From Candidatus Finniella inopinata (GTDB taxonomy: Bacteria; Pseudomonadota; Alphaproteobacteria; Paracaedibacterales; CAITNM01), in NCBI GenBank assembly GCA_945860985.1, contig CAMASM010000003.1, forward strand, positions 1-42,486: a DNA stretch of 42,486 bases, in the 5' to 3' direction. Below are positions 1 to 42,486 of the stretch, piece by piece. The notes beneath the pieces were generated by a model. The model made no database searches. It was given only the letters and a program-made list of their open reading frames with translations, and was not told where the DNA came from. Both the position numbers and the translations under genes were made by a program. How positions within the stretch are numbered: position 1 is the stretch's first letter; every line of letters begins with the position of its first letter.

Positions 1-109
1 AATATTAAGAAAGGTCGTGAATTTTTGGTAAACAGTTTGGAAAATACAGCTAGCAAAGCTTACATACTTTTGCTTCACTTGTAGTAAGATGTTTAGCAAG
101 TTATAAAGC

Positions 110-1744
110 ATGTCATTTGTTTGGGTTTGTTTATTTTTTGTACTTAGTGGTTGCCGTGAAATGAGTAATCATCAGCCTGTAATGCCCAGATTTGATAGGC
201 TGGAGGCAAAGGAGTTGGCTAAACCTGTAGAGAATGTTGTACCTGATTCAGAGCGGGTAAAAGTTATTCAAAAGAAGGAGACTCAAAAGTTTCCAAAAGC
301 TATGTATAAGCTGGTATCAGTATCCGTTTCTGAAGGTATTCCTTTGAAAAACGTTTTTATTGAATTGGCACGGCAGGCTAATGTTGATTTGCAACTTGAT
401 ACGGCTATCGATGCAAAAATTATTTTTACAGCGCAAGATCGCCCGTTTATTGACATAATTAAGGCCATGTGTGAAATGGCAAATTTACGTTTCGATGTGA
501 TTGATAATGCCTTGCGTATTGAGCGAGATACGTTGTATCCACAAAATTATAATGTACAGTTTTTGAATTTATCGCGTTCGAGTGAGAATCAATTAACTGT
601 TGCGACTGATGTTTTTTCAAGTGTTGGTCCAGTGAAAGGGAATATTGGCGATAATGTTTCCAAAAGTGCTTTAAAGGCTACTACCAAAAATGATTTTTGG
701 GATGAGTTAGAGCAAAATCTGAAAACGATCGTTGAAACTAGTGATGAAAAAGGCTCCTATTCCATACATCGTCAGGCTGGACTTGTGTCGCTGCGTGCTA
801 ATCGTAAACAACATATACAGGTGGGGAAATACTTAGAACAATTACGTAAGGTAGCTTGTTGTCAGGTATTGATAGAAGCAAAAATAATTGAAGTAACTTT
901 AAAAGATGAATATAGAAGCGGTATTAATTGGCACGATATTGGTAATAAAGGAGATTTGAGGATAAAAGCTGATTTTGGAAATTTGGCTAACAAGAGTAGT
1001 TTTTTGGATCCGACTTCAGCACAAACCGACATGGTTAGCTTTGGAGCAAGTGGATCACGTTTTTCGGCAATTGCAAATATGCTGCAAGAGTTTGGTTTTG
1101 TTAGGACTTTATCAAGCCCTCGTCTTACTGTAATGAATAACCAAGCAGCCATTTTAAAAGTTGCCCAGAATAAAGTTTATTTCAGGCTTAACTATGACAA
1201 AATGTACAATTCCCAAAACTTTCGTGAAAGCACTACAGTTTCTAGCGATATTCAAACAGTGCCAATCGGCTTAATTATGATGGTGCAGCCATCTATAGAT
1301 CCGCAAACTGGGGAAATTATTTTGTTTTTGAGGCCTAGTATTTCTAGGTTGACTCAAACGGTAGCTGATCCTGCAGTTGATATTGCTTACAATGCCTCTG
1401 CTGTTGCTGGTGCTGAAAGGCAATCATCACCTACTCAGTCACTTATACCGGTTGTTGAAGTACGAGAAATTGATTCTGTGTTACGGTTAAATAATAAAGA
1501 AATGGCAGTTTTAGGTGGTTTAATGGAGGTTCGTTCTTCTGAACATAAGCAGGGTATTCCTGGCCTTGATGAAGTTCCTTTGGTGCGGGATTTAACAGGC
1601 AGCATTTCTGAAGGTGATACAATTGTAGAATTGGTTATTGTGTTAAAAGCAACAATTGTAGATAATGGGGCCATGCCGGATGGGGCGGATCAACGTTTAA
1701 TAGAAAAATACACAACTGATCCACGCCCATTAAATCCTCTTTAA
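110..1744 (+). CDS. Secretin of type II secretion/type IV pilus (GspD/MshL-like), probable lipoprotein
   Basis: Lipobox-like LSGC; secretin motifs QVLIEAKIIEV, LSSPRLTVMNNQAA, GGLM...GIPGLDEVPLV, ELVIVLKATIV. Confidence 0.9.
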   Translation: MSFVWVCLFFVLSGCREMSNHQPVMPRFDRLEAKELAKPVENVVPDSERVKVIQKKETQKFPKAMYKLVSVSVSEGIPLKNVFIELARQANVDLQLDTAIDAKIIFTAQDRPFIDIIKAMCEMANLRFDVIDNALRIERDTLYPQNYNVQFLNLSRSSENQLTVATDVFSSVGPVKGNIGDNVSKSALKATTKNDFWDELEQNLKTIVETSDEKGSYSIHRQAGLVSLRANRKQHIQVGKYLEQLRKVACCQVLIEAKIIEVTLKDEYRSGINWHDIGNKGDLRIKADFGNLANKSSFLDPTSAQTDMVSFGASGSRFSAIANMLQEFGFVRTLSSPRLTVMNNQAAILKVAQNKVYFRLNYDKMYNSQNFRESTTVSSDIQTVPIGLIMMVQPSIDPQTGEIILFLRPSISRLTQTVADPAVDIAYNASAVAGAERQSSPTQSLIPVVEVREIDSVLRLNNKEMAVLGGLMEVRSSEHKQGIPGLDEVPLVRDLTGSISEGDTIVELVIVLKATIVDNGAMPDGADQRLIEKYTTDPRPLNPL

Positions 1745-1763
1745 AAAATAGGATGTGAACGAT

Positions 1764-2387
1764 ATGTTTAAGCAAAAATTTAAAGCGGTTTTTTTTGACT
1801 GGGATAATACCCTAGTTGATGCTTGGCCAATTCTTCTTAAGTCAACAAATGAGGTTTTACAACATTTTGGCTTGCCAACGTTAACGCTAGCTGAAGTTAA
1901 AATAAATGCTAGATCTTCTACACGTGAAGGTTTTCCTAAGCAATTTGGGGAAAACTGGCAAGAAGCGCAAGAAATTTTTTACAACGCAGTTCATGATTAT
2001 AAAGATGAGCTTAGGTTGTATGATGGCGTAGCCGAAAAGCTTCAATTGCTGAAAAATGCCGATTATAAGGTGGCAATTATTAGTAATAAAAAAAATAAGA
2101 TACTTCATGAAGAAATTAAACAATTTAATATTTCTAGTGATTTAGTTTTAGGTTCGGGGGATACTGCCTACGACAAGCCCCACCCTGAGATGGGGTTGAT
2201 TGCTCTAAATCATTTTGGGTTAGGGGCAAAAGAAGTGGTTTATGTAGGTGATAGTATTACTGATTGGGTTTTTGCTAGTAATTTGAATATGCCGGCAATT
2301 GCTATTGGTGATGATGCTTATGATGGGCAGCTACTAGCAAGGTTTGATTCTGTGAATCAGCCTATTGAGATTTTGCTTGCTAGCTAA
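1764..2387 (+). CDS. HAD-superfamily hydrolase (phosphoglycolate phosphatase-like)
   Basis: Motif I FDWDNTLVD, SNK, KPHP, motif IV VGDSITD; ATG at 1764 preferred over GTG 1755. Confidence 0.9.
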   Translation: MFKQKFKAVFFDWDNTLVDAWPILLKSTNEVLQHFGLPTLTLAEVKINARSSTREGFPKQFGENWQEAQEIFYNAVHDYKDELRLYDGVAEKLQLLKNADYKVAIISNKKNKILHEEIKQFNISSDLVLGSGDTAYDKPHPEMGLIALNHFGLGAKEVVYVGDSITDWVFASNLNMPAIAIGDDAYDGQLLARFDSVNQPIEILLAS

Positions 2388-2390
2388 AGC

Positions 2391-2597
2391 TAAGTTGCGT
2401 TCATAGTAATATGCCTACGAAATAATCACCTGGATACCGCGGTCTGGGCCGCGGTACGTCGCACTAGATACTCCCGCAGCTACGTCAATGGATAGCCACT
2501 AACGACACCCCGCATACCCCGTCATCGGGGCGGCGCTTGATAGCGGGGTCCAAAGCTCAGTGAGATAGGAATCTCATATCATCTTGAGTGCAAGTTG
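2391..2597. repeat. Intergenic palindromic element cluster (RPE/REP/MITE-like)
   Basis: GC-rich hairpin ggataccgcggtctgggccgcggtacgtc at 2432-2460, related to copies at 22.5/22.8 kb and 41.2/41.3 kb; second palindrome ccccgc...gcggggtcca at about 2503-2552; imperfect outer inverted ends aagttgcgttca / tgagtgcaagtt. Confidence 0.7.
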
Positions 2598-2605
2598 GGG
2601 TAAGA

Positions 2606-3118
2606 TTAAACTTTTTTTGAGATTTTAATTGCTGTCTTGGTTATTGTTTTAACTACTTTACTTAAAATTTCGAAGCCATTGATTTCTCTACCGCCTCCTT
2701 GTTCCGCTATTGCGCGGTGGTGGTCTTCTTCTTTTTGAAATTGTTGAATTGTATCTAACAAACTTTTGTGCTCTGGAAACTCTTTCAAAACATCAATTTG
2801 CTGTTGGTAATGTTCAACGATTACTTCTTCAACGGCAATTGTACAAGCATGGGCTGCACGTTTTCCCATTAATGCGGTAACTGCACCCATTCCATAGCTT
2901 AATAGGTGCCACAATGGTTGAAATGTAGTGGGCTGTACTTTGTTTTCAATCATTAATTTTGTAAAAGTTTTAAGGTGTTCAATCTCTTGTTCTGCCATGA
3001 ACACCAAATCAGGGTCGTCGCCTAAAATTTTGCGTTGTGCCTTATAAATTTGCTGGGCACCAAGCTCACCAGCATGGTTGACCCGCAATATCGATTTTAT
3101 TTCTTTGGATGAGTCCAT
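2606..3118 (-). CDS. coq7: Demethoxyubiquinone hydroxylase Coq7
   Basis: Di-iron motifs ILRVNHAGELGA..IY, EQEIEHL, AVEEVIVEHY, EEDHH; ATG at 3118. Confidence 0.92.
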   Translation of the reverse strand: MDSSKEIKSILRVNHAGELGAQQIYKAQRKILGDDPDLVFMAEQEIEHLKTFTKLMIENKVQPTTFQPLWHLLSYGMGAVTALMGKRAAHACTIAVEEVIVEHYQQQIDVLKEFPEHKSLLDTIQQFQKEEDHHRAIAEQGGGREINGFEILSKVVKTITKTAIKISKKV

Positions 3119-3612
3119 TCCCGCCAACCAATTACTAGTGTTGCAAATAAAAATGCTCCTATAGTCCACCAACTAGCAGGGATTCCAAAAATGTACCAAT
3201 TGATTTGATCGCAGCGTGCAACCTTTTGATTTTTCATTTGTTCTTGCAGTGATTGCAACATTTCTGCTGGGTCACTTGAAGTTAGGTTAACGTTTCCAAC
3301 ACATGATTGTGGCATTGCCCACCATTTTTGTTCAACACCAACATGGTATCCTGTTAGAATTACTCCACCCAATGCAAATAAATAAATAATTGTGGTACCA
3401 GCTTTATGATCAACTCCTGAAACTACTACACCTAGCGACATGGCGATAATCGCCATCATTACATAACGCTCAAATATGCAGAGACTACATGGAACAATGC
3501 CAAATCCGTATTCTGCCATATAGCCAGTACATAGTAGGCTAAAAAAGAATACAGCTACGAACCAGTAGAAATATCTGGAGTTTTTAAAAATCTCGTTAGT
3601 CACCCTATGCAC
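3097..3612 (-). CDS. dsbB: Disulfide bond formation protein B
   Basis: PCSLCIFER motif, YHVGVE, second periplasmic Cys pair, 4 hydrophobic segments. Confidence 0.88.
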   Translation of the reverse strand: MHRVTNEIFKNSRYFYWFVAVFFFSLLCTGYMAEYGFGIVPCSLCIFERYVMMAIIAMSLGVVVSGVDHKAGTTIIYLFALGGVILTGYHVGVEQKWWAMPQSCVGNVNLTSSDPAEMLQSLQEQMKNQKVARCDQINWYIFGIPASWWTIGAFLFATLVIGWREWTHPKK

Positions 3613-4229
3613 TTCACAATAGCAAATCCTACTAAAATTATAGCTAAGCTTACCAAAAGCGCTAGAGTTAAATATTTTTCAATGTATTGTTTTGCAATAG
3701 GTCCAAAAAAGTATAATAGCGCTGATAATAGGTAGAAACGAAAGGATCTAGCTATGATTGAGGCTGTAATAAATTGCATAAAATCAAACTTGGCAACGCC
3801 ACAGGTAATAGTTACAAGCTTGTAAGGAATGGGCGTTAGGCCTTTAAGCGCGATAATCCAAAATCCATAATTTTGGAAATCGTTTTGAAAGCGGTCAAAA
3901 GCGCTTTGCATTTGATAGGTATCGATAATCCACTGTCCAAAAGATGCGAATAGGTAAAAGCCAATTGCGTATCCTAACATTCCACCAATAACAGATGAGA
4001 CTGTTGCCCAAAAAGCCAAGCGCCAAGCTAATAAGCGATTTGCTAGAATCATGGGAATGAGCATGAAATCAGGAGGAAGCGGGAAAAATGAACTTTCTGC
4101 AAAAGCTACTAAGTACATTATGTACTGGGCACGTTTAGTTTCTGCAGCTTCTAGGCACCAGTCATACATGCGGCGTAAGAGATTAGGTTGTTTTACCTTT
4201 GCCTGTGAGCAAGTTAAATTACTTGTCAT
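3600..4229 (-). CDS. YqaA/DedA family membrane protein
   Basis: AFAESSFFPLPPD, TPIPYK, RSFRFY motifs. Confidence 0.9.
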   Translation of the reverse strand: MTSNLTCSQAKVKQPNLLRRMYDWCLEAAETKRAQYIMYLVAFAESSFFPLPPDFMLIPMILANRLLAWRLAFWATVSSVIGGMLGYAIGFYLFASFGQWIIDTYQMQSAFDRFQNDFQNYGFWIIALKGLTPIPYKLVTITCGVAKFDFMQFITASIIARSFRFYLLSALLYFFGPIAKQYIEKYLTLALLVSLAIILVGFAIVKCIG

Positions 4230-4319
4230 TCAGTTTTTACAAAAAATTTCAGAGCTAGACTTTTATACCACAAAACATGACAATCGCTACATGTATTTGG
4301 GGTAGAATTGGACGAGATT

Positions 4320-6149
4320 ATGTGTGGTATTATTGGTATTTTATCAAACGAGCAGGTTGGGGGTAGAATAATCGATGGATTATCACGTTTGGAATATCGT
4401 GGTTATGATTCTGCTGGTGTTGCTACAATTGATCAAAGAGCTATTCAAAGACGTAGATCTGAAGGAAAACTTCAAGCATTGAGAGATATTTTAGAATCAG
4501 ATCCAATTTCTGGAACTGTTGGTATTGGCCATACTCGTTGGGCTACCCATGGTTTGCCAACTCATCAAAATGCTCATCCTCATGCTACTGATCGAGTGGC
4601 TGTAGTGCATAATGGTATAATTGAAAATTATCAGTTGCTTAAGAATGCATTAATTAATCAGGGTTTAGTATTTCAAAGTGAAACTGATACAGAAGTCGTG
4701 GTGCACTTAATTGATCAAGCTTTGAAAGCTGGTAAGTCGCCGGAAAATGCTGTGCGTGAGACTATTGAAAAGTTAGAGGGCGCATTTGCTTTGGCGATTG
4801 TCTTTAAAGATAATCCGGATCTATTAATTGGCACACGTCGAGGTAGTCCTTTAGTTCTTGGAATTAATGATGATGAGCTGTTCCTAGGATCAGATGCTTG
4901 GGCACTTGCTCCATGGACCAAAAAGGTTTGTTACCTTGAGGAAGGGGATACGGTTATTATGCAACGTGGTGCAGAATTTACTTACGAAATTTATGATGCA
5001 GGTAACCAGATCGTAAAGCGTCCGTTGAAAGAGTTAAACTTAGCGATAGGTGCTGCTAATAAGGGAAAATATAGCCACTTTATGTTAAAGGAAATTTTTG
5101 AACAACCTCAAACCTTAAGTGATACTTTACTTTCTTTGGTTGATGAACAAAGTAAAACTATACAGATTGAGTCGCCGTTTGATCTTTCAAATAAAATTTT
5201 ACGTATTCGGCTGATTTCCTGTGGTACATCGTATTACGCTTGCCTTATGGCTAAATACTGGTTTGAAAAGATGGCACACATTTTGTGTGAGGTTGATTTA
5301 GCTTCAGAATTTCGTTATCGCGATCCGGTTTTAAATAGTGACGATATTTGCGTGTTTGTTTCACAGTCTGGTGAAACTATCGATACCTTAGCGGCGCTTA
5401 ATTTAGTTAAAGGTATGGGGTGTCAAACCGTGGCAATAGTGAACGTTCCTGAGAGTTCACTGGCGCGTGCTGCCCATAAGCATATTTTAACCATGGCTGG
5501 TCCTGAAATTGGTGTAGCTTCAACAAAAGCGTTTACAGCACAGTTGATGGTGTTAAATATATTAGCATTGCAAGCTGCGGAATTTCGCAAAGTTATGGAT
5601 AAAGAGGCTGTGCTTAAGCATTTTACTGACCTCTTACATGTGCCAAAACAAGTAAGCCAGGTTTTACAAAATGTTTCAGAATTCGACAAACTAGGTTTAA
5701 GACTTTCGCAGGCTCGGGATATACTATTTATTGGTCGCGGTACAAATTACCCAGTGGCTTTAGAAGGGGCATTAAAGTTGAAAGAGATTTCTTATATTCA
5801 TGCAGAAGCGCATGCTGCGGGTGAATTAAAGCATGGTCCAATTGCTTTGATAGACAAGCTTACTCCGTTAATTGCTATTGCGCCAAATGATGCTTGGTTT
5901 GAAAAAACTGCTTCAAATATTCAAGAGGTTTCTGCTCGTGGTGCGCCAATTTTTGTATTGACTGATGATCATAGCTTTAAAGTAAATGCCCATGAATTTC
6001 AAAATATTTGTTTACCTAAATCTAGTAGTGTTGGTAACTGTTTTATCTACACTTGTGCTGTGCAATGTATTGCATACTATACCGCTTTGCATAAAGGTAC
6101 GGATGTGGACCAGCCGAGAAATCTGGCTAAGTCGGTCACTGTTGAATAA
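4320..6149 (+). CDS. glmS: Glutamine--fructose-6-phosphate aminotransferase
   Basis: N-terminal MCGIIG (ATG 4320), LEYRGYDSAG, GHTRWATHG, C-terminal PRNLAKSVTVE. Confidence 0.98.
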   Translation: MCGIIGILSNEQVGGRIIDGLSRLEYRGYDSAGVATIDQRAIQRRRSEGKLQALRDILESDPISGTVGIGHTRWATHGLPTHQNAHPHATDRVAVVHNGIIENYQLLKNALINQGLVFQSETDTEVVVHLIDQALKAGKSPENAVRETIEKLEGAFALAIVFKDNPDLLIGTRRGSPLVLGINDDELFLGSDAWALAPWTKKVCYLEEGDTVIMQRGAEFTYEIYDAGNQIVKRPLKELNLAIGAANKGKYSHFMLKEIFEQPQTLSDTLLSLVDEQSKTIQIESPFDLSNKILRIRLISCGTSYYACLMAKYWFEKMAHILCEVDLASEFRYRDPVLNSDDICVFVSQSGETIDTLAALNLVKGMGCQTVAIVNVPESSLARAAHKHILTMAGPEIGVASTKAFTAQLMVLNILALQAAEFRKVMDKEAVLKHFTDLLHVPKQVSQVLQNVSEFDKLGLRLSQARDILFIGRGTNYPVALEGALKLKEISYIHAEAHAAGELKHGPIALIDKLTPLIAIAPNDAWFEKTASNIQEVSARGAPIFVLTDDHSFKVNAHEFQNICLPKSSSVGNCFIYTCAVQCIAYYTALHKGTDVDQPRNLAKSVTVE

Positions 6150-6160
6150 GTTGACGGTTT

Positions 6161-6195
6161 TAAAAAAAGGGGCTCTTTTAGAGCCCCTTAATTTA
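6161..6195. terminator. Probable bidirectional intrinsic terminator between convergent glmS and hpf
   Basis: Stem aaggggctct-ttt-agagcccctt (6167-6189) with A-run upstream and T-rich tail. Confidence 0.75.
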
Positions 6196-6753
6196 TTAAG
6201 CACATTTGCTTGGATCAATCCAGCCTACGTTGCCATCTTTTCTTCTGTAAACTACGTTTAACTGGTCATTAGCTGCATTTTTAAACATCACTATTGGTGA
6301 ATCTGCCAAATCAAGTTTCATTACGGCTTCACTAACTGTTAAGTGGTGAATTTCGTGGGCCATTTCGGCTACTACAACTGGAATATCAGTGCCACTATCT
6401 TCTGACTTATGATCAACTACTGAATATAAGGCTGAGATTGCAGCTACATCGCTGTGGCGCTTGCGATCACGTAATCTAGAACGGTATTTCTTGATGCGTG
6501 TTTCTAGTTTTGTTAAAGCATCACCGAAGCTTTTGTATGCATCACTGTCGTGACCTTTGCTGTGAATAACTAAATTCTTGCTAACGTGTACAGCTAAGTC
6601 AGTAATGAATTCGTGGTTGTTTTTGCTAAGGTGAACATTAGATTCATGAAGTTCACCAACGTATTTATCTAATAGGTTTTTTAGTTCGGTTTCAATAAAC
6701 GTGTTGAGGCTTTCTCCTACGTCTACTTGATGACCTGCTATTTGTATTGACAT
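6196..6753 (-). CDS. hpf: Ribosome hibernation promoting factor (long HPF/RaiA)
   Basis: N-terminal IQIAGHQVDVGESL; C-terminal EAVMKLDL...NVVYRRKDGNVGWIDP. Confidence 0.93.
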   Translation of the reverse strand: MSIQIAGHQVDVGESLNTFIETELKNLLDKYVGELHESNVHLSKNNHEFITDLAVHVSKNLVIHSKGHDSDAYKSFGDALTKLETRIKKYRSRLRDRKRHSDVAAISALYSVVDHKSEDSGTDIPVVVAEMAHEIHHLTVSEAVMKLDLADSPIVMFKNAANDQLNVVYRRKDGNVGWIDPSKCA

Positions 6754-6767
6754 AACCTTACTCCTTT

Positions 6768-8525
6768 TTAAGAATCCAAACTTCTAGCTTGTCTTTTCCA
6801 TAAATGAGCATATTGCCCATCTAAATGCAACAGCTGCTGATGAGTTCCTGATTCGATAATTTTACCTTTTTCCAGTACAAAAATCTGGTCGGCATCTATT
6901 ACAGTTGAAAGTCTATGGGCAACCATAATCGTAGTACGACCTTTCATTAACTCATTCAAGGCCATTTGGATGTGACGCTCGGAATCAGTATCAAGCGCAG
7001 ACGTTGCTTCGTCAAGTAGCAAAATTGGCGCTTTTTTAAGCATGGCTCTAGCAATTGCTAAACGTTGGCGTTGTCCCCCGGAAAGACTTACGCCATTTTC
7101 ACCAACAATAGTGTGGTATCCTTGGGGTAATCTTTCAATGAAATCGTGTGCTGCTGCGGCTTTTGCCACATTATATACATCTTCTTCTGAAAAGTATTGG
7201 CATCCATAAGCGATATTTTCAAAAACGCTTAAATCAAATAAGGCAATTTCTTGACTAACTAGGGCAATTTGAGAACGTAATTGCGACAATTCCCAGTCTT
7301 TTACGTCGATTCCATCAATAATGACTTGCCCCTGTTCGACGTCATAAAAACGCGGTATTAGGTTAATAACTGTAGACTTACCAGAACCACTGGCACCAAC
7401 AAGAGCAATGCATTGGCCAGCTTGTGCCGTAAGGCTAATTCCTTGTAACGCTTTTTTTCTTGGTCCGTAAGAAAAATATACATCATTGTATTCAACACGC
7501 CCTTTAATTTGTTTTGGTAGTTTAGGTTTTTCAGGAGTAAGGATTGTAACTGGCGCATCTATAATTTCAAAAACCCTATCAGCTGCTGCTAGGCCTTCTT
7601 GGAGATTTGCATTTAGGTTGCTTAGGCGTTTTAGGGGTTCGTACGCTAGAATGAGTGCACCTATAAATGAAATAAATTCACCTGTGGTTCTGTTATGGTG
7701 CATTACTTGCAAGCCACCATAGGCAATCACTGAAATAATAGCGATGCCACCCATGCTTTCGATAATTGGGTGGCCTAACGATCTTACTCTGGCAGTTTTT
7801 ACAACTAGTTTGAAAATTTTTTCAATTTGCTTCATTGCGCGATGAGCTTCGTAGTTTTCGGTACCGTATGCTTTTATTACTCTAATTCCCTGAAAAATCT
7901 GGGTTAATTGTTTTGTAAAGTGTGCAATTTCTTCTTGGGCATTAAATGTTACTTTGCGCATTCTTCTGCCAATTCGAATAATTGGCAAAAATGCTGCTGG
8001 AAAAATAAAAAAAGACATGCAGGCTAAAAACCAATCGCGGTAAAACATTACCCCAATTAAAAACAAAAGGGTGAAGCTGTCTCTGCCGAAGCCAACAATG
8101 GTGGTAGCAACGCTATTACGCATTAGTGATACATCGTTTGTAAATCTAGATAAAATTTCACCGCTGTTGCGCTTGTGAAAATAATCAAGGTCTAGGCTAA
8201 GTAAGTGACCAAGAACTCTGTTTTGAATATCTGAAATGATGCTTTGACCGATACGTGTCATAGTTACAGTTTCACCGTAAGAGGCCAATCCTTTAATAAC
8301 AAATGCAGCTAGTACGGCTGCGCAAAAAGTAAAAAGTAACGTAGGGTCACTTTTTGTGAAAACATCGTCAAAAACTGGTTGCAGTAAAAAGGGCAAGGCT
8401 GCGGTTGATGCGGCGGTTAGTAGCATAAAAAGGCAGGCTTTCGCAAATTTAGCCTTATAGGGTGATAGGTGTTCGTGAACCAATCTTTTTGCAAGGGACT
8501 TTTTTAAGAGATTATTTTCTGTCAT
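6768..8525 (-). CDS. msbA: Lipid A export ABC transporter MsbA-like
   Basis: 6-TM domain plus NBD: GASGSGKST, LSGGQRQR, LLLDEATSALD, AHRLSTV; lpxD and lpxK are in the window. Confidence 0.85.
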   Translation of the reverse strand: MTENNLLKKSLAKRLVHEHLSPYKAKFAKACLFMLLTAASTAALPFLLQPVFDDVFTKSDPTLLFTFCAAVLAAFVIKGLASYGETVTMTRIGQSIISDIQNRVLGHLLSLDLDYFHKRNSGEILSRFTNDVSLMRNSVATTIVGFGRDSFTLLFLIGVMFYRDWFLACMSFFIFPAAFLPIIRIGRRMRKVTFNAQEEIAHFTKQLTQIFQGIRVIKAYGTENYEAHRAMKQIEKIFKLVVKTARVRSLGHPIIESMGGIAIISVIAYGGLQVMHHNRTTGEFISFIGALILAYEPLKRLSNLNANLQEGLAAADRVFEIIDAPVTILTPEKPKLPKQIKGRVEYNDVYFSYGPRKKALQGISLTAQAGQCIALVGASGSGKSTVINLIPRFYDVEQGQVIIDGIDVKDWELSQLRSQIALVSQEIALFDLSVFENIAYGCQYFSEEDVYNVAKAAAAHDFIERLPQGYHTIVGENGVSLSGGQRQRLAIARAMLKKAPILLLDEATSALDTDSERHIQMALNELMKGRTTIMVAHRLSTVIDADQIFVLEKGKIIESGTHQQLLHLDGQYAHLWKRQARSLDS

Positions 8526-8593
8526 AAATACGGAATAACAATTTTGTTAAACCTATCAATTTTTTAAAACCTTAGCAATCACACACAGTTTTT

Positions 8594-9760
8594 ATGCAAG
8601 CACAAAATTTTTCGATTCTAAAATGGCTGGTTTTTTTTGTAGTTTTTGCATGTTTACCTTTTCCGCACGGTAATATTTATCCATTAGCATTACTAATGGC
8701 CGCGTGCCTATATAACGCCAAGAAGTATCAGATTAATTATGAAAGGGTTGATTGGTACTTAATTGCTTTTTTGTGTTGGGGAGGGATTAGTGTTTTTTGG
8801 GCAAATGATGTGCTGATGACACTAAAGATTTATGCCAAAGTTGTTTTTATAATGCTAGGTGGTGTGTTGTGGTTTAGTGTTTATAACCAACTAGACCAAG
8901 AAAAAAAATACATAGTAAAAAATATTGTTTTTGTAGCAAGCATTTTACTTTTATTTTCTTTGTTATTCTTTGTAATAAATATTAAGTTCAGTGGTAATCT
9001 GTACAAGGTTATTGCGCCACATATTTCCCCGGCGTTGGTACATGCTTCTATTGCCTGTAGTCTTGCCATTTGGGCAAATTTGGTCAAGCTTCATAAACTG
9101 GTTCGTTCCTCTATTTTAATTTTGGCAATATTTACGTTACAATTTGCTAGTAGTGATGCAGCTGCTTTAGGTGTGTTTTTAGGGTCAAGTACTTTGCTAA
9201 TGCATAAATTATTGCCTAAATTTTTAAGGTTTATGTTTATTTATGGCATGCCAATAGTTTGGTTTTTTATGCCATTTACCTTTTGCTTATTTACTGTGGA
9301 AAATTATCACCAATGGGCGTCTTGTCTAGATCCTAGTTATACCCACCGTTTGTTTATTTGGAATTCTGTGGTTAATCAAATTTTTGAAAGATTTTGGACA
9401 GGGTTTGGTTTTGGTAGCTCACGTTTTAAAGAGTTTGGGTTAAAAGCTGAAGAAGTTCTCATTAACATTGGTAATAATCAGCAAATTCTTGATGCTCCAG
9501 TGCATCCCCATAATTACATGTTGCAAATTTGGCTTGAACTTGGGGCTATTGGGGTGTTGCTTGCTAGTTTGCTATGGATTATTTATTGGAATAGACAATA
9601 TCAAAAAGTAGATAGTTATTGTATTGCCTTTTGGGCCAGTACTTTGTGTGTGGCGGTTACAAGTATTAGTGTTTGGCAAAGCTGGTGGTTATTTTTGATG
9701 GTGATCTTGTTCCCAATCTATAGTTTTAACAATAGCAATGCTAATGCTAGCAGGACGTAG
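8594..9760 (+). CDS. O-antigen ligase family protein (Wzy_C/WaaL)
   Basis: Polytopic; S..HRLFIW, GFGFGS, HPHNYMLQIWLELGAIG. Confidence 0.88.
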   Translation: MQAQNFSILKWLVFFVVFACLPFPHGNIYPLALLMAACLYNAKKYQINYERVDWYLIAFLCWGGISVFWANDVLMTLKIYAKVVFIMLGGVLWFSVYNQLDQEKKYIVKNIVFVASILLLFSLLFFVINIKFSGNLYKVIAPHISPALVHASIACSLAIWANLVKLHKLVRSSILILAIFTLQFASSDAAALGVFLGSSTLLMHKLLPKFLRFMFIYGMPIVWFFMPFTFCLFTVENYHQWASCLDPSYTHRLFIWNSVVNQIFERFWTGFGFGSSRFKEFGLKAEEVLINIGNNQQILDAPVHPHNYMLQIWLELGAIGVLLASLLWIIYWNRQYQKVDSYCIAFWASTLCVAVTSISVWQSWWLFLMVILFPIYSFNNSNANASRT

Positions 9761-9863
9761 TTTCTAGCAATCACATAGTTTCTTACAATTTTCATAAAAG
9801 CCTATTAACTATTTTTTTACTTTGTTGTGACAGATTATTATTAAGTAATCTAAGAGAATTGCA

Positions 9864-10523
9864 ATGAAAATGAAAAAATCTAAAATATTTATGATTGGGT
9901 TAAGTTTGGTTTCTTTAGGGGCAAGTTTAAACGCTAGTACATGTGTAGTTCCTAGTTATTGTAATCCTCCTAGTGGGCAACCAGGAATGTTTCCTGGTGG
10001 TCAACCAGGTATGGGTGGAATGATGCCACCATCAGGTATGCCAGGTATGGGACAACCAGGCGGAATGATGCCTCAAGGGGGGAATACTTGTGTACCAGCA
10101 GGTGGTGGTATGGGTGGAGCGTCAGGAATGTTTCCTGGAGGAATGCCTGGTGGTCAGCCAGGGATGATGCCACCACTAGGTGGACAACCTGGTATGGGTG
10201 GAATGATGCCACCAGGAGGTATGCCAGGTGGGCAATCAGGTGGAATGATGCCAGGAGGTGGCTGTCCTTATGGAATGGTTCCTGGTGGAGCACCAAGAAT
10301 GGGAGGTTGTCCCGGAATGATGCCAAGAGGTGGACAACCTGGTATGGGTGGAATGATGCCACCACCTCCAGGTATGGGGCGTCCTGGTGTGATGATGCCT
10401 AACGGACAATGTAATTGTGGTGCCCCTGGTGCTCCGGGGCTAAGAGCCCCAGCAAAAGGAATGGGTGGCGCTCCTTCAATGGGGCCTGCAAAAAAAAAAG
10501 GTAGACCTCCAAGACGACGATAG
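9864..10523 (+). CDS. Secreted Gly/Met/Pro-rich low-complexity protein; probably continues in the +1 frame to 10782 through an A10 run
   Basis: Signal peptide MKMKKSKIFMIGLSLVSLGASLNA; repeated GGQPGMGGMMPP units; A10 at 10490-10499. Confidence 0.75.
   Translation: MKMKKSKIFMIGLSLVSLGASLNASTCVVPSYCNPPSGQPGMFPGGQPGMGGMMPPSGMPGMGQPGGMMPQGGNTCVPAGGGMGGASGMFPGGMPGGQPGMMPPLGGQPGMGGMMPPGGMPGGQSGGMMPGGGCPYGMVPGGAPRMGGCPGMMPRGGQPGMGGMMPPPPGMGRPGVMMPNGQCNCGAPGAPGLRAPAKGMGGAPSMGPAKKKGRPPRRR
9996..10364 (+). repeat. Coding 36-nt repeats ggtgg(a/t)caacc(t/a)ggtatgggtggaatgatgccacca
   Basis: Copies at 9996, 10179 and 10329, all in frame (GGQPGMGGMMPP). Confidence 0.85.
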
Positions 10524-10782
10524 TGCTGAGTCTGAGTCTGTAGACGACTCAGAAGATGGTAACCTTGATGAAGATGGCGCTGGGGATATCGATCAGCAAG
10601 TTGGTCAAGAGGGTGATGAAGATTTAGCGCTGCCATCTGATGATGTTACTCAGGATACTACTCAGGCAAAAGCAGATAAACCAGTCCAACCGGCAGCTGC
10701 GCAAACACCTGCTGCTACGCCAAAACCCCAAGGAGTATTTTCAGGCGCTATGGCTAAAATAAAATCACTTAAATTCTGGTAA
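10490..10782 (+). CDS. Acidic C-terminal segment in the +1 frame of the 9864 ORF (frameshifted tail)
   Basis: Protein-like acidic/Ala-Pro linker and amphipathic end (KKKVDLQDDDS...AKIKSLKFW) begins at the A-run; no convincing start of its own. Confidence 0.65.
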
Positions 10783-10875
10783 TTTTATATGAAATTCTTT
10801 GAATTGATTTTCAGTGCTAATAAGTAATAAATACGTTACTGTTAGTTGTTGTTGGCTTGATTTTTATTAGAAGTT

Positions 10876-11079
10876 ATGTCTTTTGGATCCTTTTTAAGTA
10901 TGTCACTTAGTTTGTGCTTAAGGTTTGTCATGCGTGTAGCTTTCACAATCTTAATCGGTTATTATATTGACAGGTTTTTAGGTACTTTCCCATTCGTGAT
11001 GATTTTTTCTATTATTCCTGGGGGGTACTTAGGATGGTTGTCTCTTGTACGGGTGGATTTTAAAAAAGAAGTGAAATGA
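10876..11079 (+). CDS. atpI: ATP synthase protein I (AtpZ/AtpI)
   Basis: GYYIDRFLGTFP motif, 2 TM, directly upstream of atpB. Confidence 0.75.
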   Translation: MSFGSFLSMSLSLCLRFVMRVAFTILIGYYIDRFLGTFPFVMIFSIIPGGYLGWLSLVRVDFKKEVK

Positions 11080-11819
11080 TTGATCCTCTTCATCAATTTC
11101 AAATTCAACGCCTGATACCAATATCATTTGGTGGGTGGGATATTTCATATACTAACTCTGCTTTGTGGATGACTATTGGCTTAATCATAGTTTGTTTGTT
11201 TTTTTATATATCTTTAAAGAAAGAAGAATTGGTTCCCAACCGTTTGCAAGCTTCAGCAGAAGTTGTTTTTGGGTTTTTGTCAGATATGGTTAAGTCGTAC
11301 ATTGGTCGGGAAGGCATGCAATTTTTCCCGTTTATTTTTACACTTTTCTGGTTTGTGCTAATGGGCAATTTGCTGGGGCTATTCCCATATAGTTTTACTT
11401 ATACCAGCCATATAGTGGTGACTTTTTCTTTAGCTATAGTTGCATTTATTGCGGCAAATGTTGTTGGATTTAAAAAGCATGGTTTAGGCATGTTTTATTT
11501 GTTTTTGCCAAAGGGTATACCAGTATTTTTAGCACCCCTTATGATTGTAATTGAGCTTATTTCCTATCTGGCTCGTCCTTTTAGTTTGAGTATTCGTTTG
11601 TTTGCTAATATGATGGCCGGGCATTTAATTTTAAAACTTTTTGCGAGTTTTTCTATGATGCTCTGGCAAAGTAAGTCCTTGCTTGCAGTTTTGGGAATTT
11701 TACCGCTAATGTTGAACATAGGTGTTACAGGATTGGAATTCTTGGTTGCAGTTTTGCAAACATATGTATTTACATTACTAACCTGTTTATACATTAATGA
11801 TGCAATTAACTTACATTAA
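11076..11819 (+). CDS. atpB: F0 ATP synthase subunit a
   Basis: DPLHQF start, RPFSLSIRLFANMMAGH, LQTYVFTLL. Confidence 0.97.
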   Translation: MIDPLHQFQIQRLIPISFGGWDISYTNSALWMTIGLIIVCLFFYISLKKEELVPNRLQASAEVVFGFLSDMVKSYIGREGMQFFPFIFTLFWFVLMGNLLGLFPYSFTYTSHIVVTFSLAIVAFIAANVVGFKKHGLGMFYLFLPKGIPVFLAPLMIVIELISYLARPFSLSIRLFANMMAGHLILKLFASFSMMLWQSKSLLAVLGILPLMLNIGVTGLEFLVAVLQTYVFTLLTCLYINDAINLH

Positions 11820-11834
11820 AATAAGGAGATAATA

Positions 11835-12062
11835 ATGGATTTAGCAGCAGCAAAAATGATTGGGGCTGGTTTAGCAATGACAGCTGGGCTTGGTGCTGGC
11901 ATTGGTTTGGGAAATATTTTTAATGGTATTGTTTCGGGAATTGCGCGTAACCCTGAAGCTAAAGATGAAATTTTTAAAGCCGGTTTGATTGGTGCAGCAC
12001 TTACAGAAGCAGTTATGTTATTTGCGCTAGGAACGGCTATGACAATGATGTTTGCTTTTTAA
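11835..12062 (+). CDS. atpE: F0 ATP synthase subunit c
   Basis: GAGIGLG, ARNP loop, proton-binding Glu in ALTEA; SD aaggag. Confidence 0.97.
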   Translation: MDLAAAKMIGAGLAMTAGLGAGIGLGNIFNGIVSGIARNPEAKDEIFKAGLIGAALTEAVMLFALGTAMTMMFAF

Positions 12063-12065
12063 ATT

Positions 12066-12503
12066 ATGCCGCAGCTTGATATCAGCACATATTTACCCCA
12101 GATATTTTGGCTAAGTATTATTTTTAGTGCAATGCTTGGGGTATTTATTGGGATATTTTTGCCAAAATTATCGAGAATTTTTCAAAAACGTTTTGATGTA
12201 GTTGAGCAAGCAGATGGTAGAATTGAAAATTTAAAAGATAGCAGTCTTAAATTACGAAAATCATACGAAGAGCAAAAGAATGAGATCTTAAAAAATACCC
12301 AGGATCAAATAGATGCTGCTTTGGCTAGTGTCCGTGATTTTCATGAAAAGCGGTTACATGCTTTGGAAACTGAAATTCAACAGGAATTGAGCCGTATTAG
12401 GGATAATCATGGTATGCAGGCTGAAGAATTTGCAGAATCTTATAAAGATGTTATTGATGAGGCAGTAGGGCTAACATTAAAAAAATTAGGAATGCAGCGA
12501 TGA
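12066..12503 (+). CDS. atpG: F0 ATP synthase subunit b'
   Basis: MPQLD..TY..QIFWL N-terminus, TM plus coiled coil. Confidence 0.9.
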   Translation: MPQLDISTYLPQIFWLSIIFSAMLGVFIGIFLPKLSRIFQKRFDVVEQADGRIENLKDSSLKLRKSYEEQKNEILKNTQDQIDAALASVRDFHEKRLHALETEIQQELSRIRDNHGMQAEEFAESYKDVIDEAVGLTLKKLGMQR

Positions 12504-12512
12504 GAGAAAAAG

Positions 12513-12992
12513 ATGGATTCTAATTTTTTCATATTGATAAGCTTTTTAGTTTTTGCTTATATTTTTTACAAGAAAATTTGGCCAAGTGTAATTAATGTGC
12601 TTGATGATTATATTTCTGCTATTCAAAGGCGGTTTAATGAAATTAAAATATCTACTAAAGAACATGAAAAATTAGAAATTATTAATCAGAGGAAGCTACA
12701 GAACTTACAAAAAGAAATTGAACTAATTAAATCTGAATCTTTAAAAAAAATAGAATTTTTAAAACAAAAAATTAATGAAGATATGGAATACCAATATGTT
12801 AATCGTCAAAAAAGCTTCCAACAAGCCACAAAGAGGGTTAAGGGTCAACAACGAAAGGCTTTGCAATCTAGGTGTGTTGATGAAATTTTTGAAAAAATTA
12901 TGCAAAGGATTGAAAAAAGTTCATCACTTGAAGACGAATATATGGTATCAGTAACTGAAATCATTAAAGATGACGTTGCGTCTATATCATGA
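12513..12992 (+). CDS. atpF: F0 ATP synthase subunit b (divergent)
   Basis: N-terminal TM (FFILISFLVF), LDDYI..I, coiled coil, operon position. Confidence 0.8.
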   Translation: MDSNFFILISFLVFAYIFYKKIWPSVINVLDDYISAIQRRFNEIKISTKEHEKLEIINQRKLQNLQKEIELIKSESLKKIEFLKQKINEDMEYQYVNRQKSFQQATKRVKGQQRKALQSRCVDEIFEKIMQRIEKSSSLEDEYMVSVTEIIKDDVASIS

Positions 12993-14392
12993 CCCGCTGG
13001 ACAAAAGATTCTTTAAAAACGGCTCTTGAGCTTGATATATCGTTTGATATCGCCTCTCACAACTTGTGTATTGATACGCGGCAGATTCAACGTGGCGATA
13101 TATTTATTGCAATTAAGGGTGCTAAAGATGGCCATGAGTACGTTAAGAAAGCATTTGAACAGGGGGCTGTTTGCGCAATTGTTGAGTATACCCCTGCTAA
13201 TATTAGTGATACTTCCAGACTAATTTACGTTGATGACACTTTAAAAGCACTTACTTCTTTAGGGATTTATGGAAGAAGTATGGCTAAAAAACTTAGGGCA
13301 ATTGCGGTTACAGGTAGTGTTGGTAAAACAACAACAAAAGAAATGCTGCGTTCAGTTTTGCATTGCTTTGGTCCTACAATTTATTCTAAGGCTAGTTATA
13401 ACAATTACCTTGGTGTGCCCTTAAGCTTGGCTTTACTAAGTAACGACAGCAAGTTTGGCGTTTTTGAGGTTGGCATGAATCATGTCGGAGAAATTGCTCC
13501 ACTTGCAAAAATTGTTGATCCAGAAATTGCAATTATTACTACAATTTCACCTTCACATATTGGCAACATGGGATCCTTAGAGGCAATAGTTGATGAAAAG
13601 TGTCAAATTTTTGCTGGGTTGCGTGAAAATGGCATAGCTATGGTGCATGGTGATCATCCTCTATTTGATCGTATGCAACGCAATGCCAAAGCGCATGGTG
13701 TACATAATATTTTTACAGTTGGATGTAAAGCTGGATTAGATGCGAGATTGCTACATTATCAGCCAGTGCAGCAAGGTACTAAAGGTCTGGTTACTGCTGA
13801 AATTTTTGGAAAAATTGTGGCTTATCCTTTGCAGTTCGCTGGTGAGCACTATGCTTTTAATAGTTTGTATGTATTGCTTACTGCAGAGGTGCTGGGTATT
13901 GATTTGGGTGAAACCATGCAGCAATTAGCGAAGGTTCAGCCAGTAATTGGCCGTGGACAAATGCATAATTTGCAATTGTCCAATGGCTTGCCAATTTTTG
14001 TGTTTGATGATGCATACAATGCCAATCCAACTTCGATGAAAGCTGGTTTAAAATCATTTTGCACTATGCAACATCAAGGTAAACGTATTGCGGTAATTGG
14101 ACAAATGGGAGAGTTAGGTGAACATAGCGATGCTTACCATATAGAAATTGCTCAATACATTAATAGCTTACCGCTAGATCGCGTTCATGTGGTTGGTTCC
14201 GCAGCAAAAGGCATGTACCAAGAAATTGATACGCAAAAGCGCGGTGAATGGTTTGCTACAGTTGACGATATGAAAACAAATTTTATTAATGAATTAACAG
14301 GGTATGAGAGTATTTTTTTAAAGGGATCGTTATCTCAAAAATTACAGGAACTCGTTGCTTTGCTTAAGAATCAGCTTAGGTCTGTAGCTTAG
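12989..14392 (+). CDS. murF: UDP-N-acetylmuramoyl-tripeptide--D-Ala-D-Ala ligase
   Basis: DTR, TGSVGKTTTKE, NNYLGVPL, EVGMNH, DDAYNANP.SM. Confidence 0.96.
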   Translation: MTRWTKDSLKTALELDISFDIASHNLCIDTRQIQRGDIFIAIKGAKDGHEYVKKAFEQGAVCAIVEYTPANISDTSRLIYVDDTLKALTSLGIYGRSMAKKLRAIAVTGSVGKTTTKEMLRSVLHCFGPTIYSKASYNNYLGVPLSLALLSNDSKFGVFEVGMNHVGEIAPLAKIVDPEIAIITTISPSHIGNMGSLEAIVDEKCQIFAGLRENGIAMVHGDHPLFDRMQRNAKAHGVHNIFTVGCKAGLDARLLHYQPVQQGTKGLVTAEIFGKIVAYPLQFAGEHYAFNSLYVLLTAEVLGIDLGETMQQLAKVQPVIGRGQMHNLQLSNGLPIFVFDDAYNANPTSMKAGLKSFCTMQHQGKRIAVIGQMGELGEHSDAYHIEIAQYINSLPLDRVHVVGSAAKGMYQEIDTQKRGEWFATVDDMKTNFINELTGYESIFLKGSLSQKLQELVALLKNQLRSVA

Positions 14393-15783
14393 GTTGATAC
14401 GTGAGCTATTTTTAGTTTTGTGCTGTTGGCACCATCACCAACTAGAAGATGCATTTCTTCATTAAACTCAACAATTTCAGCTTTTGCGGAACGCCCTTCT
14501 GCTGTGCGCACTAGTTCTTGGCAAACTACTGCTAGAATTTGTCCAGCTAGCAAATTAGGAGAGATGCCTAAATCAATTAAGCGTGCTGGCGCCACAAAGG
14601 GGCATGAGGCGTGGATTGTTGCTAAAACCAAGTGACCTGTCATTGAAGCTCTTAAAGCCATTTTAGCTGTATCTTCGTCTCGAATTTCGCCTATTAAAAT
14701 AACATCAGGATCATGTCTCAACATTGACCTAACTCCATCAGCGAAGTTAATTACTCCAGCTTCATGAATTTCTGTTTGGCGAACGCCATTAACTCTGTAT
14801 TCAATTGGTTGTTCAAGGGTCATAATGTTCTTTTTGCTGCTATCAAGTTCTTTTAAAAGTGCGTGTAATGTTGTTGTTTTTCCAGAACCAGTTGGTCCGC
14901 AAACTAAAAATAAACCGTAAGATTTGTTTACAAGTTTTGTCATTGCTTCAACTTGTGCGTTTGAAAACCCTAGTTCAATAAGTGATAAAACTTGCCGATT
15001 AGTTGGTAATAAGCGTATTACTAAGCTTTCCCCTAATGAGCATGGGTGGAAAGATGTGCGGCAATCAATTGGGCTTCCTTGAATGTTTAATGTGCATCCA
15101 CCTGATTGGGGCCGACGACGCTCTGCGATATCTAATTTTGCCAAAATCTTGAGGCGTACGCAGGTTTTTTCATAAATTTCTAATTCTAAATGTTGGTAAA
15201 TTATCAATTCACCATGAATGCGAAATTTAACAACAATCATTTGGTCTAATGGCACAAAATGAATGTCGGAAGCTTCTTTTAAAAAAGCTTCGCTTAAAAG
15301 GTTGCTAAATAAACTTTCAAAAGAGGCATCAAACCCTTCAGCTACAGGAGAGGCTGATTTTTGTAGTGCATATACGAATGCTTGTTTGTGTGTATTGTAA
15401 AACTTGCAAATAACTTTTTTTTCAAAAAGGTTTTCCGCAGATTTTTTTAAGATGTCTTGAACCAACACGTTTTCAGGGTCTAGCATTGCAATGTGCAAAA
15501 TGTTATCTAAACAAAATGGGATAGCTGAGTGCATTTTGCAAAATTCTTTGCCAAATTTAAAAATTAAATTACTGTCTATTGAAAAATTTTCTAAATCAAT
15601 ATATGGGTATCCCGTAATTTCACTAACAAACTCTCCCATAATTTTGGGTTGTACAAATCTTAAATCAACTAATATTTCACTTAAAAAAGCTTGGCTTTTT
15701 TGCTGCTGCATTAAGGCAATGTGCAGTTGATCTGGGGTAATAAGGCCCCTTTTTAAAAGTATTTCTTCAAAACCTGGTGACAA
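14389..15783 (-). CDS. GspE/PilB-family secretion ATPase
   Basis: N-terminal MshEN-like segment, ASDIH, LDIAERRRPQSG, GPTGSGKTTTL, LRHDPDVILIGEIRD, TGHLVLATIHA. Confidence 0.92.
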   Translation of the reverse strand: MSPGFEEILLKRGLITPDQLHIALMQQQKSQAFLSEILVDLRFVQPKIMGEFVSEITGYPYIDLENFSIDSNLIFKFGKEFCKMHSAIPFCLDNILHIAMLDPENVLVQDILKKSAENLFEKKVICKFYNTHKQAFVYALQKSASPVAEGFDASFESLFSNLLSEAFLKEASDIHFVPLDQMIVVKFRIHGELIIYQHLELEIYEKTCVRLKILAKLDIAERRRPQSGGCTLNIQGSPIDCRTSFHPCSLGESLVIRLLPTNRQVLSLIELGFSNAQVEAMTKLVNKSYGLFLVCGPTGSGKTTTLHALLKELDSSKKNIMTLEQPIEYRVNGVRQTEIHEAGVINFADGVRSMLRHDPDVILIGEIRDEDTAKMALRASMTGHLVLATIHASCPFVAPARLIDLGISPNLLAGQILAVVCQELVRTAEGRSAKAEIVEFNEEMHLLVGDGANSTKLKIAHVST

Positions 15784-15838
15784 TGTTATATTACAAATAA
15801 ATCTATTAATTCTAATTATGTGGTAAAGGTTTTAAAAT

Positions 15839-16759
15839 TTGATAAATATTGCTGAAATTATTGTGCAATGGCGGATAGAATTGAGTAATTTGAATCGCTC
15901 GCCAAATACTGTAAAGGCATACTTACAGGACTTTTTTGACTTTAAAAATTTTTATGAAGATTATCATAATAATGAACTTACAGTTGAGAAATTTAAAGGG
16001 ATTATCCCGCAAGATATCCGGGCTTGGTTGTTGCACCAAAGAAAATTGCAAAAAAATACTAGGTCTTCAATACGAGGTTTGGCTGGTTTAAGGAACTTTA
16101 GCAATTTTTTATTGCAGCAACAAATTATTGATGATCATGCTTTTTTTCATTCTAAAAGTCCGAAATCTCAAAAAACTTTGCCGCGGCCTGTAAGCATTGA
16201 TCAAGCCATGGAAATTACAAGTACTATTCAGGATATGTCTGATATTCCTTGGGTTGGTTTGCGTAACCAAGCATTAATGCAATTGTTATATAATACAGGC
16301 ATGCGTATTTCCGAGGCTCTTAATTTAAATCAAAAAGATTTATTAAGCGAAAAATTTATAACCGTTGTTGGTAAAGGTCAAAAAATGCGTCAGGTGCCAA
16401 TAATTGATTCTGTGAAAGAATTATTGGAAAATTACCTAAAGGTTCAACCATATGCTAATAATTCAGATTCACCATTATTTTATGGGGAAAAAGGCAAGCG
16501 ATTGCAGGCAGCATTAGCGCAGAAAGCTTTGCGTGATTTTAGAAGGACGCATGGGTTACCAGAATCACTTACCCCACATGCTTTGCGCCATAGTTGTGCG
16601 ACCCATTTAATGCAATCTTCCCATGATTTACGTGGTATTCAAGAATTGCTAGGCCATGCTTCGCTTTCATCAACTCAGGTATACACTCAGATTGATGAGT
16701 TTAGCATGATGAAAACTTATAAAGCGTCACACCCAAGGGCAAAAAAGCAAGAAGATTAA
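15839..16759 (+). CDS. xerC: Tyrosine recombinase XerC
   Basis: SPNTVKAY, LP(R)P, LLYNTGMRISE, GKGQK.R.VP, TPHALRHSCATHL, IQELLGHASLSSTQVYT. Confidence 0.88.
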   Translation: MINIAEIIVQWRIELSNLNRSPNTVKAYLQDFFDFKNFYEDYHNNELTVEKFKGIIPQDIRAWLLHQRKLQKNTRSSIRGLAGLRNFSNFLLQQQIIDDHAFFHSKSPKSQKTLPRPVSIDQAMEITSTIQDMSDIPWVGLRNQALMQLLYNTGMRISEALNLNQKDLLSEKFITVVGKGQKMRQVPIIDSVKELLENYLKVQPYANNSDSPLFYGEKGKRLQAALAQKALRDFRRTHGLPESLTPHALRHSCATHLMQSSHDLRGIQELLGHASLSSTQVYTQIDEFSMMKTYKASHPRAKKQED

Positions 16760-16769
16760 GCGGTTCTTC

Positions 16770-16797
16770 TTGAATTCTTTGTAAAAAGTACTATATT
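16770..16797 (+). promoter_or_regulatory. Putative sigma70 promoter of ssrA
   Basis: TTGAAT-N16-TATATT directly upstream of the tmRNA acceptor piece. Confidence 0.5.
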
Positions 16798-16804
16798 TAT
16801 ACTG

Positions 16805-17181
16805 ATGCTTGCATCTATAGCGATAAACGGTCTATGGAATAGGCGTAGTGGACCCGGGGGCGGTACCCGGCGCCTCCACCATATATTATGGGGGCGACAT
16901 AGGATCGACACGCGTGGTAAAGATAGGCTCTTCGCTCGGTATGGTTCCGTCGTTATCGGGCTAACATTAATAAGTGTCGCAATTTTACGCACACGTAGAG
17001 AGACAGCAGTTAAGTTTACCAACCAAAACCGCAAGGGTATGGTTGCAGGTTTGACTACTGTGGCAAACAACAACACTTTTGGTGGTGTTGCTGCAGCAGC
17101 TGCCTAAACAAACTCTGTTTGTTGAAGCGGTAGCCTCTTAGGGGCTTGGGGAGTAGCCTTGCAACAGAATACTCCCCACTT
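16805..17181 (+). ncRNA. ssrA: Two-piece (circularly permuted) tmRNA, alphaproteobacterial type; ends approximate
   Basis: Acceptor piece ends ...ccgggggcggtacccggcgcctccACCA (16881); 8-nt intervening segment; coding piece starts GGGGGCG (16890) giving the G3.U70 Ala identity pair; tag frame ends ANNNTFGGVAAAAA* (17107); 3' hairpin with gcaacagaa; sspB adjacent. Confidence 0.95.
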
Positions 17182-17198
17182 AATTTTAAGAGGAGGAA

Positions 17199-17693
17199 TT
17201 GGTGGCAAAAGATCTTATTGATTACGAAGCAATGGTTCAAACAGCCCTGCGGGATGTAGTTAAAAAAGCTATTGGCAATGCCGCGAAGCATGGTTTGCAA
17301 GGTAATCATCATTTCTACGTAACTTTTGCTACAGATCATCCTGGTGTTGTAATGCCTGATTATTTGCGTGATCAGTACGGGGATGAAATTACCATTGTCT
17401 TGCAGTATGAGTTTTGGGATCTGTTGGCTGATACCAAGGGATTTTACGTAACTTTGTGTTTTGATGATGCCCATGAAAAATTGTACATACCATATTCTGG
17501 ACTTTTAAGTTTTGTGGATCCTTCTGTGAAGTTCGGCCTACAGTTTAATCCGGTAACCGATGAGCCTGTTGAAACAGGAAAAACGATTAAGGCTGATAAA
17601 CCCGACAAGTCAGACAAGGTGGCTTCTAAAAAGTCCGATTCTGCTAAGGGCACTTCAAATATTGTGACTTTGGATTCATTTCGCAAGAAATAA
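17199..17693 (+). CDS. sspB: ClpXP adaptor SspB (alphaproteobacterial type)
   Basis: IDYEAMVQ.ALR.VV, HHFYVTF.T.HPGV, FVDPSVKFGLQF, C-terminal ClpX-binding IVTLDSFRKK; SD aggagg. Confidence 0.93.
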   Translation: MVAKDLIDYEAMVQTALRDVVKKAIGNAAKHGLQGNHHFYVTFATDHPGVVMPDYLRDQYGDEITIVLQYEFWDLLADTKGFYVTLCFDDAHEKLYIPYSGLLSFVDPSVKFGLQFNPVTDEPVETGKTIKADKPDKSDKVASKKSDSAKGTSNIVTLDSFRKK

Positions 17694-18749
17694 TTGTCCT
17701 GCTATTGTCGGTTCGTTTACTCCAGTTGTGCTGGGGAAACTTGATGGTAAGTTTTCAAAAAATCGTGCTGCCAGGTAGGCAATCAATTGTGCTTCTATCG
17801 CATCTTCACTGAAACCAAGGTCAGAAACTTTAAGCACTTCCTCAAAATTTTGGCATAAGCCATTCATGATTACTGGGTTATGGCAACCACCACCGCAGAC
17901 AACTATTCGTTGTGGTGGTATTGGTAAATTTTGCAAACTTGTAACGATGCTTTGAATTGTGAATTGCGTTAGGGTTGCGGCGCCATCTTCAACTGAAAGT
18001 TTTTGGCAATCATCTAAATTTTTGTGAAAATACAGACGATCTAACGATTTTGGTAGTGACTGGGTGAAAAACGGGTCTTCTAGCCATTTATTTAAAATAG
18101 TCGGAATTACTATGCCTCGTGTGGCGCATTCGCCATTTGTGTCTTGCGCAATTCCTGTGTGTTGGGCCATCCAGTCATCAATTAGCGCATTGCCAGGGCC
18201 AATGTCTCCGGCGATTAGATCGTTTTCAGTAATTAAGGTTAGGTTGGTAATGCCGCCAATATTTAAGATTACTAATGGTTTGGGTAGCTTTGCAGTTATT
18301 ATTTGATGGTAAATTGGGGCAAGAGGTGCTCCTTGTCCTCCATTTGCTACATCATTAAGGCGCATTTTCCCAATTACATTTATGTTTAATTGATTGGCTA
18401 GTAGTTGGCAGTCTCCCAATTGAACAGTTAGTTTATTGGTTGGGTCGTGCCAAACTGTTTGCCCATGAAAGCCTACAGCATCAACTTCAAGTTGGTTGTG
18501 TCGTATAAATTCTTTTATGTGGTGGGCATGGTAGTTAGCAATATCTTTTGCTAATTCATCATCCATAAAATGGCGTGCAGTTCCTAGGGTAACTCGTTTA
18601 CGTAAGGTGTTGCGGTAGTTGCTAGCAAAAGGAATTGTCGTAGATGGCCCAACGGTCAACTGGTCACTACCATTTGTTATTATATAGGCAAGATCTAGTC
18701 CATCGCACGAAGTGCCAGTCATGCAGCCAATTAAGCGGTAATTTGCCAT
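17676..18749 (-). CDS. anmK: Anhydro-N-acetylmuramic acid kinase
   Basis: GCMTGTSCDGLD, GFHGQTVWH, GGQGAPLAP, NIGGI.N, DIGPGNALID, CGGG. Confidence 0.95.
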   Translation of the reverse strand: MANYRLIGCMTGTSCDGLDLAYIITNGSDQLTVGPSTTIPFASNYRNTLRKRVTLGTARHFMDDELAKDIANYHAHHIKEFIRHNQLEVDAVGFHGQTVWHDPTNKLTVQLGDCQLLANQLNINVIGKMRLNDVANGGQGAPLAPIYHQIITAKLPKPLVILNIGGITNLTLITENDLIAGDIGPGNALIDDWMAQHTGIAQDTNGECATRGIVIPTILNKWLEDPFFTQSLPKSLDRLYFHKNLDDCQKLSVEDGAATLTQFTIQSIVTSLQNLPIPPQRIVVCGGGCHNPVIMNGLCQNFEEVLKVSDLGFSEDAIEAQLIAYLAARFFENLPSSFPSTTGVNEPTIAGQLFLAK

Positions 18750-18807
18750 CTAAATTAAAAATACTGTTAGTAGTTTGATATTAAAAAAAGAAAATTAAAT
18801 TATCTAC

Positions 18808-18847
18808 AAAAATTACCAAGTAGATTGGTGCCTACTTGGTAATTTTT
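18808..18847 (-). terminator. Intrinsic terminator after the 18857 gene
   Basis: 16-bp perfect stem aaaaattaccaagtag / ctacttggtaattttt. Confidence 0.75.
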
Positions 18848-18856
18848 AGCTGTTGG

Positions 18857-19612
18857 TTATTTTTTTTTACCTTTTCTTAAGCTTGGGAAACAACCGCAGC
18901 ATTCCCCATCTTCAATTGCTTGTAGCAATTTTGATACGGCAGCTGATGCGGCGTCTGATGCTTTAGAAAGTCCAAGGTATGAAACATTTACCAGCTTAGC
19001 AATTGTTGGTGTAAATGTTTTTGCTACAGAAATAATTTCAGACTGATGATCTTTTGCTAAGCTTCCAACAGAAGATAAAGAAGCTGGCAAAGCCTTGAAT
19101 AGTTCGCCTAAAAGTAATGGTAAATCTTTATCCATAGTTTCTTTCACAAAAGCCTCACAATTTTTAAGGTCAGCTAGGGCGCTTAATTCTCTTTCGGTTG
19201 TGTCTATGGTATTAATTATCTTTCCAAAAGCTGTATATACTGCGTTTTTATCATCGAAAAAATTTGCAAGTTTTGGAAAATCACCAGGGCTTTGGCGCAC
19301 CCATGCAGCAAGTGATTCGCACATTAGGTATGAAAAATCAGCCCAATATAATTTTTTGTGGCTGTCTCCGCCAATTATACCACCACTAGACAGTAGGTAT
19401 CCGGTAATTTTAAATACGGAACTTTGAGTGCCATCTCTTGAGAAATCTAAAACACACTGTTGCATTGGCATTCTAGCAGCAGGAGTTCTAGCAGCGTCTA
19501 AGATATCATCTACTATTCTTAATTCGACTACTTCATGTGCTGCTGCTGATAGTGCTGCTATACTTAAGCTAAATAATATTAGTGTGTATGTTTTAGTAAA
19601 AAAATTCTTCAT
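18857..19612 (-). CDS. Secreted hypothetical protein with Cys-cluster/polybasic C-terminus
   Basis: ATG 19612 with SD tggaga; signal peptide MKNFFTKTYTLILFSLSIAALSAA; ends ECCGCFPSLRKGKKK. Confidence 0.8.
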   Translation of the reverse strand: MKNFFTKTYTLILFSLSIAALSAAAHEVVELRIVDDILDAARTPAARMPMQQCVLDFSRDGTQSSVFKITGYLLSSGGIIGGDSHKKLYWADFSYLMCESLAAWVRQSPGDFPKLANFFDDKNAVYTAFGKIINTIDTTERELSALADLKNCEAFVKETMDKDLPLLLGELFKALPASLSSVGSLAKDHQSEIISVAKTFTPTIAKLVNVSYLGLSKASDAASAAVSKLLQAIEDGECCGCFPSLRKGKKK

Positions 19613-19682
19613 AACGTTTCTCCACATTTTAAAAGTTAAAACAAAACCAGTTGGTTTCAATGTTTATTCTCAGTTAAAAATA

Positions 19683-19697
19683 TTAAAATATTGTTAA
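19683..19697 (-). promoter_or_regulatory. CtrA-type box TTAA-N7-TTAA
   Basis: Reads ttaacaatattttaa on the minus strand, about 70 bp upstream of ATG 19612. Confidence 0.65.
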
Positions 19698-19761
19698 CCA
19701 GAGATATTTATATGGTCCTATTGATTTTTTTATTTCACTTATGGTTTGAAATAGCTTATAT

Positions 19762-19783
19762 AATCCCGCCAAGTGACGGGATT
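19762..19783 (-). terminator. Hairpin (probable terminator) after the 19794 gene
   Basis: aatcccgcca-ag-tgacgggatt. Confidence 0.55.
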
Positions 19784-19793
19784 CGTTTTTCCT

Positions 19794-20204
19794 TTATTTG
19801 TGGCGTGTTTGACAATGGCATTTTGCTGTGTATCCAGATTCTAATTCCTCTATGAAGTTGGTCATATCTTTGCTTCGTGCTATGTGAACCTTCTTTATTA
19901 GTTCTATAGCGGCCTTAATTTGTTTACTTGTAGAACCAAACGGTGTGCAGGATTCTTCTTTTTTTGTTCTAACAATGGGATTGCCTTCACATATTGCTAT
20001 TTCCGTTACGCCTTCTTTGCTAATGAAATATGCTCGTTCTTTTGCAATTAAAATTTTCCAGGCGTTGCATTTAAATTTAGTGGTGCTTCTTACAACACAG
20101 TGGGTGTCATATTCATCATCACAATCAGAAGAAGGATATATAACGGTTGTGGCTAAGCAAAAAGCCAGCAAAAATATATAATTTTTAATGTTAAAGTTTT
20201 TCAT
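19794..20204 (-). CDS. Secreted Cys-rich hypothetical protein, paralog of 21721..22197
   Basis: ATG 20204 with SD ggag; signal MKNFNIKNYIFLLAFCLATTVIYPS; Cys/Trp pattern shared with the 21721 protein. Confidence 0.8.
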   Translation of the reverse strand: MKNFNIKNYIFLLAFCLATTVIYPSSDCDDEYDTHCVVRSTTKFKCNAWKILIAKERAYFISKEGVTEIAICEGNPIVRTKKEESCTPFGSTSKQIKAAIELIKKVHIARSKDMTNFIEELESGYTAKCHCQTRHK

Positions 20205-20274
20205 AAAGTTCTCCATATCATATGTTGGCAAAATAAAATTAATAAGGTATAATTATTATTTTTGCTTAAATACA

Positions 20275-20289
20275 TTAAAATATGGTTAA
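20275..20289 (-). promoter_or_regulatory. CtrA-type box TTAA-N7-TTAA
   Basis: Reads ttaaccatattttaa on the minus strand, about 70 bp upstream of ATG 20204. Confidence 0.7.
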
Positions 20290-20351
20290 TCTAAAATATA
20301 TATACTAAGATTGACTATGTTTATACTTAGTAAAATTTTAGTAAGGGTGTG

Positions 20352-20500
20352 ATACTATTTCCCGAAAATACCATTAAGCAAAATGGATTCCCGCCGGAGT
20401 TTATCCTCGACCCGATCGGGGACGGGAATGACATAATTACCGCTGTTTTTGTCATTCCCGTGAAAACGGGAATCCACAATGAAAAATCGGGAAAGGGTAT
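20352..20500. repeat. REP/dRS3-like palindrome doublet inside a small MITE-like element
   Basis: tggattcccg...cgggaatgac (20384-20432) and gtcattcccgtgaaaacgggaatcca (20451-20476) in inverted orientation; outer arms atactatttcccga / tcgggaaagggtat. Confidence 0.8.
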
Positions 20501-20518
20501 AATTTTGTATTTGTGTAG

Positions 20519-20917
20519 TTAACAACAGCAAAGTCTTTTTAAGCAATTTCTCAAACATTGTGGTATGCACCATAAAAGGCAACATTCTGGTTGAGGGTCA
20601 GTAGTTTCTGCATGCTTAATCAATGTACTGCTTGCAGTAGGAACGTGAGTGGGTGGAAAAGTGTCGTATGTTTGCCCGGAAGCCATTAGTCCTCTTATTG
20701 TTACTTGTTTTATTATTTGCTGCATTAAGCCTACGCTTATGGCTTTGTCACTACTTATTGTGAATCCTCCTCCTTCGTGAAATTCAATCTTAAAATCTTT
20801 GTTTATTACCGTTTCTATTATTGCATGTCTGCGTGATTCCATGTCATCTTCTGATGTGTACAGGGATGTAAGGCTAAAACAAATAAACAGTGGTATAAAT
20901 AGGTGATAACTAGTCAT
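20519..20917 (-). CDS. Secreted hypothetical protein with Cys-rich C-terminus
   Basis: SD ggag; hydrophobic N-terminus; ends CCLLWCIPQCLRNCLKRLCCC. Confidence 0.75.
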   Translation of the reverse strand: MTSYHLFIPLFICFSLTSLYTSEDDMESRRHAIIETVINKDFKIEFHEGGGFTISSDKAISVGLMQQIIKQVTIRGLMASGQTYDTFPPTHVPTASSTLIKHAETTDPQPECCLLWCIPQCLRNCLKRLCCC

Positions 20918-21168
20918 AGATGCTCCAAATACTTGACGAAGTGGTGGAATTTTGATGTTGTTATTTTCAAATTTGACAACAAATTTTGATTTATATCTTT
21001 TAAGATATTGCAGAATTATTTGTAATTGTCGATGGTTTTTGTAACCTGGGGAGCTAATTTTTTAAACTTATATTCTTTATAAACAAATCAATAAACTTAG
21101 CGTATGAAAAATAAACCACAGACTTCCTGTCATAGTTTATGTTATTTGTAATAGAGTTAATGAATAAT

Positions 21169-21615
21169 TTACTCAAATAGCCATTTTAAAGGCCGTGGTA
21201 TTAAACTAGAAAACCAGCATTTCTTTTTTTTGTGAGGGCTAAGCTTACAATTGCTTGTGCTATCGTCACTATCACTATCATCACACTCGGAGTCGCTTGA
21301 CAGTATGTCGTCTGATCTTCTGTAGCGTTCAATTTCACGTAAGGCCACTTCGTCCATGAGTTTTATGGTGCTAAGTAATTTAATTGTTAACCCTTCGCAT
21401 AGTTCTTGGTAACAAGTTATTTTAGTGGTTATCTTATGTGGGCCGAGATATTCCCTGATAACTTCAAATTTATCGCAATCTTCGTCATTTGTTATGCGCA
21501 TTTGCAAGAATTTACTACATGCTTCATCATTTTCAAAAGGTGTTTCGCACCCATACACGCATGAAAAACTCAAACAAACAAGTAATATAAATGAATGGAA
21601 AATAGTTTTTTTCAT
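21169..21615 (-). CDS. Secreted (possibly lipoprotein) hypothetical protein with acidic Ser/Asp tract and basic-aromatic tail
   Basis: SD aaggag; signal MKKTIFHSFILLVCLSFSCVYG-C; ends KKKKCWFSSLIPRPLKWLFE. Confidence 0.78.
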   Translation of the reverse strand: MKKTIFHSFILLVCLSFSCVYGCETPFENDEACSKFLQMRITNDEDCDKFEVIREYLGPHKITTKITCYQELCEGLTIKLLSTIKLMDEVALREIERYRRSDDILSSDSECDDSDSDDSTSNCKLSPHKKKKCWFSSLIPRPLKWLFE

Positions 21616-21676
21616 AAATGCTCCTTATTTAATTATTAAAAAAAATAAAAACTAGAACTTATTTTCTGGTTTCAAG

Positions 21677-21702
21677 AAGATCCCACCATTTGGCGGGATC
21701 TT
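21677..21702 (-). terminator. Hairpin (probable terminator) after the 21721 gene
   Basis: aagatcccacca-tt-tggcgggatctt, similar to the 19762 hairpin. Confidence 0.6.
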
Positions 21703-21720
21703 TTGTTTTTGACTGGTTTA

Positions 21721-22197
21721 TTAGTCGCAGTCTCTTCTAGGTTTTGTAGGACATGGGCACTTTTCATATTCTGAAATTAGTTGCTCAAAGTAACATTTGG
21801 TGAATCTACTATTTGCAGCACATAGAACTTTTAGTAGATGTATTGCTTGAACTGTTTCTTTTTGTGTTTGTTTGGTAATACATCCATGTGAATCAATTGT
21901 TACTGTTCCGCAATGGCCTAATTTTACACTTAATAGACCACTTATATAAGATCCGCTACAGTCGCTATTTAACACTGCTGTCCATTTACAAGTATTTGGT
22001 GCTACGTATTCTGGTTCCTCAATACATGGTAGAGGCTTCACTACTGGCTTAGTAGGTGGCTTAGAAGGCCTGCCACATGATAACATATCATCTGTCATGT
22101 CGCCGCCGCCTTGGTAGCGTCCTGATGAGTAAGCAGCAGTTGTGCCAAGACAAACAGCTAATAATAGTACGATATTTTTAATTCTAAAGTTTTTCAT
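21721..22197 (-). CDS. Secreted Cys-rich hypothetical protein, paralog of 19794..20204
   Basis: ATG 22197 with SD ggag; signal MKNFRIKNIVLLLAVCLGTTAAYS; Pro-rich linker then Cys-rich domain. Confidence 0.8.
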   Translation of the reverse strand: MKNFRIKNIVLLLAVCLGTTAAYSSGRYQGGGDMTDDMLSCGRPSKPPTKPVVKPLPCIEEPEYVAPNTCKWTAVLNSDCSGSYISGLLSVKLGHCGTVTIDSHGCITKQTQKETVQAIHLLKVLCAANSRFTKCYFEQLISEYEKCPCPTKPRRDCD

Positions 22198-22264
22198 TTT
22201 ATTCTCCATATAAATTAAGTTAATAAAGATCGTCTGATCCAATTGTTATTATGGAGATAAATTA

Positions 22265-22279
22265 TTAAATTTCTCTTAA
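22265..22279 (-). promoter_or_regulatory. CtrA-type box TTAA-N7-TTAA
   Basis: Plus strand ttaaatttctcttaac, about 67 bp upstream of ATG 22197. Confidence 0.65.
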
Positions 22280-22429
22280 CAAAATAAAAAAAAATACTTT
22301 GTGTCTATTTTTTTTTACAATGATAATTTAAAAAATAAAGTATATGTAAATATAGTCCATTATTTTTACGTGTCATTAAACATGCCATACGTTTTGTGGC
22401 ATTTGCATGTGGCATAAAAATTATAAATC

Positions 22430-22890
22430 TAACGCAATGTGCAGGTTTTAATTTAATCTCCACAACGATAGCCGACGTCCCGCAGCCCAGACCATACCTT
22501 TATACACATCTTTTTTCCTCCATTTGATTCAAAGCTGTTATGTTTAGGCATACCCAACCCGTCATCATGAGGAGCCCTTTAACATGGCGTAAAGCTTGAG
22601 TTTTGTAAGACGTCTTTGTGAGCTCCGCAGGAGCGTAACAATCCAGTGATTTGCATCAATATTGAATTTATAGGACTGGATCGCGACGCTACGCTCGCGA
22701 TGACGAGATCAGGTCATTACGTTCAAGTCCACCCTTGGGTGGTGGGTTACTCATGATGACGTAGAGTTATAGATTTTTCCATATATAATCTCGAAGATAT
22801 GTATAAAGGTATGGTCTGGTCCGCGGGACGTAGAAATACACTAAGCATGGTAAATCAAATGTTTTTTAAAAAAACTTGTACACTGCGTAA
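22430..22890. mobile_element. Composite nested MITE/palindromic element (inverted relative of the 41166-41410 element)
   Basis: 22430-22493 matches the reverse complement of about 41344-41406, and 22813-22890 matches the reverse complement of about 41170-41245; concentric inverted repeats 22475-22512/22794-22831, 22560-22577/22744-22761 and 22611-22647/22675-22705. Confidence 0.85.
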
Positions 22891-22931
22891 TCTATTACAG
22901 AACCACGAGACATGCTTCCATGGAGTTTTCT

Positions 22932-23213
22932 TTATGTTTTATCATTAGCTAAAATGTTTTGACTTAGGCACCAGCGCCTAAAAAATTTTCTTCCAGCATG
23001 ATTGTATGTGTTAAGGTTGTATTTTTTTATATTTGTTTCATGTTCTGAGCAATCACATGTTTTGGATGCTTTAATTGGAGGAGGACGCATTTTGGTGTAT
23101 TTTGGGGCAGTTTCGGGTGCTAAAAAATTTTCGTCGTTCTGTTGAGCGGGGTATAAATTTGTGCAAAGGCAAATAGCTAATAATGCACAATTTTTTGTGA
23201 TAAAACTTATCAT
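22932..23213 (-). CDS. Small secreted hypothetical protein
   Basis: SD tggaga; signal-like N-terminus ending LYPA; CtrA-type box upstream. Confidence 0.6.
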   Translation of the reverse strand: MISFITKNCALLAICLCTNLYPAQQNDENFLAPETAPKYTKMRPPPIKASKTCDCSEHETNIKKYNLNTYNHAGRKFFRRWCLSQNILANDKT

Positions 23214-23273
23214 TTACTTCTCCATAGCGAGATAAAAAGTATTTTTCTACTTACTAATCATGGAATAAAGGCA

Positions 23274-23288
23274 TTAATATTATGTTAA
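23274..23288 (-). promoter_or_regulatory. CtrA-type box TTAA-N7-TTAA
   Basis: Reads ttaacataatattaa on the minus strand, about 60 bp upstream of ATG 23213. Confidence 0.65.
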
Positions 23289-23365
23289 TTTGCAATAAAA
23301 ATTTGAGTGTGATTTGCGAAATTTAAGTCTTTATATGAGCTTGGCTATTAAAATCAAAACGACTA

Positions 23366-24568
23366 TTACCTTAATTGGGCTATGGCTTTTTTTATTCTGC
23401 TGCAAGCTTTTTCTAAATTGCTCATGCTGGTGGCATATGAGATGCGAAAATATGGAGATAAGCCAAATCCATCTCCGCTTACTGTGGCAACATGGTGATT
23501 TTCTAGTAAATGGGTACAAAAATCGTTATCTGTTTGTAAAATTTTTCCGTCAATAGTGGTTTTTCCAATTATTCCCTTACACCCAATGTACAAGTAAAAA
23601 GCGCCGTTGGGTTTGATTAATTGCAGTTCTTTTATGTCAGTTAATTCATTTAATACAAAATCACGACGTTTGCAAAAACTTGCGCGCCATTCCTTTAAAA
23701 AATCATGGGGACCATTAATAGCAGCAACCGCTGCTGCCTGGGATATTGATGATGGATTTGAAGTGCTCTGTGATTGTAAGTTAGTCATAGCGTTAATAAG
23801 GTGGCTAGGGCCTGCTCCATAGCCGATTCTCCAACCGGTCATGGAATAGGCTTTTGAAACTCCATTAACTACTAGAGTACGCTCTACCAAATCAGGAGCA
23901 ACATTTAAGATGTTAGTAAATTTTGTATCATCGTAAACAAGGTATTCGTATATATCATCGGTTAAAATAGTAATATGGGGATTAGAGCGTAATACTTCAG
24001 CTAGGCTTAACAGTTCATCTGCATTATAAACACAACCAGTTGGGTTTGATGGGGAATTTAGAATAAGCCATTTGGTTTTTGGCGTTATTGCTTTATCTAG
24101 TTGCTCTGCTTGTATTTTGAAATTATTTTCGATAGAGCAATGAATAAAAACAGGTATGCCTTCGAATAGAGACACTATGTCAGGATAGGAAACCCAATAT
24201 GGAGCCGGAATGATTACTTCATCACCTTTGTTTAAAGTTGCCATTAGCGCATTGAAGATAACTTGCTTTCCACCTGTGCTGGCTATAATTTGTTCATGAC
24301 TGTAGGTCAGTCCATTATCTTTTTTTAGTTTTTGCGCTATTGCTGCTTTTAAATCCGCCGTTCCACCTATTGCAGTGTATTTGGTTTGTCCTTTGGCCAT
24401 GGCTTCTATGGCTGCTTCTTTAATCCATTGAGGGGTATCATAATCTGGTTCTCCTGCGCTTAGGCTAATTACATCCTTTCCCTCTGCCCTCATAGCAGCA
24501 GCTTTTGCAACCATTGCGAAAGTAGGGGAGGGTTTTATTGAATTCATTCGCTGTGCTAGGCTGACCAT
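23366..24568 (-). CDS. aspC: Aspartate aminotransferase (class I PLP-dependent)
   Basis: GEPD, PAPYWVSY, LNSPSNPTG, DDIYE, SKAYSMTGWRIG. Confidence 0.92.
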   Translation of the reverse strand: MVSLAQRMNSIKPSPTFAMVAKAAAMRAEGKDVISLSAGEPDYDTPQWIKEAAIEAMAKGQTKYTAIGGTADLKAAIAQKLKKDNGLTYSHEQIIASTGGKQVIFNALMATLNKGDEVIIPAPYWVSYPDIVSLFEGIPVFIHCSIENNFKIQAEQLDKAITPKTKWLILNSPSNPTGCVYNADELLSLAEVLRSNPHITILTDDIYEYLVYDDTKFTNILNVAPDLVERTLVVNGVSKAYSMTGWRIGYGAGPSHLINAMTNLQSQSTSNPSSISQAAAVAAINGPHDFLKEWRASFCKRRDFVLNELTDIKELQLIKPNGAFYLYIGCKGIIGKTTIDGKILQTDNDFCTHLLENHHVATVSGDGFGLSPYFRISYATSMSNLEKACSRIKKAIAQLR

Positions 24569-24636
24569 ATGTTTAAAAATTTATTGATTTCGGCCAAATG
24601 TAGCCAATTTTTAATAATAAATCTAGCAAGGGTATT

Positions 24637-25530
24637 ATGGTAGCAACAGTTTTATTTACCGGTGGTAATGGCTTTATTGGTTCAAACTTAGCGAGTTTTT
24701 TGTTTAATCGTGGGTATGAAATTATTTTTTATACCCAAAATTCAAAATTGGTACCGCGTGATTATCGCGTAATTACAAATTTACAAGAGATTGAAAAATT
24801 ACCCATGTTGGATGCGGTGATTAATCTTGCTGGTGCACCAATAATGAAGAGGTGGAATAAAGAATACCAACAGACTTTATATGATAGTAGGATTACAACC
24901 ACCCTTGATTTGATCTCAAGTCTGCGTAAATTTCAACGTATACCTAAAGCTTTTATTAGCGGATCTTCAGTTGGTTATTATTGGGGGCAACAGCTTAAGT
25001 GCTATGAAGATACTCCTGTTCCAGAGGATGAAAATTTTTGTAATCGCTTGTGTGCGGCTTGGGAAGATTCTGCAAAATCTTTACTTGGAGATGACACAAG
25101 GCTTTGCTTTGCAAGGCTTGGTGTGGTGCTTGGCCCCAAAGGTGGAATATTAAAACGTATTGAAAATCAGTTTCGTCTGGGGTTGGGTACGATTTTTGGC
25201 CAAGGTACTCAGGTTATGTCGTGGGTGCACATGGAAGATTGTATTAATGCATTTTGGCATATATTGCAAAATCAAGAACTTAGTGGGCCTTTTAATATTG
25301 TTGCTCCTAAAACGTGTACTAATGCTGAATTTTCTAATTTATTAGCAATGCAGTTTGGTAAGAAATCACCCAAATATTTGCCTGATTGGTTAGTGTCGAT
25401 TATTTTTGGGCAAATGGGAAAAGAAATGCTGCTAAAAGGAGTTTGTGCAGTGCCGAATAGGTTGCAACAAAGCGGATTTTTCTTTAAATATTCTGATATT
25501 AATAGCGCATTGCAAAGTTTTTATTCGTGA
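24637..25530 (+). CDS. TIGR01777/YfcH-family NAD-dependent epimerase-like protein
   Basis: TGGNGFIG, INLAG, SR...T, SSVGYY, WE, G.G.Q.MSWVH..D. Confidence 0.9.
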   Translation: MVATVLFTGGNGFIGSNLASFLFNRGYEIIFYTQNSKLVPRDYRVITNLQEIEKLPMLDAVINLAGAPIMKRWNKEYQQTLYDSRITTTLDLISSLRKFQRIPKAFISGSSVGYYWGQQLKCYEDTPVPEDENFCNRLCAAWEDSAKSLLGDDTRLCFARLGVVLGPKGGILKRIENQFRLGLGTIFGQGTQVMSWVHMEDCINAFWHILQNQELSGPFNIVAPKTCTNAEFSNLLAMQFGKKSPKYLPDWLVSIIFGQMGKEMLLKGVCAVPNRLQQSGFFFKYSDINSALQSFYS

Positions 25531-25539
25531 AATTTTTTT

Positions 25540-26016
25540 ATGACTAAAAAACTTACTCCGCAAGACCAAGAATTGTGGGCAAGTTTTACCAAGGATGTTC
25601 ATCGTACAAAATGTGATAAGGTAATCCCTGAGGAATCAGGGTTTGTTAAAGCTTCTGAAAAGCTTCAATTACCGGTTCCTCATGTGAAGATAACTCAAAA
25701 AGTTGTGGTATTGCATGCAAATGAACTTAGGAACGTTAGAATTGAAGGCCGTATAGATTTACACGGGTTTACTCAAGTTTTAGGTGAGCAGGCCTTAAGA
25801 GATTTTTTAAAAAACTCCATATATAAAGATTGGCGTTGGGTAATTGTTATTACTGGAAAAGGTTCCCCAGGTAACCCCAGTATTTTGCGGGAACAAGTTC
25901 CAAAGTGGTTGCAAAGTATGCCTGAATTAGTTACGGGTTACGCATTTGCTGCGCCAAATGATGGTGGTGCTGGGGCATTTTATGTAAAAATTCGTAGGAA
26001 ACTTCGATTTAAATAA
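25540..26016 (+). CDS. Smr-domain protein
   Basis: IDLHG, VITGKG, GGAGAFYV. Confidence 0.92.
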   Translation: MTKKLTPQDQELWASFTKDVHRTKCDKVIPEESGFVKASEKLQLPVPHVKITQKVVVLHANELRNVRIEGRIDLHGFTQVLGEQALRDFLKNSIYKDWRWVIVITGKGSPGNPSILREQVPKWLQSMPELVTGYAFAAPNDGGAGAFYVKIRRKLRFK

Positions 26017-26128
26017 GTAAAAATAAGTCTCGATAATTTAAAATTATTCTTAAATTTTTTATCTTTGCTTTAGTGTAGTTACAATTTTGCACTGAATTAC
26101 CACACAGGCGAGTAAAAACTGAATATAT

Positions 26129-26143
26129 TTAAAGATTAGTTAA
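26129..26143. promoter_or_regulatory. CtrA-type box upstream of the rseP-bamA-skp-lpxD operon
   Basis: ttaaagattagttaa. Confidence 0.5.
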
Positions 26144-26189
26144 AAAACCCTCTTTTATTTCTCCCTAATATAACGTAACACTATATATA

Positions 26190-27323
26190 GTGCCAGATAT
26201 TTATATGCGGGAGTCATTAGCTTTGTTCACTTGGGTCTTAGAATATTTTTTGCCATTCATTGTTTTATTATCTGTAATTGTTTTTGCGCACGAATGGGGG
26301 CATTTTTGGTTTGCAAGAAGAAACAAAGTTAAAGTTGAAACTTTTGCTATTGGTTTTGGTCCAGAATTATTTGGTTTTACTGACAGGTTTGGTACTAGGT
26401 GGTCGTTTAATATAGTTCCTTTGGGCGGATACGTTAAAATGCTTGGCGATGCCGATGCTACTAGCGCTACTGCTGATGCTGGCATTATTAGCCAACTAAC
26501 CGACGAAGAACGTAATCAAACTCTGCATTCCAAGACTCCATGGCAGCGCATTCAAGTTGCTTTTGGTGGCCCATTGGCTAATTTCATATTTGCAATTTTA
26601 GCAATGATTATTTTATTTGCGGTTTATGGTAAGCCAATTACACCACCAGTTGTTGGGTTTGTGGAACCTACAGGAATTGGTGCAAAACACGGTTTAATGG
26701 CAAATGATCGTATTGTTAGGGTGAATGACGAAGCTATCTATGAATTTGGGGAAGTTTTGCCATTTATTCGTAGTGGTAAGCACAGTGAACTTGTTGTTAA
26801 GGTTGAGCGTGATGGCAAACAGGTTGACTTAAAAATTCCACTTACTGAGAAAGTCTTGGGAATTAAGCCTAGCCTTGCGATGGAATTTAAAAAAATCTCA
26901 CTTTCTAGCGTTGTGCCAGAGTCCTTTTCAACCTTTTGGTTTATGAGCAAATCAATTGTCGTAGGTCTTGGTGAGCTAATCACTGGTCAACGTCAAGGCA
27001 AAGAGCTGGGTGGTATGCTTGCAATTGGTGATATGGCATCCCAAAGTGTAAAAATTGGTGTGGGAGCCATGTTGTGGTTTATGATCATTATGTCAATAAA
27101 TTTAGGCGTGCTGAATCTATTCCCAATTCCAGTACTAGATGGCGGGCAAATTTTAATGACAGCAATCGAATGGGTAATCCGTCGTCCGATTCCTGAAATG
27201 GTTCAAAAGATTGTTTTTGGTACTGGGTTTGCAATGGTTATCAGTTTAATGATTTATTCCACATGGAATGATTTAATGCGTTTTAAAATATTTCAAATGA
27301 TTCGAGGATGGTTACCTTTATGA
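26190..27323 (+). CDS. rseP: RIP metalloprotease RseP (start may lie a few codons downstream)
   Basis: HEWGH, PLGGYVKM, GP.AN, PDZ domain, NLFPIPVLDGG. Confidence 0.96.
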   Translation: MPDIYMRESLALFTWVLEYFLPFIVLLSVIVFAHEWGHFWFARRNKVKVETFAIGFGPELFGFTDRFGTRWSFNIVPLGGYVKMLGDADATSATADAGIISQLTDEERNQTLHSKTPWQRIQVAFGGPLANFIFAILAMIILFAVYGKPITPPVVGFVEPTGIGAKHGLMANDRIVRVNDEAIYEFGEVLPFIRSGKHSELVVKVERDGKQVDLKIPLTEKVLGIKPSLAMEFKKISLSSVVPESFSTFWFMSKSIVVGLGELITGQRQGKELGGMLAIGDMASQSVKIGVGAMLWFMIIMSINLGVLNLFPIPVLDGGQILMTAIEWVIRRPIPEMVQKIVFGTGFAMVISLMIYSTWNDLMRFKIFQMIRGWLPL

Positions 27324-29563
27324 TAAAAATTTTATGTGCTATCTTATTGTCTTTTGGCCTTGTATATGGTGATGGGCAAAAAATTTCTCAGATTAGTATC
27401 AGCGGGAATAACCGTATTGAGAATCAAACTATACTTTCATATTTGCCGGTAAAGGTTGGGGATACGGTTGATGTCGATAAGCTTGATCAATGTTTAAAAT
27501 CATTATTTGATACTGGTTATTTTCATGATGTAAAAGTGCATCGTGAAGGATCAATTGTCGTAATTGAAGTAGAAGAAAATGCGATCATTAATAAAATTGC
27601 TTACGAAGGTAATGAAAAAATTAAAGATGCTGACTTTAAAAAAGAAATTCAGCTACGCCCTAGAGAAGTTTTGTCATATGCAAAAATTCAAGCAGCGCAG
27701 CAAAGAATTCTAGAAATTTACAGGCGTCTTGGACGTTTCAGCGCAAAAGTTGATCCAAAAATTATTCGCTTACCAGAAAATCGTATTGATTTGGTTTTTG
27801 AAATAGAAGAAGGTCCAACTACATTTATTCGTAAAGTAAATTTCCTAGGCAACAAAACATTTTCTGGTTCTCGTTTGGAAAAAGTTTTACAAAGCAAGGT
27901 TTGGCGCTGGTATCGTTTCTTTGTGAATGATGATCTTTATGATCCGGATCGCTTCCTTAACGACCAACAGGAAATCAAAAGATTTTATAATGACAATGGC
28001 TTTCCAGATATGCGCATAACTTCTGCGATTGCGGAGCTTAGCCCTGATAAAACAGCATATTTTTTAACTTTTACAATTGATGAAGGTCGTAAGTATCAGT
28101 TTGGCGATGTGAAGATTACCTCTGAAATTAAGTCGGTAGATATTGAAAAGCTTAAAGAGTGTATATTGATCGAAAAAGGTGAGAGCTATAGTGGTTTAGT
28201 AATAGATAAGTCAATTAAGGAACTTACCGAAGCATTAGGTACTATGGGTTACGCGTTTATTAACATAGAGCCAGATATTAGTAAAAATGCTGAAACTGGT
28301 GTGGCTGACATAGTATTTAACGTTAAAGAAGGTCCTAGGGTTTATATTGAAGATATTACTATAAAGGGTAACGATCGTACCCGTGATCATGTAATTAGGC
28401 GCGAGATTAGAATTCATGAAGGTGATGCTTATAACAGCAAGAAAATTAAAGATGCTGAGCGAGCTTTGAAAGATCTAGGGTATTTCAAAGAAGCGCATGT
28501 GCAACCAGAAGAAGGCTCGGCGATTGATAAAGCAAAATTGAATGTTGAGGTTGAAGAACAGAAAACTGGAGAATTAAACTTTGGTTTAGGATATTCAACG
28601 CTAGACGGCCCATTTGCTTCATTTACAGCGAAGGAACGCAACTTCCGTGGTAGTGGTCAAACAGTACGAGGCGGGACAATGATTTCTAAGAAGAGCATGG
28701 GTTGTGATGTTGGAATGGATGATCCTGCGTTTTTGGATCGTGACTTACTTGGTTCGGTGACAGTTTCAGCTAAGCAGGACAAATATTCAAGATCTCACAA
28801 AAACAACACTTTAGGTTCTAATTTTGGATTAGCTTATAGCTTGAGTGACATGTGGTGGCAGAATCTTGGCTATAACATTCGTTCCGAAAAAATTACAGGC
28901 ATTAATAGCGATGCTTCTTCAATTATGAAATCACAAGCTAAAAGTGCTACGTTGTCGGAAATAACTCAAACAATTCACTTTGGTAAGTTGGATAGTCGTA
29001 TGAACCCAACTAAAGGTTTTGATTTAAGTTATGAAACAGGCTTTGCTGGTGTTGGTGGTACTATTAAATACTTGCAACATGTTTGGGGAATAAAAGGGTA
29101 TTACCCAATAGTGAGTGAGGATTTTGTCCTAAAAGCCTCAGCTCAAACAGGTGTAATGCAAAAACTTGGAAAAACTATACGTATTGTTGATAGCTTCTCA
29201 ATGGGGTATACAGATTTGCGTGGTTTTGATTTCCAAGGTGTTGGTCCACGTGATAAGGTCACCAAAGATCCATTGAACGGTACCAGAATGTGGCGTGCTA
29301 GCGTAGAGCTTAAATTCCCATCAGGTTTGCCGGATGACTGGAAGATAAGCGGAAGCGTCTTTAATGACTGGGGTTGTTTATGGGATCCTGGACAAACAGA
29401 TGCTAATTCTGTCAGTGATAGGAAGATAAGAGCTGCAGCTGGTGTTGGTGTCTTGTGGACATCTCCGTTTGGGCCAATTGGTGTAACTTATGCTATTCCA
29501 TACATGAGTCAGAAATACGACGAAAAGAGATCTATTCAGTTGCAATTTAGCAATATGTTCTAG
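27320..29563 (+). CDS. bamA: Outer membrane protein assembly factor BamA
   Basis: POTRA repeats (GNNRIE, GNDRTRDHVIRRE), LRGF, W.SPFGP, terminal Phe; ATGA overlap with rseP. Confidence 0.96.
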   Translation: MIKILCAILLSFGLVYGDGQKISQISISGNNRIENQTILSYLPVKVGDTVDVDKLDQCLKSLFDTGYFHDVKVHREGSIVVIEVEENAIINKIAYEGNEKIKDADFKKEIQLRPREVLSYAKIQAAQQRILEIYRRLGRFSAKVDPKIIRLPENRIDLVFEIEEGPTTFIRKVNFLGNKTFSGSRLEKVLQSKVWRWYRFFVNDDLYDPDRFLNDQQEIKRFYNDNGFPDMRITSAIAELSPDKTAYFLTFTIDEGRKYQFGDVKITSEIKSVDIEKLKECILIEKGESYSGLVIDKSIKELTEALGTMGYAFINIEPDISKNAETGVADIVFNVKEGPRVYIEDITIKGNDRTRDHVIRREIRIHEGDAYNSKKIKDAERALKDLGYFKEAHVQPEEGSAIDKAKLNVEVEEQKTGELNFGLGYSTLDGPFASFTAKERNFRGSGQTVRGGTMISKKSMGCDVGMDDPAFLDRDLLGSVTVSAKQDKYSRSHKNNTLGSNFGLAYSLSDMWWQNLGYNIRSEKITGINSDASSIMKSQAKSATLSEITQTIHFGKLDSRMNPTKGFDLSYETGFAGVGGTIKYLQHVWGIKGYYPIVSEDFVLKASAQTGVMQKLGKTIRIVDSFSMGYTDLRGFDFQGVGPRDKVTKDPLNGTRMWRASVELKFPSGLPDDWKISGSVFNDWGCLWDPGQTDANSVSDRKIRAAAGVGVLWTSPFGPIGVTYAIPYMSQKYDEKRSIQLQFSNMF

Positions 29564-29565
29564 AA

Positions 29566-30150
29566 ATGTTTAGGCGTTTTCTTCCATATATTTTTCATAT
29601 AATATTAGCGGCCGTAGGAATTACGGCTGCTTATTTTTTATTAAAGCCACATTACAAAACTACAGGTTTAACAATCGGTTTAATTAGCTTGGAGCGTGTG
29701 CGTGAACAAGCTAAACCGTTTCAGCAATTAGCTAAGCTGGTTGGGGAAGCTAATGCTATGGCACAAGGGCGTATTCAAGAATTAGAGAAAGAGTTACGTA
29801 AGGAATATACTGAATTTCAAGTTATGCAACAAAAGAAAAACGTTAAATCAGAAAATTTAGCAAAGCGTAAGGCAGCTTTAGATAAAAAAGTAGCAGAGAT
29901 TGATCAAGAATTTCAGCATGAGCGTGATGCGTTGAATCAAAAATTTGGAAAAATTCATATGCATATTGAAGAAGAGCTTGAGGGTATTATTCGTCAGCAT
30001 CACAAAGAACATAAGATTGATTTGTTTCTTAACACATCCACAGATAAGCAATTAGTAGCCTTGGTTGCTGATGACCAATTAAACCATACAGATGCAATTA
30101 TTGAAAAATTAAATAAACGTATTCCAGATATTCAAAAAATAGGTAAGTAG
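29566..30150 (+). CDS. skp: OmpH/Skp family chaperone
   Basis: Position between bamA and lpxD; N-terminal hydrophobic segment, long coiled coil, T..IIEKLN. Confidence 0.8.
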   Translation: MFRRFLPYIFHIILAAVGITAAYFLLKPHYKTTGLTIGLISLERVREQAKPFQQLAKLVGEANAMAQGRIQELEKELRKEYTEFQVMQQKKNVKSENLAKRKAALDKKVAEIDQEFQHERDALNQKFGKIHMHIEEELEGIIRQHHKEHKIDLFLNTSTDKQLVALVADDQLNHTDAIIEKLNKRIPDIQKIGK

Positions 30151-30152
30151 CT

Positions 30153-31145
30153 ATGTTTTTTCAAAAGTCACCAGCAATTACTGTTCAAGAGCTGGCCAAA
30201 ATGATTGGTGCTAGTTGTGAGGCTGTGGATGTATTCGTAGAAAATGTTGGTCCACTTGATAATCTGCCTAAGAATGTTCTGGCTTGTTACCACAATTCAA
30301 AGTATAAAAATTCTTTGATAGATGCTAAACATGGGTTTTGCATATTGAAAGAAGAAGATAGGCACCTTTTGCCGAAAGGGCTTGTAGGGTTGTTTTCTCC
30401 TACTCCATATCGTGCATTTGGCAAGGCTGCTTTGTATTTTTATCCACTGCCAAAATCAACAGGTGAAATTTCTAATTTAGCAAGTATTCACCCAACTTCT
30501 TTAATAGGAAAAAATTGCCAAGTAGAACCTTTTGCAGTAATTGGAGCTCATGCGAAAATTGGTGAAAATACAATTATTCGTAGTCATTGTATGGTTGGTG
30601 AGCGTACAGAAATTGGTAAGGATAGTTTGCTTGAATATGGTGTAACCATAACTAGCTGTATTGCAGGGGATAGGTTGTATATAAAGCCTGGTGCCAAAAT
30701 TGGTCAATCAGGGTTTGGTTTTCATATGGATGAACGTGGTCATTTTGATATACCTCAAGTAGGTTGCGTGCGCATTGGTAACGACGTGCAAATCGGAGCA
30801 AATACAACCATTGATCGTGGTAGCCAACACGACACCATTATTGGTAATTTCTGTAGAATCGATAATTTGGTGCAAATTGCCCATAACGTCGAGTTGGGTG
30901 ATGGGTGTGTGATTGTTTCTCAAGTGGGTATTGCTGGTAGTGCTAAACTTGGTAAGTTTGTAATTGCAGCGGGCCAAGTAGGTATTGCTGGGCACTTAAA
31001 TATTAGCGATGGTGTTAAGATTGCAGCACAAAGTGGTTTAATGCGAGATGTTGGGCCAGGGGAAACCGTGGCTGGTTCACCGGCTATACCAGTACGTGAA
31101 TGGCACAAGCAGACAATTGCAATACAAAGACTTATTAAGAAATAA
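30153..31145 (+). CDS. lpxD: UDP-3-O-acyl-glucosamine N-acyltransferase
   Basis: Hexapeptide repeats, GQSGFGF, IGANTTIDRG, IDNLVQIAHNV. Confidence 0.96.
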   Translation: MFFQKSPAITVQELAKMIGASCEAVDVFVENVGPLDNLPKNVLACYHNSKYKNSLIDAKHGFCILKEEDRHLLPKGLVGLFSPTPYRAFGKAALYFYPLPKSTGEISNLASIHPTSLIGKNCQVEPFAVIGAHAKIGENTIIRSHCMVGERTEIGKDSLLEYGVTITSCIAGDRLYIKPGAKIGQSGFGFHMDERGHFDIPQVGCVRIGNDVQIGANTTIDRGSQHDTIIGNFCRIDNLVQIAHNVELGDGCVIVSQVGIAGSAKLGKFVIAAGQVGIAGHLNISDGVKIAAQSGLMRDVGPGETVAGSPAIPVREWHKQTIAIQRLIKK

Positions 31146-31160
31146 TTTTAAAAGTTTGAG

Positions 31161-31751
31161 CTATAGGCCAAAATCATCTTTAAAACTATTTTTAAGGGCT
31201 AAAGGCAAAACTGTTTCAAAAGTGTAATGAGAGTTGTTAATGTTTAGGCTTACTTCATTATTTAAAAAATCATTAACTTGCTCAGCTGAAAGTAACCATT
31301 TCAAAAAATGTACTGACGAAGTTTTTTGATCGGATTCTCGATTACGCTCTGTTGTTGGGTCAATGCTAAATGCTGAAATCTTGTTGTTTTTCCAGGTGAA
31401 GCTAATATGTTGATCGATTCCAAATAGTTGTTTTAAGACTACCTGGCGGCGTATTGGGTCGTCTATTTCTATCATCATCGTTGCTGAAATTTCATAACCA
31501 TTTTGTCCGTTTACAGGCATCAAAGGGTTGTAAGCGCGAAGCTCGTCATCTATTTGGGCTTCTCCGCCTTTTTCAATGCGTAGCATTTCTTGAATTTGCC
31601 ACCAAATTGTTTGAATGTTTTCGAAATAAAATGTGATATCTGGGCCAACTGCTAAGCGACGTATTCTTTTTAAAAGCAAAATTTCCTGCTTTTTAGCCTC
31701 TCTTACACACTCGAATTCATGTAATGACAAAATATCAATACTAGTCAGCAT
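31161..31751 (-). CDS. DUF3501 family protein
   Basis: GP..TFYFEN..T.WWQIQEMLRIEKGG, EL.AYNPL.P, K.SSVHFL. Confidence 0.85.
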   Translation of the reverse strand: MLTSIDILSLHEFECVREAKKQEILLLKRIRRLAVGPDITFYFENIQTIWWQIQEMLRIEKGGEAQIDDELRAYNPLMPVNGQNGYEISATMMIEIDDPIRRQVVLKQLFGIDQHISFTWKNNKISAFSIDPTTERNRESDQKTSSVHFLKWLLSAEQVNDFLNNEVSLNINNSHYTFETVLPLALKNSFKDDFGL

Positions 31752-31760
31752 AAAATGGAC

Positions 31761-32837
31761 CTAACTATTCACAACAACATTAGCAATTTGTGGCAGTTGA
31801 ATTTTGCGTTCATGCAGTTGAATATGAACATGCCTGCGGAACTCTTTGCCAAACAAATCATAGGGATCAGGTAATGTGCGAATCGAACACCCAACATATG
31901 TCGCTGTTTCGGTTATTGATAATACTCCTGATAGGGTAATATCGCCAATGATAGAGCTGCCCCATTGACTGTCATCTTTTAATTTCTTAAAAATATCTTT
32001 ATACATTTCTTCAACACTCAGTATGTTAGTTTTATGACTAACAGGTACAACAATACTACAATTGGAATAATTCCGTGATAAATTAAGCAAGCTATTAATC
32101 TCTGAAAAAGACACTACTTGCATTTTGCCATTGCTATGACGGAACTCGATAGCTCTAAGAGACATGGATTCAATGGTACCAACCTGACCATTTAGCTCAA
32201 CAGTTTCTCCAACCGCAACAATACCTTCAAAAAGAGTCAAAATACCGGAAATAATGTCACGTACTAGGGTTTGTGCACCAATTGAAATTGCTAAACCCAG
32301 AACCCCAAAGCTATAGATAATTGGCATAATATCTACACCAATTTCTGTTAGCACAATTAATAAAGTAATGGATATTAATACCCAACGCAAAATTGAATTT
32401 AAAATCGGTGTAGCCGTATTGGCTAAAGACTGTTCATCAGTGTATTCACTGTAGCTATGTGTACTCTTAATTACGGAATTAACGAAACGCAAAGTAAAGC
32501 GATTAATTGTTTTCCAAAGGATAGTGAATATTACTAAAATTATGATAAGGCGCCCTAGTAGCATAAAAATGCTTAGCATCTGGTCTGCTTCAAAAATCTT
32601 TTTAATATCACCTATGTGGTAATTGCTAATGAGTTTTTGGGCAATAACATCGTCAATATCAACATCTTTCACAAATTTTGAAGCGCTTTTCATTTTTAAA
32701 TAGTCTGTGTTGGCTGTGATCACTGGTGCTTTGCCGAAACTAATTTTATTTTGTTCATTCGCTCCAGACATTATATTTTCTGGTTTTTGACCTCCGTAAA
32801 TGGCTATTATTCCAATAAAGGCAAGGATTTTCCACAT
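31761..32837 (-). CDS. Small-conductance mechanosensitive channel (MscS/YbiO-like)
   Basis: GLAISIGAQTLVRDIISG, VGETV, GTIESMSLR. Confidence 0.9.
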   Translation of the reverse strand: MWKILAFIGIIAIYGGQKPENIMSGANEQNKISFGKAPVITANTDYLKMKSASKFVKDVDIDDVIAQKLISNYHIGDIKKIFEADQMLSIFMLLGRLIIILVIFTILWKTINRFTLRFVNSVIKSTHSYSEYTDEQSLANTATPILNSILRWVLISITLLIVLTEIGVDIMPIIYSFGVLGLAISIGAQTLVRDIISGILTLFEGIVAVGETVELNGQVGTIESMSLRAIEFRHSNGKMQVVSFSEINSLLNLSRNYSNCSIVVPVSHKTNILSVEEMYKDIFKKLKDDSQWGSSIIGDITLSGVLSITETATYVGCSIRTLPDPYDLFGKEFRRHVHIQLHERKIQLPQIANVVVNS

Positions 32838-32873
32838 GATAATTGTACTGAAATTTTTTGCTATTGCGTTATT

Positions 32874-33854
32874 TTACTTGATTTTTACAATTTTACCAAA
32901 TTCAGCTTCAAGTTCGTTTGTTACTAAATCATGCAATTTTTCTGGTTCACTAAATTCCAAATTTATATTTAATACGGAAACGCTTTTCTTAAATTTTTCA
33001 GGAATTCTTAGGAAATCTTTTGCTGTAGTAATCAAATCAATTTTCCTGCGATATGATATTTTTACCAACCGTTCCAATTCAGGGATTGTGTATGGATGAT
33101 GATCAGGGAATGGGATGAAGTGTTTAACATCGAATCCATAATTTTGTAAAGTGTTGTTAAATTTTTCTGGGTACCCAAGTCCTGCAAAAGCAATTACTTG
33201 TCTTGGATTTATTGCGTCAGTTGTTTTTATATATGCACGAGTTGCGCTTAGAATTCCTTTGGGTAATGCACCATCACCAATAGCCACAACAATATTTGCT
33301 TTGCGCATTCCCCGTTGGGGAGATTCCCGTAATGGCCCCGCTGGAAATACTTTTCCATTTCCAAAACCTTGCAGTGTATCAACTACTAGCAAGCTAATGT
33401 CTTTGTGCAAAGTGTAATTTTGTAGCCCATCATCCATAATAATTACAGTTGCTCCGTGGCTAATGGCTAACTTGGCGGAAAGCACGCGGTCCTCACCTGC
33501 CCAGGTTGTTGCCTTTTCTGCAAGCAATAATGCTTCATCACCTACTTGTAAATAGTTATGCTTGTTTTGGTCAACTCGGATTGAATCTTTTACTACGGCA
33601 CCATAACCGCGACTTAAAATGTGAGGAGTATGTCCTACCTTTTTTAAAATATCAATAAGCGCTATAACGGTTGGGGTTTTACCTGCGCCACCCATTACTA
33701 AATTACCAACGCAAATTACCGGTACAGAAACTTTTTGGGTTTTAACTCGTTTTTCATGCCATAAACTAATGTATTCGTAACCCCAAGATGCAGGTAGTAA
33801 AACTCGGCTTAAAAGGTTGTTTTGGCGCCAAAATTTAGGGGTTAGAAAAAACAT
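32874..33854 (-). CDS. lpxK: Tetraacyldisaccharide 4'-kinase
   Basis: VGNLVMGGAGKTP, SRGYG, GDEALL, MDDGLQ, PAGPLRE, FPDHH, TTAKD. Confidence 0.97.
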   Translation of the reverse strand: MFFLTPKFWRQNNLLSRVLLPASWGYEYISLWHEKRVKTQKVSVPVICVGNLVMGGAGKTPTVIALIDILKKVGHTPHILSRGYGAVVKDSIRVDQNKHNYLQVGDEALLLAEKATTWAGEDRVLSAKLAISHGATVIIMDDGLQNYTLHKDISLLVVDTLQGFGNGKVFPAGPLRESPQRGMRKANIVVAIGDGALPKGILSATRAYIKTTDAINPRQVIAFAGLGYPEKFNNTLQNYGFDVKHFIPFPDHHPYTIPELERLVKISYRRKIDLITTAKDFLRIPEKFKKSVSVLNINLEFSEPEKLHDLVTNELEAEFGKIVKIK

Positions 33855-33856
33855 TT

Positions 33857-34450
33857 TTACACTTTAAGCCTATTAAAATAAAATGGTAAAAAAACAGTAC
33901 ACATAATAATTATATCACATCCTAAGAAAATCAATAGACTATTTTTATTATAATACTGAAGATAATCAATTAAAAAAATTATAGGTGCAATTAGTAATGG
34001 TAACCATGCTAATAATAAATTTAGCGGGTTGGCCTTATAGTTTGATATTGGTACAAATATCATCAGACATGCAATGCAAGTATTTAAAAGCATCCATTGC
34101 ATTGTTATTAGTATTGTTGTTATTAATTCAAATCCAAAAAGTACAAGTAGCAAAGCCATAGGAAAAAGTGTGGTTAGCCAAACACTGAATGCTTTTGCTA
34201 AGGCATAGCTTAAGTTACTTACCCCATTAAAACGGCAATGATCATAAAAACCATCGATTAAATCTTCCTGCTGGGCACTGAACTGCTGGTACACAACAAT
34301 TACAGCACCGATCAGAATCGTCGTTAAATGTGCTAGTTCTATTCCCAAAATAGAATGAAGTATGGTAATCCACAAAAAAACAAAAGGAGCAACCAGAGCG
34401 CATTGGCCTTGGGCTAATATTGAGAGTTTGCAGATCCCATTAAACGTCAC
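33857..34450 (-). CDS. Divergent heme exporter CcmB-like membrane protein
   Basis: 6 TM; F..ED..DG...., AK...WL....P and LPL..P pattern typical of CcmB. Confidence 0.55.
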   Translation of the reverse strand: MTFNGICKLSILAQGQCALVAPFVFLWITILHSILGIELAHLTTILIGAVIVVYQQFSAQQEDLIDGFYDHCRFNGVSNLSYALAKAFSVWLTTLFPMALLLVLFGFELITTILITMQWMLLNTCIACLMIFVPISNYKANPLNLLLAWLPLLIAPIIFLIDYLQYYNKNSLLIFLGCDIIIMCTVFLPFYFNRLKV

Positions 34451-34451
34451 T

Positions 34452-36272
34452 TTAGCCTTTGCTTGATTTTTCGAATTTTTTGCGTTCGTTAGGGTCTAAA
34501 ATTGCTTTACGAATACGAATTGATTTTGGTGTAACTTCTACCCGTTCATCTTCTTCAATATAAGTAATTGCTTGCTCTAGGGTCATAATTTTTGGTGGCG
34601 TTAGGCGAATTGCTTCATCTTTTCCTGAAGCTCGCACGTTGGTAAGCTGCTTAGCTTTCAACGGGTTAACTTCCAAATCGTTATAGCGGCTGTTTTCACC
34701 AATGATCATACCCTCATAAACCTTAGTTCCTGGCACCACAAACATGATTCCGCGTTCTTCAAGCTTCCACAAAGCAAAGCTAACTACTTCACCTGTACCG
34801 TTGGAAATAAGCACTCCATTAGCCCGACCTTCTATACCGCCTTTATGGGCACCATAGCTATGGAACATACGGTTCATCACGCCAGTACCACGAGTAATCG
34901 TTAAAAATTGACCATGAAAGCCAATTAATCCACGAGAAGGTCCGTGGAAGACAATGCGAGTTTTACCGCCACCCGAAGGGAACATGTCTTTCATTCCGGC
35001 TTTGCGTAGGCTTAACGCCTCAACTACAGTACCTACGAAGTCTTCATCAACGTCGATAATAATTTCTTCAATTGGCTCTAATCGTTGGCCAGTTTCTTCA
35101 TCATTTTTATATAAAACCCGCGGACGACTAATTGATATTTCAAAACCCTCACGACGCATGGTTTCAATTAAAACTCCGAGCTGTAATTCCCCGCGTCCGG
35201 CAACTTCAAAAGCATCTTTGTCAGAAGCCTCACTAATCTTAATAGCCACGTTACCTTCTGATTCGCGCATAAGTCGGTCACGCAGGTTTCGTGAAGTAAG
35301 TTTTGTGCCTTCTTGACCAGCAAGCGGTGAATCATTAATTGAAAAGGTCATTGCTAAAGTGGGCGGGTCAATTGGTTGTGCCTTAATGGGCGTAGTCACT
35401 TCCATGGCACAAATCGTATCGGAAACGGTGCTCTTTTCAAGGCCAGCAATGGCAACAATGTCACCGGCATAGGCCTCATCAACTGCAATCCGCTCTAGCC
35501 CACGGAAGCTTAAAAGTTTAGCAATTCGCCCTTGTTCCACTTGCTCTGATGCTTGGTTAAACACGCGTATTGGCATGTTAACTTTAACGGAACCTGTTTC
35601 CACCCTCCCAGTTAAAATACGCCCCAAATACGAATCATATTCCAAGGTTGTTACCAACATCGAAAATGGCCCCTCTGCTTTTTGTTTTGGCGCTGGAACA
35701 TGTTTGACGATTTCTTCAAACATTGGAATAAGATTTTCTTGCGGTTCACCCAGTTCGCGCACGGCCCAACCATTTCGTCCTGATGCGTACAAAATAGGGA
35801 AATCTAACTGCTCATCGCTTGCATCCATGGCGACGAAAAGGTCAAAAATCTCATTTAAAACTTCTTCAGGACGCGCATCTTGACGATCAATTTTGTTGAT
35901 AACCACCATTGGTTGCAATCCTAATTTCAACGCTTTTCCAAGCACAAATTTAGTTTGTGGTAATGGCCCTTCAGCAGCATCCACTAAAATAATTACTCCG
36001 TCCACCATGCTTAAAATTCGCTCAACTTCACCACCAAAGTCAGCGTGCCCTGGAGTATCAACAATGTTAATCCGGTAATCATTCCAGCTTAAGGATGTGC
36101 ACTTTGCCAAAATAGTAATCCCACGCTCACGCTCAAGGTCATTACTATCCATAGCGCGCTCAGCCACATGCTGATTTGCGCGAAAGGTTCCGCTTTGTTT
36201 TAACATATTATCAACCAAAGTGGTCTTTCCATGGTCAACGTGAGCAATGATAGCGATATTACGAAGTTGCAT
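34452..36272 (-). CDS. typA: Translational GTPase TypA/BipA
   Basis: [62 protein letters not shown]. Confidence 0.98.
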
Positions 36273-36394
36273 TTTTAAAAACTCTATTTATAGTAAACCT
36301 GAATTATATATTTTTTAAGATGGAAATACAATTAAAAACTAATCAAGATAATATAATATGCATTATTACTATTTTTTACATAATTTCCAAAATA

Positions 36395-36409
36395 TTAACC
36401 ATCATTTAG
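36395..36409 (+). promoter_or_regulatory. CtrA-type box (1 mismatch)
   Basis: ttaaccatcatttag, about 37 bp upstream of ATG 36447. Confidence 0.5.
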
Positions 36410-36446
36410 TATTGTAAAATTACTGCTTTTGCGGTGGTGAGGAACA

Positions 36447-36950
36447 ATGAAAGTAAATAGCGCAATATTAATTATTTTTACGATTTTTTGTAGAGTATCT
36501 TTTTGTACTTCCCTTGATTTTGTAATTGATATAGACGATGAAAAACCCAGAGCTTGCATAAAAAATAACTGGGTTAGAGAAACAGAATTATCAGTGAATA
36601 AGAATCATATTAACAGTAGAGTAATCAGTCTGCTCTCGCGGCGGTGGTTTTGTAGAAAACTAGCTAATATTAGTGAGGTTGGGGGAAACACCTTGTTTCA
36701 TTGTAGCACTGGACTTTTTATAATTTCTGGTGGCTCTATTAGCCTTTTTCCACCTTTAACAAATTACTTTTTTTTGGCGAGTACGGTTTGTAGCGCTTTG
36801 AATTTAGTTTTAATAGGATTAGCGAGGTATTCTTCAAGTAAGGTTGAAGAAATTGAAATAGAACTTAATGCATTGGGTAAGAGAACAGGATTTTTTGTAA
36901 CAACTTTAACTCCCAAAATTACTAATGATAGAGCCAGTAGCTCAAAATAA
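36447..36950 (+). CDS. Signal-peptide plus 2-TM hairpin protein, paralog family with 39736 and 40476
   Basis: Shared V..L...RW..RK.AN..E..GN.L, two hydrophobic helices, IGLA+.SS..., L..L....GF.V..L.P.I. Confidence 0.8.
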   Translation: MKVNSAILIIFTIFCRVSFCTSLDFVIDIDDEKPRACIKNNWVRETELSVNKNHINSRVISLLSRRWFCRKLANISEVGGNTLFHCSTGLFIISGGSISLFPPLTNYFFLASTVCSALNLVLIGLARYSSSKVEEIEIELNALGKRTGFFVTTLTPKITNDRASSSK

Positions 36951-37029
36951 ATGGACCAATTAAAATAATGGGTTAAAACTTTTTATCCTAGTTATCGGGT
37001 CCAGCCCCAAAATTAAAAATAATAAAAAT

Positions 37030-37059
37030 TTGACGTAGATTACGATAAAAGTATATATT
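37030..37059 (+). promoter_or_regulatory. Putative sigma70 promoter of the sirtuin-like gene
   Basis: TTGACG followed after 16-18 nt by TATATA/TATATT. Confidence 0.5.
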
Positions 37060-37090
37060 TTACCAAAATAGTGTATTTTTGAAATTTAAA

Positions 37091-38479
37091 ATGTTTAAAA
37101 TATTTTTATTAAAGTCTTTGTTGGTTATCATCTTTTTTCAAGGCGCTGTATCTTTTTTGGTTGCAGCTGAAGTTTGTTACTTTCCCAGTGATTTAGGGCT
37201 TAGGGGGGACACTGCAACAGTTAAATTTTATCATACGGCATCTGTTTTTGTTTCTGCTGACGATGCCTTTCGGAATCTGATGGATGCAGGTAAGGATACG
37301 ACAGGTGTTAGTTGTCGTGAGTCTGATGGCAAATCTTTTCGTATAGATAAAGGTTACTCAAGTGTTGTTATTTATAGCTTGTATCAACTAACTGATCATA
37401 CACCTAACTCTATTTATGATACAAAGGCTGGTAAAATTTACGTATATCGATTAGGCGATAAAGCTATTAAATACCATGGGGAAGGGGAATATGCTGAATC
37501 TATTGATTTCACAACAAGCTCTAAAATGCACAAACCTCCGCAGTGTGCAAGAGTTAAATATCCTAAGTTGATTAAAGACATTAGTGGTTCAGACACTGTA
37601 GTTATTACTTTTGGGGCAGGTATTTCAGACGGATTTGTTCCAACACTCATAGAGTTTATGGAAGGTATAGGACTTGAAAAAATGCCGTCGCATGATAGAG
37701 CCACTGAAGATAGTTTCCAAAGTTTTATTCATAGTTTGTTTGCAGATCAAAGTAGCATTAGTCGTGTAGGTGGTATATGGGGCACTATATTCAATTGTAA
37801 GCACGAGGTAACCCCTGCTCACAAAGCTTTGTTTGAAATAATCAATATACTTAGGTGGTCAAAAAAAGAAGTCTATGTTTACACAGATAACGTCGATCGC
37901 ATTCACCATAAAGTAGGAATTAAAATTTCTGATTTACATCCTGTCTCGTCTGAATTTCCCGTAAAAGATTTGAAGGATAGAAATGTGGTGGTTTTGGCCT
38001 GTGGACAATCTTTTGATTTTCAAGGAGTCCTTACTGCTATTAATTCATTAGATGAAGGATGTGCAAACATTAAATTTTATTCTTTGAATACTAAGCCGGA
38101 TTCTATTCTTGTTTATGACGACTGTAAAAAAGATAAAGATGGCAACATAATTGATTATGACGCTGATAAATACCATTATTTAGATATGGGTTGGATAGAA
38201 GGTCCTCTTGGTAAAACACTTCCAGAGATTGAATGGTTGCTTCGAGTTGAAAGGGCTATTAACCAGATCCTGTGGCCTATTCAAAGCAAAGAAACACTCT
38301 GGCTTCAAAGAGTATTCCAATGTTTCTATTCTAGAAATCCAATAACTATAGTGCTTTCAAAAGAAGACGTGAGTGAATTGCAGCAATTGGGACAAATTTG
38401 GGCGGAATTACATAAATATGCTGCAAGCTATGGCAGATATGGAAGAAGGCCATTGGCTGCCAGCAGATTATTGAAATAG
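37091..38479 (+). CDS. Secreted protein with a divergent SIR2/sirtuin domain
   Basis: Signal MFKIFLLKSLLVIIFFQGAVSFLVA; ordered sirtuin motifs VITFGAGIS...PT, TPAHKAL, YTDNVDRIHHKVG, DLHP, VVLACGQS, YSLN. Confidence 0.75.
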   Translation: MFKIFLLKSLLVIIFFQGAVSFLVAAEVCYFPSDLGLRGDTATVKFYHTASVFVSADDAFRNLMDAGKDTTGVSCRESDGKSFRIDKGYSSVVIYSLYQLTDHTPNSIYDTKAGKIYVYRLGDKAIKYHGEGEYAESIDFTTSSKMHKPPQCARVKYPKLIKDISGSDTVVITFGAGISDGFVPTLIEFMEGIGLEKMPSHDRATEDSFQSFIHSLFADQSSISRVGGIWGTIFNCKHEVTPAHKALFEIINILRWSKKEVYVYTDNVDRIHHKVGIKISDLHPVSSEFPVKDLKDRNVVVLACGQSFDFQGVLTAINSLDEGCANIKFYSLNTKPDSILVYDDCKKDKDGNIIDYDADKYHYLDMGWIEGPLGKTLPEIEWLLRVERAINQILWPIQSKETLWLQRVFQCFYSRNPITIVLSKEDVSELQQLGQIWAELHKYAASYGRYGRRPLAASRLLK

Positions 38480-38543
38480 TAAATTCTCTGCATGTTTGCT
38501 GTGAGTATCCATCAGTTTAGAGGTGGTTCCTAAATGGGGCGCC

Positions 38544-39524
38544 TTAGCAGCAGCCATGGCATCTAGCAAGATCTCGCCATAACCAAGAGAAGAATCTAAC
38601 AGATATGGCATTTAGCAAGGTTCCTAGATAACCAGGTTGAGGATGTAAGAGAGATAAATCTGCCCCGGCTTCTTTAAGGATTGGTCTAACTCTTTCTAAG
38701 AATGTATCTTCCACAATAGGTTCTCTCCCTTCGCCAGTAGCCCATTTACGGTAATCAAGCCACTGCTTCCTATAAAGCTCAGCATGCGAGGTTCTTTGAC
38801 CATTAGCACGTTTATACCGCACACGATTCACACTACTCCAGCAATTTGAAAAAGTTTCGTGACACCCGAACTTGGGTTTGAGGAAAGATATTTTTGGGGC
38901 AAGATATCTAAGAGTGAGTCTTTTGAAGAAAGGAAGAGCTGATTCTACTTGACGTCTAAGGTCTGCATGCTTGCTATCACTATGAATCACTTCCCAATAG
39001 CTTTTTAAAATGATACTACGTCTTCTCTGCGTTAAAAATTCTGCCGCTTCAGTGCAAAACGCATATAAATCAGCAGAAGGAGCCTCGGTAAGGAAGCTAT
39101 TTGCTTGAAAATGTGGATTGGCTGCGTTGCATAATTCCCATAGGAAGCTTTCGGCAAAAACAAGCAAATTGTTATGGTTTTGGGATATTAGAATCTCTTT
39201 TGTTTGCGCGTGCCAGCATGCACCAGTTCTCGTTTCTCCAATTCTTAGAGCAATTGTTCCATGCAACCCTGTAACATCTTCTAGCAATTTTTGAGCCAAA
39301 GTGCTGATGCTCAGTGAGCTGAGAAACCTAATGGTTGAGTCAGGTATGTCTGCCTCTACTTGAACACAGCCTAGAATAAGGCGCGAAGTAGCAACTGAAG
39401 GTGAAGCTGCTGCAGCTGCAGCAGCTGATGACGTCGGCCTAAAATCAGCAGATTCCTCTGCTAAGCACGCTGCGCTCAGTGAAACCGTAAGTAAACTCAT
39501 AAAGAGTAACATTTTATTAAACAT
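38544..39524 (-). CDS. Secreted hypothetical protein, possible zincin-like fold with degenerate HExxH
   Basis: SD aaggag; signal peptide, poly-Ala linker; GACW....KEILIS, FLWELCNAAN, YAFCTEAAE; ends RCHGCC. Confidence 0.75.
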   Translation of the reverse strand: MFNKMLLFMSLLTVSLSAACLAEESADFRPTSSAAAAAAASPSVATSRLILGCVQVEADIPDSTIRFLSSLSISTLAQKLLEDVTGLHGTIALRIGETRTGACWHAQTKEILISQNHNNLLVFAESFLWELCNAANPHFQANSFLTEAPSADLYAFCTEAAEFLTQRRRSIILKSYWEVIHSDSKHADLRRQVESALPFFKRLTLRYLAPKISFLKPKFGCHETFSNCWSSVNRVRYKRANGQRTSHAELYRKQWLDYRKWATGEGREPIVEDTFLERVRPILKEAGADLSLLHPQPGYLGTLLNAISVRFFSWLWRDLARCHGCC

Positions 39525-39577
39525 TTATTTTGTCTCCTTGGGCTTATAATCTGATTAGCTTGACTCATCAGATTAAC

Positions 39578-39686
39578 TTAAATTGCATTTAAACAATGTA
39601 TTGCTAATTTTACGTTAATTATAAGAAATATTTCTCATTTTGATCTGGCCTCCAATAAATAAATATTGCCGTTAACTAAATATAAA
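39578..39686. promoter_or_regulatory. Divergent promoter region with three CtrA-type boxes
   Basis: ttaaattgcatttaa (39578-39592, perfect), ctaattttacgttaa (39604-39618, 1 mismatch), ttaactaaatataaa (39672-39686, 1 mismatch). Confidence 0.55.
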
Positions 39687-39735
39687 GATCTGTGTGTGAG
39701 TCTATAATCACAGGATTTAACGTTTGGTGAACACA

Positions 39736-40335
39736 ATGATACTAAAATACAAATTTTTTGCACTTGTTACGAGCATAGGGATAGCAGGGCTTTTTGGCAC
39801 TTCAGCAGGGAATGAAGTGCTAGAGATGGTTGATAAGGCTACAAGAAAAGTAGATCATGTTATAGAAATGGGTAAGCTTGATGGTCCAAAACACCATGAT
39901 GCTCGTACACATTTAGGTGAGGTGAGATCCAAAGAAATTGTTGGATTACTTGAGCAAGACCATGAAGATAACGTGAAAGATCTTATCAAGTACAGGTGGT
40001 GTTTTAGAAAATGCGCTAACTTTACAGAAGCTTTTGGTAATGGACTTTTGTATTTGGGATCTGGTCTTGCAACTATTGCTGGTGGCGTAAAGATGGTTGG
40101 TTCTGATCACGTGTCTAATATTCTTCTTTTTACTAGTACTGTATGCTTTGCGGGGCACGTTACTTTAATTGGTTTAGCTAAATGTAGTTCAAGAGAAGAA
40201 AGAGAACGTGAAAATCAACTTGATAAGCTAGCGGATGCTGTTGGTTTTTCAGTGACAGCTTTAAATTGTCCTATAGTGGATGAGGATGACGGTAAGGGGG
40301 CAGCACATAGTTCTGCTCTAGCAAAAGTTGTTTGA
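39736..40335 (+). CDS. Signal-peptide plus 2-TM hairpin protein (paralog 2)
   Basis: EDNVKDLIKYRWCFRKCANFTEAFGNGLLY...NILLFTSTVCFAGH...REERERENQLD; start 39724-39736 uncertain. Confidence 0.82.
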   Translation: MILKYKFFALVTSIGIAGLFGTSAGNEVLEMVDKATRKVDHVIEMGKLDGPKHHDARTHLGEVRSKEIVGLLEQDHEDNVKDLIKYRWCFRKCANFTEAFGNGLLYLGSGLATIAGGVKMVGSDHVSNILLFTSTVCFAGHVTLIGLAKCSSREERERENQLDKLADAVGFSVTALNCPIVDEDDGKGAAHSSALAKVV

Positions 40336-40369
40336 AGTATTTTTTCAAGTAGTAGAGTGATGCCTGAGT

Positions 40370-40406
40370 AACCTGGTATGGTTTTGCCATATCCAGGTTC
40401 TTTTTT
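40370..40406 (+). terminator. Intrinsic terminator
   Basis: aacctgg-tatgg-tttt-gccatat-ccaggtt followed by a T-run. Confidence 0.7.
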
Positions 40407-40411
40407 AATTA

Positions 40412-40426
40412 TTAACTAATTTTTAA
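40412..40426 (+). promoter_or_regulatory. CtrA-type box TTAA-N7-TTAA
   Basis: ttaactaatttttaa, about 49 bp upstream of ATG 40476. Confidence 0.65.
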
Positions 40427-40475
40427 TGATATTAGCTCAGCATTTAGGTAGCTCTCCAATTTACATTTAGATGTG

Positions 40476-41072
40476 ATGAAAATAAAAAAATTATTTTTGG
40501 CATTGGCCGCTGCTACACTAATTATAAATTTGCCATTGGTGGCAGCTGATCCATTTGGGCCAAGATGTGGGCCATTTGGGACACCGCTACCTGATGAAAT
40601 CTCAAGTCCTCCTAGATTAGCACAATGTGGTGCATTAGAGAAAAAAGGCCACGAAGCTAATGTAATTTCACGAGCCAGTAGGGTAGTTAGTGCATTAGAG
40701 AAAGACTATGAAGATAATGTAAGTTCACTAATTCGAAGTAGGTGGATTTTTAGAAAAAGCGCTAATGTGGCTGAGGTACTTGGTAATGGCTTTTTGTATA
40801 TTGGAGCTGGGTCTTCAACAGTTGCTGGTGGAGTAGCAATGGTGGGTTCTCAGAGTATAGCCAATATACTTCTTTTCTCTAGTACAGTATGCTTTGCTGC
40901 GCACATAATCTTTATAGGTTTTGCGAAATGTTGTGCACGAGAAGAAAGGGAAAGGGAAAAACAATTGGACGCATTGGCCAAGAGGATTGGCTTTTCCGTA
41001 ATTCCCTTAGAACCCATAATAACAGACGATGCTTTAGGTTCAAATGATGTCAAAACTAAAGCGGATGTTTAG
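40476..41072 (+). CDS. Signal-peptide plus 2-TM hairpin protein (paralog 3)
   Basis: EDNVSSLIRSRWIFRKSANVAEVLGNGFLY...NILLFSSTVCFAAH...REEREREKQLD. Confidence 0.85.
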   Translation: MKIKKLFLALAAATLIINLPLVAADPFGPRCGPFGTPLPDEISSPPRLAQCGALEKKGHEANVISRASRVVSALEKDYEDNVSSLIRSRWIFRKSANVAEVLGNGFLYIGAGSSTVAGGVAMVGSQSIANILLFSSTVCFAAHIIFIGFAKCCAREEREREKQLDALAKRIGFSVIPLEPIITDDALGSNDVKTKADV

Positions 41073-41165
41073 CTTTATTGAACTCAACGCAAAACTGCCC
41101 CAATTTTGGCTGCAACACTAATTACGGCATAAAGTATCTACGACAGAACAGATTCCTTATACTAC

Positions 41166-41410
41166 TACGTAACGCGGTGGGCAAGTTTTTTAAAAATCTT
41201 TGATTTACCCAACTTAGTGTATTTCGACGTCCCGCGGCCCAGACCGCGAGATCTAGTTCGATCATTTCATAATTTAATGACGACATAATTTATTCTTTTT
41301 TGGTTTTTTGTGTCAATGTACCAGATAACCATTGGATCCCGCGGTCTGGGCCGCGGGACGTCGGTTATCGTTGTGGAGGTTAAATTAAAACTTGCACGCG
41401 GCGTTACGTA
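41166..41410. mobile_element. About 245-bp MITE with terminal inverted repeats and an internal palindrome doublet
   Basis: tacgtaacgcggtgggcaagtttt ... aaaacttgcacgcggcgttacgta, TA at both ends; internal cgacgtcccgcggcccagaccgcgagatc (41225) / gatcccgcggtctgggccgcgggacgtcg (to 41363); relative at 22430-22890. Confidence 0.85.
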
Positions 41411-42340
41411 TAATTCAGCCAAGTCAAAGCTGGATGTTCTATCCCAGTTATATCACAAATAATTTCTGAAATAGCTTGCAGTCCGTTATCACTATTAGTA
41501 AATATCAAGATAGCTCCACCATTTTTAAACCCAGCTACATAGCTTTGGAAGCCTTGATTATGACCCCAATGCCAGAAGGATATACCATTTGTTGTTTCTT
41601 GAAGTCCCCATCCAAGCCCCCATGAAACAGATGGCGAAAGAGTTCCTGTGCATTTATCGACACAAATACAAATGGGTCCATCAATTTCGACATTGATTTG
41701 GGACGATAACATTTCATTTATTGTTTTTTCCTGAAGGCCATTATTTTTGATAATAGCTTGAATAAATTTAGCGTAATCCAATACCGTAGTATGCAGGGAA
41801 GAAGCTGCATTAGCTTTTAAAGTCAAAAGTCCGGCAGAATCGTACCCGTAAGCTTTGTTGTCTTCAGGCTTTCTAGATAAGTAACTACTATGTGTCATGC
41901 CAAGAGGAGAGAGTACATTCTTCTGCATATATTCCTCAAGGGATTGTCCTGATAATTTCTCAATGACTTTTTGCAAATAAACAAAACCCTCTCCTGAATA
42001 ACTAAATCTACTTCCTGGCTGAAAATGTATTATTAATTCGTTATTTTGCCTCCAGTTTGGAAACCCTGTTGCGTGGCTTAAAACCGTTCTTGCCGTGATA
42101 AATTCAAGCTTTTGATCATTTTTAACGTCGTCATACTGAAAATAATCAGATAATGGAGTGTCTAAATCTATTAGCCCATTTTCAACCATCTTTAGAACAC
42201 CATAAGTAAATACTGGCTTACTTAGGGAAGCGGCTTCAAAAATCGTATTTTTATCAATAGCATTAGGGGGAGTAATACTTTTTAAACCATAATACTTTAG
42301 AGACGTTATATTGCTATCTTCAATAAAAGCAAGAGATAGG
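41404..42340 (-). pseudogene. Serine hydrolase (beta-lactamase/AmpC-like family), 5' end interrupted by IS30
   Basis: FEAASLSK (SxxK), LSHATG, PGSRFSYSG, HWGHN.G; family-like sequence starts abruptly at GLSLAFI next to the IS end. Confidence 0.8.
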
Positions 42341-42486
42341 CCACATTCAAGTTCGAAGTGCAACACGGTGTAAATTTTCATTAAAGGCCTCAAGAGGAGT
42401 TAACCATCCCAAAGATTTTCTGGGTGTTGTATTGTAATTTTCCATGACTTCATCAAATTCCTCTTGTTTCATATTTTTCACATCTG
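42339..42486 (-). mobile_element. IS30-family element, right end (runs off the window)
   Basis: Terminal sequence ggccacattcaagttcgaagtgcaacac overlapping the transposase stop codon. Confidence 0.85.
42347..42486 (-). CDS. IS30-family transposase, C-terminal 45 aa (partial; absent from the ORF track)
   Basis: Minus-strand translation from 42484: DVKNMKQEEFDEVMENYNTTPRKSLGWLTPLEAFNENLHRVALRT*, the IS30 N..PRK.LG..TP.E...VAL signature. Confidence 0.88.
   Translation of the reverse strand, partial: DVKNMKQEEFDEVMENYNTTPRKSLGWLTPLEAFNENLHRVALRT

Follow-up and report, generated by a model that had tools for sequence, protein, structure and literature searches.

A predicted 43-residue, modular tmRNA tag in Candidatus Finniella inopinata and long tags across its order

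The window, by which we mean the whole analysed stretch of 42,486 nucleotides, carries a tmRNA gene whose tag reading frame is most probably translated in full, from a GTC codon at position 16976, into a tag of 43 residues, some 3-4 times as long as usual tags. Textbook accounts of tmRNA tagging assume tags of about 10 residues. While tmRNA tagging itself is known, what appears to be new here is a tag that is clade-wide, modular, and fast-evolving, and that lies beyond the length range found in print. An earlier note on this DNA had offered two readings of the locus: an unusually long, basic tag, or a structured insert subject to bypassing or excision. The first of these gained ground from three sides, namely the score of the resume site, a reading frame that stays open in 42/42 sequences of the order, and an in-frame enrichment of NxN motifs. 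The second lost ground, as the contigs of four RNA libraries run unbroken through the segment and its hairpin is weak and not conserved.

The gene, ssrA, spans 16766..17178 on the forward strand, on which all features described here lie. It matched the Rfam alpha_tmRNA covariance model (RF01849) at 197.7 bits (gathering score 50), over model positions 1-355 of 355, and this was the sole match to the model in the genome; in a control search, the same model matched Caulobacter vibrioides. A second model, tmRNA_permuted (RF04321), matched 16819-17107 at 119 bits (gathering score 47). The Rfam alignment showed the permuted order, with a CCA-bearing acceptor piece upstream of the coding piece and an intervening sequence between the two, and it placed the surplus bases within the tag ORF. 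The acceptor-piece region (16819..16881, beginning where the RF04321 model starts) ends in a discriminator A at 16878 and an encoded CCA at 16879-16881. It is followed by an intervening sequence of 8 nt (16882..16889), which in the alignment forms the loop between the acceptor strands, and then by the coding piece (16890..17178), assigned from the Rfam alignment and from RNA-library contigs that lie within it, which comprises the 5' acceptor strand, the PK1 region, the tag ORF, and the 3' part. As read from the sequence, the acceptor stem has 7 bp, where 16890-16896 pairs with 16877-16871 and the third pair is G16892-U16875. Among the relatives, the spacing from the CCA to the GATCGAC motif was 17-69 nt. 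The tag stop codon, TAA, occupies 17105..17107, which is also where the RF04321 match ends. With every sequence hallmark present, 16766-17178 is a predicted two-piece alpha tmRNA gene. Its host is a small-genome freshwater alphaproteobacterium. There is a recombinase upstream of ssrA, and a search within the window for an att-like repeat of the gene yielded chance matches of 11-15 nt only.

The frame that starts at GTC 16976 runs for 43 codons without a stop and closes with the TAA at 17105-17107, and both its coordinates and its translation were exactly as first described. In the window by itself, 8.3% of mononucleotide shuffles were equally open (P = 0.083), and hence the case for the open frame rests on the relatives. 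We searched 41 genomes, consisting of the window's own, 13 more of its genus, 1 of a second genus in the family, and 26 spread over nine further families of the order, and found the tmRNA family in all 41. With a second copy in one genome (G038), this gave 42 tmRNA sequences with 41 unique tags. When aligned from the resume codon to the stop, the frame was open in every one of the 42 sequences, with a hydrophobic pair, mostly AA, before the stop. Over the 41 unique tags, we counted 0, 73, and 146 stops in frames 0, +1, and +2, respectively; frame 0 was open in 41/41 tags, where per-sequence shuffles led us to expect 7.5/41.

The predicted tags of the order ranged from 20 to 59 residues in 22 distinct lengths, and 18/42 exceeded 35 residues. 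Within the genus (14 sequences), tags measured 31-43 residues, the window's 43 being the longest. Three relatives carried tags longer than this, with 50 (L024), 52 (L022), and 59 residues (L041). Conservation of the frame, which had been put forward as a check on the coding character of the segment, was thus seen at 22 different lengths. The framing of the earlier note changed accordingly in one respect: a 43-residue tag is indeed unusually long, yet it is not the oddity of one genome, as long tags were seen in all relatives searched in the order. The predicted long tag is a trait of the whole order rather than a peculiarity of a single member.

The tag appears to be built from modules. Module 1, codons 1-14 (VAILRTRRETAVKF; 16976..17017), is basic and resembles a degenerate form of an ancestral start, as judged from an alignment of 13 tags of the genus and from the tag starts of other families. 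Module 2, codons 15-29 (TNQNRKGMVAGLTTV; 17018..17062), holds the first NxN motif, and module 3, codons 30-43 (ANNNTFGGVAAAAA; 17063..17104), holds the second together with an Ala-rich C-terminal degron; the tag ends in VAAAAA before the TAA. In the 13 aligned genus tags, five residues were invariant (T6, R7, N16, N18, and A30). At the resume codon, the other families of the order read ANxN-(R/S)-T-...-RR, and the window's genus has VAxNRTRRE or GRLNRTRR at the same stretch, with VAILRTRRE in the window itself. Codons 1-14 are thus homologous to the ancestral first module of the other families, which indicates that the tag grew internally while its start degenerated. This differs from the original description of the 87 nt as an extension preceding an ordinary tag, since the first 14 codons correspond to the ancestral ANxN-R/S-T-...RR start.

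Codons 15-29 (TNQNRKGMV...) and 30-43 (ANNNTFGGV...) resemble each other, and at least two N.N motifs were present in 32/41 unique tags of the order; 1000 shuffles that preserved composition gave a mean of 3.0 such tags and never more than 9. This in-frame N.N enrichment is the best sign in the sequences of selection that would act on the peptide and not on the RNA alone. Scores for self-repetition were weak, with p ≤ 0.05 in 6/41 tags and p = 0.41 for the window, so the idea of modules rests on the N.N count and the alignment. From these, we infer that the tag lengthened by repetition of NxN modules, with modules 2 and 3 as repeats of an NxN-R-x-G-x-V unit.

A candidate reader of these motifs is encoded next door. 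The gene directly downstream, which had already been named as sspB, is the ClpX adaptor for ssrA-tagged proteins (17199..17693; start at TTG 17199 or GTG 17202), and its product matched Pfam PF04386 at 123.4 bits. It aligned with the PDB chains 2NYS, 2QAS, and 2QAZ at E = 4.5e-34 to 2.7e-28, and its C-terminal LDSFRKK aligned with the end of 2NYS. The deposits carry the names "Hypothetical protein" or "SspB Protein" (2QAS and 2QAZ) and AGR_C_3712p (2NYS), which we take to come from Caulobacter and Agrobacterium, respectively. From work on Caulobacter and E. coli, NxN is associated with SspB binding, the alpha SspB reading the N-terminal, Asn-rich part of the tag. Across the order, sspB lay downstream of ssrA in 40/41 loci, the exception being a locus that stops at the edge of its contig. 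The genome also encodes SmpB (PF01668, 175.6 bits; a 160-residue open frame on contig C10), ClpX with its zinc-finger domain, and Lon. ClpP was not found in the window's genome (G000, an assembly 97% complete in 123 contigs), and the gene upstream of clpX there is RNase III and not clpP; among the 41 genomes of the relatives search, G000 included, 37 had ClpP. A complex prediction for two SspB substrate-binding domains (residues 1-125) with the tag, run without controls, scored 0.02 against a mark of 0.32 and thus speaks neither for binding nor against it.

These elements can be joined into a candidate mechanism. Alanyl-tmRNA with SmpB would enter a stalled ribosome, whereupon translation would resume at GUC 16976, and the ribosome would add Ala plus 43 residues and terminate at UAA 17105. 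The Ala-rich C-terminus would act as a degron for ClpX, and possibly for Lon, while the in-frame TNQN and ANNN modules would be docking sites for the SspB encoded 92 nt downstream. In such a scheme, module 1 would be the degenerate ancestral ANxN start, and modules 2 and 3 the NxN-R-x-G-x-V repeats. Whether the NxN modules are working SspB docking sites rather than tolerated repeats we judge to be about an even call.

The docking layer of this scheme is where its most serious competitor applies. It may be that the full tag is translated and that the extra modules have no function, being duplications or slippage products that small-genome, host-associated lineages tolerated as selection relaxed; all that would then be required is an open frame and the C-terminal degron, and the dispute concerns adaptor docking alone. 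The variability of the tag ORF speaks for this. Substitutions between close relatives were spread about equally over the three codon positions, and pN/pS in 21 close pairs lay between 0.18 and 1.78 (median about 0.65), i.e., near neutral in many pairs. We read these two results as weak purifying selection at the level of residues, and they do not by themselves prove translation; the preference for synonymous changes that a coding segment had been expected to display did not appear. Compared with the closest relative (L035, whose SspB is 94-95% identical), the flanks of the tag were 97% and 89% identical and the tag 56%, while the comparison with L038 gave 87% and 96% for the flanks and 84% for the tag. 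On these comparisons, the tag ORF is the fastest-evolving and least conserved part of the gene, and appears mosaic. The free variation in tag length across the order is in line with functionless modules as well, as is the finding that the long-tag families outside the order all had genomes of ≤2.5 Mb (18/18). Against this stand the N.N count in the 41 tags, far above that of the shuffles, the invariance of N16, N18, T6, and R7 in 13 genus tags amid otherwise rapid change, and the adjacency of sspB to ssrA in nearly all loci. Taken together, functionless modules are a credible explanation that we nevertheless hold to be somewhat improbable.

At the other end, translation of the full tag with working docking sites can be carried further. 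The tag might constitute a multivalent docking array, through which one tagged protein engages both SspB protomers or more than one dimer, and the ORF might be a cassette that evolves fast and recombines, in co-evolution with the adjacent sspB, perhaps under conflict inside a protist host. We regard this as speculative and rather unlikely. If it were true, tag length and module number would be adaptive in intracellular Alphaproteobacteria and would not be the outcome of drift.

All of the above takes GTC 16976 as the codon at which tagging starts, a choice that can be judged from the bases upstream of it. According to a passage of a review (PMC3985003), the resume codon is set by the sequence from -6 to +1, which SmpB reads. 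In the window, the context ATAAGT (-6 to -1; 16970..16975) lies directly after PK1 and in front of GTC 16976, as had been noticed from the outset. We derived a matrix of the 10 bases upstream of the start from 118 tmRNAs with an ANDN start, whose starts were located regardless of context and which came from a set of 140 families of Alphaproteobacteria that do not belong to the window's order. The training sites had A at -4 in 111/118 cases and T at -1 in 114/118, along with A at -6 in 85/118 and T or C at -5 in 99/118. Scanning 16940-17104 with this matrix, we found that 16976 scored 10.74 bits, the top value of 165 positions; the training sites themselves scored between -1.99 and 11.51 bits, with a median of 6.74. 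This score provides the strongest argument from a single sequence that tagging starts at 16976.

Tagging could instead resume at an internal codon, GCA 17063, which would yield a 14-residue ANNN...AAAAA tag and turn the upstream 87 nt into an untranslated structured spacer after PK1. The last module does resemble an ordinary alpha tag, and in some relatives (L027 and L035) a TA-containing context precedes an internal ANRN. However, the bases in front of GCA 17063 are ACTGTG, which puts T at -4 and G at -1, and the site scored -10.56 bits, lower than the worst of the 118 real sites (-1.99); the remark that the ANNN...AAAA part has no UA resume signal of its own was therefore upheld. Moreover, an untranslated spacer would need no stop-free multiple of three, and yet such a frame was kept in 42/42 sequences.

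The program ARAGORN at first sight lends internal resumption some support. In the 41 loci of the order, it found the gene in 26 and missed it in 15, and among the 26 loci with a call, 10 were given a shortened internal tag, with the remaining 16 receiving the full canonical-start tag as read here (20-32 residues). The internal tags were reported only where the tag exceeds 32 residues, a pattern that hints at a length limit in the program and not at a biological signal. ARAGORN called no tmRNA in the window; we set this blank aside as evidence against a tmRNA, given the limit above about 32 residues. As a corollary, the misses and shortened tags imply that annotations of these lineages probably under-report or misreport ssrA.

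The proposed spacer would also be expected to have a structure, and the 87 nt had indeed been described as structured. The minimum-energy fold of 16976-17062 reproduced the two hairpins of that description, at 16984-16999 and 17003-17061, but not its GCAA tetraloop, in place of which the long hairpin has a 5-nt closing loop, GCAAG. The segment folded somewhat better than its shuffles, albeit weakly (z = -1.89; 13/200 shuffles folded at least as well), and the entire tag ORF gave z = -0.63. For the 41 order tags, the mean fold z was -1.58, with 15 below -2. The long hairpin was not recovered in a consensus fold of 10 genus tags, and so the proposed check for covariation went against it; in one variant among the RNA contigs, both sides of one of its predicted pairs were changed and the neighbouring pair was broken. 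Lacking covariation support and absent from the consensus, the hairpin at 17003-17061 was rejected as evidence. The sole helix recovered across the genus was a short hairpin in module 3 (17068..17090), with 8 pairs in the 10-tag consensus, of which 3 had changes on both sides. Another hairpin, read from the sequence, follows right after the stop (17107..17123, with arms 17107-17113 and 17117-17123) and has the same letters in the genus loci. The codons of the NxN motifs (AAC...AACC) tended to pair with those of the following Gly-x-Val (GGTT..GTT), and local hairpins may thus be a by-product of the module codons, or the reverse. Weighing the context score, the conserved frame, the pattern of the ARAGORN calls, and the lack of conservation of the long hairpin in the genus, we consider resumption at GCA 17063 very unlikely, and translation from GTC 16976 remains our preferred reading.

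We further compared 16700-17250 with contigs of four metatranscriptome libraries from different studies, leaving out sequencing runs that shared less than half of the words as well as parts without coverage. One library (X2) contained a 228-nt contig that was 100% identical to 16924-17151. A second (X7) had a contig over 16899-17175 with 8 differences and no gaps, in which adapter letters abut at 16899. The other two (X6 and X8) had one contig each, from about 16850 to 17153, that differed at 6 positions and carried 3 inserted nt, in frame, at 17014-17016. The predicted coding piece contains the X2 and X7 contigs in full, and those of X6 and X8 cross the intervening sequence. None of the contigs from the four libraries had a joint across the tag ORF, and the only joint seen, in one run, skips 16882-16929. 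The contigs of all four libraries stop short of the flanking genes. The earlier note had asked whether the 87 nt might be missing from the RNA, and they were present in the contigs of all four libraries. These unbroken contigs argue against excision, with the reservation that contigs are blind to ends, strand, level, and rare forms, and that carry-over of DNA is possible. That the 87 nt are cut from the mature RNA as an intervening sequence, or bypassed by the ribosome, leaving an ordinary short tag, is thus hardly credible. Although tmRNA genes can carry intervening sequences and group I introns (as a part of PMC11915505 describes) and the segment can form hairpins, no joint interrupts the ORF in the contigs of the four studies (16924-17151, 16899-17175, and 16850-17153). 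Group I introns, at 293-414 bp on average in the same paper, are far longer than 87 nt, and conservation of the frame and of the NxN motifs inside the 87 nt would be needless if these were removed.

Having weighed the alternatives to a fully translated long tag, we placed it within the class, using a sample of 140 alphaproteobacterial families outside the order (eight hard cases were read by eye, and G079, G065, and G059 were left out). In 122/140 of these families, the tag had 9-15 residues and nearly always read ANDN...AA, and an ANDN start at the resume codon was found in 118/140. The window's tag departs from this pattern in its start, V-A-I-L in place of ANDN, and in its length, while its C-terminus conforms, as (hydrophobic)-A-A. 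Tags of 19-40 residues occurred in the other 18/140 families and exceeded 35 residues in one only (L052, 40). We also located 20 further loci via SspB, several of them in MAGs labelled as Holosporales, and an Rfam scan found ssrA just upstream of sspB in 17/20. The tags there were mostly 17-27 residues long, several with two ANxNR modules, which suggests that modular long tags are common to a larger host-associated group. The window's order is the extreme of this group of predicted long modular tags. Among the loci found via SspB, the nearest relatives were freshwater MAGs, some labelled Candidatus Finniella, Odyssella, or Paracaedibacteraceae.

A protist-associated order with NxN tags of 20-59 residues offers a natural series for relating tag length and the number of adaptor sites to delivery by ClpXP or Lon. 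The same series lends itself to asking whether a ribosome translates about 130 nt of a tmRNA without difficulty, and why the tag varies most in an otherwise conserved RNA.

In print, a 2021 review gives a tag range of 8-35 residues in the part we draw on (PMC8012679). The text of a 2025 tmRNA database paper with 97,179 sequences, as far as it was accessible, names 10 residues as the commonest tag length and highlights tags of 2 residues (PMC11915505). We found no mention of long tags in those passages, and the order's long tags may already be catalogued in the database files or supplements without comment. Likewise, a literature search of main texts yielded nothing relevant on unusually long tags, and among the papers listed for tmRNA together with Holosporales, Paracaedibacter, Finniella, or Odyssella, none had more than a single mention of tmRNA.

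How the predicted gene relates to known systems can be stated at four levels. The model case of a two-piece tmRNA is Caulobacter (Keiler, Shapiro and Williams 2000, as cited in passages of PMC11915505 and PMC3985003). Compared with tmRNAs of this type, the gene described here has the same acceptor piece, short intervening sequence, and coding piece in that order, the same G-U third acceptor pair and CCA, and a PK1 that is followed by the resume context, as well as an Ala-rich tag end. It differs in its resume codon, GTC (Val) instead of GCN, with loss of the ANDN start, and in its 43-residue tag with two internal NxN modules. As for the SspB adaptor of Alphaproteobacteria, the likeness lies in the downstream gene, which matches Pfam SspB and the PDB chains, while its binding of the tag is a prediction here. 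The two-module tags of other small-genome Alphaproteobacteria resemble the window's tag, as their 19-40 residues also contain repeated AN.N-type motifs (18/140 families). In contrast to these, tags in the window's order are uniformly 20-59 residues long, with 18/42 above 35, and those of the genus have a third segment and a degenerate start. Finally, long tags have precedents, as mycoplasmas have long tags that are directed to Lon. The predicted tag shares with the long tags of the literature that it is a tmRNA-encoded C-terminal extension far above the 10-12 residues of model organisms and that it occurs in small-genome bacteria. It is set apart by a length of 43 residues (50, 52, and 59 in relatives) that lies beyond the printed range of 8-35, by a lineage that retains ClpX, Lon, and SspB, and by a makeup of repeated NxN modules.

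The tag reading frames of the window (16976-17104, + strand) and of four relatives' tmRNA loci (L027, L032, L036 and L038) look mosaic when their sequences are compared. The tag of L036 combines an L027-type start with an L032-type remainder, and the core of the window tag is similar to that of L038 (84%), whereas the flanks of the window tag are similar to those of L035, the locus of the closest relative (97% and 89%). This mosaic pattern suggests that the tag cassette has recombined within the window's genus. Separately, the 35-residue tag of L091, a locus in a Holosporales-labelled MAG, displays an evident tandem repeat with the unit QLNRA..VAKA, and is the clearest single example of apparent module duplication among the tags examined.

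Metatranscriptome contigs from three studies carried further variants of the window's tmRNA. A close variant, shared by libraries X6 and X8 (two studies), has a 3-nt in-frame insertion at 17014-17016, in the module 1/2 region, besides six substitutions relative to the window, while the contig of library X7 (the third study) represents another, gap-free variant that differs from the window at eight positions, seven of which the difference table lists. Among the relatives of the window's order, genome G038 contained two full tmRNA genes (L019 and L041, on contigs C77 and C60) with different long tags of 34 and 59 residues; in this assembly, which is 70% complete and comprises 230 contigs, the pair may reflect either a real duplication or a mixed bin.

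Upstream of ssrA, the window encodes a 306-residue tyrosine recombinase (15839-16759, + strand; Phage_integrase and SAM-like N-terminal domains), whose 3' end is separated from ssrA by 7 nt. A tblastn search of 91 loci (L001-L041 and L062-L111) found such a recombinase adjoining ssrA only in the closest relative (L035/L062), and no att-like repeat of ssrA was found in the window. Other neighbors, all on the - strand, are a type II/IV secretion ATPase (14389-15783; T2SSE, 297.9 bits), an anhydro-N-acetylmuramic acid kinase (17676-18749; AnmK, 282.5 bits), and an ORF without a Pfam match (18857-19660).

ClpP was found in 37 of the 41 genomes of the relatives search, and had no match in the whole genome of the window (97% complete) or in its closest relative, G008. 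At the clpX locus of the window's genome (contig C14), RNase III and signal peptidase genes lie upstream in place of clpP, and lon lies directly downstream.

The adjacency of ssrA and sspB extends outside the window's order, to two Minwuia loci (L086 and L087) and to 17 of the 20 additional loci identified through SspB (L088-L108), a set that includes several Holosporales-labelled MAGs. One such locus resides in a 4.6-Mb genome whose tag is an ordinary one of 10 residues; the ssrA-sspB pairing therefore predates the long tags.

Follow-up and report, generated by a model that had tools for sequence, protein, structure and literature searches.

Described CtrA regulons and the present locus

In Caulobacter crescentus, promoters activated by the response regulator CtrA carry a full TTAA-N7-TTAA(C) site overlapping the -35 region, as at the class II flagellar genes, ccrM and ctrA P2, and CtrA represses some promoters, such as ctrA P1 and ftsZ. 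A 2011 study of Ehrlichia reportedly linked CtrA to envelope proteins and to the transmissible form that arises in development, and described a handful of targets. In Brucella abortus, CtrA is said to control outer membrane composition. In its general role CtrA is described as a cell-cycle regulator (PMC2877005; PMC6847485), and the EipA preprint describes direct activation by B. abortus CtrA of genes for exported envelope proteins (10.1101/442541).

We analyzed TTAA-N7-TTAA boxes in a window (the whole stretch of 42,486 nucleotides) and in the genome to which it belongs. The organism is uncultured and is known only from lake-water metagenomes. Because the genome is 1.66 Mb in size and encodes an ATP/ADP translocase (561.7 bits), an intracellular lifestyle is suggested, and this reduced alphaproteobacterium is probably intracellular. 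We find it likely that the box marks a class of promoters that depends on CtrA. As in C. crescentus, the consensus with its TTAAC and TTAACCAT variants is the same, the site stands in place of the -35 element upstream of a sigma-70 -10 element, ctrA has a box of its own, and division and envelope genes belong to the predicted regulon. Unlike in C. crescentus, about 70% of the predicted targets are signal-peptide proteins, mostly lineage-restricted orphans, together with effector-like proteins. Ehrlichia is likewise an intracellular alphaproteobacterium with CtrA; the link to development is a feature of Ehrlichia, whereas the roughly 130 genes here, implicated by sequence alone, are mostly exported orphans and include type VI secretion. 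B. abortus is also host-associated, with CtrA acting there, and CtrA boxes predicted here, at exported-protein genes. In B. abortus, however, the targets belong to a conventional cell-cycle regulon and are envelope proteins that are conserved, and those described here are mostly fast-evolving proteins of a single genus. Both the CtrA box and the CtrA regulon are textbook matters, and the unusual part is the content of the regulon. A full-text literature search found no published CtrA regulon of such content; supplementary tables (e.g. those of PMC2877005) may list related predictions.

Boxes in the window and their downstream genes

A motif scan of the window found perfect TTAA-N7-TTAA boxes at 19683, 20275, 22265, 23274, 26129, 39578 and 40412, and one-mismatch boxes at 36395, 39604, 39672 and 9794/9805. 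Further perfect boxes at 1730, 4639 and 31262 lie inside coding sequence on the ORF map. The original prediction had placed six of the perfect boxes and the one-mismatch boxes about 37-80 bp upstream of orphan signal-peptide genes, with TTAAC mostly reading along transcription. All of these boxes were found where predicted. Measured from the box end to the most plausible ATG, the spacings are 37-70 bp (70, 70, 67, 60, 53, 49, 49, 46, 44 and 37 bp). All ten downstream or neighboring orphan proteins have an N-terminus that our heuristic scores as signal peptide-like, and none of the ten matched a Pfam family at E<=0.01. TTAAC follows the direction of transcription in four of the six perfect boxes and in those at 36395, 39672 and 9805. 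The features are listed below by position, with G008 denoting the closest relative.

9805..9819, plus strand: one-mismatch box TTAACTATTTTTTTA, a weak candidate; composite score 12.2; 44 bp before the orphan 9864-10523, which has no Pfam family
18857..19612, minus strand: 251-aa orphan exported protein starting with MKNFF; no Pfam family
19683..19697, minus strand: perfect CtrA-type box, read along transcription as TTAACAATATTTTAA; composite score 21.9; -10-like GAGAAT 11 nt downstream
19794..20204, minus strand: orphan exported protein beginning MKNFNIKN; paralogous to 21721-22197 (family 145); no Pfam family
20275..20289, minus strand: perfect box TTAACCATATTTTAA; composite score 22.7; -10-like AAAAAT; identical box in G008
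20519..21615, minus strand: two more orphan exported proteins of the same island (ORFs 20519-20917 and 21169-21615), without an upstream box; no Pfam family
21721..22197, minus strand: orphan exported protein beginning MKNFRIKN; its G008 orthologue is 37.5% identical; no Pfam family
22265..22279, minus strand: perfect box TTAAGAGAAATTTAA; composite score 16.6; -10 CATAAT
22932..23213, minus strand: small orphan exported protein, 93 aa; 62% identity in G008; no Pfam family
23274..23288, minus strand: perfect box TTAACATAATATTAA; composite score 18.5; -10 CATGAT
26129..26143, unstranded: perfect box, doubtful; 46 bp upstream of rseP (M50 peptidase), after which come bamA, ompH and lpxD
36395..36409, plus strand: one-mismatch box TTAACCATCATTTAG, not supported; 37 bp before 36447-36950
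38544..39524, minus strand: orphan exported protein, 326 aa, C-terminus ...RCHGCC; no Pfam family
39578..39592, unstranded: perfect box, function doubtful; between 38544-39524 (minus) and 39736 (plus)
39672..39686, plus strand: one-mismatch box TTAACTAAATATAAA; the ATG of 39736-40335 lies 49 bp downstream; identical in G008
39736..40335, plus strand: orphan exported protein, start MILKY; 56% identical to 40476-41072; no Pfam family
40412..40426, plus strand: perfect box TTAACTAATTTTTAA; composite score 22.8; -10 CAGCAT
40476..41072, plus strand: orphan exported protein, tandem paralogue of 39736-40335; no Pfam family

Taken alone, the window is weakly enriched, with 10 boxes against 5.47 expected and 10 reached in 5 of 100 shuffles. 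Weak enrichment would fit boxes that have no regulatory role and result from AT-rich composition, from promoters duplicated with their paralogues or from a dispersed repeat, and a short similarity common to some upstream regions points the same way. Against this explanation stand the genome-wide counts.

Genome-wide enrichment and promoter architecture

Across the genome, N7 boxes are strongly enriched over composition-matched shuffles, as the original prediction implied. We counted 212 perfect intergenic boxes, compared with a mean of 48.5 (sd 6.9, maximum 67; z 23.7) in 200 dinucleotide shuffles of the intergenic DNA, so that about 48 of the 212 are expected by chance. The excess is confined to N7: spacers of N5, N6, N8 and N9 gave z values of 1.1, 2.1, -0.4 and -1.8, and intergenic N7 boxes numbered 220 against 46-77 for each other spacer from N2 to N13. 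Coding DNA had no N7 excess. One-mismatch N7 boxes numbered 656, inside the range of 578-750 for spacers N4-N11. As this class is not enriched, a single one-mismatch site is indistinguishable from chance by motif alone. The one-mismatch boxes of the original prediction stand as positions and lack support as a class, with 39672 alone gaining support from its orthologous position (see below).

The boxes are arranged with respect to genes. At least one gene transcribed away from the box lies downstream of 210 of the 220 intergenic boxes, with start distances that peak at 40-60 bp. A logo of 123 oriented sites has C at +4 (60/123), A at +27 (91/123) and T at +31 (81/123), and contains no TTGACA-like hexamer. 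These positions describe a TAnnAT -10 element at +26 to +31 from the box start. With the box 11 nt upstream of the -10 element, it would overlap the -35 region, the transcription start being placed from the sequence. Among 143 one-directional intergenic spacers, the better -10 element lies toward the gene in 80 and away from it in 34, with 29 ties (p 2e-5), and TTAAC points toward the gene in 49 spacers and the opposite way in 16 (p 5e-5). Both the phase to the -10 element and the strand orientation are therefore significant, which argues against boxes without a role. So does the footprint across the genus, in which, ahead of orthologues that are 37-57% identical, the half-sites persist and the spacers change; the same was seen in G008 and in a second relative, G012. 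Other families of the same order also show N7 enrichment.

In the mechanism that we favor, the TTAAC-N6-TTAA box would span approximately -38 to -24 and replace the -35 hexamer, with a sigma-70-type TAnnAT -10 element 11 nt downstream. Phosphorylated CtrA would bind the box and recruit RNA polymerase, as at the Caulobacter promoters with a -35-overlapping CtrA site. About 160 sites would control about 130 genes, some 70% of them for Sec-signal proteins that are mostly lineage-restricted, fast-evolving orphans, and the regulon would also take in type VI secretion, envelope and division genes and ctrA itself. We infer CtrA binding, activation and cell-cycle or developmental timing from the observed statistics and conservation.

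CtrA might instead bind the same boxes as a repressor, leaving the secretome silent while CtrA is active and releasing it when CtrA is degraded. Sequence statistics assign no sign to the regulation, RNA polymerase can be blocked by a site lying across core promoter elements, and there is the Caulobacter precedent of ctrA P1 and ftsZ. However, a -10 element combined with no recognizable -35 hexamer in the logo is the pattern of an activator-dependent promoter, and the box sits at a fixed 11 nt upstream of the -10 element and not over it. We consider repression improbable.

CtrA and a putative phosphorelay

The genome encodes the CtrA that the original prediction assumed, at G000:C73:443-1204(-), with 379.3 bits to the CtrA equivalog model NF045991 (cut-off 350) and 62-75% identity to CtrA of free-living alphaproteobacteria. 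A ChpT-like protein passed the Pfam HPTransfase cut-off (36.8 bits) and scored 46 against a cut-off of 225 with the NCBIfam ChpT model. None of the kinases scored as a CckA equivalog, the best CckA model giving 102 bits against a cut-off of 1000, and a 519-aa hybrid kinase-receiver is a candidate CckA.

These gene counts bear on whether another factor reads the box with CtrA as a bystander, be it a second OmpR-family regulator, a small sigma-70-family protein or an unrelated TTAA-binding protein. The genome has only two Trans_reg_C regulators, one of which is not CtrA, and three sigma-70-family genes, two of them small, so candidates exist, and the motif by itself does not prove CtrA control. 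Nevertheless, this is an alphaproteobacterial genome with a bona fide CtrA, the motif is the textbook CtrA consensus down to its TTAAC and TTAACCAT variants, and the box is carried by ctrA itself and by division and envelope genes. The N7 enrichment in other families of the order also speaks against another factor. With regard to a sigma factor, the -10 element is sigma-70-like, and at distances of 20 nt and 9 nt from the -10 neither half-site is placed as a -35 element would be. We regard control by another factor as quite unlikely, even more so than repression, and retain CtrA-dependent activation as the preferred reading.

Exported orphans dominate the predicted regulon

The association of the box with signal-peptide genes held genome-wide. 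With one gene assigned per box, 93 of 133 genes (70%) encode a signal peptide-like N-terminus, compared with 207 of 764 box-free genes (27%; OR 6.3, p 9e-21). Before this assignment the count was 96 of 139 box genes. Gene and signal peptide calls came from our own crude heuristics, which required a basic n-region, a hydrophobic h-region and no further membrane helices and were applied equally to box and non-box genes; the 27% rate is probably too high. N-termini that we inspected among the box genes resemble typical signal peptides. Genes behind other spacers also had a raised fraction (12/32 to 16/30, small samples), suggesting that TTAA-rich promoters in front of exported-protein genes may account for some of the association.

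Duplication of promoters with their genes could inflate such counts, since some box genes are paralogous and 14 families hold two or more of them. The 139 box genes represent 114 protein families, however, and the excess survives collapse of paralogues (77/114). Together with the shuffles, the spacer-specific enrichment and the orientation tests, this largely refutes the idea that the boxes have no regulatory role, and we give it hardly any credence.

The regulon of about nine proteins put forward in the original prediction becomes one of about 130 genes genome-wide, and about 8% of genes share this promoter type. Box genes that are not orphans encode type VI secretion proteins (VgrG and a TssB-TssC fusion) and ankyrin, patatin, papain-like and autotransporter proteins. 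Classic CtrA-type targets with boxes are ctrA itself, DivIC/FtsB, MurJ, PBP1a, MutS and GidB. Among the annotated subset of box genes we found no flagellar, chemotaxis or pilus genes. The exported products are 37-82% identical to their G008 counterparts, compared with 92-98% for flanking housekeeping genes, and most exported orphans are genus-restricted and evolve faster than their neighbors.

The phospholipase, ankyrin and protease families in the regulon are typical of host manipulation, and the content suggests that host-interaction proteins may be switched on together. This would tie host interaction to cell-cycle or developmental control in an unculturable lineage, a link that can be tested, and would provide a practical rule for picking effector candidates from sequence: a perfect box, 11 nt, then a -10 element. 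More tentatively, CtrA may have been taken over as a single switch for most of the symbiont's host-interaction arsenal, a proposal that we think possible and somewhat doubtful. That this arsenal would comprise about 90 exported orphans, the type VI secretion apparatus and secreted proteins of the patatin, ankyrin and protease families is equally tentative. Were the single switch real, the life cycle of the organism would have two phases, with an infection secretome stocked in cells that are high in CtrA and do not replicate, and the CtrA box would offer a way of finding effectors from sequence alone in intracellular alphaproteobacteria that are uncultured. Takeover by CtrA boxes differs in degree within one genus and one order, so that the rewiring would, on the single-switch proposal, be recent and repeated.

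The island at 18857-23288 and the tandem pair at 39672-41072

The island and the tandem pair are, as read from their sequence, local samples of this predicted genome-wide regulon. All four island boxes are kept in G008. Box 19683 has a counterpart in both G008 and G012 that matches it in position, again 70 bp ahead of the ATG, and boxes 22265 and 23274 correspond to TTAATAGAAATTTAA and TTAACGTAATATTAA in G008, with changes in the spacer only. The protein encoded by 19794-20204, behind the identical box 20275, is 44% identical to its G008 orthologue.

The protein encoded by 18857-19612 belongs to a genus- or family-restricted family, present in 12 of 13 genomes of the same genus, in the one genome of the sister genus and in none of 16 genomes of other families, and has only 21 relatives among 5.8 billion proteins. 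In the alignment of the family, the C-terminus has a basic tail and a G-C-F motif that is invariant. The predicted model is helical (pLDDT 62), and no fold match for it was found. Among nine relatives, the orthologue keeps a perfect box only in G008 and G012; six have a different, sigma-70-like promoter and the seventh, G001, has a weak one-mismatch box alone. The different promoters in most relatives indicate that box control of any given gene is not fixed.

The family of 40476-41072 is genus-restricted, occurring in 13 of 13 genomes of the genus and in none of 17 genomes of other genera. Its orthologues have upstream boxes at 46-77 bp that are perfect in 8 of 12 relatives and carry one mismatch in 4 of 12; a thirteenth, G013, had no ATG and was left out. 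For the other tandem copy, which follows the one-mismatch box 39672, the spacing of 49 bp recurs with a perfect box in relatives G011, G002, G004 and G009, and in G006 if counted from the MKAKF start. Box 39672 is therefore probably a weakened real site, supported by its position. We regard the promoters at 19683, 20275, 22265, 23274 and 40412 as solid predictions.

Remaining boxes of the window

Support as functional sites is lacking for the boxes at 39578, 36395, 39604 and 9794/9805 and for the one before rseP. Box 39578, a promoter in the original prediction, scores below 12 in both orientations with a poor -10 element, and the part of the intergenic spacer around it is unaligned in the G008 locus. 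No -10 element was found at the usual distance from box 36395, whose spacer is unaligned with the G008 loci compared, and the region ahead of the 36447-like match in G008 yielded no box. The box at 26129 had been taken for a housekeeping promoter box of rseP-bamA; the position is right, but its better orientation faces away from rseP and one half-site reads CTAA in G008. C-terminal Cys/Trp modules also occur among the orphan proteins studied here. The original prediction named Sec plus the type II/type IV pilus machinery as a possible export route; the window does encode a secretin (110-1744) and a T2SSE-type ATPase (14389-15783), and the window scan found no CtrA box before either.

The TTAA-N7-TTAA box is enriched in intergenic DNA genome-wide

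The original prediction placed about nine orphan exported genes of the window under the response regulator CtrA, whose consensus site is TTAA-N7-TTAA (the box). We examined the whole genome of Candidatus Finniella inopinata (G000; 1.66 Mb, 123 contigs, 37.6% GC), of which the window is the entire 42,486-bp contig C3. Our dicodon-score ORF caller gave 1,682 genes, 87.6% coding DNA and 209 kb of intergenic DNA. In the intergenic DNA, TTAA-Nx-TTAA occurred 220 times at x = 7 and 46-77 times at each other x from 2 to 13, and the same spacer comparison found no N7 excess in coding DNA. The predicted enrichment over a composition-matched background was strong when intergenic segments were dinucleotide-shuffled 200 times.

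Intergenic TTAA-Nx-TTAA counts in G000 compared with 200 dinucleotide shuffles
N5: observed 56, z 1.1
N6: observed 64, z 2.1
N7: observed 212, z 23.7 (shuffle mean 48.5, sd 6.9, maximum 67)
N8: observed 46, z -0.4
N9: observed 33, z -1.8

Because 212 boxes were observed and 48.5 occurred in shuffles, about 160 are in excess; by the shuffle mean, about 48 of the perfect intergenic boxes, or 23%, would be expected by chance. One-mismatch N7 boxes numbered 656, showing no excess over the 578-750 found at other spacers. Since this class is no commoner than at other spacers, one-mismatch sites were not accepted on motif alone.

Boxes have a predicted promoter layout, and the genome encodes CtrA

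At least one gene is faced by 210 of the 220 boxes, and start codons most often lie 40-60 bp beyond the end of the box. In a logo of 123 sites, each oriented by its own gene, C at +4 in 60 sites gave TTAAC, and the A/T-rich spacer showed A at +6 and T at +8 and +9. Positions +26 to +31 held a -10-like T-A-n-n-A-T (A at +27 in 91 sites, T at +31 in 81), and no TTGACA-like hexamer was seen in these oriented sites. By this logo the box would span roughly -38 to -24; its half-sites stand 20 nt and 9 nt from the -10, and neither gap is the sigma-70 -35 distance. Orientation, which had been proposed to be conserved, was so genome-wide: among 143 spacers with a gene on a single side, 49 had TTAAC pointing to the gene and 16 had it pointing away (p = 5e-5), and the direction of the gene had the better -10 match in 80, the opposite direction in 34, with both equal in 29 (p = 2e-5). 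This layout is of the activator-dependent type, and the box promoters would, judging by it, be activated.

Promoters in which a full CtrA site overlaps the -35 region are a known class, to which those of G000 correspond. Links of CtrA to the envelope in Brucella and to development in Ehrlichia are also already known, the latter reportedly involving developmental forms. Two papers provide general background on CtrA (PMC2877005, PMC6847485), and a third links it to envelope proteins in Brucella (10.1101/442541). Full-text searches, supplements aside, turned up no account of a CtrA regulon made up mainly of exported orphan or effector-like proteins.

The regulator itself is present. One of two Trans_reg_C regulators in G000 matches the CtrA equivalog NF045991 (379 bits, cut-off 350), with 62-75% identity to CtrA of Rhizobium, Novosphingobium, Thalassospira and many uncultured alphaproteobacteria, and ctrA has its own box 91 bp upstream. 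A ChpT-like protein scored above the Pfam HPTransfase cut-off and below the NCBIfam ChpT cut-off. No kinase in G000 reached the equivalog score for CckA, for which one hybrid kinase-receiver is a candidate. There are three sigma-70-family genes. Within G000:C28:15763-17769, a 96-bp spacer containing two perfect boxes separates the ChpT-like gene from a 431-aa exported orphan downstream.

Box genes encode mainly exported-type proteins

We called signal peptides with our own heuristic, which is lax, and several genes called negative plainly carry signal peptides; proteins counted as positive had no further membrane helix. Among 938 genes with an upstream spacer of at least 60 bp, 139 had a perfect box 20-100 bp upstream. 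Positives made up 96/139 box genes (69%) and 207/764 box-free genes (27%; odds ratio 6.0, p = 1e-20). The predicted enrichment upstream of signal-peptide genes therefore held genome-wide under this heuristic, also when each box was given one gene by orientation (93/133, 70%; odds ratio 6.3, p = 9e-21); with one gene per blastp family, positives were 77/114. Fractions were likewise raised at other spacers (N5 16/30, N6 12/32, N8 6/13, N9 8/16, N10 12/26).

We scanned 36 exported-type proteins against Pfam, comprising 26 box-assigned proteins from across the genome and 10 window orphans, two of which lack an upstream box. No family was found in 24 of the 36.

Contents of box genes with recognizable products
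Exported-type: ankyrin-repeat family (10 paralogues); papain-like family (7 paralogues); patatin (three families); LicD, autotransporter, S9 peptidase and L,D-transpeptidase
Exported-type, doubtful (loci L145 and L168): low-complexity or sub-threshold matches only
No signal peptide, type VI secretion and lipase: VgrG, TssB-TssC fusion, cytoplasmic patatin
No signal peptide, regulators: MarR, Lrp, LysR, HTH-receiver
No signal peptide, envelope and division: LpxB, MurJ, DivIC/FtsB, PBP1a, MlaD, PlsY
No signal peptide, DNA-related: MutS, HolC, GidB, exonuclease III

The type VI sheath is a single 642-aa TssB-TssC (VipA-VipB) fusion, and the fusion and VgrG each have an upstream box (G000:C16:8579-10507, G000:C11:21461-23713). 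The secretin (110-1744) and T2SSE-type ATPase (14389-15783) that had been suggested as an export route do lie in the window, and the window scan found no box before either. Near them, in the left part, is a XerC/D-like tyrosine recombinase (15839-16759). An ATP/ADP translocase (561.7 bits), together with genome size, points to an intracellular lifestyle; G000 DNA occurs in lake-water metagenomes, and a search with window positions 18800-23400 found them in no RNA dataset.

Boxes of the window differ in their standing as promoters

Two groups of window genes concern us here:
18857-23288 (-), the island of orphan exported genes, which includes 18857-19612 (-), 20519-20917 and 21169-21615
39736-40335 and 40476-41072 (+), a tandem pair

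A motif scan recovered all the perfect boxes originally named (19683, 20275, 22265, 23274, 39578, 40412 and, before rseP, 26129), as well as the one-mismatch boxes at 36395, 39604, 39672 and 9794/9805. The window holds ten perfect sites, and the remaining three (1730, 4639, 31262) lie inside coding sequence on our ORF map. Taken by itself, the window has a weak excess (10 boxes, 5.47 expected; at least 10 in 5 of 100 shuffles). The ten orphan proteins adjoining boxes had no Pfam family at E<=0.01, and their N-termini resemble signal peptides by our heuristic. As promoters, the named boxes stood only in part: 19683, 20275, 22265, 23274 and 40412 are solid predictions, 39672 is a probable promoter box and 9805 a weak candidate, while 39578, 36395, 39604, 9794 and 26129 are unsupported. 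In the closest relative, G008, the rseP box has one half-site broken, and the 39578 region does not align with the G008 locus. The window scan found no box upstream of the island orphans 20519-20917 and 21169-21615. AT-rich spacers at 20232-20518 and 41073-41403 contain GC-rich palindromic elements (...CACGGGAATGACA...GTCATTCCCG..., plus a long inverted repeat GACGTCCCGCGGCCCAGACCGCG...), which look like dispersed REP/RPE-like repeats.

Boxes are retained beside diverging proteins, and one promoter has probably turned over

The six island orphans are syntenic in G008 (locus L148), between anmK and an aminotransferase gene; they are 37-82% identical to their counterparts, compared with 92-98% for flanking housekeeping proteins. 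The island combines very fast protein evolution with a fixed locus. All four island boxes are kept in G008, with changes confined to the spacer or +4.

The 40476 family was found in every same-genus genome (13/13) and in none from other genera (0/17). Among 12 relatives read, its box was a perfect TTAAC-N6-TTAA in eight and had one mismatch in four, always 46-77 bp before the ATG and with differing spacers; G013, for which no ATG was obtained, is outside this count. For the second tandem copy, the box distance is exactly 49 bp in G011, G002, G004 and G009, and in G006 when counted from the MKAKF start; G001 has a one-mismatch box at 48 bp. The degenerate window site 39672 occupies the same 49 bp position.

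Members of the 18857 family turned up in 12/13 same-genus genomes and the one sister-genus genome (1/1); none was found in 16 genomes from other families of the order, and among 5.8 billion proteins a profile search recovered only 21. The box lies at an identical 70 bp before the orthologue in G012. Upstream of the orthologue in six relatives (G005, G003, G010, G002, G011, G006; loci L021, L023-L027), a strongly conserved sigma-70-like promoter, TGTTTACAAG-N-TCGTAGACTTT (TTTACA-N18-TAGACT), replaces the CtrA box present in G000, G008 and G012; in G001, a further relative, there is only a weak box with one mismatch. This pattern argues for promoter turnover, so that box control would not be fixed. 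We rejected TGTTTACAAG...TCGTAGACTTT as a second regulon: each sampled locus contains it once, its composite form was not found in G000, and it is a homologous promoter.

The N7 excess extends to most genomes examined in the order

Whole-genome counts showed an N7 excess over N10 in most of 31 genomes of the order.

Whole-genome N7/N10 counts
G000: 315/183
G008: 319/161
G012: 242/137
G013: 261/151
G001-G007 and G010: 136-166/93-132
G017: 117/30
G023: 191/68

From G023 and G017, which represent two other families, we sampled about 300 kb each. Intergenic N7 boxes numbered 32 in G023 (other spacers 4-16) and 18 in G017 (other spacers 1-6). Signal-peptide genes were 7/16 with a box and 23/117 without in G023 (p = 0.05), and 3/12 and 24/136 in G017, not significant. 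In three same-genus genomes they were 5/8, 3/4 and 2/4 of box genes, in samples of 109-140 kb that are too small for this test. Given the N7 excess in most genomes and in these two samples, a CtrA-box regulon seems to be a general feature of the order; an exported share of 70% may, on such small samples, be specific to the G000 lineage.

Sequence features of the exported proteins

The product of 18857-19612 (-) and its orthologues (L019-L027), only 35-38% identical, share an invariant G-C-F motif, mostly in the form CGCF, which a few residues separate from a Lys-rich C-terminus. A sortase-type signal was rejected because no hydrophobic segment separates the motif from the basic tail. The AlphaFold model of the 18857-family protein (10-sequence alignment) is helical, with mean pLDDT 62 and pTM 0.63, and Foldseek gave no PDB match at E<=0.001. 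In the distant genome G017, a box gene has GCGCFG directly after the signal peptide.

The C-terminal tails of several exported orphans are rich in Cys/Trp (...CCLLWCIPQCLRNCLKRLCCC, ...RCHGCC, ...VCCCSCVQ; window 20519-20917 and 38544-39524, G000:C5:2021-2878 and C14:3769-4422). C-terminal Cys clusters were rejected as a regulon hallmark, their enrichment being modest (11/93 box, 15/354 other; p = 0.01). Some box-gene products carry D-[DE]-[IL]-L-G 5-15 residues past the signal peptide (G000 C5:2021-2878, C5:23660-25084, C22:11203-12153, C38:1396-2721). As a general regulon mark it was likewise set aside, since it marks a subset only (strict 7/96 compared with 4/351; loose 22/96 compared with 32/351), in which it may act as a second signal for sorting or belong to a common N-terminal module.
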